The notes under the pieces were generated by a model that ran no database searches, was not told the DNA's origin, and worked only from the letters and a program-made list of their open reading frames with translations. Positions 1-64,000 of a stretch of DNA of 64,000 bases are shown piece after piece. Source of the DNA: Heteronotia binoei (taxonomy: Eukaryota); NCBI RefSeq assembly GCF_032191835.1, contig NC_083239.1:39060001-39124000 (forward strand), read 5' to 3'. Made by a program: the position numbers and the translations under genes. Position 1 is the stretch's first letter; each line of letters opens with the position of its first letter.

Positions 1-130
1 TGCTCACAAGACTCCATGGCTTAGAGGAAGCATTGCCCAGAGCACCCACCCACCCCCATCTTCATTCTTAACAAAACCCCTTCTATCGGTGACCAAAGAG
101 ACGTGAGGATCCAGGTAGTATAACAACAAG

Positions 131-314
131 TTTATTGAAAGTGCTCATAAATAAACAAGTGGGGTTTAATTATTAGTGCAACAGTGAAAGGTAGAAACAA
201 CAAAGGTGATGCAAAGAAAATAACAACCCTGACTTGACTAACTAAACATTCCCTTCCTCTAATGCCGACAGACTCACCACCCGTTGGGTGGGAGAATCTC
301 TTCCAGCTTTTATT
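131..314 (-). terminator. Candidate polyadenylation signals of Siglec-A (AATAAA at 314-309 and 136-131)
   Basis: tttatt on the plus strand at both sites. The distal one is followed on the minus strand by GU-rich cttgttgtt. Confidence 0.5.
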
Positions 315-636
315 TTTTAAAAGACATCTTCATACATTCTATTTTGGACAGTTACTGTAGTGACCCTGAGGGCTTCTTCTCCTCCCTCAAAACTGACTTT
401 TGTTGTCTTTCCCGACTTTTTAAGTACGGTAAACGATACTGACAGATTTCTCAAACTTCGTTTTAAAAAGATGATACGGTTGCCCTTCGTTAGTTTGTGG
501 GAATCTTCTAAATAGCAGTGGGCATTTTTACCTTCTTGTTTACACACCTTCAACCACTCCCTTACGTTTCTTTTTAAAACATTTCTGAGATGCCGTTGCC
601 TGTCATGGGCAAAGGAAGTGTGGTAGATCGTCCAGC

Positions 637-733
637 TCACGTCACTTTCATCGTGGGCTGCTTTTCCCTCAACGGAGCCTTCCTCTGGTTTGCAAAACGA
701 ATGGCCGAGAAGAAGACGAAACAAAACAAAACC
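637..733 (-). CDS. Siglec-A terminal coding exon, second half of TM and short tail (K-VLFCFVFFSAIRFANQRKAPLREKQPTMKVT*)
   Basis: ctaatgac branch-like motif, pyrimidine tract and tgtag acceptor. Completes codon AA|G=Lys. Stop TGA at 639-637. The acceptor context is shared with the paralog at 32833. Confidence 0.82.
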
Positions 734-1272
734 CTACAGAGGAGATTTCAGAGGGCAGGAAAAGGAGTCATTAGCCAAAGAGTGGGGCTCCCTGAACACA
801 GCCGGTGCATGGAAGTAGGCCATAGAGGCAACTGCCTGGCCTACAGGGCGCCACTAGGTGCCCCCTCCCCACACGCCCCTTCTGCCCACCCAAGATCCAG
901 GCGGACAAAAGAGGCGGTGTGGCCTCACTTTGAGGCTGCATCCCCTGTGAGGGAAGGCAGCCTCAGAGAAAGGCAGAGGTGCTGTATTGCCTCTTTCGTC
1001 CGCCTGGGAGCTGCAGCAACTACCTGCCTCCCCACTATTTAGCTGATCAATGGGGGGGGGGGGTTAAGTGGGAGGGGGGAGGCAGCAGAAGCAGCCGCAC
1101 CTCCTCCCCATTTAAAGACCCCCACCCATGGGGGGGCAGGGATGGGGGGGAGGAACGTGGGGAGGGGGCAGCAGCCTGGGAAAGCAACAAATCCCAGCAC
1201 CACCCCTGTCCCTGAACTGGCTCAAGAAGTTTTAACGTCAGCGGAGATCGGGACCACGGAGGCAAAAGGAAC

Positions 1273-1695
1273 TGAAGAAAACAACAAACTCACTCCGTGT
1301 ACAAAATAATTCTCTGTGTAATCCACAATATACGATTTCTTAGTCTTAAATAACAATCCAATGGCACAGAAAAAAGACCATCCAATGCACTACACGACTG
1401 CTGTCCAGAAAACAGATTGACGTTTAAACTGTAGTCCAAACGATAAAACAGAACAGGTCTATTTCGTTTCGGATATGAACTATCCTTCTTCAGGGGACCA
1501 TCTTCAAACTCTTAGGTTCGGTAGAGTTGAAGTGCCATATTTCTTTTCCTGGCTTTTCACGTTTCTATTTCATTTAATTCATTTTCTGGAATTCCAATTA
1601 CAATCCATCAGCATTTTGGCTGCTAAGAAATCACATTTTGTGGATTACACAGAGAATTATTTTGTACACGGAGTGAGTTTTGTTGTTTTTCTTCA
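1273..1695. repeat. ~70-bp inverted repeat with a decayed hammerhead-like core (Penelope-like)
   Basis: 1273-1343 is the reverse complement of 1623-1695. The minus strand at 1455-1499 reads CTGAAGA-A-GGATA(gttca)TATCC-GAAACG with no valid cleavage triplet. Confidence 0.65.
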
Positions 1696-1821
1696 AGAAG
1701 TCTGAAGGCGGATCTGGAGAACTTCTTATTGCAGCGTTCAGTTTTTTGGGATTTTTTCTCCCCAGCACGGCTATTCTGCTTTTCAGCCAAAGCACCCCCC
1801 AAGAACAGGAGAAATACTTAC

Positions 1822-1885
1822 TTGAACAAACACAGGATTATCAAGAAGAGGATTGCTGAAGACCCCCAAATGTTATTGTGGGATG
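1822..1885 (-). CDS. Siglec-A exon 6, stalk and first half of TM (SHNNIWGSSAILFLIILCLF-AA|)
   Basis: ttttctcatttcag acceptor, AA|GTAAGT donor, 64 nt (phase 1 in, phase 2 out). The paralog 33473-33536 is also 64 nt. Confidence 0.85.
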
Positions 1886-2731
1886 CTGAAATGAGAAAAC
1901 ATGGAAATCCTTCTGATTATCAGCAGCATCCAAGCCTTTCTATTGTCCCTCTTAGACAGGAGCTCCTTTGCATATTAGGCCACACACCCTTGATGTAGCC
2001 AATCCTCCAAGAGCTTACCAAAAAAAAGCCTTGTAAGCTCTTGGAAGATTGGCTGCATCAGGGGGTGTGGCCTGATATGCAAAGGCGCTCCTGCTAGAAT
2101 TCCATCCTGCTCTTAGAAAACACAATCACCCCAACCAAAACCTCAGTTCTGACACAGTACAGACAACCACAAGGTCTTTTCACCCCTATTTACCATTCAG
2201 AGCAGCATCTTCAGACAGAACAAATACTAAAAAGATATTTATACATATGAAGCTGCCTACACTGAACCAGACCCTTGGCCCATCAAGGGTCAGTACTGTC
2301 TACTCAGACTGAAAGTCTTTCCAGGGGGTCAGGCAGAGGTCTTTCCCATCACCAACTTCCTGATCCTTTAGCATCAGGGATTGAATGTGAGAACCAGTTT
2401 GATGTAGTGGTTAAGTGTGCGGACTCTTATCTGGGAGAACCGGGTTTGATTCACCTCTCCTCCACTTGCAGCTGCTGGAACGGCCTTGGGTCAGCCATAG
2501 CTCTTGCAGAGCTGTCCTTGAAAGGGCAGCTTCTGGGAGAGCTCTCTCAACCCCACCTACCTCACAGGCAGCATTCCCTCTAAGCTGAGTTAGCGTGAGC
2601 TAGCTCACAGATTTTTAGCCTCCAGCTTACCCATTTTTGTCTTTGCTCAGGAAAAATGGCCCCAGCAACACTCTATGCAGTAGCTCACAACTTTGATGGC
2701 AGTAGCTCACAAAGTAGAATTTTTGCTCACA

Positions 2732-3012
2732 AGAGCAGTTCGGTGTAGTGGTTAAGTGTGTGGACTCTTCTCTGGGAGAACTGGGTTTGATTCCCCACTC
2801 CTCCACATGCACCTGCTGGAATGGCCTTGGGTCAGCCATAGCTCTCGCAGAGCTTGTCCTTGAAAGGGCAGCTGCTGTGAGAGCCCTCTCAGCCCCACCC
2901 ACCTCACAGGGTACCTGTTGTGGGGGGAGAAGATATAGGAGATTGTGAGCCGCTCTGAGTCTCTGATCCAGAGAGAAGGGCAGGGTATAACTCTGCAATT
3001 CTTCTTCTTCTT
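2732..3012 (+). mobile_element. tRNA-derived SINE with L2-like tail and (CTT)n end (other copies: plus 2389-2570, 24568-24855; minus 15108-15385, 20157-20428, 28874-29163, 48235-48505, 49228-49462, 60153-60435, 60465-60730)
   Basis: GGTGTAGTGGTTAAG A-box, GGTTTGATTCCC B-box, shared body and TCT-repeat tail. Confidence 0.85.
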
Positions 3013-4581
3013 CACAAGACTCTGCAGCTTAGAGGAAACATTGCTCACTGGGTGTCTGTTGTGGGTGAGGGAGGTAAAGGAGATTCAGAGTGAGGGTGGG
3101 GTATAAATCCACTATCTTCTTCTTCATCTTCTTCTGCATGCCAAGTGGATGCTCCACTGCCGGGACACACAGCCCCCTCATCGCCCACAAAGCTGATGCC
3201 CCTATCTTTAAGTAAGAGCATCTTGAGAACACAGCCATTGGATAGACTCAAAACTGAAAACTCCCTTTTGGTTTTGGATGCATGTGCAGCGATGGGGGAG
3301 GGTGTTCCAAGTGACGTGTTTCTGTGTCAGGCATGAAATCTGTTTTGCGCAGAGGTGCTGCTCCGGTTGCTAACTCCAGGTTGGGAAATTCCTGGAGAGG
3401 TGGGGGATGAGCCTGGGGAGAGTGGGATTTGGGGAGGGACCTCCATGGGGCATATTGCTACCAAGTCCACCCTCCATTTTCTCCAGGGGAATCTGATCTC
3501 TGTCATCTGGAGATGAGTAGAAATTCCGAAAGATCTCAAGCCCCCCCCCCCCCCCCGGAGGTTGAAGCAACAACTGACCTGCAAGGGCTACTGTGATCAA
3601 AAATCACTATGCTGTAACTAGGGCTTTTGTAGAAAAAGCCCAGCAGGAACTCATTTGCATATTAGGCTACACCCCCTGTTGCCAAGCCAGCCGGAATGGT
3701 GTTCCTGTGTGTTCCTGCTCAAAAAAAGCCCTAGCTGTAACAATAACCATTAATTACATTTAATAGAACAGGTATGCATAGTACACAAAAATCCTTCTTC
3801 AATATCATATAAAGCAGTAGTGTCACACAATACAGTTCATATTCCAAATTCACAATAGGATAGTCTTCTTCAGGATTTTTTTTTTGCCGCAGGAACTCCT
3901 TTGCATATTAGGCCACACCCCTTGATATAGCCCATCCTTCAAGAGCTCTTTGTACAGGGCCTACTGTAAGCTCCAGGGGGACTGGCTACATCGGGGTGTG
4001 TGGCCTAATATGCAAATGAGTTCCTGCTACAAAAAAAGGCCTGGTCTTCTTAAAATCCCAGGAAAGACAAACCACAACAGGACCGTTAACTTTCACTACC
4101 TGTTTCATTCAAGAATTTCTTCAGGCATGGGATTTACTAGGACTCTGAGCAAATAACACTCTACCTGTCCTATGAAATGGAATTCATGTTTATTGTTACA
4201 GCGTAGACATTTTTGACCACAGTAGCCCTTGCAGGTTAGTTGCTGCTTCAAGTCTGTGTGATCACTCTTCTTGTATTACACACCCACCGAGAGGCTGGCC
4301 GCCCGAGCTGTTGCTGTGTCAACCTCATTATGTTGCGCTTGTGGAGAGGGGGGGGGTCCCCCTCGCTTTCAGAAATCGGTTTGTGCCAAAGCAAGAAAAC
4401 AATCACACTGATCCAAGAGAGTCCTTCCTCCAACCTTCATATGGGCAGAGGCTAGAGATGTCGCCACGGGGTGGGGAAATCCTCACCTGTTAGATTTCTG
4501 CCTGGCCTCAGGGCAAAAGGGGAGGAGGAAGAGTGGCAAACCAAAGGCAAGAACCCCCATCTAAAGGTGCACAGATCTTAC

Positions 4582-4848
4582 ATTGCACACACAACCACAG
4601 GGTCTTCGTGGCTGAGCCATAGGGGGTTTCTGCCTGGCACTGGTACTTCCCAGCATCCTCTGGTCTGAGCTCCGGCAGCAAGAGAACGCACTCCATGCCC
4701 TGCCTGGTGCAGTTGAGGGTGTCATTCCCCTTCCTCCAGCTTAGGGTGGGGACAGGTCTGCTCTCTGCCTCACAGTGCAGGCTGATGCTTTCACCCTCTT
4801 GGGCCACTGCAGCATCCAGATCCCCACTGGCTTCCCGGGAGCACGAAG
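4582..4848 (-). CDS. Siglec-A exon 5, third Ig domain (C2-set)
   Basis: tcttttcctcttgcag acceptor, T|GTAAGA donor, 267 nt, phase 1-1. EGESISLHCEAESRPVPTLSW...EDAGKYQCQA is a canonical C2-set signature. Confidence 0.92.
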
Positions 4849-6868
4849 CTGCAAGAGGAAAAGATCCGGGTTAGAGGGGAGTAGCCTATGGTTCCCATTG
4901 CTGTTGCAGCATTGCCAACTCTGGGTTGGGAAATTCTTGGTGGAGTTTGGAGTGGGGGAGGGAGGTCAGCGGGGATATGATGCCATGAGGTTTACCCTCC
5001 AGAGAAGGGTTGCCTGGTCTGCCTTGGAAAATGCGTGGAGACTTGGGGGGGTGGAGCTGGGAGAGGGCGGGGTTTGAGGAGGGGAGGGGCTTCAGCATGG
5101 TGCAGTGCCATAGCATCCACCCTTCCAAGCAGCCATTTTCTCCAGGGGAGCTGATCTCTGCCAGCTGACAATCAGTTGTAAAAGCGAGAGATCTCCAGGT
5201 CCCACCTGGAGGCTGGCAACCCTACTCCTGAGCTGCCATTTCCTGCAGAGAAGCCAGTCTCTGGAGATCTGTTGTAATTCTGGGAGAGCTTCAGGCCCAC
5301 CCGGTTCGCCATCCTACTTACACCCTTCTAACTCCACTGATTCTGACCGATTTCGGAAAACGTGGCTCTGTTTAGGATTGCATTAAGAAGACAGCAGTCA
5401 AGACAGAATTTGACGCAAAGTTTCCTCGTTCTAAGGCCTGCTTCATGCATGCAGGGGAATGAAAAGGAAAACAAAGTGGTAAAATACAGATGTGGTAGAA
5501 TGGACTGCACCATGGCAGGCTGAGGGTACAGCAGCACATTTTGGAATGCCTCCCAATATTAAAAAACCTCCCCTCCCCCCCCCCTCAAGCCAAAAAAACA
5601 GCAAGACATGCAAAGAAATGGGAGGCAGAACTTTTTTCCCACCCTTTGGTGTACTAATGTTCTCTTTGCATGGAAGTTTTCTTCTTTTAAGGAAAAGGAA
5701 TGCTGAAAGCTAGAGGCAGCCCACCAGAGCCTAAAGTGGTGCTGTCCATCCCACCACCGCCATTCTAACCTAGGGTTGCCAACCTCCCGGTGGAGACTAG
5801 AGAACTGCAACTGATCTCCAGACCACAGAGTTACATAAGGACATAAGAGAAGCCCTGTTGGATCAGGCCAATGGCCCATTCAGTCCAACACAGTGGCCAA
5901 AAAAACCAGGTGCCTTCAGGAGGTCCATTAGTACACTAGAAGCCCTTCCACTGTGGCCCCCTCCACCCTACAGAGCATCACTGCCCCAGACAGAGAGTTC
6001 CAACAATACGCTGTGGCTAATAGCCACTGATAGACCTCTGCTCCATATGTTGATCCAATCCCCTCTTGAAGCTGTCTACGCTTGTAGCCTCCACTACCTC
6101 CTGTGGCAGTGAATTCCATGTGCTAATCATCCTTTGAGTGAAGAAGTACTTCCTTTTATCCATTCTAACCCAACTGCTCCACAATTTCATCGAGTGCCCA
6201 CGAGTTCTTGTATTGTGAGAAAGGGAGAAAAGGACTTCTTTCGCTACCTACTCTATCCCATGCATAATCTTGTCAACCTCTACCATGTCACCCCTCAGTC
6301 AATGTTTCTCCAAGCTAAAGAGCCCCAATTCACTTACTTTGGAGGGCATGGCAGATTCAGAGAGTCCACTGGATGGCACTGTGTCCCACTAAGGTCCTCC
6401 CCCCTCCAAACTCCAGAAACCGCCCCCCACAAATCAGGAATTACCCAACCCTTTCTCACGCTTGGCTGTCCTCTTTCTTCTTTATTTGTGAACCAGGCCT
6501 AAGTCTTGAATTTCTGCATATGAACTTGAAATATCTCAAAACCCAAGGTTTATGTATTGGGGAGAGCGACAGCTTTTGTGGATTTGAGACTGTGTGTGCT
6601 TGGAACGGCTACTGTAGTGAAAATAAACTAGATGGTCCCTTTCCCTACGTAACACCAACATCCTTGTCCACTCTCCACTACCGGTTAATGAACTCTAATC
6701 TGACTTTCCAACTGTATGTCGAGACCTTGGGACACTTGTGTTAGCTGTCCAATGGATTCCTAGTGGTACCTTGACAAGACCTGGGAACTGTTAAGTCTCT
6801 GGCAGGGAAGGGAGAGAAAAGAGTGATTAGTAAAGATATTCCAGTGTTTTTAGACATTTTAGACTCAC

Positions 6869-6922
6869 CAAGATGCCCGTGATCTGTAGCATTTGTGGAG
6901 ATTTTGACAGTCTTGGGTGGAT
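6869..6922 (-). CDS. Siglec-A exon 4, 18-codon linker (D)PPKTVKISTNATDHGHL
   Basis: tgtttcag acceptor, G|GTGAGT donor, 54 nt, phase 1-1. The paralogous exon 34044-34097 has identical length. CD33-related Siglecs have a short linker exon here. Confidence 0.85.
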
Positions 6923-7042
6923 CTGAAACAACCAAGAGCATGGTAAGAACTTCTAAAGGGGAGCCCAAGATAAAAGGAGGAGAGAGATGGTGACAGTCTC
7001 CGGGGGAAAGAAGTCAATATAAAAGTGAAGGGAACAACTCAC

Positions 7043-7342
7043 CAGCAACATCAACATGGATGAACTTCTCAACTGTTTTCCATATATTAGGGTACTGGAC
7101 CTTGCAGGTGAGCCATTTGCCCTGATCATTGAGGGAGGGTGTGAAGGTGAAATTGGACCCATAAGTCCAACTGCCATTGCTGTGCTGTTGGCTCCACTGA
7201 GTCCTTCCGTATTTTCTCAAACGGGTATGCCATGAAAATGTGGGCTCAATCTTAATGCAGGGCCCTGGTGCCAAACAAGTATAAACAGCTTCCTTCCCAG
7301 AAAGTACCGCCGCTGAGGCCCACATCTGTGGTTTCTCTAACT
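7043..7342 (-). CDS. Siglec-A exon 3, second Ig domain (C-type)
   Basis: tttttctctgcctag acceptor, G|GTGAGT donor, 300 nt, phase 1-1. TCLAPGPC (Siglec domain-2 C-x4-C pattern), FSW, WLTCKVQYP. Confidence 0.92.
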
Positions 7343-8724
7343 CTAGGCAGAGAAAAACAAAGCAAAGCAGACTGTTTCTTTTTTATCCCTCAGTGTTCTC
7401 CTCAGTGAAGGCCCAGAGAAGCTTACAGTATTGTTCTCCTCTCCATTTTATCCTCACAACAACCCTGTGAGGTGGATTAGGCTCAGAGAATGGCTGGGTC
7501 CGGATGGCCAGTATAAGCCACCGCAGGGACTCCCCACAACTGACCCAAAAAAGCATGTCCAAACATGCACATCTGGCTCCCGTCCCACCCCCGCCCTCAC
7601 CCCATCCTTACCTGTCATTCTGCCACCTCAAAAAGATACCAATTAGTAAGTGGTAGCAAACTGGTGAGGTGTTTCAGAGGCGCTTTTCCTGGACGACTGA
7701 ATGGCCAGAAAGTGCTGGGGCAGCAGCGGAAAGTGTATGAGCTCTGTGAACACTCCTCTGGGACACCTGTGGCCCATCCCTGTTCCGGCGGTGAGCTGCA
7801 TGCCATCTGACTGCCCCAGGGTGCTTCTTTTTATGCCGGCTCACTTCTAGGATGGGATGCTGCTGCCCCAAGCTGGAGTCTGGACCCAGCCAATGTGACT
7901 GACTCAAAGTCAGCCAGAGAGCACCAAGATCACCTAAGCAAGCCTACTCAGATTTGCACTGAAGTCTATTCAATGAGGCTTATTCCCAGGAAAACAGATT
8001 GAGGTGGGGAGCCTGAAGTACCAGAACAAAATTTGAGTCCAGTGGCCCCTTTATAGCCAACAAAGTTTGATTCTGGTTATAAGCTTTTGTGTGCATGCAG
8101 ATGTTATCAGAAGAAGTGTGCATACACACCAAACCTTATATCCAGAATAAACCTTTGTTAGTCTTAAAGGTGCCACTAGACTGAAATTTTCTTTTAAGAA
8201 AAAGTGTTCTTAGGATGGCACTGCCAGTAAGTTTCCATAGCAGAGAATGGATTCGAACTGAGGTCTCCTCAATTGAAGTCTGGCACTCTAGCTATAAAAT
8301 GTCTTTCTTCTTTGCAGCCCACCTCATCGCAAGAGTGCAATTTATTTATTTTTTTGCTTAAGTTAACATATTTTTAAACGGGGTTCAAATTTTCCAAGAA
8401 AATCTCCAACACAGCTAAAAAAAAAATCACAAAAGGTAATAAAGATACAATAAATTACCATTATCAGTCAGAGCAAAGAATATCATTAAACACAATAAAA
8501 AAATTAGCTCCTTCCCAAATTGGGTTTTCAAGTCTGACTTGGGAAACTCCTGTAGATCTGGGAGCAGTTCCTGTGGATGGTAGAGTTCAGGGAGGGGAGC
8601 TCAAGCAGGGATATGATGCCATAGAGTTCACTCTCCAAAGCTGCCCTTTTGTCCAGGGAAACTGAGCATTATGGCCTGGAGATCTGTTGTTAATTCCTGG
8701 AGAACTCCAGGCCCCACCTGGAGG

Positions 8725-9372
8725 CTCAACCAACAACAAAGAACTGTGGAAAAATAACGAAAAATTAATGAAAAATACTTCAAAATTGTAATAGATAATT
8801 AAACACTTCAACTTCACACATTTTCACATATCATTACACATAACATATTATCAAAAATGCAAAGTATAAAGTACAAGGAATAAATATTCAAAAGTGCTTG
8901 CAGTTAGTCCATATCCAGTTTGAAATCCTTGAAAACTATTCATTAAAGTGCCAGTGTCCAATGTGTTGCAATTGCAGATAATTCTTGTTCTTCAGCAAAG
9001 AATTTATGATGTTAAGACGTTGCTTTAAACTTCGTTTCTTTAAAGACGTTTATTATATAGTGGAAGGTCATAAGCCTCTAACAGTAAAGCTTGTAATACT
9101 GTTTCAAATGTCTTCATCGGAGAAACCTATTCCACTTATCAACTTCCAGCCTGGCACTTTAATGAATAGTTTTCAAGGATTTCAAACTGGATATGGACTA
9201 ACTGCAAGCACTTTTGAATATTTATTCCTTGTACTTTATACTTTGCATTTTTGATAATATGTTGTTATGTGTAATGATATGTGAAAATGTGTGAAGTTTA
9301 AGTGTTTAATTATCTATTACAATTTTGAAGTATTTTTCATTATTTTTCCACAGTTCTTTGTTGTTGGTTGAG
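8725..9372. repeat. ~225-bp near-perfect inverted repeat (probable Penelope fragment) in Siglec-A intron 2
   Basis: 8725-8954 is the reverse complement of 9151-9372, with a 196-nt spacer holding a decayed ccgatgaagac..gaaac motif on the minus strand. Confidence 0.8.
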
Positions 9373-10071
9373 TCATTCTCTGTGGAACTCTAGGCTTTTC
9401 ACCCACCTGGAGGCTGGCAACTAAATACTCAATGGTGCATTGTTTTCAGAGCAACAAGGATCATGAAGCAGATGCTTTTCCAATAGGCTCCAGCACCGAA
9501 AGGAAGCATGAAGCAGTAACTAAGTAAAAGAGAAAAAATATACATGCTTGCCTAGTGCTAGGATGACAGGAGGGATCACAAGCGGGCAAAAGATACCCTG
9601 TCAATCAGTGTAATGCTGAACAGAATCACGCTCTTCTAAAAGCTACAACCTTCAGTCACTGTGATCAGGATTGCACAGTGGGGTGGGGTGGGGAGAAGGC
9701 AGCATGAAAGCAGCAATTTTCAGTGGGGAAGTAGCGGGGCAAGAAAGGGCTGAGCCCTCCTCCCCCACTGAAATAATGATGCCACAGGAAGAGGAAGCGC
9801 AAGTGCTTCACATATCCGGTTTCTCAATGTTGCTACAAAAGATACGGCTTCTCCAGCAGGGAGATGGTCATCTTCCTTCCTACTTTAGGAAATATGAAAG
9901 GCATTATTTCAAACATGACCAGGATGTGGGAGAAAAGGAGGCATGAGACTCATGAGCTTCCTTTTCCTTTACATTCTGCAAAATGCTCGCAGCTGCCAAA
10001 CTATTTTTCCTCCTCTCTGCATGGAAGAGACAGCCAAACAGTCAAGATATAGATAAGGAGGAAAGTCTTGC

Positions 10072-10482
10072 CTGTCACGTGAACTTGGACTTTTTGAGTC
10101 ACGTAGCTGTATCCCAAAGCGCTGTTCTTAATTCGAAAGTAGTACTCCCCTGCGTCCTCTGAGCGGGCATCCAGGATGCTGAAGGAGCAATTGCCTTCTT
10201 CCGGCTCGCCTGTTAAGCTGAAACGGGTCTTCACAGAGAACCAGGTCTCCTTCTCGTCATTTGTGGCCACAAGAATACCTTTAGCCCAGCCATAGGAGCG
10301 GTGGGCAAAATAGTGCCCCTCTCCATCTTTGTATTGTAACCAATAACCATAGAGTTTCTCAGGGTTGGTCCTGTCTGTCTGATCATAAGTGAAGCTGCAG
10401 GGAATGTGAACACAGAGGCCACGTTGCACGGAGACAGAGGCGGGAACCGTCAGGTTATAGGCTGCATTCTGGCTCCACAGAC
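10072..10482 (-). CDS. Siglec-A exon 2, V-set sialic-acid-binding Ig domain
   Basis: Pyrimidine tract+AG at 10484-10483, 411 nt, phase 1-1. Motifs VSVQRGLCVHIPCSF, YGYW, RFSLTGEPEEGNCSFSI and DAGEYYFR (essential Arg), ending VHVT. Donor is AG|GCAAGA (GC-AG intron). Confidence 0.93.
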
Positions 10483-11207
10483 CTTCCAGAGAAAGAAGAC
10501 AGGAGTTAGCTGGCATAGTGGCAAAACTTGGTGATGCTGCCTTTTGCCTTGGCTCTTCCATAGTTCTACCCAGGCCTTTCAGCACCATTCAGGACATTGG
10601 AAAGCTCCCAGAGATGCCCAGAGCTCTCCGCTTGATGGGGATGCTGCTGAGTGTCCTGCCAAAGAGGCAGATTCTCAGACCCTCAGGCAAGCATAGGGCC
10701 CAGAAGCAAGAAGCGGGAGCTGGGATGGATGGTCCCAGGGGTAGCCAAACTGTGGCTCAGGAGCCACATGGGGCTCTTTCACACATATTGTGCGGCTCTT
10801 GAAGCCCGCCCCCCACCTCATCAGCCAGTTTGGAGAAGGAATTTCTCTCTTTAAATCATTTCTCCAAGCCAAGGCAGCTGGTGGTTTGAAGAATATATTT
10901 AAAGTTAAAGATGCTTTCTTTCTACCTCCCTTCCTCCTTCCTGTCTTGCAGCTCTCAAACATCTGATGTTTATTCTATGTGGCTCTTAAGTTAAGCAAGT
11001 TCGGCCAACCCGGCTCTAGGTTCTCTTCATGTCTGTAATTGTTGGGTTTTAGTCAAGCCCTATGAGGTCCTTTCTCCACATTGCAAGAGATGCAGGGACG
11101 TTGACCTGATGCCCCTGTGTTCAGAATTCACCCATCCCCTGCTCCCATTTGCAGAGGCCAGAAAAAGCTGAATGTCATACAATCAAGATCTATTATTCCT
11201 TTGTTAA

Positions 11208-11505
11208 GAGCCCCGTGGCACAGAGTGTTAAAGCTGCAGTACTGTAGTCCTAAGCTCTGCTCATGACCTGAGTTCAATTCCGGCGGAAGCTGGGTTCAGG
11301 TAGCCGACTCAAGGTTGACTCAGCCTTCCATCCTTCCAAGGTCAGTAAAATGAGTGCCCAGTTTGCTGGAGGGAAAGTGTAGATGACTGAGGAAGGCAAT
11401 GGCAAACCACCCCGTAAAAAGTCTGCTGTGAAAACATTGTGAAAGAAATGTCATCCCAGAGTTGGAAATGACTGGTGCAAGCACAGGGGACCTTTCCTTT
11501 CCTTT
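11208..11505 (+). mobile_element. Sauria-type SINE (other copies, minus strand: ~20847-21130, 27686-27982, 36500-36805, 37905-38030, 38518-38815, 54826-55120; plus strand partial: 27983-28122)
   Basis: GAGCCCCGTGGC head with a B-box-like GAGTTC(G/A)AT, and a conserved body ending in an (ACCTTT)n-like tail. Confidence 0.85.
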
Positions 11506-12121
11506 TCTACCGAGGTTGCAGGTGTGGGAGATTTGATTCAGCCCTCTCCATACAAATCCAGATCACAGGAGAACATAAAAAGAACCGTTTTGGGTCAGGC
11601 AACTGGTCCATCAAGTCCAGCATCCTGTTTCACACGTGACTGACCAGTTCCCCAGGAGGGCCAACAATTATGGCCTAGAGGCTGTGGTCTTCTCTGATGT
11701 TGCCTCCTAGCAGTGATATTCAGACATTTGCTATCTCTAGGGAGGACCCCCCTCCCCTTTTGTGCCCACCCCATTGCAGTATCCACTCACAGTGATTTCC
11801 ACACTTTAATTTGTCATTGCTTCCTTTGCTCTATCCTGAATTTCATCACCCATCTACTTCAGCTGAGACCTAGCATTACAGGAGGAGAACAAGTTCTCTT
11901 CATCCATTAGCTCCACCCCATGAAGAATACATATTTCTATTTGCTTTTCCCCTATCCCTTCCCCTCCCTCGGCTTAGAATCTCCCACTACTGAGTACATG
12001 GTTCCCCCCACTTTTTTTTTCTTTTAGGTCCGTTTTTATATTTATGATAACTTAGGTCAATGGAATTTTCCCCCCTTTTCCTTTCTCTTACATTAATTTT
12101 AATGTCAATATTCTTTTCTAC

Positions 12122-12203
12122 CTTTGAGCAAGGAGGCAAAGATCAGGATTGTCAGAGTTGCTGAGGAAGAGGACAGATTCTGCGCCTTCCAGAAGGGATT
12201 CAT
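12122..12203 (-). CDS. Siglec-A (CD33-related Siglec-like) coding exon 1, signal peptide MNPFWKAQNLSSSSATLTILIFASLLK(G)
   Basis: ATG at 12203. 82 nt ending in phase 1 at G|GTAGAA. Hydrophobic core. Same length as and clearly paralogous to 43794-43875. Joins in frame to the V-set exon. Confidence 0.85.
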
Positions 12204-13185
12204 CTGGTCTCCTCCTGTTCCCTAGTTCCCTCTGACAACCACCGCAAGTTTCTTTCTAAGGCAGAACTTCTGGGGAGGGGGGAGGGAAGGAAAGAGAGAA
12301 CAAATAAGGAAATGACTGACTGTAAGTATCTTTTGGAGTTTGTGTAATAAATAAATGACATTTCTATCCCATCTTTTCTCGTGGTTCAAGGAAACGCTGG
12401 CAATAATAGTTAAAAGCAGGCCTCGGATTCAGCAGGAGCTCACAGGAGCGCAGCTCCTGAACCTTTCTGATGGTTCCCCCTCCTCCTTCCCGCCTTTTCC
12501 ACTGAACAGTAGGTGCAGCTGCATAACAATCCCTGGATGAGCTCCACCACCTATTTTTCTACAAAAACATCCCCTAGTTAAAAGCATTTTCATTTAAGAC
12601 CAAAATTACAATAACAAACCCCAAATCTGTCTCCCGCTCCCCCCTTAAAAGATGCCTGTCATTCAGACCTACTCAAAAAACCCCTAGCAAACCGATAGGC
12701 CTCAAACAAAATGCAAGAATTGCTCATGGCTACAATAGCTGAAAAAATAAAAAATATATATATTAAATGTAATAAAGAACAGTGCATGAAATTCTGACAC
12801 TGTTAACAATGGGTTACAATTTAATTCCCCTATATGAATTCCTTGCAGACTCGACAAAGTTCACCAGAGAGACACAAAATGTCCTTGCAGTGATTTTTTC
12901 CGTTTTAGGGAATTCCTGTTCCTTTTCATATGCTGGAATGAAAGTAATGGACTGCCTTCAAAGATCCCCGCACGCAAGACTGCCGCGACGGAGGAGCTAG
13001 CAAAACCAAGTTGTTTCCCAGAGGCTTCTTCAGGCATGTGTGCTTTTGGAATGCATTTCGCAAAATTGCAGTCACTTTGAGTCATGCAAATTGCTGGTGT
13101 CTGCAAAAACGCTTAGCTGACAGGCCTAACAACGTCTCCTGAAGGTCTCCAGGGGGTGGATTTGGTTTTTTTTTTCACCTTCTCA

Positions 13186-13697
13186 GTAGGGTTGCCAAGT
13201 CCAATTCAAGAAATATCTGGGGATTTTGGGGGAGGAACCAGGAGACTTTGGGGGTGGAGGCAGGAGACATTAGGGGTGGAGCCAAGATCAAGGCTGTGAC
13301 AAGCATAATTGAACTCCAAAGGGAGTTCTGACCATCACATTGAAAGGGACGGCACACCTTTTCAATGCCTTCCTTCCATAGGAAATAATGAAGGATAGGG
13401 GCACCTTCTTTTGGGGCTCATAGAATTGGACCCCCTCGTCCAATCTTTTTGAAACTTGGGGGGTATTTTGGGGAGAGGCACTAGATGCTATACTGAAAAT
13501 TTGGTGCCTCTACCCCAAAAAACAGCCCCTCCCAGAGCCCCAGATACGCGGATCAATTCTCCATGATTTTCTATGGGAATAAATCTCCATAGGGAATAAT
13601 AGAGTGCCCAGCAGACATTTCCCTCCCCTCCCCCCTCTTTCTGATGACACTGAAGCGGGGGGAGGGCCTCCAAACCGGGGGATCCCCTGCCCCCACC
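13186..13697. mobile_element. Non-autonomous DNA element with AGGGTTGCC/GGCAACCCT termini (long form also at 51890-52400; many short forms)
   Basis: Terminal inverted repeats, near-identical internal sequence between copies. Confidence 0.7.
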
Positions 13698-14051
13698 TGG
13701 GGATTGGCAACCCTACTTCTCAGGGAACCTATTCTACAGAGCTGGAACCACAATGGGAAAGGCCTGGACCCTGGTCAGATGGGCCACCTAAGTGGAGGGA
13801 CAGCTATCAGATGGGGCTGCCCGATGGCTATAATTGGTGCATGGGGAGAGGAGGAGATTGGATTTATACCCCACCCTTCACTACCCGAAGGAGTCTCAGA
13901 GCAGCTTACAGTCTCCCAGTACATTTTTTAAAGGTTAAGCCTGGGATGAGGTTTAACTATACTGTGTTTATTAGAAATCACCCGTTCTGAGCTGCAAAGT
14001 AGACTTAATCAGGGGGCAAAAAAAAAAAAGGCAATGCAGGGGTCCCCAACC

Positions 14052-14370
14052 AGTGTTCCCTCTAAGCTGAGTTAGTGTGAGCTAGCTCACAGATTTTAGC
14101 CTCCAGCTCACAGATTTTTGTGTTAGCTCAGGAACGATGACCCCAGAGCACAATAATTTATGCCAGGGGTGGCCGGTAGCTCTCCAGATGTTTTTTTTTG
14201 CCTACAACTCCCATCAGCCCCAACCAGCATGGCAAATGGCTGGGGCTGATGGGAGTTGTAGACAAAAAACATCTGGAGAGCTACCCCTGATTTATGCTAT
14301 AGCTCACAAGTTTAATGCCAATAGCTCACAAAGTAGAATTCTTGCTCATAAGTCTCTGCAGCTTAGAGGG
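14052..14370. mobile_element. MITE with CAGTGTTCCCTCTAAGCTG termini (also ~1-40, 2570-2730, 14900-14995, 24977-25167, 46357-46440, 49874-50300, 56715-56880)
   Basis: Recurrent family with inverted ends TTCCCTCTAAG/CTTAGAGGGAA. Confidence 0.7.
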
Positions 14371-14464
14371 AATATTGTCCTCAACCATTTTGAGCTTGCG
14401 GGCGGCTTTGAGATTATGGCTGCCAAGGGAGGTGGAGTCGCATAGAGAGAGGAAGCCTAAGTGT

Positions 14465-14895
14465 AGGGGGATGCTTTCAACCTTTCCTCATAGGACTTGG
14501 TCTCCAGACCCCTCACCATCTTCGTCACCCTTCTCTGGACCCGTTCCAGCTTGTCTATATCCTTCTTAAAATGTGGTGCCCAAAACTGAGCACAGTACTC
14601 CAGGTGAGGTCTTACCAGAGCAGAGCAAAGCGATACCATCTCTTCTTGTGATCTGGAGGCTATACTTCTGTTGATACAGCCCAAAATTGCATTTGCCTTT
14701 TTAGCCACCGCACCACACTGTTGACTCATGTTCAGCGTATGATCCACTAAGACCCCTAGATCCTTTTCGCACATACTACTGCAAAGACCAGTCTCTCCCA
14801 TCCTATAACTATGCATGGGATTTTTCCTACCGAAATGCAGAACTTTACATTTATCCCTGTTAAAATTCATTTTATTGGTTTTAGCCCAGTTTTCC
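14465..14895 (-). mobile_element. CR1 LINE ORF2 fragment
   Basis: FNRDKCKVLHFGRKN...EKDLGVLVD...[30 protein letters not shown]. Confidence 0.92.
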
Positions 14896-16225
14896 AGCTT
14901 GCTCTGGGGCCATTTTTCCTGAGCGAAGACAAAAATATGTGAGTCGGAGTCTGAAAAACTGAGCTAGCTCACACTAGCTCAGCTTAGAGGGAATGCTGGT
15001 TGGGAAGCAGCGGTGTAGGGTTGCCATGTTTGACTCAGGAAATATCTGGGGATTTAAGGGATGGAGCCAGAAACAAGCTTGTGACAGCAAGACTGAACTA
15101 CAAAAGGGAGAAGAAGATATTGGATTTATATCCCACCCTATTACTCTGAATCTCAGAGTCTTGGAGCAGTCACAATCTCCTTTACTTCCCCACCTCACAA
15201 CAGACACCCTGTGATGTGGGTGGGGCTGAGAGGGCTCTCACAGCAGCTGCCCTTTCAAGGACAACTCTTACGAGAGCTATGGCTGACCCAAGGCCATTCC
15301 AGCAGCTGCAAGTGGAGAAGTGGGGAATCAAACCTGGTTCTCCCAGATAAGAGTCCGCACACTTAACCACTACACCAAACTGGCATTCTGGCTATCACAA
15401 TTAAAGGGACAACTCCCTTTTAAATCCCTTCCCTTCATTGGAAATAACGAAAGATGGGGGCACCTTCTTTTGGGGCTCATAGAACTGAACCCACTGGTCC
15501 AATCTTTTTGAAACGTGGGGGTTTGAGGAGAGGCACCAGATGCTATGCTGAAAATCTGGTGCCTCTACCTCAAAAAATAGCTGCCCTACAGCCCCAGAGA
15601 CCCACAGATAGACCAAGATTTCCTCCTTTTCAACAGACCTCCAAGTTAAGCTGGCCACTTCTCTTGAAGGAAACCTCCCGCTCTGTGGTCTTGTTAACAC
15701 ACCGACACTCAGTAGAATGGAGGAAGGGGAAATGGAGGGCGGGGGAGAGGTTAACTTCACCCAGAAGTGATGTCAGCACGTTGTCATGGTGCTCTAGGAT
15801 TCACCAGAAATCCCTATGGTAGCCCAAGTTTTACCACTTCTACGCCCTGGTAAACCTCCCACTGGTTGCCAGTGCTCAACTGGCAACCCCACTGCGAGTA
15901 GACTTACTTCTGCTGCAGCCAGAGAGAAGAGCCAGCGGTAACCTGCTGCTGCCTTGCTGATGTCTTCTGAAACGTGGGAAGGATTTTGCTGTGAAACCAA
16001 TGAAAAGTAAGAAATCAGAACCCAAAAAGCAGAAGTGATCGCAAAGAACTTAGGCAAGAAATCTGGCAGGGGCGAGGGTGAGAGAAATGAAAGTTGCCTT
16101 TCGTAAACGTTTTTCTCACATTTGTCATATTTCCTTACATAGTGCCTTATCAGCAGCTTCGCTTATGTTCCCCTTCTGAGCAGAAGGTCTTCTCAGCCCC
16201 TTCTTCAAAACAAAAAGGCCTAGGG

Positions 16226-16600
16226 CAGGGGTGGCCAGACTTGCTTAACCTAAGAGCCACAGAGAATAAACATCAGATGTTTGAGAGCCACAGAGAATAA
16301 ACATCAGATGTTTGAGAGCCACAGAGAATAAACATCAGATGTTTGAGAGCTGCAAGACATGAATGTCAGATGGTTGAGAGCAGGGAGGGAGGGAGGGAGG
16401 GAGGAAGTTGGGGGAGGGAGAGGTGGAAAGAAAGCAACTTTAAATCTTCTCCAAGCTGACAGCTGGCTTGGTTTAGAGAAGTGAATTAAAGAGAGAAATG
16501 CCTTCTCCAAGTCAGCCAACAGGGTGGTGGGGGCTTAGAGCCACACAGATTGTGTGAAAGAGTCACATGTGGTTCCCGAGCCACAGTTTGGTCACCTGTG
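16226..16600. mobile_element. hAT-type MITE, CAGGGGTGGCCAAAC family (also ~10738-11012, 17088-17378, 33590-33936, 40436-40782, 53999-54277, 55728-56046, 57661-57934, 61794-62080)
   Basis: TIRs and 8-bp TSDs (gcctaggg/gcctagag; gtctaggg/gtctagga at 61794; agctaagc at 33590). Variable internal 30-31-bp tandem repeats. Confidence 0.8.
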
Positions 16601-17779
16601 GCCTAGAGACTTGGGCCACTTCTACACAGGTTATCTGTCCTGGGGTTCACTGCTGTTGAGGAGGTATTTTTCCTGCTTCTCCACAGCATTGCAGTGCATG
16701 TATGCACCTGTCAGGGTTTCTGCAGCTTTTCTCTGATCTTTGTTAAACCTGCTTTGTTGTGAAATTTTGGAAGGGATTACTGTAAAGCTTGGATGACTGC
16801 TGTGTGGGTGGGAAGGTTTGGGTTTTCCTGTCCACATGACAGCTATTTACCATGACATTTCCTCATAGTGGCCAATTCTGGTCCATAACACCAGGGGGCG
16901 GAGGGCTTTGTTTTAATAAGCAGTTCCATATCATTATATCAATGAACCATGATAAAAATATGTGTAATTTGTGAATTCCTTCCTTCAGCCCCTTCCATTG
17001 TGGAGATATAAGGGGAAAGGCATAACTCTGTATTGGAAGAGAGCCCGTTGCACTTATTAGTACAACTGTTTATCGATACAACTATATCAGTGGTGGCCAA
17101 ACTTGCTTAACGTAAGAGCCACATAGAATAAATGTAAGGTGTCTGAGAGCTGCAAGATATGAACATCAGATTTTGAGAGGAAGGACGGAAGGAAATAGAT
17201 GGGGACAGAGGTGGAAAGAAAGCAACTTTAACTTTAAATGCATTTTCCAAGCTGCCAGTTGGCTTGGAGAAGTGATTTAAAGAGACAAAAACCTTTTCCA
17301 AGCTGACCGATGGGGTGGTGGGGGCTTCAAGAGCTACACAATATGTGTGAAAGAGCCACACAGCTTGGTCACCTATGCCCTAGGGCAAAACAGCAATTTT
17401 TACTCAGGCTTTAAGCTAAGTCTTTGCATCCTCTTTGGCTATTTCATAATCTGAGTTCTGTTTTATGGCTCGTTTAAGGCTGTTTTGATGCCCTCCGCCC
17501 CCCCCCCCCAAAACCCGGAACTTGCCCTCAGTTTCTGCCTAGCATGGATCGTTCTTCTCTCTGTTGATCCAGAAAAAATGGACACATCACAAAAAAAGGT
17601 ACGAGTTAATTAATGGGGGAAAGAAAGAACAAGAATAGCTTTTTAAACCGTCAGGAAAATTTCCAGTGTATGGAGTTCCACATCTATCCAACCCCTCTTT
17701 CTTTAGTGCCAGGCAGATGCTCCAGCAAACAAGCTTGCGTCCCGAGATTGACTGCTACTACACATGGATGCTCACCCCA

Positions 17780-18447
17780 AACCCCAATCGGTAAAGGATC
17801 CTTGCTAAAAGGGAGAAAAGCGCAGGGGCGTGGCTACAGGGAGGGGAAGAGAGAGGATTCACTTTACCCAATCAGACCACAGGCTCGTATTCCCGCCGGC
17901 CAATGGAGCGACTCTGTAGGCGGGAGTAAGAGCTGCAAAGGCAGATGGACTCTCCGCGCATCTTTAAAATAATTTATGAATCCGCGAAGCTCCCGAGGGA
18001 GGACGAGGGGGGGGCTTTGTGACGTCAGGGCGCTGAGCCAATCCCAACGCTGTGACTTTGGCAAACTTTCCTCTCTCTCTATTGAAGTGTTCCCCGCGGG
18101 CGCCGGGGGAGGAAGATGGGCGGGAGCGTACCCACGGGCACGTGTCGTTTTTAAAGATGCTTCAGACGTTCTTGGGACCGGTGCAGACGCGTTTCTCTTT
18201 GCGGGCGCGGTATAACGTTTGCCAAACCCGTTCAGGCATTTTTTTTTTGCACCAGTTAAACCCTCTTGAATAATAGCGAGTTTGGGCAATTAAAACCTTT
18301 GCACGGAACTTTTACTTTTCCCGCGCTGCTTTGGGCACGCTCAGGCGTCAGCGAACTCTGGAGGCCGTCGACGACCCTTTTGAGCAGCACTTTCTAAGGG
18401 GACTCCAGAAATCCCAGACTGCTGCAAGCTGATGCGTCCTGCTTGCC
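17780..18447 (+). promoter_or_regulatory. CpG-rich promoter/5' region of the TRIM gene
   Basis: High CpG density from ~17.85 kb into the RING exon. CCAAT at 17784, 17868, 17900 and 18038. Full CRE TGACGTCA at 18020-18027. GC box GGGGCGTGGC at 17825. E-box CACGTG near 18139. Confidence 0.75.
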
Positions 18448-19986
18448 ATGGAGGGGGGGTGCCCAAGGACCATGCCGCGGTGCCCATCCTCGCCTGGGTT
18501 TCCCCAAAAGGAGAGAGAACCGGGCCCTGCAGCAGCCGGGAGTCTCTTGGAGGAGTTACGGCAGGAGGCGACCTGCCCCATCTGCCTGGACTTTTTAAAA
18601 GAGCCCGTGATCGTGGGCTGCGGGCACGGCTTCTGCCAGGCCTGCATAACCCAGTGGTGGGAGGAGATGGACGCCCCTTCTTGCCCTCAGTGCCGAAAGG
18701 TGTTCCAGCAAGAGACCTTCGTGCCAACCCGGCAGCTGGCCAACGTCGTGATGTTCGTCAAGAAAGCTCAAGGGGGGAAAGGAGCCAAGGGGAAAAAGTG
18801 GGGTAGGTGCGAAAGGCACCAGAAGCCCCTGAAGCTCTTCTGCCACGAGGACCAAGTCGCCATCTGTTTGGAGTGCGGCACGTCCCTGGGCCACCGAAAC
18901 CACCATTTCCTTCTCATGGAGGTGGTTTTCCTGGAGTACCGGGAAAAGATCCATGCCCAGCTTCAGGGTCTGGAACGTGAGAAAGAAGAGCTGAAGAAAG
19001 AGAAAAAGGCGGAGGACCAGAGGAGCCGGATCTTTTGGGCCCAGTTGGAGTTAGAGAAGCAGCAGACCAGGTCGGCCTTTCAGCAGATGCGGCTTTACCT
19101 CGAAGAACAAGAGCGGCTCAGGTTGTGCCAACTGGAGAAGATGGAGGGAGAGATGGAGAAGAGAGACAGAGAAAGCCGGGCCAGGTTCTCAGAGGAAATC
19201 TCCGATCTCAATCGCCTCGTCGCAGAGCTAGAGGGCAAGGGTCAGCAGCCGGAAACCGTATTTGGGCAGGATCCCAGAACTATATTGAACAGATGTGAGA
19301 AGAAGCCCGGAAAGCAATTGGTCAAACTTCCTCCCATACTGGAACAGAACCTCAGGAATTACTCGAGACAGACGCCTGATTTACAGAAGGCCCTCAAGGA
19401 ATGTGAGGAGTCCCTGGACAAAGCGCTGGCCAAACTACTGACTAACGTGAACGTGACTTTGGATCCGGAAACGGCACATCCCAAACTCAGGGTGTTTTCG
19501 GATCTGAAGACAGTGATGCGATTGCAGATAGCAGAGAACCGTCCCTTAAACCTTGAGAGATTTGATACTCTAGAAAGTGTGCTAGGCCATGAAAAATTTA
19601 CCTCAGGAAGACACTTGTGGGAGGTGGATCTGAGGAACGGACTGTCGTGGGCTGTGGGGGTGGCCAGAGAGTCTGTCAAGAGAAAGGGAAATATCACACT
19701 TAATCCTGAGGAGGGATTCTGGGTTTTGCAGGCCACAGACGACCTTGATAGTCGTTATAATTTATGCTGTCAGATCTACGCTTTGACTTCCTCTCAGTCG
19801 GTTCTTGTATCTGACAGCTGTCTCCAAAAGATCCGGATACTCCTGGACTATGAAAAGGGCCTTGTGGAGTTTTTTTCTGGCGCTGCAAATGAAAAGCTCT
19901 TTGCCTTCCCTCCAACCTCATTCTCTGGGGAGGTTCTCCGTCCCTATTTCTTCATTGGGGAAGGAACCAGGCTGGAGTGCTGCTGA
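18448..19986 (+). CDS. Intronless tripartite-motif E3 ligase (class IV, RING-Bbox2-coiled coil-PRY/SPRY; TRIM27/TRIM39/RFP-like), 512 aa
   Basis: Single ORF with C3HC4 RING (CPIC...CGHGFC..C...CPQC), B-box (CERH...FCHED..ICLEC...HRNH), coiled coil and B30.2 motifs (VTLDPETAHPKL, FTSGRHLWEV, WAVGVARES, EGFW, LLDYEKG, LRPYF). Confidence 0.95.
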   Translation: MEGGCPRTMPRCPSSPGFPQKEREPGPAAAGSLLEELRQEATCPICLDFLKEPVIVGCGHGFCQACITQWWEEMDAPSCPQCRKVFQQETFVPTRQLANVVMFVKKAQGGKGAKGKKWGRCERHQKPLKLFCHEDQVAICLECGTSLGHRNHHFLLMEVVFLEYREKIHAQLQGLEREKEELKKEKKAEDQRSRIFWAQLELEKQQTRSAFQQMRLYLEEQERLRLCQLEKMEGEMEKRDRESRARFSEEISDLNRLVAELEGKGQQPETVFGQDPRTILNRCEKKPGKQLVKLPPILEQNLRNYSRQTPDLQKALKECEESLDKALAKLLTNVNVTLDPETAHPKLRVFSDLKTVMRLQIAENRPLNLERFDTLESVLGHEKFTSGRHLWEVDLRNGLSWAVGVARESVKRKGNITLNPEEGFWVLQATDDLDSRYNLCCQIYALTSSQSVLVSDSCLQKIRILLDYEKGLVEFFSGAANEKLFAFPPTSFSGEVLRPYFFIGEGTRLECC

Positions 19987-22900
19987 ATCCAGAGAAGAGC
20001 AGTCACCAGGATGGGCTCCATAACCCTTGAAAATGGTTTCCTTTTGCCCGATAACAATGATATGCATGGAATTAAAGTATCGTATGGATCCTTTGGTGCA
20101 TGAGTGCCTTTTTCCTAATAATTCCCAATATAATAATTTCCAAATATTGATCCAGAAGGAAGAAGAAGGTATTGGATATATATCCCACCCTCCACTCCGA
20201 ATCTCAGAGTGACTCACAATCTCCTTTATCTCCCTCCCCCACAAAAGACACCGTGTGAGGTGGGTGGGGTTGAGAGAGCTCTGACAGAAGCTACCCTTTC
20301 AATGACAACTCTTACCAGAGCTATGGCTTACCCAAGGCCATTGCAGCAGCTGCAAGTGGAGGAAGGGGGAATCAAACCCCGTTCTCCCAGATAAGAGTCC
20401 GCACTCTTAACCACTACACCAAACTGGCTTTCAAAGGAAGACTGTAATGGGCTGTTTTGGGTTTCTGTCTGTTCCAATGTCCTTCCACCACCTTTCCATA
20501 TTCTTCAGTTCTTCTGTCGACAGGGATTTATATTGACCACTGGGTGACGTTGCAGAGCAGGGCTTGGATCCCACAGAAAATTTCCACTAATAGAAGGGAC
20601 CTTGCTGGTCCTGCCCTCTTCCCCTGCAGCCCAAAATTTCCTCCAACATGCTGTTAACAACAGACAAGTACCCCTCCTCCCCCCCCCAAAAAAAAGTCGG
20701 AGGAGAGATATTTAAAGATCAGGAGAGGAGAATCAGCAAAAAAATCTGCTTTCCATTTGCCAAAATCTTCTGTAGGATCCAACCCCAACCACTTATGCTC
20801 CTGGTGAATCACAATTTTTAGTTGCCTTGAGGTCCCCCCACGGGTAAAAAGGTCAAAGTAGTCCCCTTTGCAAGCACCAGTCGTTTCCGACTCTGGGGTG
20901 ACGTTGCATCATGACGTTTTCACGGCAGACTTTTTTACGGGGTGGTTTGCCACTGCCTCCCCCAGTCATCTACACTTTCCCCCCAGCAAGCTGGGTACTC
21001 ATTTTACCGACCTCGAAAGGATGGAAAGCTGAGTCAACCTAGAGCCAGCTACCTGAACCCAGCTTCCGCCGGGATCGAACTCAGGTCGTGACCAGAGCTT
21101 AGGACTGCAGTACTGCAGCTTTACCACGGGAGTAAGATCTAAAAAGGGAAATAGCAGACCAGGCCTAAAAGGAGGGTGGGAGGTTAAAGAAACAAGGGTG
21201 ATCCGGCCTTTTGTGGGGGGGGGGAGCAATTTTTGTTACGTCTGTGGTCTGAGGTCTTACGTCTGAGGTCGCTCTGTCCAAGAAACACTTTGCTCTTTTC
21301 CATTTAAAAAACAGATACTAAGAAAACAATTGGAAGATTTTAAACTTTGCTGCTTCTGAACAACGTAATGTCTGAAGAGGGAGAACACAGAGGGCGGGAG
21401 GAGGAACTTCTCTCATTGGAAAACCGCAAGCAGCATCTCTCCCCCTCCACTCCCCCCATCCTATAAGCTGCATCTTCTGTGTTCCCTTTACAGACCTGTA
21501 TTCATTCAAGCAAAAACGAACAAAGGATAGAACAAAGATTGAGCACAGTGGCATAGTTGGAGTCCAGACTGTATCTGAAGAAGTGTGCCGGCACATGAAA
21601 GCTTTTACCTTGATCAGGGGTCGCTTTGTAGAAAAATAGGTGGTGGAGCTCATCCAGGGATTGCTATGCAGCTGCACCTACTATTCAATGGACAAGGTGG
21701 GGAAGACTCAGAAGTTTCAGGAGCTGTGCTCCTGTGAGCCTCTGCTGAATCCGAGGCCTGCCTTGAATAAAACGTCCTGATTTGAAAAGTGCCACTGGAT
21801 GCAAACTTTGTCCTACCCTTTCAGGTGGGTAGCTGTGTCGGTCCGAAGCAGTAGAACAAACCTTAACTCCAGCGGCATCTTTCAAGACCAACAAAAGTTT
21901 AATTTTGGGTAGAAGCTTTCGTGTGCCTATCTGATGACGTGTGCATGCACATGAAAGCTGACACCCTGAAAGATCTTTGTGAAACACAGTTTGAATCGAC
22001 TACTTAGGCGACATGCAGATTTTTGCTGCTTCCTTTGGAAGGAAAAAATGCTCTGTGTGCGCGTGTGTGTTCTGATCATGGAAGTTTCCCCAGTACAAAT
22101 GTCCTGTACACAAGCAAAACCAACCTCCCCCCCCCAAAAAAAAATCCCTGATTCCTGTGTATTGAGAATCCACCATAGTGTGGGATGGACTGATCCTGTG
22201 GCTTCAATGAAGCTGCTTAAACTCTGGTGGCTGACTACTGGAACCAACCGCCTGAGGAGGTCAGAGCCTTGTGGGACCTTGCCCAGTTCCACAAGGCCTG
22301 CAAGACAACACTATTCCGGCTAGCCTTTAATTAAACTGCCGATATAGCGATGCAAAGGACACCTAAGAGCACGGAATACCATCAAAAATCAATTCTGTTA
22401 TTGGCACCAAAATGTTTTTATTGTTTTAAACTCTTTTAAGTGCTGGAACTGTTCTATTGATGTTTTATTGCAGGGGTGGCCAACGGTAGCTCTCCAGATG
22501 TTTTTTGCCTACAACTCCCATCAGCCCCAGCCAGCATGGCCAATGGCTGGGGCTGATGTAGGCAAACATCTGGAGAGCTTCCGTTGGCCTCCCCTGTTTT
22601 ATTGTAATCTTATTGTTTCTATTGCTGTGAGCCCCCCTGAGCCTGCTTCAGCGGGGAGGGCAGGATATAAAGCCAATAAATCTAAATCTAATCTAAAATC
22701 TAAAAAAGAAAAATCGCCTGCCTCATGGAAAAGATAAAACTTAATGTTATGGACAACTGGCACATGAAAAGTGCCCACAGGCCAAACACTAGTTGTTGTG
22801 ATGGCCTCACAATAATTTTTTTTTAAAAAAGCTTGGTTTTGTGTAGTATAAATCTGTATATGGTTAGGGCTGACTACAGTTGCCAACCTCCAGGTGGTGG

Positions 22901-23009
22901 CTAGAGATCTCCTGGGATTACAACAATCCCAGGGAACAGAGATCAGTTCATATGGCCCAGTTGGAATTGCCCGGAACCATTGCCAACCTAATAAGCTTGT
23001 GTTGTTGGC

Positions 23010-23178
23010 AGGGGTGGAATTCTAGCAGGAGCTTCTTTGCATATTAGGCCACGCACCCCTGATGTAGCCAATCCTCCGAGAACTTACAAAAAAGAGCCTT
23101 GTAAGAGTTTGGAGGATTGGCTACATCAGGGGTGTGTGGCCTAATATGCAAAGGAGCTCCTGTTAGAATTCCACCCCT
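23010..23178. mobile_element. Hairpin MITE, GGGGTGGAATTCTAGCAGGAGC..TTTGCATATTAGGCCAC family (also ~1960-2105, 27063-27232, 36065-36245, 43565-43723)
   Basis: ~50-bp terminal inverted repeats, multiple copies in the window. Confidence 0.75.
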
Positions 23179-23479
23179 GGTTGTTGGCTTGAAGAGTGTC
23201 TGAACTCTAGAAAAAGGGAGCACTGAAGCATGTTGTGCCATGAAGCTAGTAGATCCCAGCAAAAAGGAATCACCAGTTGAATCACAGCTTGTCTCATGGG
23301 AAGTCGTCTATGGTCACCCCAACAATACCTGATAGTATGGTGGGAATAGGACAGCAACAGAAGTGAGGCATTGTTCAGGGAGTTCAGATCTGGCTGGCAG
23401 TAGTAAGCATGACTTGACCTGACCATCCATATCCCCAGAAGAGCTTTTACAGTAGTCTGGGCTATGATGGGTACTGGTG

Positions 23480-25560
23480 CCCCCAGCAACTTCATAGGCA
23501 GCAACGAGGGCAAAAGAACATCCCTACCACACCAATGGAAGTAATAGATGGGCATCCTCAGGCATGTGGCCCACTGACACAGGAGACTAAACAAGCCGTC
23601 AGGTGGAAGGCCATTGTGAAAAGCCAGACTTTGACCCAGTAGGGATCCCTCACTTGCCTGTCTTAGGGCTTCCCGGGTTTGCTCAGCATGATCCTACGAT
23701 TTCCCGGAGTACCTGAACCAGTCTTTAACTCAAAAGTATTGTCAGTGGGCCTGCCTCCAGAAGCCAAGTATCCTGGTCGCTGTGACTCTCATCTTCAAAA
23801 GAGCTCCCAAGTATCCTGATCTCCAGGATGTCTTCAACTCACTAGAGCAGGGGTGTCAAACATGTGGACCAGGGGCCAAATTAGGCCCCCGGAGGGCTCC
23901 TATCAGGCCCCCGAGCAACTGGCTTTCATCTGCTTCCTTCGCCCTCTCTCTTGCTTCCTTCTGCATAACAGCTTGCTTTGCAAGGTTTGATCAAATGCAC
24001 AGGAGCTAGAGAGCAAAACCTCTATTTTCTCCATTAGCTGAAGCTCCTTCCTTGAGGAGGAAGGGGGGGAGGTAGAGCTTGCTTTGCCAGGCTTTCTCAA
24101 TCCCACAATAAAGCTACTGAGCCAAGCCTCTCTTCCTTCTATTGGCTAAGGCTCCTCCCTCTCTTTGTGCCCTGGGGAAGGAAGGAAAAAGCCAGAGCTT
24201 CCTTTGCCCAGTTCCCTGGCTTGCACAGGAATATCTCTGCTACCTAATCTTAAATAGGTACACACATGGCCCGGCCCAACATGGTCTCATTTATGTCAGA
24301 TTTGGCCCTCATAACAAATGAGCTCGACACCCCTGCACTAGAAGCTGATCTCAACATCCATATACTTGTGCTGTTGATTTGGTTCCTGGGGTGTTCATTC
24401 CCGCTGGCCAGTCGTACCCCCCTCCCTGAACCTGAATGGGCAGCCATTTTAGATCTCATTGAGAAGAATCTGCAGTGGGGCTTCATTCAACCATCTGCCA
24501 CCATGGTGGATGCTCTGGTGAGGTTTGTCAAGAAGATGTGTGGGGAGCTGTGGCTCTGTAACTATAGAGGGAGCCAGTTTGGTGTAATGGTTAAGTGTGC
24601 GGACTCTTATCTGGGAGAACTGGGTTTGATTCCCCACTCCTTCACTTGAAGCTGCTGGAATGGCCTTGGGTCAGCCATAGCTATTGCAGGAGTTGTCCTT
24701 GAAAGGGCAGCTGCTGTAAAAAGCTCTCTCAGCCCCACCTACCTCACAGGGTGTCTGTTGTGGCGGGGGGGAGGTAAAGGAGATTGTGACCACTCTGAGA
24801 TTCAGAGTATAGGATGGGATATAAATCCAATATCATCATCAACATCATCTTCTTCACCAGCTCCTGAATAAAGTTTCTATCCACAACAGGTACGCATTAA
24901 CCTCTGAACCCAGAACTAGCCTTAGAAAAGCCGCAATTTCTACAAAGCTGGATCTCCCAGGGGCATATAATTCAATACTCCCTCTAAGCTGTGGGTTCCT
25001 GTGAGCAAAAATTCTACTTCCTGAGCTACTGGCATTAAAGTTGTGAGCTCTTGCATAAATTAGTGTGCTCTGGGGCCATTTTTTCCTGAGCTAAGACAAA
25101 AATGTGTGAGCCAGATGCTAAGAAACTATGAGCTAGCTCACACTAACTCTGCTTAGAGGGAACACTGAGCATATTACTTGATACAAATTTGGGAAAGAGA
25201 GAAGTGGAAGACAGCCTTCCAGACCCAGTATGGACATTTTTGAGTATACCATAATGCCATTTGGCCTCTGTGATGTGCCAGCAATGTCCCAGAAGTTCAT
25301 AAATTACACGTTCTGCGGCATCCTTGACCATTTTGTGATTATTGACCTTGGTGACATTCTCATCTTCTTTGAGACCCCCAGACAGCGTGTGAATAAGGTG
25401 CTGCAATGGCTATGAGAATTTAAGCAGTATGCCAAATTAGAGTAACGCAGTTTCACCACATCTGGGAATGAGGCAATATCCTGTGCACAGTGCTGAGACT
25501 GTAACAACAGAGGATCAGGGTTTGCCAGCGCCCTAAATCAGCAGTTATACTGGATGGACC
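23480..25560 (+). mobile_element. Decayed Gypsy/Ty3 LTR-retrotransposon pol relic (protease-RT)
   Basis: Frame-broken matches to VLGLP..AQHDPTIS (protease), YPDLQDVF, CAVDLVPG..IPAGQSYPLPEPE, NLQWGFIQPS, FVKK, KLDLPGAYN and WKTAFQTQYGHFEY.IMPFGL. YLDD has decayed to DLGD. Confidence 0.85.
23848..24335. mobile_element. hAT-type MITE inserted in the Gypsy relic
   Basis: TIRs CAGGGGTGTC...GACACCCCTG, 8-bp TSD cactagag/cactagaa. Confidence 0.85.
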
Positions 25561-25592
25561 CCTCTGCCCCTTTGCAGACCAGGCAAGCGTGA

Positions 25593-26210
25593 ACATATGA
25601 AGCTGCCGTATACTGAATCAGACCCTCAGTCCATCAAAATCAGTATTGTCTACTCAGACTGGCAGCGGCTCTCCAGGGTCTCAAGCTGAGGTTTTTCACG
25701 CCTACTTGCCTGGACCCTTTTTAGTTGGGAGATGCCGGGGATTGAACCTGGGACCTTCTGCTTACCCAGCAGATGCTCTGCCACTGAGCCGCAGCCCCAT
25801 TCATGGCTCTCCAGGGTCTCAAGCTGAGGTTTTCCACGCCTATTTGCCTGGACCCTTTTTAGTTGGAGATGCCAGGGATTGAACCTGGGACCTTCTGCTT
25901 ACCCAGCAGATGCTCTGCCACTGAGCCGCAGCCCCATTCAAGGCTCTCCAGGGTCTCAAGCTGAGGTTTTCCACGCCTATTTGCCTGGACCCTTTTTAGT
26001 TAAAGATGCGAGGGATTGAACCTGGGACCTTCTGCTTACCAAGCAGATGCTCTGCCACTGAGCCGCAGCCCCATTCATGGCTCTCCAGGGTCCCAAGCTG
26101 AGGTTTTCCACGCCTATTTGCCTGGACCCTTTTTAGTTGGAGATGCCAGGGATTGAACCTGGGACCTTCTACTTCCCAAGCAGATGCTCTACCACTGAGC
26201 TACCATCCCT
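25593..26210 (-). repeat. Tandem array of four 137-138-bp tRNA-derived SINE units plus one SINE tail
   Basis: Unit starts (ggctctccaggg) at 25667, 25805, 25942 and 26079. Each unit has (T/C)RGCTCAGTGG and GGTTCAATCC boxes on the minus strand. Confidence 0.9.
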
Positions 26211-26519
26211 CCCTGAAGCTGCTGAAGCCTGACCAAGGATGGACCCAGGTAGGCAAGGAGCCAGTGCCACCCTGTGAGCTGGGTTGTTGTGAAGCCTGCT
26301 GGTGGAGGAGCAGCTGGCGGTTACCTGTTCTTCCTCTTTCCCTTTGTGGGAGTGGCGGCAAGCAGGCTGGGCAAGCGGGCCCTAACAGTCAGTGCCACTG
26401 CTGATCGCGCTGTGCACATGGGTAGCAACACTGGAAGCACTGCATGGTGCTGTCGCTTACCCCATGACCTAGAAGCTGCCTTATATTGAATCAGACCCTT
26501 GGTCCATCGAAGTGAGTAT

Positions 26520-27058
26520 TGTCTTTAGGGTTTGTAGAATCTTTCGGGCTCAAGTGCCGTGTTCTACTGGAGAAAGTTTTTCTTCCAGACGTTTCGTTCT
26601 CGGCTGCGGAGAACATCCTCAGTGGCGTTGCAGCCGGAGCAGGCGCTCTGACCTTCTTGGCTGCTGTGCATTGAGTGAGGCCAGGGCTGCTGGAGAGCTG
26701 CTATTTCTAGGCTGGAGGGGGTGTGGTGAAAGGGCAATAGGTTTGTGGATGTGCCCATTGTTTGGTGGGGCTTCCTGGAAGGGTAGTGATAAGGAAACTG
26801 GCTGTTGAATGTGACCATTGTTCTGTGTTAATTGCTGGGAGGGTTGGAAGGGGTGTGAAGAAAAGGAAGATGGTTGTTGACTGTGCTGATTGTTCTGTGA
26901 ATTTCTGCAATTTATAGTCTGTAGGGTGTTTTGCAGAGCTGGATACCAAGATTGGTGGATGAAAATGCCTTCTTCCTTTCTGTTAAAGTTGTGCTGGTGT
27001 TTGTAGATCTCAATAGCTTCTCTGTTCAGGCGGGTATGATAATGTATCAGTATTGTCC
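26520..27058 (-). mobile_element. Penelope-like retroelement 3' fragment (GIY-YIG C-terminus plus HHR-bearing terminal repeat)
   Basis: The minus strand encodes a degenerate YHTRLNREAIEIYKH..NFNRKEEG...W.PAL, typical of PLE endonuclease ends. Carries the HHR. Flanked by an agtattgtc duplication. Confidence 0.75.
26585..26625 (-). ncRNA. Minimal type-I hammerhead ribozyme motif in a Penelope 3' repeat
   Basis: Minus strand reads CCA-CTGAGGA-T-GTTCTC(cgcagcc)GAGAAC-GAAA-CG-TC-TGG: full core, 6-bp stem II, ACGT palindromic stem III, GUC site, 3-bp stem I. Confidence 0.75.
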
Positions 27059-30000
27059 ATTCCAGGGGTGGAATTCTAGCAGGAGCTCCTTTGCATATGA
27101 GGCCACCCCCCGCAATGTAGCCAATCCTCTGAGAGCTTACAAGGTTCTTTTTTGTAAGCTCTTGGAGGATTGGCTACATTGGGGGGGGGGGTGTGGTCTA
27201 ATATGCAAAGGAGCTCCTGCTAGAATTCCACCTCTGGTCTATTCAGACTAGCAGAAGGCTCTCCAGGGTCTCAGGCAGAGGTCTTTCACATCCCCTGACC
27301 CTTTTAATTGGAGATGTCAGGGACCGGACATGAGACCCTTTTGCATGCCAATCAGATGTTCTGCCACTCCCTCCCTACAAGCCTGGAGATCACGATTATG
27401 GGATTATTTCCTTTCTGGGTAAGCTTTACGCATTTAGTTCTAATATACAGACAGAACTCGGTCAAGAGAAGCTTATTGCCCTTTGGTTCCCAATAATTTC
27501 TTCTCTAACTAAAAACGATGTTCTCCCTAAAAACAAATGTTCTCATGATCTTATTTACTTTTGACTTGTCTGATATATATAAGCACTGAGTAGTTATGCT
27601 TCTCTGGGAATGCCTGCTCTTCACAGTTAAAAAACAATGTAAGCTGGTTTGAAATACTGACTGCTTGTACATATCCGCCTTACAACTAAAAAGGTCAAGG
27701 TCGTCCCCTGTGCAAGCACCAGTCGTTTCCGGCTCTGGGGTGACGTTGCTTTCACAACGTTTACAAGGCAGACTTTTTACGGGGTGGTTTACCATTGCCT
27801 TCCCCAGCCATCTACACTTTCCCCCCAGCAAGCTGGGTGCTCATTTTACTGACCTCGGAAGAATGGAAGGCGGAGTCAACCTGGAGCCAGCTACCTGAAC
27901 CAGCTTCCACTGGGATCGAACTCAGGTTGTGAGCAGAGCTTAGGACTGCAGTACTGCAGCTTTACCACTCTGCATCACGGGACTGGGGGGAAAGTGTAGA
28001 TGACTGGAGAAGGCAAAAGCAAACCACCCCGTAAAAAGTCTGCCATGAAAACATTGTGAAAGCAACATCACCCCAGAGTCGAAAACGACTGGTGCTTGCA
28101 CAGGGGACGACCTTGACCTTTGCCTTACAACTACCAGACTATATTTTCAAAATTTATCTTGTATTTAGTTTTATGCTTCTGGAGTGATCGTGCTGTCCCC
28201 CGTATGGAAATATTGCTGCCTCTTTGTTGTTTGGTTTGGTTTGGTCTATTGAAAAAAACCGTAATTAAAAAACAAACGTGCATAAGTAATAAAAAAATGT
28301 TCTGCCACTGAGCCACAAAGCCTCCTTTTGCTACCAGTAAACATCCTTCGATCCCGCTGCCCTCTGGTAACCTAGGCGACTTTCTGGGTCCACCTAATGG
28401 GTGGGCTGGTGTAGTAACAAAAGGAAATGCTCTGCTGTATTGAGTGAATGTTCTCTTGAAAGGCCGTGAGAGTTGATATACTCACCGGTTAAGAGATATT
28501 ACGGAAACAGGTCTTGGCCACTCTGCCTGGGAGACAATGGCTTTTCCATTCTGACAAGTACCTTACGTAATAATTCCCTCACATCTGACATGTTTGCCCG
28601 AGCAATGCTGTTGACCCACTCCGGTCAAGCTGGGCTGTATCACTCTGAAGGACTCTCTTTTTAATATAAAAAAATACTTTTTTTGGAATATGCTGGCATA
28701 TTGCGTAGAACAGAACTGCTCCGATACAGCCACATGACTGTTTTCTGCAGGTCTGGTTATACATTTCTGCTTGAAGGACACAATTTGTTCAGCTTCCCCC
28801 GCTCTTCATTATCCACTTTTCCTCAATAAATCTGATTTCTTTCAAGAGGCTTCCTCTGTTAACGTCCGTTGCGTGTAGAAGAAGAAGAAGAAGAAGATAT
28901 TGGATTTATATCCCGCCCTCCACTCCGAAGAGTCTCAGAGCGGCTCACAATCTCCTTTACCTTCCTCCCCCACAACAGACACCCTGTGAGGTGGGTGGGG
29001 CTGGAGAGGGCTCTCACAGCAGCTGCCCTTTCAAGGACAACCTCTGCCAGAGCTATGGCTGACCAAGGCCATGCCAGCAGGTGCAAGTGGAGGAGTGGGG
29101 AATCAAACCCGGTTCTCCCAGATAAGAGTCCACACTCTTAACCACTACACCAAACTGGCTCTCCACACCAAACTTGTCTTCTGACGTAAATACCTTGATC
29201 ATTTTTTTTTGGCTTCCCCCTGACACTTTTTTCACGCCAACCTTTGCATCTCAGTGTATGGTATAAACTTTCTATGTGGCGCCACTTTCTGTATGACAAC
29301 ACATTCCCCATTGTTTTTCTTCAGCCAGTTTCGAAAACATTCCATTTCCCACAGTTTTATTTTCCCCCCATACATCTTTAGAATGTTATTGAAATGATCT
29401 TGATGGTTTCTTCTCTTCCCTCATAGCTGGTTTTGTTCTCCGGGCTTGTCTTCTGAAGTATGAAAACATTAATATTGCATACAGACAGGTGTCGTTTTGT
29501 AGAAAAATAGGTGGTGGAGCTCATTAGCATATGCCGCTCCCTCAACAGCTAAAAGCAACCTGACACAAGAAAGGAGAGCCCCAGGCAAGCAAGGCCTGCT
29601 TGAGCTGACTACAGATCCAGCCAGCCCAAGCAGGCCTCGCTCCCCTGGGGCTCTACTCGGCCACCCACCCCGCAGTCAAAAGGCCAGTAAGCCACCCACC
29701 ACCCAGAATCACATAAGAAGTGGAGAAAGGCTGGTGTGGGCTTCTCCAGGAGTTAATGAGGGCTGCTGAGGGTGTGGCAAAGCTCCTGGTGGCTGGCTGG
29801 CTGCTCGCTCTCCTAATCCAGGGATTGTTATGCTGCTGCACCTACTAATCAGTGGACAAGGCAGTTGGGGAGGAAGAGGGGAAACCCTCAGAAAAGTTCA
29901 GGAGCTGTGCTCCTGTGAGCTCCTGCTGAATCCCAGGCCTGCATACAGATGTCATTGGACTTTATTTTTTGGGGGGTGGGGGTGAGGAGATGGTATAACT

Positions 30001-30907
30001 TCTTAGGCAGTCATTCCCTTCCGCACAAGTCCTGTCTCTCCTCCAGGGCTCTGAACCAATCCTTGTGATTCTGACCTCGTGAAAATCCAAGTGATTGTCA
30101 GTTAATCAGAACCCACGGAACGCTACCAGATGGGAACTGGTGAGCCAACCTCAGCCATAGAAGCGGCAGGAATTCCACCCCTCCACCCCCCCAGATAGGG
30201 AAATTTGAGGTTCTGGATAAGAGCTTTGCCAGGTTTTTATTTAGCTTTTAGTCAGCATCTGGGGAATGGAACTTGTTTTAATAAGACAAACAAGCCTCCT
30301 GTTTGAGGGCTCAAGATACTTAGCTTCAGGCCTCATTTTGGGCAGCAGCTCACAGGACTGGAGCTCTGGAACCTCTAAATTTTATTGTGCTCTTTCTTTC
30401 TTACCCCCTCCCCTCCAAATATTTGCTCCTGGGCTTCATTTCAAACCCCCTGTGAGAATTTTGCTAAACTCTAAGATTTGACAAACTTTCTAATATTTTT
30501 TCCTCACATCAAAATAGGGAAGTAATCAAAACATATAAAGCAGACAGATGCCACTGTGGCCACATAGGAGGAAGAGATTTAAAACGTATGATGGGAGTAA
30601 GGTTTTATTATGATTAATTATAATTCAAGAAGCCTTTTAAGGTAGATGCTGAGCTGAATTTAGTACACCTTCCGGTGATGTCAGGGGTGTGTGGCATATG
30701 CAAATTTGTTGTGCTAAAGAGCTCCGGCACCTCTTTTTCTACAAAATTGACGTCTGCTTAACTTGTGTTAGAAGGAAGTACTTCTTGACATGTGGAATTC
30801 ACTGCCACAGGAGGTGGCGGCGGCTACAAGTATAGCCAGCTTCAAGAGGGGGTTAGATAAAAATATGGAGCAGAAGTCCATCACTGGCTATTAGCCACAG
30901 TGTGTGC

Positions 30908-30908
<1 letters not shown>

Positions 30909-30952
<44 letters not shown>
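30909..30952. repeat. (TA)22 microsatellite within a CR1 3' UTR
   Basis: Direct read. Confidence 0.95.
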
Positions 30953-30956
<4 letters not shown>

Positions 30957-31822
30957 CCACTGTGTGACACAGAGTGTTGGACTGGATGGGCCATTGGCCT
31001 GATGCAACAGGGCTTCTCTTATGTTCTTATGTTACACAGAGTGTTGGACTGGAGGGGCCACTGGCCTGATGCAACATGGCTTCTCTTATGTTCTTATGTC
31101 AACAGGTTCTGTGGCCAATAGAGTTCTCTGCATTAAAAGAGCAACTTTGGGAATGGTTTGGACGCACGGATCCTCAGGGTTTTTGCATTGAGTCAGAGCT
31201 GACTCACCCACTAGGCAAACTAGGCATTAGCCTAGGGTGCCAGCAGGGTGGGGTGCGCCAGATTGGCCTTCCCCACTCTCCATGCCCTAGACAAATCCCT
31301 ACTTTGCCTCTTCCTCTGCCTGCCAGCCTCCCCCCCCCCCCAGTAGCTCTCCCGCCGTCCTCTTCCTCCGCCCACTTGGCCTTTCTCCTCAGTAGCCTGC
31401 CCGCCCCTTCCCCCCCTCACCCTCCATCTTCTTCCTCCGCCCGGCACTTCCCCTCCTCCTTAGCTCACTCACCCCGCCTCCTCCCTGTGAGCTTCCCAGA
31501 GGCCACCCCCCCAGCACACTCACAGGAGCAACGCCAGCCTCTTGCTTATCTGCTTCAGTGGGCATCGTAGCACAGCGTTCTCTTAATAGCAAGCAGGAAG
31601 AATGTTGTACTACGATGCCCACCGAAGTGAGTAAGCAGGAAGCTGGCATCACTCCTGTGAGCACGCCGGGGGGGGAGAGGCAGTGGAGCGTGGCACCAAG
31701 TTGCGGCAGCCCAGAGAAGATGGGAGGGGGCGGCCTGGGGGTGCCCATGTGGAGGGGGGCGGTGGGCAGATGGTCCACCTGGGGTGCCACGTGCCCTAGG
31801 GCCGGGCCTGCATTGGGTTATG

Positions 31823-32400
31823 CCAACATCACCATCAAATCACATATTATTTCCATGGCCACAAAAATCACAGATCCACCGCTTCATGGTGACAAAACAG
31901 GGTTCCTGACCACAGATCCTTATGGCTTTTGCTTTGGATCACCTGAAGTTCACAATCAAATAACATAGGATGTCCATGGGCAGAGCTTACACCACAGAAA
32001 TCACAGATCCGAGCCTTCATGGCGACACGATGCTGCAAAAACAAGGTTCAGAAGCACGGATCCTCACGGCTCCTCAAGGTTTTTGCTTTGGATCACCCCA
32101 AGCTCACCATCAAATCACATATGTCTATGGGCAGAGCTTCCACCGTCTCTGTTTTTGCAGCATGTTGTCGCCATGAAGCCGTGGATCTGTGATGTTTTGT
32201 GGTGTCAGCTGTTGCCACCGTCATGATATGTGATTTGATGGTGATGTTGGGGTAATCCAACACAAAAATCCTGAGCATCCCAGAGAATCCGTGCTTCAAA
32301 ACCATGTTTTTGCAGTGTGGCGTTGCCACAAAGCTGTGGATCTGTGATTTCTGCGCAAGCTCTGCCCACAGTCACGGTGTGTGATTTGACGGTGATGAGA
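31823..32400. repeat. Fold-back structure built of ~120-155-bp modules (three forward, two inverted)
   Basis: caccatcaaatcacata module at ~31830, 31951 and 32106, inverted at ~32228 and 32379. Perfect 25-nt inverted pair 31823-31847 / 32226-32250. Confidence 0.8.
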
Positions 32401-32747
32401 ACCAGTTTCACTTGATATACTGAAGTAATCCACTAACAACCCTTTAATGAAAGCTCGAGTCCCCCTTTTTACCCGATTCTGGGCAACTGGGGTTTAAAGA
32501 ATCCACAGGAGAGGTCTGAGTGGGGGACTGACCCTTTTTCAATCCAATAGGCAGTTGCCCCAGAGTCCCGCCTCTTCCCTGCCATCACAACTCCCCTTCA
32601 TTAATTTATATGAACATCCATATTGGCATTCTTCTTCCCTGTTGATATACTTTTAAATACCCCTTTATTTTTTAAAAAAAAATGCTCTTGTGAGACGTTC
32701 ACGCTTTCCACGCACAAAGGGATTGCACTAGACCCATCCAATCAGCA

Positions 32748-32832
32748 TCATCTACTATTCCCCTCTCGTCGGAATCTCCCTCGAGCGAAAAAGACAAAGC
32801 ACGCGATAAAGAACAGGATGCCCGTCAAAACC
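32748..32832 (-). CDS. Siglec-B terminal coding exon (K-VLTGILFFIACFVFFARGRFRREGNSR*)
   Basis: ctaatgactctttttctcttgaaatctgcttcatag acceptor. Completes AA|G=Lys. Stop TGA at 32750-32748. AATAAA at 32669-32664. Confidence 0.85.
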
Positions 32833-33004
32833 CTATGAAGCAGATTTCAAGAGAAAAAGAGTCATTAGCCACAAGAGTGGGCCTAACCTGAAGGTCTGTG
32901 GAAGATCAGGAGGAATTCTTATTGCAACGTTTGTTCCTTTCATTGCTATTCTGCTTTTTTAGCCGAAGTGCCCAACAGGCACTTCTGGAGCTCAAAATCT
33001 GCTA

Positions 33005-33445
33005 TCCCTCCCCAGACCAAGGGAGGCCAGACTAAGCTCTACGCGGGCCAGGGCCTTCTCAGTGGCAGCACCAATGCTGTGGAATGCTCTCCCAGAGGCT
33101 GTAAGAGCCCTGCAGGATCTCTCCCAATTCCGCAGGGCCTGTAAAACTGAACTCTTTTGACAGGCCTATAACAACAAAGTGGGAGACGGCTGCCTCTTCT
33201 ATGCTGCTGAGCAATACCATCAGAAGGACCACTAACAGATAATTAGAAGAACTGTGACATCAAAAATAATCCAATCCGCCTATGTCAAAATTCTTGTATA
33301 GCACCAAATATTGAGTTTTAAATTGTTATTATTAAGTTTTATCGTTTTAGAATTGTAACTGAAATTGTTGTTTTAATATGACTGTTAGCTGCCCTGAGTC
33401 CGCTTGCGGAGTGGGCGGCATATAAATCTAAGGCAAATAAATAAA
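33005..33445 (+). mobile_element. LINE-2-like 3' fragment in the intron splitting the Siglec-B TM
   Basis: RAFSVAAP.LWN.LP-like coding remnant followed by gctgccctgagtccgcttgcggagtgggcggcatataaat..aaataaataaa tail. Confidence 0.7.
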
Positions 33446-33472
33446 AACAGGATAGAAGGGGGAAATACTCAC

Positions 33473-33536
33473 TTCAACAGGTACTGCATTATCACGAAGA
33501 TGGTCACCGTAGTCCCAAGAAACTGAGTCCGGGGTG
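33473..33536 (-). CDS. Siglec-B exon 5, stalk and first half of TM (PRTQFLGTTVTIFVIMQYLL-AA|)
   Basis: tttcctcatttcag acceptor, AA|GTGAGT donor, 64 nt. Confidence 0.85.
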
Positions 33537-34043
33537 CTGAAATGAGGAAACATTGGTCTGTTGAGATCCATGTGCTGTTGTCCAGCTAAGCCAGGAGTGG
33601 CCAAACTGTGGCTCTTTTACACATACTGCGTAGCTCTCAAAATGCTCACTGCCCTGTTGTCTCTTTAAATCACTTCTCTAAGCCAAGAGAATGTATTTAA
33701 AGTTAAAGTTGCTTTCCTTACAACCTCTCTCTCCCACCTCCCCCAACTTTTCTTTTTCTTTCTTTTCTTTTTCTCTTTCCTTCCTTCCTGCTCTCAAACA
33801 TCTGATGTTCATGTTTTGTGGCTCTCAAACATCTGATGTTCATGTTTTGTGGCTCTCAAACATCTGATGTTCATGTCTTGCAGCTCTCAAACATCTGACA
33901 TTTATTCTACGGTGTTAAGCAAGTCTGGCCGCCCCTGAGCTAAGCCCTCTGTGAACATCCCCAATGAAATAACCTGGGGAATCGTGGCTGAGGCGGGGGT
34001 GGGGGGGAGGCTTTGCAAAGGTATGTAAAGCATCACATCTCAC

Positions 34044-34097
34044 CAAGCTGTCTGTCCCTTGTTACATTCAGCGGTGTCTTGTCAAAATCAGGCGAAC
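34044..34097 (-). CDS. Siglec-B exon 4, linker (G)SPDFDKTPLNVTRDRQL
   Basis: atttgtgtttcag acceptor, G|GTGAGA donor, 54 nt, phase 1-1. Same size as the Siglec-A linker, with the N-x-T sequon at the same position. Confidence 0.82.
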
Positions 34098-34284
34098 CTG
34101 AAACACAAATAAGATAATGTTGAGGGCACCGGAAAGGGGAGCTGGAAGGAATTGGAGGAGGGGAGGCAGAAACTGATCTTGATGGGAAAGAAATGGCTAC
34201 CATTCATGAAGGAAGATGAAACAGGGGTTCCATGGCACCTTAAACACAAACAGAATTTGTTTCTGCGCAAACATTTGTGAAAAG

Positions 34285-34900
34285 GTGAATGCAATTTTGG
34301 GCTGTGTTCAGAAAGTATAGTGTCCAGATCACGTGAAGTGATGGTATCACTTTACTCTGCTCTGGTAAGACCTCATCTGAAGTATTGTGTTCAGTTTTGG
34401 ACACCGCATTTTAAGGATACAGATAAGCTGGAACGGGTCCAGAGGAGGGCGACGAAGATGGTGAGGGGTCTGGAGACCAAGTCCTATGAAGAAATGTTGA
34501 GGGAGCTGGGGATGTTTAGCCTGGAGAGGAGGCAGCTGAGAGGTGATATGATCACCATCTTCAAATACTTGAAGGGCTGTCATATAGAGGATGGTGTGGA
34601 ATTGTTTTCTGTGCTCACAGAAGGTTGAACCAGAACCAATGGGTTGAAATTAAATCAGAAGAATTTCCGGCTCCACATTAGGAAGAACTTCCTGACAGAG
34701 TGGTACCTCAACGGAACAGGCTTCCTCGGGAGGCTGTGGGCTCTCCTTCCTTGGAGATTATTAAACAGAGGCTAGATGGCCATCTGACAGCAATGCTGAT
34801 CCTGTGAATTTAGGGGGAGGTGTTTGTGAATTTCCTGCATGGTGCAGGGGGCTGGACAAGATGACCCTGAGAGGATCCCTTCCAACTCTATGATCCTATG
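34285..34900 (+). mobile_element. CR1 LINE 3' end
   Basis: [17 protein letters not shown]...[16 protein letters not shown], ending in a tccaactctatgatcctatg tail. Confidence 0.92.
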
Positions 34901-35545
34901 AATCAGAGCTTACTTCCTCAGATACACAAAGTCTACGTTCATCGGTGGTAGTGAAAACGGCCATCAAGTTACAGCTGACTGAGAACCCCATAGGATTTTC
35001 AAGGCAAGAGATGTTCAGAGGTAATTTGCCATTTTGTGCTTTGGTGTCACACCCCTGGTATTCCTAGGAGGTCTAGCCGAGGTCAACCCTGCTTAGCTTA
35101 CGAGATCTGACAAGATCAGGCTAGCCTGGGCCATCTAGGCCGAGTTCCACAGCCACCAGGCAGGTAACATTTATATGGAAGAAAAGGGTGGGATTCTAGT
35201 AGGAGCTCCTTTGCATATTAGGCCACACATCCAGGCCTTGAATTCAGCAGGAGCTCACAGGAGTGCAGCTCCTGAACCTTTCCGAGGGTTCCCCTACCTC
35301 CTCCCCACCTACCCACCTTGTCCATTGAATAGTAAGTAGGTGCAGCTGCATAACAATCCCTGGATGAGTTCCACCACGTATTTTTCTACAAAACGACCCC
35401 TGATGTAGCCAATTCTCCAAGATCTTACAAGGCTTTTTTTGTAAGCTCTTGGAGGATTGGCTACATTGGGGGGGTGGCGACCTAATATTCAAAAGAGGTC
35501 CTGCTAGAATTCCAAAGGCAATATAAAACGAAGGAAGCTACCCAC

Positions 35546-35848
35546 CAGTAAGCTCGAGAAAGATGGTGCTCTGAATTCGTTTCTTTACATTTGGGTACCA
35601 GACCCAGCAGGTGAGCCATTTGCCCCGGTCAATTGTGGAGGGTGTGAAGGTGAAGTTAGAGCCATAGATCCAGGTACCGTTGCTTTGCTGCTGTCTCCAC
35701 TGAACTGTTCTATAGTCTACCAGAATAGTGGTCCACGAAATTTTTGCATTAATCCTCAAGCAGGGCCCTCGTGCCAAACAGGTATAAACAGCTTTCGTCC
35801 CAGAAACTACAGGAGAGTAATTCCGAATCTGTGGTTTTTCTGTCAATT
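35546..35848 (-). CDS. Siglec-B exon 3, second Ig domain
   Basis: ctttgctcag acceptor, G|GTGGGT donor, 303 nt. TCLARGPC, ISW, GSNFTFTPS, WLTCWVWYP. Clearly paralogous to 7043-7342. Confidence 0.92.
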
Positions 35849-38800
35849 CTGAGCAAAGGGGGGGGGGGGGAATACCAGACCAGAATTAAAGGAAAATTCA
35901 TTGAGGACTGACTAAGAGCAGGTATTATGAATGGTATCCTGTATCTTTTCTATTTTAGTTTCAGCTCCACTTTTCTCCTCAACGCAGACCCAACATGAAG
36001 TACAACAGCGGTCTTTTCTTTTCCACTATCTACAGAACAACCACCTTGTTAAGGTAGGTTAGGTTCAGACAGGGCTTTTTTCTTTTTTTTTGGAGCAGGA
36101 ACTCCTTTGCATATTAGGCCACAGACCCCTGATGTAGCCAATCCTCCAAAAGCTTACAGGGCCTTCTGTAAGCTCTTGGAGGATTGGCTACATCAGGAGT
36201 ATGTGGCCTAATTTGCAAAAAAGTTCCTTTGACAAAAAGCCCCCTGAGTTCAGAGAATGTAAGCCAAGTCAAAGTAAGCCAAGACCAAGGTCTACTCTGA
36301 TTCCTACTGAAGTCTATTCCATGGGGCTTAATCCCAAGGAAAAGCATTTTTTTGGATGGCACTGCCAGTGACCTTCCATGGCAGTTTCAAACCTGGTTTC
36401 CTTAGACTGTAGTCTGGCGCTCTAACCATTAGACATCTTTTGCCCTTTGCTGTCACCATGAACCCCAATGCAAGGTTGCTATTATTATTATTATTAACCT
36501 AAAAAGGTAAAGGTAGTCCCCTGTGCAAGCACCATTCATTTCTGACTCTGGGATGACGTCGCATCATGACGTTTTCACGGCAGACTTTTTACGAGGTGGT
36601 TTGCCATTGCCTTCCCCAGTCATCTACGTTCCCCCCCACCCCCCCAGCGAGCTGGGTACTCATTTTACCGATCTCAGAAGGATGGAAGGCTGAGTCAACC
36701 TTGAACCGGCTACCTGAACCCAGCTTCCACCAGGGATCGAACTCAAGTCATGAGCAGAGCTCGGGCTGCAGTACTGCAGCTTTACCACTCTGTGCCACGG
36801 GGCTGCTGATTATTAACCTACCTCTTTCCAATAAAATCTTCCAAGTCAGCTAACAATCACAAAATGATATATCTCCTCATTATAAACCAGAGCAGCAGAA
36901 CACAACAAACAATAAAACCACAATAAAGCTCCAGCTGAAAAATATGTTTGTCTATTGGCTTGTTCTTAAAGCAGCATTTTATTGGGGAGCCATGCTGGAT
37001 CAGATCAAGGGCTCACCTATTCCGGCATGCTGTTCACACAGTAGCCAACTAGCTGAAGAAGTTCAGTCTGGAGATCACCTGTGATTCCAGGAGATCTCTA
37101 GGCCCCCACTGGAGGCGAGCAACCTTCGTCTTGGTACCATTTAAGGAGTGGATGGTTGGTGCCCCTGCTAACCCTTCCTACAAACTGAGTGAATTTCCAC
37201 GAAAATCAGTTTAGTTCGTGGGAGATGCGATTGCACAAACTGTGGCTCATGAACTGGGCCCAGTTTGTGCCCATGCCCATCATGGCTAGTAGCCACTGTA
37301 ATTAGTTGCCCCTGATAGCACACCTCTGTCCACACACCTTTTAAAGCCCTCCAAGCTGGCAGCAGCCACCACATCCTGTGGCAGAGAGTTTCATAATTTA
37401 ACTACGTTCTGCACGGGAAGAAAAGTTGCACAAAAGGAACACATTTTTAGGGGGCAAAGAAAGTGCTTGTTGTGGACGATACTGGTCTGGCCCCTGTACC
37501 AAGACAAAAAGATACTAGAAATATATACACCCAGGCTGCGATCACACACGCTAAATAATGCACTTTCAATCCACTTCCAATGCACTTTTCAACTGGATTT
37601 TGCCAGTTTACACAGTAAAATGCAGTTGGAAAGTGCATCAAAAGTGGATTGGAAGTGCATTATTTAGTGGGGGTGATTGCAGCCGAAGCCAAAATATTTT
37701 AAAAAACACAGATTCCCAATGAAACCAGAGACTATGCTATTGGCAATCTTGCCAGACAAGAAGAACTTCACGAGACTTAGATCCAAGTAGTCAGTCGTGT
37801 TGGTCTGAAGTAGTAGAACAAAATAGGAGTCAAGTTGCACCTTTAAGACCAACTTAGTTTTATTCAGAATGTAAGCTTTCGTGTGCTCTCTAAGCACACT
37901 TCATCCGACAAGGTGGTTTGCCATTGCCTTCCCCAGTCATCTACACTTCCCCCCCCAGCAAGCTGGGGACTCATTTTACCGACCTCGGAAGGGTGGAAGG
38001 CTGAGTCAACCTGGAGCCGGCTACCTGAAAACACCTTGGTTAAAACCCTTATAAAAGTTATACTTATTACACATTGAGATACCGTTTGAAATATCTTCAT
38101 TATACTTATATAAAAGTTATAGTTATTACACACTGAGATACTGTTGTTTGTAATATCTTCATTATACAGTGCCAGTTAGTCATGGTTATATCTTCTCAGG
38201 GCTTTTTTTGAGCAGGAACGGCCAGGAGCGCAGTTCTGGCTGGCTTGGCATCAGGGGGTGTGGCCTAATATGCCAATGAGTTCCTGCTGGGCTTTTTCTA
38301 CCAAAAAAAAAGCCCTGTATCTTCTGAATCATCTTTATCTACCATCTCTCCTCTGTGTTATACTTATTTCTGGCCATGATGAGGTGAGCCCCCCCTCCCC
38401 CACTCAAATGATGATGCAACAGGAAGTGCAAGTGTTCTGCTTATGTGGTTTCTCGAAGCCTCCGGAAAAGATGCAAGTCCTCCAGTAGGGAGGTGGATAG
38501 CTTTGCTCCTACATTTAAAAAGTAAAAGGTAATCCCCTGCGCAAGCACCAGTTGTTTCTGACTCTGGGGTGACGTCGCATAACGACGTTTTCACGGCAGA
38601 CTTTTTACGGGGTGCTTTGCCATTGCCTTCTCCAGTCAGCTACACTTTCCCCCCGCAGCAAGCTGGGTACTCATTTTGCTGACCTCGGAGGGGTGGAAGG
38701 CTGAGTCAACCTTGAGCTGGCTACCTGAACCCAGCTTCCGGCAGGATCAAACTCAGGTTGCGAGCAGAGCTTAGGACTGCAGTACCGCAGCTTTACCACT

Positions 38801-38971
38801 CTGTGCCACAGGGCTGCTCCTACATTAGGAGACGTGAAAGGTGTATTTCAAACCTGACCAGGATGCTGAAGAACAGAAAGCATGAGGTGCTTGAGCTTCC
38901 AGCTCCACCAGCCTAACCGTTCCATCTCCTCAGCGTACATTCAGGAAAGAAATAAGGTGGGAAAGCCTTGC

Positions 38972-39385
38972 CTGTCACGACAACTTTAAGCGGCATACGA
39001 GCTGTGCCCTTGTAGTCGTGCACCATCCCCTTGGTCTCAATGCGAAAGTAGTACTCTCCTGCGTCCTGGAGTTCAACGGTAAGGATGCTGAAGGAGCAAT
39101 CGCCTGCTGTCACGTCGCCCGTTAATCGGAAACGGTTCCTCACAGAGTTGTGCAACACCATCTTGTTGTCACTGGAGGCCACGAGAATGCCTTCGACTCT
39201 TTGGAATCTGTAGCTGGTGACCAGATAATGCCAATATCTGCCTCTTTTCTCAAACCAATAGCCATGGAGTTTCTCGGAGCTGTTCCGGCTTGAAGCGAAG
39301 CTGCAGGGAATGTGGACACAGAGGCCACGCTGGACAGAGATGGAGGCGGGAACCATCAGTTTATCTTCCTTCTGGCTGAGCAAAC
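38972..39385 (-). CDS. Siglec-B exon 2, V-set sialic-acid-binding Ig domain
   Basis: Same acceptor context as Siglec-A (gtcttctttctctggaag). 414 nt, phase 1-1. ISVQRGLCVHIPCSF, RFRLTGDVTAGDCSFSI, DAGEYYFR. Donor AG|GCAAGG (GC-AG). Confidence 0.93.
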
Positions 39386-39460
39386 CTTCCAGAGAAAGAA
39401 GACAGGAGTTAGCTGGCGTATGGACAGAGGGATCGTGAAGCTCTGTTTTGCCTTGGCCCT

Positions 39461-40186
39461 CCTGAAAGGTTAATATGCAATTAAAGGGCCAAACATTAAA
39501 AACAAACTGTAAAACGAATCATAAAACGACATACATGTATTTATTGTAGAAAGCTAAAACTATTTAAGGGCCCATCATAAGCCTCTCTCCTATGTTCAAA
39601 CATAAAGCCAAAATGGGAACCCACTCAACTTGACCTGATGCGTTTCGACCTAGACTGGTCTTCTTCAGGTCAGATAGAACAATGCTGGACCACAAAGAAA
39701 TTTAATGAAGTGACAAAGGCTTAAAGATATTCTTGACACATAACTCTTGGCACATAAGCTCTGACCTTACACCTACCTTGGACCTTGTGGCATACAATAA
39801 GACACCAGATGCAATATGTATGCCCTTGATTAGGACATAAGGCTGTAGAATAACAGGCCTCAAGAATACCTTTAAGCCTTTGTCCCCTCGTTACATTTCT
39901 TTGCGGTCCAGCATTGTTCTATTTTTTTTATTGTATTCTGTATTATGAGCCAATATGTGTACTTACCCTTCTGACCTCTGAAGAAGACCAGTCTAGGTGG
40001 AAACGCGTCAGGTCAAGTTGAGTGGATTCCCACTGTGGTTTCATGACTGCACATAGGATAGAGGCTTACGATGGGCCCTTAAATGGTTTTTAGCTTTCTA
40101 CAATAAATACACGTATGTTGGTTTATGATTTATTTTACAGTTCGTTTTTAATGTTTGGCCCTTTAATTGCATATTAACCTTTCAGG
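39461..40186. mobile_element. Penelope-derived inverted-repeat insertion in Siglec-B intron 1
   Basis: Arms ~39461-39735 and ~39858-40186 are reverse complements, each carrying an HHR copy. Absent from the paralogous Siglec-A intron (~10550-10570). Confidence 0.75.
39972..40015 (+). ncRNA. Hammerhead ribozyme motif, right arm of a Penelope inverted repeat
   Basis: TGACCT-CTGAAGA-A-GACC(agtcta)GGTG-GAAA-CGCG-TC-AGGTCA: 6-bp stem I, ACGCGT palindrome, GUC site. The basal pair of stem II is mutated (G-G). A mirror copy lies at 39631-39672 on the minus strand. Confidence 0.7.
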
Positions 40187-43100
40187 TTTCTTACTCCAGT
40201 TTTTGGGTTAAGTTTCTTTCCCTTCTTCGTTTTTCCTCCTACAGTCCTAGCCAGCCCTTCCAGGATCTTTCTGTACAACGGAAGGAAGGCTCCCAGACGT
40301 CCCCAGAACTCCCAGCTTGATGGGGATGCTGCTGCGTATCCGGCCAGGGAGGCAGACGCCAAACTCTCCATCTGGAAGCAGCATTTTGAGTAGTCCAGCA
40401 GTAAAAAGGGGGAGCTGGGGTGGATGGTCTACCAAAAGAGTAGCCAAACTTACTTAATGTAAGAGCCACGCAGAATACACATCAGATGATTGAGAGCCGC
40501 AAGACATTAATGCCAGATGTTTGAGAGCTGCAAGGCAACAACAGAGGGAGGGAAGGAGGAAAGCAAATAGATGGGGAAACAAGGAGGAAGAGAGAAGTGG
40601 AAAGAAAGCAACTTTAACTTTAAATGCATTCTCCAAGCTACCAACTGGCTTGGCTTGGAGAAGCGACTGAAAGAGAGAAATGCCTTCTCCAAGCTGGCCG
40701 ACAGGATGGTGGGGGCTTGGAGAGCCACACAATATGTATGAAAGAGCCATGTGTGGCTCCCGAGCTGCAGTTTGGCCACCTCTGGTCTAGCACCTTGCAG
40801 AACAAGCTCTCCGCCATTTCTCCATGACTGCAGGTAGGAAAATGTACTTTATAGCCACTACATGAGAAGCCTGTAGGGTTGCCAACCTCCAGGTAAGGCC
40901 TGGAGACCTCTTGGAATTAATACTGATCTCCAGAGATTTTTTCCCACTGGATAAAATGGCTGCTTTGATGCATGGACTCTATGGTAGGTTGCCAAAACCA
41001 AATTAGGAAATTCATATATATTTGGGGGCAGTCAAGCTTGGGGGAACAACCTCAGCAGAGCGTGATGCTACAGAGTGTACTAAGAGGGGCAAGAACTGGG
41101 AAAATGGTGGTTCGTTTTGGTTCATGGTTCGTTTTGATTTCACAAATCAAATGAACCATGAAATAACCGAACCACCATTTTCCCTGAACCAATTTGTGGA
41201 TTGTTAGTTATGGCTGGGAGAGGGAGGGGAAGCCACTCCTCCTGTCTCCAGCCCATTAACTCTCCATTGGATCCTACAGGCCCATAGGATACCATGGAGA
41301 GATTGTGCAGTGCCTGCAGCACCGCTCTAGACAAAAGGGGTTTAAACTAGAGAGAATGGGTTTAAAGGGCCCATAAGGCACAATGCAGCAATCTCTCCCC
41401 AAATTTCTGGGATTTGGCAATGCAATTTTTAAAATAAAAAAAGATCACAGCAGAAACTAAAAATATAAACTAAAATATAAAACGCTCTGAGCAGAAGGCA
41501 AATGGGAGCTGGGTTGCCCCTATGGTAACCAACTTCCACACTGGGCCTGGCGATCTCTCAAAATTACATCCCTAGAGTTAGCCCTTCGAAACAGTCATTT
41601 TCTCCGGGGAACTGATGTCTGTTGCTAAATCCCAGTATCCTCCCACCTTTCCATTTTAAACAAAATATCACAAAGGCTCCTGTATTCTAGTTTTCCAGGT
41701 CTCCTCATCCCTATTCACCTCTATGGAGCTCAAATGCAATTAAAAACAAACAAATGTATCTGACTTTCTTGCTTGCAAAAGTAAAACTTTCCCTCTTCTA
41801 TAACCTGGCAGCAGTGCCAGCTTGCCCACTAGGCAAACTAGAGGGTTGCCTAGGGTGCCGGCAGGGCGAGGGCACCTACTTTGGCTTTTCCCCTCCTCCC
41901 CCCTAGGCAAACGGCTAGTTTGCCCATTTCCCAGCCTCCTTCTCCCTGCCTTCTTCACCCCAGGTCTATTTCAATGCCCGGAACGGCGATCGAGCACCAT
42001 GCTCCTGGGTATCTAAAGGTGCTCCCCCCGCCCCCCGGGCCGATCGGCTGATCAGCAGGTAAAGCTGCATGGTGCACTATCTGTCAGGCAGATAGTAGCA
42101 GCAGGAAGGACCAGCATCCTGAAAGGGCGCCTCAGCTGCTGCCTCCTCCCCAGGGGGGGGGGGAGGCACAGGGGGCACTGTGGAGGTGGGCGGCGGGCTG
42201 TGAGTCTGCCTAGGGCACCATGCGCCCTTGGGTTGGTGCTGCCTGGCAGAAATGATTCTCTACAAGAACGTGACTGACCCAAGGTCATACCAGCAGGTGC
42301 AGGCGAAGGAGCAGGGAATCAAACCCAGTTCTCCCAGATTAGAGTCCGTGCACTCTATTACAGGCTTTAAAATCCAAATATTACAAGTTAAAAACCTATC
42401 ACTGACATTTGATACACTTGAATCCTGTTCTTTCATTCAGAAGATTGCAACAGATTCCCTGGGGCTCCCATATGGGTCTTTTATCAGGATGAGGGCTGCT
42501 TCACCGGAGATTTGAGAACAGGGACCTCAGTGGGGTACAATGCCATAGAATCCACCCTCCAAGGCATCCATTTTCTCCAGGGAAACTGATCCCTGTAGTC
42601 TGGAGAGGGGCTGGGGTATCCCCAGGTCCCACTCGGAGGCTGGCATGCTGTGAGACAAAGAACCCCTGATTCCTCCCTGAGGTTAATGCAAATAGTAATG
42701 GAATTATTCCATCTTGCAGGTTTTGTTTATTGGGCCTCTCTGCCTACATGGCCCTTATCTTCAAGGCCAAAGTTAGGAATGTGATCGTTGCTCTTCATGA
42801 GAACCTGCGGCCCGCAGGATGGAAGGGGGGAATCAGGAATGATGGGATAACTTTCTAGAGGGTTCCAGGAAGACTGTGTCCTGATTGGATTGTCATCATC
42901 ACCTGATGCAGGTTGGCCAAAAGACTCTAACTGGGCTAAGAGCCTGGAGGGGAAAAACTAGCTTGAGTTCTAATGGACTAAAGGCCTGGACTATGATATG
43001 CTTATATTGCAACGGACAGCAACATAGAGGATACTTAAGCTATGGCTTTTGACTTTGGGACTTTAATATTGTGCCAACTAATGCAGGTTTTAGATGTGTT

Positions 43101-43793
43101 AGACGGTTAAGCTAGTTTTTCTTGTTTTCTTTTACTGTATCATTTTAGAGTGGTATGTTGTGTAGAAACAAAACTATTTCTGAAAATGACTCAAATGAAC
43201 TTCACGGATTTTTACAGGAATAGTTTTCTTGTGAGTGCTAGCTCTGGGAAGCCACAGGGTTCAGGCTTGGACTCTTTGACGCAGGTTTACCAACAAGACA
43301 GGGTCCAAAGCCTTCTCTGATGTTACCCTCTTTTGCTGGATTGTAGAAGGTCTGCTGTCTCTATGGGGGACCTCCTTTTAAAGCTATCTATGTCTGTTGC
43401 CACTACCACCTCTGAAATTCTACCATTTAATTACTCATGGAATGAAGAAGAGCTTCTTTTTTGTCTATTCTGAATTTACCACCCATTTACTACATCTGGT
43501 GCCGCTGAGTTCTTGCAATACACCATATGTAATTTTAGAAACCTCTATCACGTCCCTCACCACCACAGATGGAATTCTAGCTGGAGCACCTTTGCATATT
43601 AGGCCACACCCCCTTGATGTAGCCAATCCTCCAAGAGCTTACAAAACAGGGACTTGGAGGACTGACTACATCAGGGTAGTGTGGCCTAATATGCAAAGGA
43701 GCTCCTGCTAGAATTCCACCCCTGCTCACCACTACTTGTTTTTATATAAATGTTTGTTCCCAGAATTTTCTCATCTCTACACATCACGCCTAC

Positions 43794-43875
43794 CTTTGAC
43801 AAGAGAGACAAAGATCAGGACTGTTAGAGTTGCTGAGGAAGAGGCTGGATTCTGCGGCTTCCGGGGGGGACCCAT
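43794..43875 (-). CDS. Siglec-B coding exon 1, signal peptide MGPPRKPQNPASSSATLTVLIFVSLVK(G)
   Basis: ATG at 43875. 82 nt, G|GTAGGC donor. Paralogous to 12122-12203. Confidence 0.85.
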
Positions 43876-44429
43876 GAACAGCTAGCTCTTCCTGTTTTCC
43901 TAGTACCCTCTTATAACCACCACAAGTATCTCTCCAGGGCAGAAACTCTATAACGGAGAAAAAAGGGTTAAAGGAGATTCTAAGCAGGTAAGAACAGACC
44001 TTCCTTGAGTATCCTTGGAGCGTCTACCGAAAGTGCACCCCTAAAATCAGAATAAAGGCGGAAGTCCCAGTTCAATCTCACTTCTGTCGGCAACTGATTG
44101 GTTGGATTTAGGAGGGCTACCATCTCTTGTCTTAGAGCACATCTAGACAAAATGCACTGTTAAGGTTAAACCTGGAATGAAATCTGTGCTGTCCTTCAAC
44201 AGAAATGGCTCATTCCCCCGAGCTGCTGGTACACTTGATTAGATTTGAAATGCATGCGGGCGAAGATCGCTGCAGGGCTGAACCAAACCACAGCATTTTA
44301 AAGTGTCTCTAGAATGCCATCATTCTTGTGTTGTACATGAGGACACAGCCACGTTTACTTTGGCTCTAACACTGTCATTCTTAGTAGAAGCCCTTCCGAG
44401 CCTTTCATTCATGACAAAAGGGCCTAGAG

Positions 44430-44946
44430 CAGGGGCGTCAAACTCATTTGTTATGAGGGCTGGATCTGACATAAATGAGACCTTGTTGGGCCAGATCATG
44501 TCGGGTTGGGCCGAGCCATGTCAGGCTGGGCCATGTGTGTACTTACGTAAGGTTAGGTAGCAGAGATATAAACTTTATAAAGGACACAAATACAATTAAA
44601 TATATTTTTTTAAAAACTTAAAACATGCTTAAAACATTAGCACTTGTTGGTCTTAAAGGTGCTTTCTTTATATTTCTCCCATGGGACCCAGGGAGCTCTG
44701 GCTCTTTCCTTCCTTCCCCAGGGAACCAGGAGGGAGAGGAGCCTCAGCCAATAGAAGGAAGAGAGGCTTGGCTCAGTAGCTCTGCGATTGAGAGAGCCTG
44801 GCAAAGCAAGCTCTCCATCCTCTCCTTCCATCCAACTCAGCAAGCTGTTATGCAGAAGGAAGCAAGATCTAGGGAGAAGGAAGCAGATGACAGCCAGTCG
44901 CTCAGGGGCCTGATTCGGCCCCCAGACTGCATGTTTGACACCCCTG
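44430..44946. mobile_element. hAT-type MITE (same family at ~52908-53505 and ~56932-57515)
   Basis: CAGGGGCGTCAAAC...TTTGACACCCCTG TIRs, perfect 8-bp TSD gcctagag. Confidence 0.85.
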
Positions 44947-45882
44947 GCCTAGAGACTTAGGGCATTTCTCTGTTGCGGGAATGTATACACCCCCTCAATT
45001 CGTACCCCCTTGGTTTTCAGTTTTTTCGGCAAACCAGAGGGAGTCCCCTAAATCTGGAGAGACATCTCCCTTCTTCTCAATGCAGCCCTGATCAGAAGAT
45101 TTATTAGATATACTGACTGACAATATAAAAGAACCCTCAAACAGCCTTCAATGGTTGTGATGAGGAATGGCGACTAGGGTGGGGACCAGGAAAACGTGGG
45201 GCAACCTGCCATGTGGAAGCTGCAGCAGCTGCCAATATACCACACAAACACCTGAGGTTTTTCCTGTGTGTTATGATTTCGCATCACAATTACTTCCAAT
45301 ACACAAACTAAACCGTTTTGGCTACGTGCAAACTGGACAGGAGCACCGAGGAAGGTTCTCTAAGAGGATCGCTCGTAGCCCTGGGGAACTTTCATTGGAC
45401 AGAGCCCCGAAAAATGACACTGTGTGCATCATTGCCTGGCAATGCACACGGGGACAAGAGGGATATCAACTGGGTATAATGCCACAGCATACCATAATGG
45501 CAATCCTACACTTTGTAATGCTCTTAGGAACGCCACATGTCTTTATGGTATCTTTTTCTAAAAAAAAAAAGCCCAGCAAGAACTCATTTGCATATTAGGC
45601 CACACCCCTAACACCAAGCCAGCCAGAACTGTGTCCCTGTGCGTTCCTGCTATAAAACAGCCCTGATAAAGACCATACAGATTGATGAAACTCCTACAGC
45701 AGAGGCGTCAAAACTCATTTGTTATTGTCACTTTGTTGGTCTGGACTCTGAATGAATGATGTGGGCCATAAAATGTAACACCAGGTACCAGAGATATAAG
45801 CTTTATGTTGTCGAAGGCTTTCAGAGTCCATTGGCTGTTGTAGATTTTCCAGGCTGTTTGGCCGTGGTCTTGGCATTGTGAG

Positions 45883-45925
45883 ACCTGACGTTTCGCCAGT
45901 AACTGTGATTGGCATCCTCAGAGGC
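45883..45925 (-). ncRNA. Minimal type-I hammerhead ribozyme motif in a Penelope 3' fragment
   Basis: Minus strand reads GCCT-CTGAGGA-T-GCCA(11 nt)TGGC-GAAA-CG-TC-AGGT: full core, 4-bp stem II, GUC site, 4-bp stem I with one G-U pair. Confidence 0.72.
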
Positions 45926-47967
45926 ATAACCCAGAAAACTGGAGCTCTCTCTGGGTCAAATTGAGCTAACACTATAATTTTTTACTCCAATTCCAAAAAC
46001 CTTATTGGCATAACAATAACTTAAGAAAAAAAGAGATAGATAGCAGAACAAATCAACCAATATGCCAACAAGAAACAAAGTACAATGATTTGTAGCATTG
46101 TATATAGTGACAATAATAGGACGAAGTGAAAAAGTTCAGAACAGTAATCTCAAATGTTACAGTAATTGAAATAGTTGCAGTAAAAACCTTAACTATCATA
46201 GGAATACCTTATCTTTTACTCAAAATACAAACAAAAACAATTGATTCCTCGCAGTGACAGCAATTGACTTACTGCGGAACCCACAAAAGCTCCTATAAAT
46301 GTATTTAATCATATGCAAGACTAGATTTCTCCCAAGGATTACCATAAAAGAGGGAGCAGTGTTCTCTCTAAGTTGAGTTAGTGTGATATAGCTCACAGTT
46401 TTTTAGCCTCTGGCTCACACATTTTGGTCTTAGCTCAGGAAGGATGGCCCCAGAGCCTGAAAAAGCAAGCGGTGATACAGAAAGAAATGAGAGGGAGAAG
46501 GAAGCAGACAGTGAGTTACTCGTGGGCCTGATAGGAGCCCTCCAGGGGCCTGATTTGGCCCCCTGGCCACATGTTTGACACCCCTGGAAGAGCATCACAG
46601 GGTGTGACTTCACACAGAAACGATGTCACAACAGCTGCAACACAGTTTTTCTCTCCCTTTCCCCTCCACTGATCAGCAGAGGGCAACTGGGTCTAGTGGT
46701 AGAGAATGCAATTCCAGCTGGCTTGGTACCAGGGGGTGTGGCTTAGTATGCAAACAGTTCCTGCTGGGCTTTTTCTTTTTTAAAAAAGCCCTATGTGAAA
46801 CAATGGTGATGTCAGTGGGTGTGGCCTGATATGCAAATGAGCCCTGTCTAGGCGTAAAACATAGCAAGTACTGTGAGATTCTGGCTTGCGCTCCAGACAA
46901 ATCCAAGCTAGAAATCTGTCAAGAAAGAGGAAAGCGACTTGCATTGAACTTCAGATTCTGCACAAGATGTGCTGAAAAGCATCACACGTTTGCTCCCGCA
47001 AACTACACACTGCAGGGGAACTGAGATTTTGTTTCCAGTAGAGGAAAAAACAAAAAAAGACAGGAGCTGAAAATCAAGGCTAAGGAAGTTACCATGACAC
47101 CAGCAAGTTTAACCTTGGTTGTCTAAAAGGGTGAAAAAGGGCAGGAAATCTTCTTTGATCCACCTTAACCAAAGAGCTCCTACAACAAAACCGCTTCCTG
47201 AAATCAAACCATCCACCTGCTGGGATATTGAATAGTAGGTGCAGCTGCATAACAATCCCTGGATTAGGAGAGCGGGCAGCCATCCAGCCACCAGGGGCTT
47301 TGCCACGCCCCCAGCAGCCCTCATTAACCTCTGGAGAAGCCTGCACCACCCTTTCTCCACTTCTTATGCGATTTTGGGTGGTAGGTGGCTTGACCTGGGG
47401 GGGCAGTTCAGGAGAACCCCAGGCGAGTGAGACCTGCTTGGCTGGCTGGATCTCTAACCAGCCCAAGCAGGCCTCGCTCGCCTGGGGCTCTCCTTGCATC
47501 AGGTTGCTTTTGGCTGGAGGGGGCATATGCTGATGAGTTACACCAATGAGCGCCGCCACCTATTTTTCTACAAAACGACCCCTGCACGTTAAAACTGGCA
47601 ATGAGTAGTTGTCTGGGTTCCCCCAACTCGACATGGATTCAGACATTCAGAAGCAAGGGAACTTGTTTCTCAGCCACACCAGGACCCAGTTTGGATGATG
47701 ACCGTGATGCAGGGGGAAAGGGCCTTTAGCCTGCTCTTCCCTGGTGCCATTTTCCTAATCCAAAACAGCCTGGTAGGGGGGGGTTATTTGCTCCTAAAGG
47801 GGACTACACGTATACGATCGGATATCCGCTACAAATTCTGTGCTTAGAATTCAATTCCCAGGTGCGCAGAAGTCCAATTCAGGTTTGGACCGTGACACAC
47901 AAGGAAAGGGAGGTCAAGCCTCTCCCTTTCCCTCAGTGCCAGATTTGCTCACTGTGCTGGATTCCTC

Positions 47968-48005
47968 GTCTGATGAAGTGTGCTTAAGAGCACACGAAAG
48001 CTTAC
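47968..48005 (+). ncRNA. Hammerhead-like motif of a short Penelope-derived repeat
   Basis: GT-CTGATGA-A-GTGTGCT(taag)AGCACAC-GAAA-GC-TT-AC: 7-bp stem II and AGCT palindrome, but only a 2-bp stem I. Degenerate relatives at 21575, 21931, 37870 (minus), 8110 and 54730. Confidence 0.55.
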
Positions 48006-50879
48006 ATTCTAAATAAAAACTGGTTGGTCTTAAAGGTGCCACTTGACTCCTGCTTTGTTCAACAGATTCAACTCCGTGGAGGCCCCTAGGCCGTCCAAAT
48101 CTCAGGGGGGGTGGGGGCCTTGCAAATTATCTCAGAGTTGGAGTGCCTGCCCCACTGCCTGCGGCCCCCTCTGCAGCCGCAGACACTTTCCCAAAAGCCT
48201 CTTTGACAAAATTGCGGGGAAAGATGAAGATTCTAAGAAGATTGCAGATTTATAACCCGCCCTTCTCTCTGAATCAGAGACTCAGAGCAGTTTACAATCT
48301 CCTATATCTTCTCCCCCCACAACAGACACCCTGTGAGGTAGGTGGGGCTGAGAGCTCTCCCAGCAGCTTCCCTTTCAAGGACAACCTCTGCCAGAGCTAT
48401 GGCTGACCCAAGGCCATTCCAGCAGCTGAAAGTGGAGGGAGGAGTGGGGAATCAAACCCGGTTCTCCCAGATAAGAGTCCGCACACTTAACCACTACACC
48501 AAACTGAAGAAACAGAGAGAGGCAAGCTTAGTTATGATGCCAGCAGCCGCACCAGACAAATTGGGCAAAGAGCACCTCAGTTGCTGGCTGCGCACGGAAG
48601 CTGGGAAGGGCTGCAAACGGGGAAAACCAAGGGGGAAAGCCAGCCTGGGGCCCCTAAAGGCATGGGGACCCATAGGTCAATGCCTACTTGGCCTAATTGT
48701 TATCCATCCCTGCTGGGTTTGTGAACTGAAAGACCTACCACTTGCCCATAGAGTTATCAACCTCTGGATGTGGCCTGGTGCTATGCATGCCAGCCTCCAG
48801 GTGGGACCTGGGCATCCCCTGGAATTTACAGATCTCTGGACAACAGAGATCAATTCTACTGAAAAAAATGGAGGGTGGACTCTAGGGCATTCATTGTCCA
48901 CAGAGGTCCCTGTCCTCCCCAGGCTTCACCCCCAAATCTCTCAGGGGTTTCCCAGCCTGAAGTTGGCACCCCTCCCCTTCATTCCCCAGGCCCCGGGGTG
49001 TGGGGAGGAATCTGACAATCCTAAATAGGGTTGCCAACCGCCAGATATCCCGCTATTATGTCTGATTTTCAAACAACTGAGATCAGTTCTCCCTGAGAAA
49101 ATGACTGCTGGGAGTCAGGGGGTGTGGCCTAATATGCAAATGAGTTCCTGCTGGGCTTTTTTTAACACAAAAAGCCCTGTGTGAAACAATGGTGTTATCA
49201 GGGGGTGTGGCCTAAGAAGACTATGACAAATGCAGATTTATACCCCACCCTTCTCTCTGAATCAGAGAGGCTTACAATCTCCTATATCTTCTCCCCTCAC
49301 AACAGACACCCTCTCACAGCAGCTGCCCTTTCAAGGACAACCTCTGCCAGAGCTATGGCTGACCCAAGGTCATTCCAGCAGCTGCAAGTGGAGGAGTGGG
49401 GAATCAAACCCGGTCCTCCCAGATAAGAGTCTGCACACTTAACCACTACACCAAACTGGCTCTCGATATGCAAATGAGTTCCTGCTGGGCTTGTTCTACC
49501 AAAAAGCCCTGTGTGAAACAATGGTGACATCAGGTGGTGTGGCCTAATATGCAAATAAATCCCCGCTGGGCTTTTTCTACCCAAAAAAGGCCTGCTTTAA
49601 AGGATAGATTCTATGGCATTAGAAATCGCTGAAGTCTCTCCCCTCCCCCAAACCCTACCTTTCCCCAGATTCTACACCCAACTCAGGTCTGCTAACTTAA
49701 GGCCTAGAGATCTCCCATAAACATATCTCCAGATTAGAGATCACTTCCCCGGAGAAAATGGCTGCTTTACAGGGTGACACTATGGCAGTATATGCCACGG
49801 AGGTCCTTCCGCTCCCCCAACCCTGCTCTTCCACAGGCTTCACCCCCAAATCACCAGGAATCCCCAACAGCAGCAGTGTTCCCTCTAAGCTGAGTTAACA
49901 TGAGCTAGCTCACAGGTTTTAAGCTTCCAGCTCACACATTTTTGTGTTAGCTCAGGAATGATGACCCCAGAGAATAATAATTTATGCAGCAGCTCACCAC
50001 TTTAATACCAGTAGCTCACAAAGTAGAATTTTTGCTCACAAGACTCCGCAGCTTAGATTGAACATTGGCTGGCAGCAGGGTTCCCTCTAAGCTGAGTGTG
50101 CGCTAGTTCACAGTTTTTGGGCCTCCAGCTCACATATTTTTGTCTTAGCTCAGGAAAGATGGCCACAGAACAAAGTAATTTATGTAGCAGCTCACAAATT
50201 TAATGCCAGTAGCTCTCTAATTTATTGCAGTAGCTCACAGCTTTAATGCCAGTAGCACACAAGATAGAATTTTTGCTCACAAGGCTCCATAGCTTAGGAA
50301 CATCGGTTAGCAGCCCTGCTTACCTCACTGAGGACACCAAGTGTACTGATGTATTAGTTCCAGTATACTGCTCACACAATATTAAGTGTACTTAGTGCTT
50401 CTTAGTTAAAAGGATGCTCCTCATAAGAATGCTTGGGGATACAACCTCAGACTTACCTGTGTGTAACTCTCATTGGACCAAATGAGACTTCCCTCTGAAT
50501 TTCACTAACTGCGGCTAGTAAAAGTACTAGGGAGAAAGTCCTATTGACCTCAGAGGGACCAGTTGCTGAGTTCATAGAAGCGAGTTGCCGAAATACTATT
50601 TTGTTAGTATTAAACAATCTGTTATTTAAAAAATATGGAGAAAGCCTGCCTTTTTCCCAAGAAACTGGGAACCAGAATGCTTAGTAAGGATAAAATAAAT
50701 AAAACTGAAATAAACCAGAAGTAAACGCAGATATAAATAAAGTACACCTTTTAGCAATAAAAGCAAAATAAATAATTATATACATAAAATATATGTTTTT
50801 TTTTCAAAAATTATAAGATTCTAAGGAGAAAATTGGGCCTCTGGGGGGGAAAAACCCACAATATTTATACGTTTGCAGC

Positions 50880-52750
<1,871 letters not shown>

Positions 52751-55700
52751 GACGCCTATAGGGGTATGTGACCCTGTGAACTACCCACACCCGTTGAGGG
52801 TTTAGGGAATGCATAACTCTTAATTCGTGTGGAATCCCGCATGGGGATGTGTCCCCTGTACTTGCAGCATGACTTAATGAAACCTGAAAGATGATAATCC
52901 CGTAGGGCAGGGGTGTCAAATATCTGGCCCGGGGTCCAAATCATGCCCCCAGAGGGCTCCTATCAGGCTCCTGAGCAACTGGCTGTCATCTGCTTCCTTC
53001 TCCCTCTCTCTTATTTCTGAATCACAGCTTGCTTTGCAAAGCTTGCTCAGTAGCACAGGAGCTACAGACCAAAGCCTCTGTTTTCTCCATTGGCTGAGGC
53101 TCCTCCCTTGTGGAGGAAGCGGGGGGGGGGAGGTATAGCTTGCTTTGCCAGGCTCTCTCAATCCCACAGCAGAGCTGCTGAGCCAAGCCTCTCTTCCTTT
53201 TATTAAGGATGAGTTTCCTCCTCCTCTTGTTCCCCTGCGGAAGGAAGGAAAGAGCCAGAGCTTCCTTTGGCAAGTTCCCTGGACCCCATGGGAAAAATAC
53301 AAAAAAAGCACCTTTAAGACTGAGTGCTAATATTTTAAGGATGTTTTAAGGGTTTAAAAAAAATTGTGTGTTTTTCTGTGTCCTTTATAAAATTTATGTC
53401 TCTGCTACCTAATCATAAATAGGTACACACATGGCCCCGCCCAACCCGACATGGCCAGACAACCTCTCATTTATGTCAGATTCGGCCCTCATAGACACCC
53501 CTGGTTTAGGGAATGCATAGCTCTTAAATTTGTGGAATCCCATTGTGAAATCCCACGTGGGGATGGGCATGGAGCTGGATTGAGTCCCCTGTGCTTGCAG
53601 CATGATTTAATGAAACCTGATATTAATCCCATAGGGGGTAATCCTGTGTTAGTTCGCTGCAGCAGAGTAGACCAGGAGTCCAGTATGCCCACAAGACAGA
53701 GCTTGACAAGTCCCAGGTTGCCATGGCCCCTAGACCTTTCACGGTGGCCCCAGGAAATGACAACAATAACTTTTTTGCTGTGGCTCTTAGCAATCTTCTG
53801 TAGTGGAACAAAGCTTGTCTATCGTTTCCCACCAGAGTGCTCTGTTGTATGACAAAAAAGGTGCATTGAGTTGTTTCTTACTAGTTTGCCCTATTCAGCT
53901 GCGGTAGAGGACCAGTTGCTTCCAATATTGGCTTTAATATCAAATGGAACTTTAAAAATGAATAATGAAATTATAAGAACTTGGGAAGAAGGCTAGGCCT
54001 GGGGCGGCCAAACTGCGACTCGGGAGGCACATGTGACTCTTTCACACATAATGTGTGGCTCTTGAAAGAAAACAGCTTTAATTTTAAACATCTTCTCTGT
54101 CGGTCAGCTTGGAGAAGGCATTTAAAGTTAAAGCTGTTTTCTTTCCACCTCTCCTCCCGTCTATTTTCCTTCCTTCCTTGCAGCTTTCAAGCGTCTGACT
54201 TTCATGCCTTGTGGTTCTCAAACATCTGACATTTATTCTATGTGGCTCTTACATTAAGCAAGTTTGGCCACCCCCAGGCTAGGCTTTATTGTAGTGATGG
54301 CAGCCATGGTTACCACCCCTGTTGTTCACCTGTATGCTACAACAACTGTCGTAGCGTTAATAAAAGTATGAGAAACGGTGAAGAATTTAGGATTAGGGTT
54401 TGCGGTAGCAGTCATTGGGAAGTGTGATCATTAAAGTGAACTCTGAAGGCTGAGCACTGAGCATGGCTCCAAAATTCTGGGGCTGCCTCTTAGAGCCAAA
54501 GAACATTTATCCAGGCCTGCCTTAAAGAGCAGCAAAATTGATTCTGACATGAGGTTTTATGAATCAGAACTCACTTAGGATGTGGTGGAAGAAATGTTGT
54601 CGGCTTCTGTTGCCCCTGGACTTCTGTTCCTATGAGAGAAGTAGAGTCCAGCAGCAATGTGTGGCAAGGTAGGAGCTTTTGTGAGTCTTGGCTCACTTTT
54701 TCAGATACTACTTCAGATTTTTCAGGTATCTGAAGAAATGAGCAGTGACTCCTGAAAGAGCCTGCACTACCACGAATTCAGTTAGTCTTTAAAATGCTGT
54801 TGGACTCTTGATCTTTTCAACTGCTAAAAGGTCAAGGTCGTCCCCTTTGCAAGCACCAGTTGTTTTCGACTCTGGGGTGATGTTGCTTTCACGTTTTCAT
54901 GGCAGACTTTTTACGGGGTGGGTTGCCATTGCCTTCCCCAGTCATCTACACTTCCCCCCCAGCAAGCCGGGGACTCATTTGACCGACCTCAGAAGGATGG
55001 AAGGCTGAGTCAACCTCAAGCCGGCTACCTGAACCAGCTTCCGCTGGGATCGAACTCTGGTCATGAGCAGAGGGCTGCAACTGCAGTGCGGCAGCTTTAC
55101 CACTCTGCACCATGAGGCTCTTTTTCAACTCTACCCATCTTGATCTATGAGAGAAAGGTTGTCACTGATGAAATTTGACAAGCTAGACCCTTATGCCCGA
55201 TGCTGGATCCTGTCTGTACATGAAATCATATCAGAAATTGGGTTAGGGTTAGGGTTAGAGACACGAGGGGGCATGGTGCCCACGCGAAAGAAATCCTGTG
55301 AGTTGATTCAGCGGCACAGCATTGGCTTCTGGGGATGGCTTGGCAATATTCTTCAGTATTGTCCCTTGAAAGACAACATGGCTGTTGTGGGTGTGGTGGG
55401 ATTTGGCAAAAACAGCACTTCAGGTGCATTCCATAATTAGCTGGTTCTGTTTATATGTAAAACAGATCCTTGCTCTGAGATGCTCATGTTTCTAAGTTTC
55501 AGTTGGGATGGGGGGAGGTAGAATGGCAAGCAGGGAGGACTCACATCAGAGATCAGCTGCGCAGATGCAGCTGATCTTCGATAAGGTCCTTGAGAGAATT
55601 CGGAATTGAAGATGTGATGATTTTCTGGCTTTGGCTGGATTGTAACCTTTGCTGCATTTTGGGTATGTCTGTCCCATGGGAGGTTTTTTTTCTGTCCTCG

Positions 55701-58094
55701 CTTTCCCCTGTTGTTGAGTTTAAATTGCAGGGGTGGCCAAACCACAGCTTGGGAGCTGCATGTGGCTCTTCCATGCATATTGTGTGGCTCTCAAAACCTC
55801 CACTGCCCCATCAGCCAGCTTGGAGAAGGCATTTGTCTTTAAAACACTTCTCTGAGCCAACTCAGCCAGTGCCTTGGAGAATGCAAAGTTAAAGTTGCTT
55901 TCTTTCCACTTCTCTCCCTCCCCATCTATTTTCCTTCCTTCCGTCCGTCCGTGGCTTTCAAATATCTAATGTTCATGTCCTGCAGCTCTCAAACATCTGA
56001 TGTGTATTCTATGTGGCTCTTACACTAAGCAAGCTTGGCCACCCCTGTTGAATTGTATGCGCTTGGGGGAGCAGAGCCCTTTCCCCATCTTTATGAAGAC
56101 CCTGTAAAACAGCACACGTGTCAGACATTGCCAATTCTGTATAAAGAACACTAAGGCTCCCAGTGGATTATTGAAAGGGCATTCCACACTGTGCCTTTGG
56201 GTGCTGCTAAACCCCTCGCAGCATTGGGGTGGCGACAGCAGCGGCTACCTGAAGCGATTTAGGCAGCAAGTCTTGTGCATTGACTGATCTCGTATTGAAA
56301 TAAACTAAACTGAACGGTATGCCAGGCCTGAATGGTTAGCCCCTGTTGTTTCCCTGCCTCGCTAGCCCTGCCTAGGGTTCTCTTCACCAGCTTGTCTCTC
56401 TGAGGACGTATCAAGGCAAAACTGGAACTCGCTCGGCAGGTCGGCCCAGTGACACAGCAAGGGGGAGTGGGACAGGGTGGGACTTGGTATATCTGAAACC
56501 CCAGGAGCAGCCGTGCAGCAGTAGTAAAGGCAGGGCTGGGAGTTGTTCTTTCTCATGTTCCCTAGCCATGAAGTTGATTGTCGTGTGTTGCGTTCATGGC
56601 TTGAAGAATGTCGAAGTGGTTAGTCACCTTGCAACAGCGAAAGAAAAAAAAGAGAGGGGGGGAGCAATAAGCTTTAAACTTAGCTTTTAAAATGGTTGGG
56701 TGCCTGCCAATACAGCCCTCTAAGCTGTGGAGTCTTGTGAGCAAAAATTCTGCTTCGTGAGCTACTCCATAAATTAGTTTGCTCTGGGCCCATTTTTCCT
56801 GAGCTAAGACAAACGTGTGAGCCAGAGGCTAAAAAAAACTGTGAGATAGCTCACACTAACTCAGCTTAGAGGGAACACTGGTGCCTACACACCTGTGGTG
56901 AATAACGAATCACCTTCAGGCAACCACAGAGCAGGGGTGTCAAACATGCAGTTCGGGGGCCGAATCAGGCCCCCGGAGGACTTCTATCAGGCCCCTGAGC
57001 AACCGGTTGTCATCTGCTTCCTTCTCCCTCTCTCTTGCCTCCTTCTGCATAACAGCTTGCTTTGCAAGGCTTGCTCAGTTGCACAGGAGCTACAGAACAA
57101 AACCTCTCTTTTCTCCATTGGCAGAGGCTCCTCCCTTGGGGAGGAATAGCTTGCTTTGCCAGGCTCTCTCGGTTGCACAGCAGAGCTACTGAGCTAAGCC
57201 TCTCTTCCTTCTATTGACTGAGGCTCCTTCCCCATCCCCTGGGGAAGGAAGGAAAGAGCCAGAGCTTCTTTTGCCCAGTTCCCTGGATCCCACGGGAGAA
57301 ATACAAAGAAAGCACCTTTAAGACGAGTGCTAACGTTTTATGCATGTTTTAAGTTTAAAAAGGAATATATTTGTGTTTGTGTTCTTTATAAAAATTTATA
57401 TCTCTGCTACCTAATTGTAAATAGGTACACACATGGCTTGGCCCAGCATGACATGGCCTGGCCCAGCAAGGTCTCTCTTATGTCAGATCTGTCCCTCATT
57501 ACAAATGAGTTTGACATCAGTTTCCCCCCCCCCCTTTTCTCTCATTGTCTCTGTGTACCCAAAGCAATAATTTTTCTAGCGGTGTGGGCATATTAAACCA
57601 ATGTATTAAACCAAAATGTTCTGAAACATTGTGCGCATATCTTGGTGGCATATCACTAAAACAGGGGTGGCCAAACTCGCTTAATGGAAGAGCCACATAG
57701 AATAAACATTAGACGTGAGCATCAGATGTTTGAGAAAAAGAAGGAAGGGAAGGCAAATAGATCAGGGAAGGGGAGGGAAGAAGCGGAAAGAAAGCAACTT
57801 TAACTTTCTAAGCATTCTCCAAACTGCCAGTCAGCTTGGCTTGGAGAAGTGATTTAAAGAGACAAATGCCTTCTCCAAGTTGGGCAGTGGGGACTTTCAC
57901 AATGCGTGTGAAAGAGCCACAGTTTGGCCACCCCGATCTAAAACTTGCTGTTGCAGAGTTTGTCCAAGCTTAGCTGCGATCCTGCAAGGGCCAGTCTTGA
58001 CCCTTTGGGGCTGGTGCTTTCCCATCTGCTGCGTCCCGCTCCTTCGCCGGCCTAGCATAGGGAATAGCCTCCTCAGGCGACAGTAGAGTGATAT

Positions 58095-58695
58095 TAGGAA
58101 GATAAGCCCCTGTATAAATCGATGGTGCGGTCTCATTTGGAGTACTGTGTGCAGTTCTGGTCGCCGCACCTCAAAAAGGATATTATAGCATTGGAGAAAA
58201 TCCAGAAAAGGGCAACTAGAATGATTAAAGGGCTGGAACACTTTCCCTATGAAGAAAGGTTGAAACGTTTGGGCCTCTTTAGCTTGGAGAAACGTCGACT
58301 GCGGGGTGACATGATAGAGTTTTACAAGATAATGCAAGGGATGGAGAAAGTAGAGAAAGAAATACTTTTCTCCCTTTCTCGCAATACAAGAACTCGTGGG
58401 CATTCGATGAAATTGCTGAGCAGCCAGGTTAAAACGGATAAAAGGAAGTACTTCTTCACCCAAAGGGTGATTAACATGTGGAATTCACTGCCACAGGAGG
58501 TGGTGGCGGCCACAAGCATGGCCACCTTCAAGAGGGGTTTAGATAAAAATATGGAGCAGAGGTCCATCAGTGTCTATTAGCCACAGTGTGTGTGTGTGTG
58601 TGTGTATATAATTTTTTTTGGCCACTGTGTGACACAGAGTGTTGGACTGGATGGGCCATTGGCCTGATCCAACATGGCTTCTCTTATGTTCTTAA
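58095..58695 (+). mobile_element. CR1 LINE 3' end in PPP2R1A intron 1 (related fragments: minus 5843-6300 and 59198-59560; plus 30760-31100)
   Basis: VRSHLEYCVQFWSPHLKKDIIALEKIQKRATRMI...RGHSMKL...FFTQRVINMWNSLP, with a (TTCTTATG) tail. Confidence 0.92.
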
Positions 58696-61617
58696 GACCA
58701 TGAACCTGAACCCTTGGGAAGTTCTGAACTGCTAATGAACCATTGCCGTTCCCTGCTGTAAGCCTCTTTGCTAGAGCAGGCTTAGAAATACAAATGGTGG
58801 AAGGTCTGGGATAGATTGAGTGGAACGGCTCTTAGTTGTAGTTAAGAGCTGTGGGCTTATGTGAATTTCTCCTCTGTGAGCTTCTAAAGCCAGATGTTTG
58901 GTCTCCGCTTAATGAAAGTGATTGATTTGGTTTACTTCTTTGTTTCATTAGTCTTTCACTGCCCCCTCCTGCACTGCAAGGCTCAGGGAGGGTGACGGTT
59001 AAACAACAATAGCATAACTTTGTTATTAAAGCGAGATTTCCATCACTATAAGATCAGACGGCAGTAAAGGCACAAATAGCATAGTTTTGCCGGGTGATGT
59101 TGTGCCAACTGTGTGTTAGTGGAGGTTCAGTGACATATAATAGATGGCAGGGAGGGAGCTGGGGGAGGCCAGCGTAGATGGAGATTTCACCGCCTCATAA
59201 GAACGTAAGAAGAGCCTTGTTGGATCAGGCCACTGGCCCATCCAGTCCAGTGTTCTGTGTCACACAGTAACCAAAAAAACAGGTGCCATCGAGAGGTCCA
59301 CCAGTGGGTCCAGGACACTGGAAGCCCTCCCACTGTGCCCCCCCCCCAAGCACCAAGAATACAGAGCATCACTTGCCCCAGACAGAGTGTTCAAACAATA
59401 CCCTGTAGCTGATAGCCACTGATAGACCTCTGCTCCATGTATTGATCCAATCCCCTCTTGAAGCTGCCTATGCTTGTAGCTGCCAACACCTCCTGTGGCA
59501 GTGATTTCCGTGTGTTAATCACCCTTTGGGGCGAAGAAGCACTTCCTTTTATTCATTCTCAACCGTACGCCTGGCAAAACATTTCTGTTTTGCAGCCCCT
59601 GAGGAACCAGATCAGATCCATTCTGAAGCGCATTGGAGAGATTTAGGAGAGAGCAAGACCGATTCCGCATTTAGCACTTGCCTCCCTTCTGTGCGGGGGC
59701 TCCTCAAGGTGGCTCTTTTTTTCCCGGATCCTACTTTGGCATCTCTGGATCGGGGCTGCGTGTTCCCTGCTTGCTTCTGCCTGCACAAACTCGAGAGCCG
59801 AGAACAAGACCAGGACAAAGGCCAGTGCGGAATCAGTCCCGAGAATCCAGTGACACCTTGAACGCTAACAAAATTTGCTTCAAGGTATGAGGTTTCATGA
59901 GTCAGTGCTCTTGTAGTCTGCCACAAATGTTGCCAGTCTTTAAGGAGTTACTGGAATCTTCCACTGCTACAAACTTTACCAAAACAGTTGCCGTCTTGAT
60001 CTGTCTTCTTGAGGAGACTTATTAGTGGAATCATTGCTGGGAGAAAAATCTATCCAGTTGGACGTCAAAATTGGACAACACTAGTGCTTAGGTAGCTGCA
60101 TTGTCAGGAACGCGATCATGTGTGTGTGTCCCACTGTGTGCTTATTTGCAAGTAGGAAGAAGAAGACTGCAGATTTATACCCTGCCCTTCTCTCTGAATC
60201 AGAGACTCAGAGCGGCTTCCAATCTCCTATATCTTTTCCCCCCACAACAGATACCCTGTGAGGTGGATGGGGCTGAGAGGGCTCTCACAGCAGCTGCCCT
60301 TTCAAGGACAACCTCTGCCAGAGCTATGGCTGACCCAAGGCCATTCCAGCAACTGCAAGTGGAGGAGTGGGGAATCAAACCCGGTCCTCTCAGATAAGAG
60401 AGTCTGCACACTTAACCACTCTACCAAACTGGCTCTCAACAAGTTCTATCAACACAAAAAAAGAAGATACTGAATTTATATCCTGCCCTATACTCTGAAT
60501 CTCAGAGTGGCTCACAGCCTCCTTTACTTTCTTCTCCCCACAACAGACACCCTGTGAAGTAGGTAGGTCTGAGAGAGCTCTCCCGGAAGCTGCCCTATCA
60601 AGGACAACACCTGCGATAGCTGTGGCTGACCCAAGGCCGTTCCAGCAGCTGTAAGTGGAGGAGTGGGGAATCAAACCCAGTTCTCCCAGATAAGAGTCTG
60701 CACACTTAACCACTACACCAAACTGGCTCTCAATTGGATTGTAGCTAAAGGTACGAGAACGAACAGGGATCGTTCTTGTGTTGATTGGAGAAATAATGCT
60801 GCCTAGATTAATAGAAGCAACAGGACAGATGCTGGGTTCTGGTGCTAAGAAGGATCTGCATTGCCGCAGCAGAATCTGTTGATCCTTGGGGAATACGAAG
60901 CAAAGACTCGGCTACAAGCGAGTTTGGTTGTCGTCTGTGTAACGTGCTGCTTAAACTGATGTCTGCTTCTTACTGCATAGCCTTTTTGCTTATCCGTCAT
61001 CGGTCCAGGTTGTGTGTTATGCCCCAGAGTTAAGTTGAGATTCTGCAATTCTCGCCTGTGCCTTTTCTTCTTGCAATAATGCAGCAGATCTGTAGGGGAG
61101 CTTTAGGCACAGTCTTGAGTTTTAGGAGGATGTGGGTTGCATTCCTGGCAGGTCGTATTCAGTGGGAGTCCACGAAGGCTGCTTTGCTTCTTGGCACTGT
61201 TTTTGTGCAGATAACTTCCAAGGGTGATGCTTCACTTTTTTAGTATCTCCAGTGACGGATGTAGCTGTCAGCACTCCCCATATACAACACTGGCCACAAT
61301 CTGTCTGCACGCTATCACTTATGTGTGTAAGCCATCACGCAGATGAATTTGGTGGCGTGAACCACCCACGGGTCTCTTAGCAGGTAGTTTCTCTGCCCAT
61401 ATAAAGGGAGACGCGGCTGCCGCATTTGACATGGCTTGTAAATATAAGCGTGAAAATGAAGGATGATGGGACATTAAGAATAGCTCCATGGGTACTTAAA
61501 ATGAATCTGTCTTGTTCAGAAATCTGGGATTTGTGATCTGGGGTAGAACTTTCCATTTTTTCTTAGATTTAAAGTAAGCAAGTTTACTTTACTTGGCTGA
61601 TCTTTCTGAATCTTTAA

Positions 61618-61743
<126 letters not shown>

Positions 61744-64000
61744 TAAAGCATCTAGACCTGTCATATGCTGGAGAATAGGAGTAGAGTCTAGGGCAGGGGT
61801 GGCCGAACTGTGGCTTGGGAGCCACGTGCAGCTCTTTCACGCAGATCGTGTGGCTCTTGAAGCCCCCTCCCCCAATCAGATGGTTTAGAGAAGGCATTTG
61901 TCTCTTTAAGTCACTTCTCCAAGCCAGCCAGTGGTTTGGAGAATGCATTTAAAGGGACTTTCTTTTCACCTCTTTCCATCTGTCTCCACCTTTTTTTCCC
62001 TCCCTCCCTGTCTTGTGGCTCACAAACATCTGACATTTAGCCTATGAGGCTCTTACGTGAAGCAAGTTTGGCCACCCCTGGTCTAGGATCTGCAACTCTT
62101 CTGTATGAATTAGTTTTACGTTTGCATTTATCTCATCCTAAATCTCTCTTTGAATCAGTTTTATGGTCAGTATCTCACCCTGAATTTCTGCGCGAAAGTC
62201 TCACTTCCAACGTCACGTTAAATCGCAGTAAAACATCCAGGCGCGATGTCCAGATTGACAAGTTGTCCGTCCTGCATGTAAGAGAACTGTATGGTCCAAG
62301 CTAGATGTGATGCTGGAGAATCTGTGAGCTGATTACTCCATTTTTTTAGCGTAAACATTGGGGGGGGGGGGGGCGGGGGAAGGGGAGATCAGTCCAGGCT
62401 GCGATGAGGGTCAAGAGTGATGATTAACCCTTCCGCCCCACATATTTTTTCCTGATTTCAAATGGCTTCTCTCCAAGCTTTTGTTTGCTCTATGGCAGGA
62501 ACATACAGGCAACGTGGGCGCCTCTGGCGTATAGCATCTGTAGGGGAGGGTGGAGGAGGCTGGGGTTAGGAGACGTATGTTGGAAAGGGTTGATGCCCCA
62601 TCTCCCCATTGCCTGGGTCCACAATGTCTCCTTCAGAAGGACGCTTTAAAAATGCAGATCTGTCCACAGCTCTTCCATGTCGCACTCTTCGTTTATACCT
62701 CTGAAGACATAGCTTTTGTTTAAATATTTTTATTCAGATTTTATAGGGTACAGGAAGAAAAAAGAGAAAAGCGGAAATTAGGTGGAATCAAAGGAAACGG
62801 ACATAAAAAATCATCTTATCCATAGTCTTTTTACAAAACAGCTCATAACGTAACAATACAGTCAATGCATTTCATTTCAACACCAGTCTTCTAAAGTTGC
62901 ACATTTAATTTTTGGTGCAATGTCTGTATCGGCAAACCACCATTGCCTCATCACTGCACCTCAGAAAGGGGGCACGGACCTAAGAATTTACAAAGCACGG
63001 AAGACAGAAACGAAAAGCAGACTCATGTTGGTTTTTTTAAACCACAGTTTGCTCGCTGTGTGTTTAGGGGCTCAAATGGCGCCAAAGCAGCTGACTCAAG
63101 CCGCGGTTTGGCAGGAGGCGTGAATCCAGTCAGTCTTCGGTTGCATCTGTCGCCTTTTGCATGGCAGCTGCGACTCATAAAGAACTCTCAGCGTTTGGCC
63201 GTTTCAGAGAGAGCCCTGCTGAAAGAACAGGAGCGTTCCCCACGAAAGGGACTGGAGTGGCTCCCAGTTGAGCCAGGATGCCCCAGCATGTGCCAGAAGT
63301 TTAATTTTGTCAAGCCATTATTGCAGCGCTGTCAGCTGCTTTCCATACACACTGGTGGCTTGTTGAGAAGCAAACGACAGCAGACAAATTCAGGTCGCTC
63401 CTGAGCAAAGTTTTCCATTTTGCTTTGCCCCTGCCTGAAACCAGCTGCATGCCGCGTCCCGTTCCCGCCCCTCCAGGCCATAGATGGCTCTCTGGGATGT
63501 ATATGAGTGTATTTGGCCTCTTACTAGAATGTTTAGGCTGTTTGTTTTACACTGCTTTTTCAATACTTCCATATTCTTGACATGGAGCAACCAAAAGCTT
63601 GGGGAGCTGGGGAGAAGGCATTTGCGATCAGGGAAAAAAAAATGTACGTGGGGCAGAAACATTTTACAAATCATTTTTCAGCTGTCAGGCAAGGGAAAGT
63701 CAGTTGGAGACAACGCAGATTGCCCAGCACTCAGCGTGCTGCACCCTGCTGGCCCCAGCGAATGGGTCGATTATTGAAATGCCAGATTCCTCAGCTGGAG
63801 CCCAAATTCTGTGGATGATGTTTGTGCCGTTAATTGGGGAAGCTGGCACAAACGATTTGGGGCAGTTAATTGAACTGTGGGGTGCGGTGGGAATAACCAG
63901 GGCACGTACCGAGCGTACGACATATCCACAAGCTATCGGAGTGTGTCTCTTTGCTTTGTTGTTTATAGATGTAATGGGAAGAGCTTAGGCCCGTAGCTGA

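What the first reader, a model, noticed from the sequence alone, without database searches (positions are those of the whole stretch)
637..43875. Two complete activating-type (TM-lysine, ITIM-less) CD33-related Siglec genes in a reptile
Seen: both genes assemble into open frames (424 aa and 333 aa) with consensus splice phases. They keep the F-strand Arg (YYFR) and the Siglec cysteine pattern. The TM has a lysine (A: AILFLIILCLF-K-VLFCFVFFSAI; B: TVTIFVIMQYLL-K-VLTGILFFIACFVFFA), and the tails are short with no tyrosine. Established: mammalian Siglec-14, -15 and -16 use a TM basic residue to recruit DAP12, and activating CD33-related Siglecs are usually paired with ITIM-bearing inhibitory twins. 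Inference: a squamate activating-Siglec module, probably evolved independently, whose inhibitory partner may lie beyond the left edge of the window. The two tiny TM exons are easily missed by annotation.
Basis: partly seen in the sequence, partly recalled or inferred. Interest (0 to 1): 0.82.

Follow-up and report, generated by a model that had tools for sequence, protein, structure and literature searches.

The report
Gecko activating Siglec genes, one paired
Two intact sialic-acid-receptor (Siglec) genes of a gecko carry a membrane-buried lysine and no inhibitory tail, and one has a near-identical inhibitory twin next door, so the activating/inhibitory "paired receptor" design known from primate Siglecs also exists in lizards.

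Summary
Both genes lie on the minus strand and assemble into 424 aa (gene A, 637-12203) and 333 aa (gene B, 32748-43875).

- **Already annotated:** the two products are letter-for-letter identical to NCBI-predicted proteins of Heteronotia binoei, tiny TM exons included. The claim that annotation misses those exons fails here.
- **Expression:** RNA contigs from three runs of one study join gene A's last Ig exon, TM exon 1, TM exon 2 and 3'UTR.
- **Classification:** the ectodomains match CD33-related Siglecs (Siglec-5, -8, CD33). Siglec-15 and CD22 match only weakly.
- **Inhibitory twin:** the predicted partner exists about 29 kb beyond the left edge, on the same strand. It is a 623-aa ITIM-bearing gene, 85% identical to gene A over the first 370 residues. 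The shared DNA block is 5.9 kb, includes introns, and is 91-97% identical.
- **Age of the cassette:** the TM-lysine cassette, with the Lys codon split by a phase-2 intron, is found in geckos, lacertids, skinks, an anguid and an agamid.
- **Concerted evolution:** ectodomains cluster by species rather than by TM type.

DAP12 coupling is inferred, not shown. The scan had already noted the split Lys codon on this window (s1-345521). I class this as a new member of a known kind.

The parts
12122..12203 (-). Gene A exon 1: start codon and signal peptide (82 nt)
   Evidence: Model built. The product is identical to NCBI P0012.
10072..10482 (-). Gene A exon 2: V-set domain with YYFR arginine; GC donor
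   Evidence: Pfam V-set 1e-10 and Ig_CD22. The Arg aligns to the Siglec-8 chain. 95.6% nucleotide identity to the twin's exon.
7043..7342 (-). Gene A exon 3: first C2-set domain
   Evidence: Pfam C2-set_2. Model.
6869..6922 (-). Gene A exon 4: 54-nt linker exon
   Evidence: The twin has a linker exon of the same size and phase.
4582..4848 (-). Gene A exon 5: second C2/I-set domain; the homology block with the inhibitory twin ends 6 nt past its donor
   Evidence: Pfam I-set 7e-14. Homology block from blastn. An RNA contig joins this exon to exon 6.
1822..1885 (-). Gene A exon 6: outer half of the TM helix, ending with AA of the Lys codon
   Evidence: RNA contigs of X1, X2 and X3 span 1821-1885 joined to 732.
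637..733 (-). Gene A exon 7 (coding part): G of the Lys codon, inner half of the TM, 20-aa tail, stop
   Evidence: The same split codon occurs in Tiliqua and Lacerta genes.
150..636 (-). Gene A 3'UTR (approximate end), with ATTAAA at 170-165
   Evidence: RNA contigs run from 732 down to 153-170. The signal was found.
43794..43875 (-). Gene B exon 1: signal peptide
   Evidence: Exact reconstruction of P0006.
38972..39385 (-). Gene B exon 2: V-set domain with YYFR; GC donor
   Evidence: Pfam V-set 1e-8. Model.
35546..35848 (-). Gene B exon 3: C2-set domain
34044..34097 (-). Gene B exon 4: 54-nt linker/stalk exon
33473..33536 (-). Gene B exon 5: outer half of the TM, ending with AA of the Lys codon
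   Evidence: The flanking introns are homologous to those of gene A.
32748..32832 (-). Gene B exon 6: G of the Lys codon, inner half of the TM, short tail, stop

Best explanation
The window comes from the gecko Heteronotia binoei and holds two tandem genes on the same strand. Both are intact members of a lineage-specific, CD33-related-type Siglec expansion.

Each gene encodes a sialic-acid-binding V-set domain that keeps the essential Arg. Gene B adds one C2 domain and gene A adds two. Both have a TM helix with a central lysine and a short tail without signalling motifs.

Most likely mechanism (inferred): the buried Lys pairs with the TM aspartate of an ITAM adaptor, DAP12/TYROBP by analogy with Siglec-14, -15, -16 and -H. 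Ligand binding would then activate myeloid or lymphoid cells rather than inhibit them.

Shown here:
- Gene A is the activating half of a paired receptor. Its neighbour downstream, about 29 kb away, has almost the same V-set, C2 and C2 ectodomain, then an extra Ig domain, an uncharged TM and an ITIM/ITSM-like tail.
- The two genes share a 5.9-kb block, introns included. It stops at the donor of the last shared Ig exon.
- The ectodomains of K-type and ITIM-type genes cluster by species across squamates. This is the signature of repeated gene conversion or re-duplication.
- The TM-Lys cassette itself is old and occurs across squamates.

Gene B is an unpaired activating member with two Ig domains.
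For: Shown:
- The gene models are exact matches to NCBI proteins.
- An RNA contig joins C2-2, TM1, TM2 and the 3'UTR. Two further runs confirm the TM1-TM2 junction.
- Pfam finds V-set, Ig_CD22, C2 and I-set domains.
- The Arg and cysteines align with Siglec-8.
- PDB ranking puts CD33-type Siglecs far above MAG, and MAG far above CD22 and Siglec-15.
- In the tree, a clade of mammalian Siglec-5 and -10 plus turtle, amphibian and squamate genes excludes MAG and CD22 with support 97/95.
- The twin P0109 is 85% identical over 370 aa with no gaps. It has an uncharged TM and LIYSNI, LYYATV and VEYTEV motifs. It lies on the same chromosome and strand, about 29 kb downstream.
- The shared block is 91-97% identical, introns included.
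- The Lys is invariant in 13 K-type sequences from 10 squamate genera.
- The split Lys codon is also present in a skink and a lacertid.
- The ectodomain tree needs at least 8 switches between K and ITIM types. A single clade of all K-type ectodomains is rejected, p-AU 3e-50.

Inferred from established knowledge: a mid-membrane Lys plus a short tail recruits DAP12 in Siglec-14, -15 and -16 (reviewed in PMC6288428).
Against: - No gecko DAP12/TYROBP sequence was available, so no binding test was possible.
- RNA support comes from assembled contigs of one study on a close relative (about 2.5% divergent in the UTR). It covers gene A's last three exons only. Gene B has no RNA evidence here.
- The RNA contig's C2-2 part differs from the reference at 28 of 226 nt. 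It may be an allele, a conversion variant or an assembly chimera with a paralog.
- Sialic acid binding is untested.
- The K-clade group for the AU test was named after the tree had been seen.
Confidence: 0.72

Rival explanations
1. The genes are activating receptors, but the buried Lys recruits a different adaptor (an FcR-gamma-like or DAP10-like chain) rather than DAP12.
For: The sequence shows only a central basic residue. Adaptor choice cannot be read from that alone, and no adaptor gene was examined.
Against: From established knowledge, Lys-bearing immunoreceptors, including Siglec-15, -16 and -H, use DAP12. Arg more often goes with FcR-gamma. The Lys is invariant across squamates.
Confidence: 0.15
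2. They are non-signalling decoys or ligand sinks. The short-tailed proteins compete with the inhibitory twin for ligands or pathogens without activating cells.
For: The tail has no motif. The ectodomain is nearly identical to the inhibitory twin.
Against: A charged Lys kept invariant in the middle of a TM helix in 10 squamate genera is hard to explain without a TM partner. A decoy would more simply be secreted or carry a neutral TM.
Confidence: 0.08
3. The TM-Lys forms are minor isoforms or prediction artefacts, and the main products of these loci carry ITIM tails.
For: Paroedura entries with this cassette are labelled as isoforms X2. Some database models fuse the cassette into longer proteins (P0110, P0141).
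Against: Neither the window nor the 10 kb downstream of gene A contains ITIM, TM or further Ig exons. RNA contigs show the TM-Lys splicing followed by a 3'UTR with a poly(A) signal. The cassette is conserved with its split codon in three squamate infraorders.
Confidence: 0.03
4. They are orthologs of the conserved activating Siglec-15. Gene B in particular shares its V + C2 + TM-Lys layout.
For: Gene B has the same domain count and also a TM Lys.
Against: The Siglec-15 chain 7zoz matches gene B at only E 2e-4, against 3e-21 for Siglec-8. It is not among the 60 rows shown for gene A. Gene B is nested in a gecko clade with 100/100 support, together with ITIM-bearing genes.
Confidence: 0.01

Closest known systems
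Human Siglec-5 / Siglec-14 paired receptors
   Same: An inhibitory ITIM gene and an adjacent activating gene share near-identical N-terminal Ig domains, kept alike by gene conversion. The activating member has a basic TM residue and a short tail. The solved Siglec-5 chain is the best PDB sequence match of gene A's V+C2 region.
   Different: Siglec-14 uses Arg (from memory), while here the residue is Lys. The shared tract here covers three Ig domains at 86-96% exon identity, not near-100% over two (the mammalian figure is from memory). The genes are not orthologs, because they fall in a squamate-specific clade. The Lys codon is split between two exons.
Primate Siglec-11 / Siglec-16 (gene conversion; PMC5701461)
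   Same: The activating partner carries a TM Lys and evolved from, and is repeatedly converted with, its inhibitory neighbour.
   Different: This is a different lineage with a different TM cassette, and the cassette is far older (shared across squamates). Siglec-16 is often a pseudogene in humans, whereas here the reading frames are intact.
Siglec-15
   Same: It is an activating Siglec with a TM Lys and DAP12 coupling. It has a V + C2 layout like gene B.
   Different: Siglec-15 is a conserved single-copy gene that predates tetrapods (PMC7226832). Its sequence match here is weak (E 2e-4). It is not a member of this clade.
NCBI names of these loci ('Siglec-12', 'Siglec-8', 'Siglec-14' of H. binoei)
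   Same: The protein sequences are the same as those reconstructed here.
   Different: The names imply orthology to human genes, and the tree does not support that. The protein named 'Siglec-14' is the inhibitory twin. The two activating genes carry names of human Siglecs that are not activating (from memory).

Membership tests
Siglec (I-type sialic-acid lectins) | N-terminal V-set domain with the essential F-strand arginine | tested here: met
   Pfam finds V-set and Ig_CD22. The YYFR Arg aligns with the ffRle Arg of the Siglec-8 chain 7quh. It is present in A, B and the twin.
Siglec (I-type sialic-acid lectins) | Siglec cysteine pattern (extra Cys in the V-set B strand, partner Cys in the first C2 domain, intrasheet B-E disulfide) | tested here: met
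   GLCVHIPCSF, GNCSFSI and YTCLAPGPC align column for column with Siglec-8. The evidence is from sequence only; no structure was built.
Siglec (I-type sialic-acid lectins) | Arg-dependent binding of sialylated glycans | not testable with these tools
   This needs a glycan array with an R-to-A control.
CD33-related Siglec subgroup | Closer to CD33, Siglec-5, -7, -8 and -10 than to sialoadhesin, CD22, MAG or Siglec-15 | tested here: met
   PDB E-values for gene A: Siglec-5 7e-29, CD33 2e-25, MAG 2e-13, sialoadhesin 8e-3. For gene B: Siglec-8 3e-21, CD22 9e-5, Siglec-15 2e-4. The tree clade has support 97/95. No Siglec-15 sequence was included in the tree.
CD33-related Siglec subgroup | One-to-one orthology with the human Siglec named in the database entry (Siglec-12, Siglec-8) | tested here: not met
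   The squamate genes form their own clade (100/97). The sampled mammalian CD33-type Siglecs (Siglec-5, -10, -G) form a separate clade.
DAP12-coupled activating immunoreceptors | Lys or Arg near the middle of the TM helix | tested here: met
   Gene A reads AILFLIILCLF-K-VLFCFVFFSAI and gene B reads TVTIFVIMQYLL-K-VLTGILFFIACFVFFA. The Lys is invariant in 13 squamate sequences.
DAP12-coupled activating immunoreceptors | Short cytoplasmic tail without ITIM, ITSM or tyrosine | tested here: met
   The tails have no Tyr and no motif.
DAP12-coupled activating immunoreceptors | Physical, Lys-dependent association with DAP12/TYROBP | not testable with these tools
Paired activating/inhibitory receptors | A neighbouring inhibitory gene with a near-identical ligand-binding domain | tested here: met
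   Gene A against P0109: 85% amino-acid identity over 370 residues and 95.6% nucleotide identity in the V-set exon. P0109 is about 29 kb downstream on the same strand. For gene B no twin was found in the two profile searches that returned named H. binoei proteins.

The most novel reading that the evidence does not exclude
The squamate TM-lysine cassette arose inside the family, independently of the mammalian activating Siglecs, by burying an existing juxtamembrane lysine.

The evidence is as follows:
- In inhibitory squamate Siglec genes, the TM exon ends in phase 2 inside the stop-transfer K/R codon. In H. binoei this is AA|G (LGLI-K-FYKQRK), and in Lerista it is AG|G.
- A mammalian Siglec-10 gene has a phase-2 intron at about the same spot.
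- The activating cassette keeps the same intron, phase and split Lys codon.
- Its next exon, however, begins with about 11 extra T-rich codons (GTT TTG TTT TGT TTC..., giving VLFCF...). These codons form the inner half of the helix, ahead of a recognisable ...F.NQRK remnant and an early stop.

On this reading, one small insertion plus a truncation turned an inhibitory receptor into a DAP12-type one roughly 200 million years ago. Gene conversion has since kept the ectodomains of the pairs alike.
Probability: 0.35. Interest if true: 0.6.

Novelty: new member of a known kind. Interest (0 to 1): 0.5.

Why it matters
Paired activating and inhibitory Siglecs are thought to arise when pathogens exploit inhibitory Siglecs by mimicking sialic acid, and the host answers with an activating copy. 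So far the evidence comes from primates.

A squamate-wide TM-lysine cassette that is independently built, combined with species-wise homogenised ectodomains in several lizard lineages (and an Arg-type pair in Xenopus), would show that this counter-measure is a recurrent solution in tetrapods.

It also offers a non-mammalian system for testing the idea. The reading frames are intact, there is some expression evidence, and a concrete inhibitory partner is known.

On a practical level, the database names (Siglec-8, -12, -14) are misleading for these loci.

Tried and rejected
- **Other Siglec exons nearby.** I ran tblastn with all 177 fetched proteins against the window. Against the 10 kb beyond gene A's 3' end I used the first 105 proteins. 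Neither search found ITIM, Ig4 or TM exons.
- **The cassette in other receptor families.** An exhaustive HMMER search of gene A residues 366-424 against 1.8 billion representatives returned only one hit, a Paroedura Siglec of the same type. There is therefore no sign of exon shuffling from another family. The query is short, so a negative result is weak.
- **DNA-level homology of the cassette to the twin's TM exons.** Local alignments were short and largely explained by splice-site consensus. The origin hypothesis rests on intron phase and codon position only.
- **Loci for other K-type and ITIM-type proteins.** P0001, P0019 and P0125 are not on record as gene products. One look-up failed because the service was busy and succeeded on retry.
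- **Literature.** Five word combinations on Siglecs in reptiles, squamates or lizards found no paper describing these genes. The library lacks most subscription journals.
- **Gecko DAP12.** Notes of this scan hold nothing on TYROBP. No complex prediction was attempted for lack of a partner sequence.
- **Selection.** dN/dS between gene A and the twin is about 0.5-0.8 on few substitutions. This is too little to claim selection.
Full report
**Observation**

Using consensus splice sites, gene A assembles from seven exons: 12203-12122, 10482-10072, 7342-7043, 6922-6869, 4848-4582, 1885-1822 and 733-637. The frame is open for 424 aa. Gene B assembles from six exons: 43875-43794, 39385-38972, 35848-35546, 34097-34044, 33536-33473 and 32832-32748. 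It gives 333 aa.

The Ig exons are phase 1. This holds in both genes and also in the twin described below.

Pfam recognises V-set and Ig_CD22 in the second exons and C2-set or I-set in the following ones. The window has no N runs.

**Identity of the genome and prior annotation**

A protein search with the V-set frame returned gecko Siglecs. [quoted passage not shown] The 424-aa protein called 'Siglec-12 [Heteronotia binoei]' (P0012) is letter-for-letter gene A.

The window is CM063341.1, about 39,060,001-39,124,000, of assembly GCA_032191835.1. Both models, tiny TM exons included, are therefore already in NCBI's automatic annotation. On the other hand, two independent reconstructions agree exactly.

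**Expression**

RNA-library contigs from three runs of one study were laid on window 1-6000. The two organism labels are about 97.5% identical to the window in the 3'UTR, so they are a close relative or another lineage.

- One 924-nt contig covers 170-732, then 1821-1885, then 4585-4810. This corresponds to 3'UTR plus TM exon 2, TM exon 1 and the last Ig exon of gene A.
- Contigs of the other two runs bridge 732|1821 as well.
- The 1-nt offsets are the usual alignment ambiguity at a G.
- An ATTAAA lies at 170-165 on the minus strand, just upstream of where the contigs end.

The contig's Ig part differs from the reference at 28 of 226 nt. When translated it is a mosaic of gene-A and twin residues, with the frame intact. 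It could be an allele, a conversion variant or an assembly chimera. Gene B was not tested with reads, because only one reads call was allowed.

**What kind of Siglec**

Gene A's V-set plus first C2 was searched against all PDB sequences, with these matches:

| PDB match | E-value |
|---|---|
| Siglec-5 | 7e-29 |
| CD33 | 2e-25 |
| Siglec-10 | 1e-24 |
| Siglec-8 | 3e-24 |
| Siglec-7 | 1e-21 |
| MAG | 2e-13 |
| sialoadhesin | 8e-3 |

CD22 and Siglec-15 are not among the 60 rows shown. For gene B, Siglec-8 scores 3e-21, CD22 9e-5 and Siglec-15 (7zoz) 2e-4.

In the alignment to the Siglec-8 chain, the YYFR arginine sits on the essential arginine and the Siglec-specific cysteines align.

I built a maximum-likelihood tree of the V-set+C2 region of 55 proteins.
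- It puts mammalian Siglec-5, -10 and -G together with turtle, amphibian and squamate genes in a clade that excludes MAG and CD22 (support 97/95).
- The squamate genes form their own clade (100/97).

They are therefore CD33-related-type genes of a lineage-specific expansion. They are not orthologs of the human Siglecs whose names they carry. No Siglec-15 sequence could be included in the tree.

**Activating features**

In both products the lysine lies in the middle of a hydrophobic stretch of about 24-30 residues. The tails have no tyrosine and no ITIM or ITSM.

The same cassette follows the consensus ...LCL(I/F/N)-K-VLFCF.FF.S...N(Q/R)RKAPL. It occurs in predicted Siglecs of these genera:

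| Group | Genera |
|---|---|
| Geckos | Paroedura, Gekko, Eublepharis |
| Lacertids | Podarcis, Lacerta |
| Skink | Tiliqua |
| Anguid | Elgaria |
| Agamid | Pogona |

The lysine is invariant in 13 sequences from 10 genera, counting Heteronotia.

In the Tiliqua and Lacerta genes the helix is again split inside the Lys codon, AA|A and AA|G respectively. The cassette with its odd exon structure therefore predates the divergence of these groups.

That a buried Lys with a short tail recruits DAP12 is established for Siglec-14, -15 and -16 (review PMC6288428). For the gecko proteins it is an inference. I could not obtain a gecko TYROBP sequence, so I ran no complex prediction.

**The inhibitory partner**

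A second profile search that allowed longer proteins found 'Siglec-14 [Heteronotia binoei]' (P0109, 623 aa) on the same chromosome.
- It is 85% identical to gene A over the first 370 residues without a single gap.
- It then continues with a further Ig domain, an uncharged TM (AGLCGALVAVILCVLCLGLI) and a tail with LIYSNI, LYYATV and VEYTEV.
- Its gene lies at 39,006,822-39,031,348 on the same strand. Its start is about 28.7 kb left of the window's first base and about 29.3 kb downstream of gene A's stop.

At the DNA level the two genes share one collinear block: window 10508 to 4576 against L002 16558 to 23494. Identity is 96.6% at the V-set end and falls to about 91%, introns included. The block starts 26 nt before the V-set acceptor and stops 6 nt after the donor of the last shared Ig exon.

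Exon identities are:

| Exon | Nucleotide identity |
|---|---|
| V-set | 95.6% |
| C2-1 | 96.0% |
| linker | 98.1% |
| C2-2 | 85.8% |

The signal-peptide exons are far more diverged (57% amino-acid identity).

This is the anatomy of a paired receptor, as in Siglec-5/-14 and Siglec-11/-16 (PMC4042635 and PMC5701461, listed).

For gene B no inhibitory twin appeared in either search. Its nearest relative is a K-type Paroedura protein, 57% identical.

**Concerted evolution**

In the ectodomain tree the K-type and ITIM-type proteins pair by species, in Heteronotia (100/100), Gekko kuhli (100/99), Paroedura (100/99) and Podarcis. In Tiliqua the K-type protein pairs (100/99) with a second Tiliqua model whose TM type I could not assign.
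- At least 8 changes of TM type are needed on the tree.
- A tree that holds all K-type ectodomains together is rejected (lnL difference 987, p-AU 3e-50). The caveat is that I named this group after seeing the tree.
- The K cassettes are plainly homologous to each other.

The ectodomain and the membrane/tail module therefore have different histories. The simplest reading is repeated gene conversion, or re-duplication, between neighbouring activating and inhibitory genes.

**Origin of the cassette (hypothesis)**

The twin's TM exon (85 nt) also enters in phase 1 and ends in phase 2 inside a Lys codon. That is the stop-transfer Lys of LGLI-K-FYKQRK. An inhibitory Lerista gene splits an Arg codon (AG|G) at the same place. 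A tenrec Siglec-10 gene has a phase-2 intron there as well.

The activating cassette has the same intron, phase and split codon. Its next exon, however, starts with about 11 T-rich hydrophobic codons before an ...F.NQRK remnant and an early stop. This suggests that the buried Lys is the old juxtamembrane Lys.

DNA-level similarity is too weak to prove this. A search of 1.8 billion representative proteins found the cassette only in another gecko Siglec. I give this reading about one chance in three.

**Alternatives**

- A different adaptor cannot be excluded.
- A decoy role fits the missing tail but not the invariant buried charge.
- A minor-isoform or artefact reading is contradicted by three points: the RNA contigs, the absence of other exons in the window and 10 kb downstream, and conservation of the cassette.
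- Siglec-15 orthology is contradicted.

**Novelty**

The proteins are in RefSeq under misleading names. Five literature searches found no paper on CD33-type or activating Siglecs of reptiles. A fish study states that fish genomes lack CD33-related Siglecs (PMC7226832). The library misses most subscription journals.

The principle is well known from primates: an activating Siglec with a TM Lys, paired with and converted against an inhibitory neighbour. I therefore class this as a new member of a known kind. It carries a credible case for convergent origin and for an old squamate-wide cassette.

The scan had already noted the split Lys codon on this same window (s1-345521). I checked it and it holds.

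Noticed in passing
window 18448-19986 (+): An intronless TRIM-type gene (RING, B-box, PRY, SPRY; 512 aa as called) lies between the two Siglec genes on the opposite strand.
   Followed up: partly
window 10070-10071 and 38970-38971 (minus strand); L002:16995-16996: The intron after the V-set exon uses a GC donor (AG|GCAAG) in gene A, in gene B and in the inhibitory twin. This is a conserved non-canonical splice site.
   Followed up: partly
L002:26794-27392: The inhibitory twin's gene contains a further Ig-like exon that NCBI's 623-aa model does not use. It matches a segment that the Gekko kuhli protein P0013 contains. It may be an alternative exon or a decaying one.
   Followed up: no
window 4582-4848 compared with L002:23222-23488: The last shared Ig exon is more diverged between gene A and its twin (85.8%) than the 930-nt aligned block that contains it, which is mostly intron (about 91%). 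An RNA contig from a related animal carries a mosaic of both versions.
   Followed up: partly
proteins P0166 and P0148 (Xenopus tropicalis): A frog Siglec with an arginine in its TM and a 26-aa tail without tyrosine is the sister (100/100) of an ITIM-bearing frog Siglec. This suggests paired Siglecs with a different charged cassette in amphibians.
   Followed up: partly
proteins P0110 (Eublepharis, 908 aa) and P0141 (Pogona, 673 aa): In these database models the TM-lysine cassette sits in the middle of the protein and is followed by further Ig domains. They are probably read-through fusions of two neighbouring genes.
   Followed up: no
L002:41326-44527: Another Ig-domain gene (401-aa product, weak V-set and I-set hits) follows the inhibitory twin. 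None of the 177 Siglec proteins matched it at E 1e-3.
   Followed up: no
window 1800-4200 and 5000-6000: Interspersed repeats in gene A's introns are represented at very high depth in the RNA-library contigs. They account for most of the 'share of words' that picked these runs.
   Followed up: no
L003:1327-2361 and L004:1-399: In the skink and the lacertid, the K-type Siglec gene has a 7TM receptor gene about 8-10 kb upstream. In the gecko, gene A's upstream neighbour is the TRIM gene instead.
   Followed up: no
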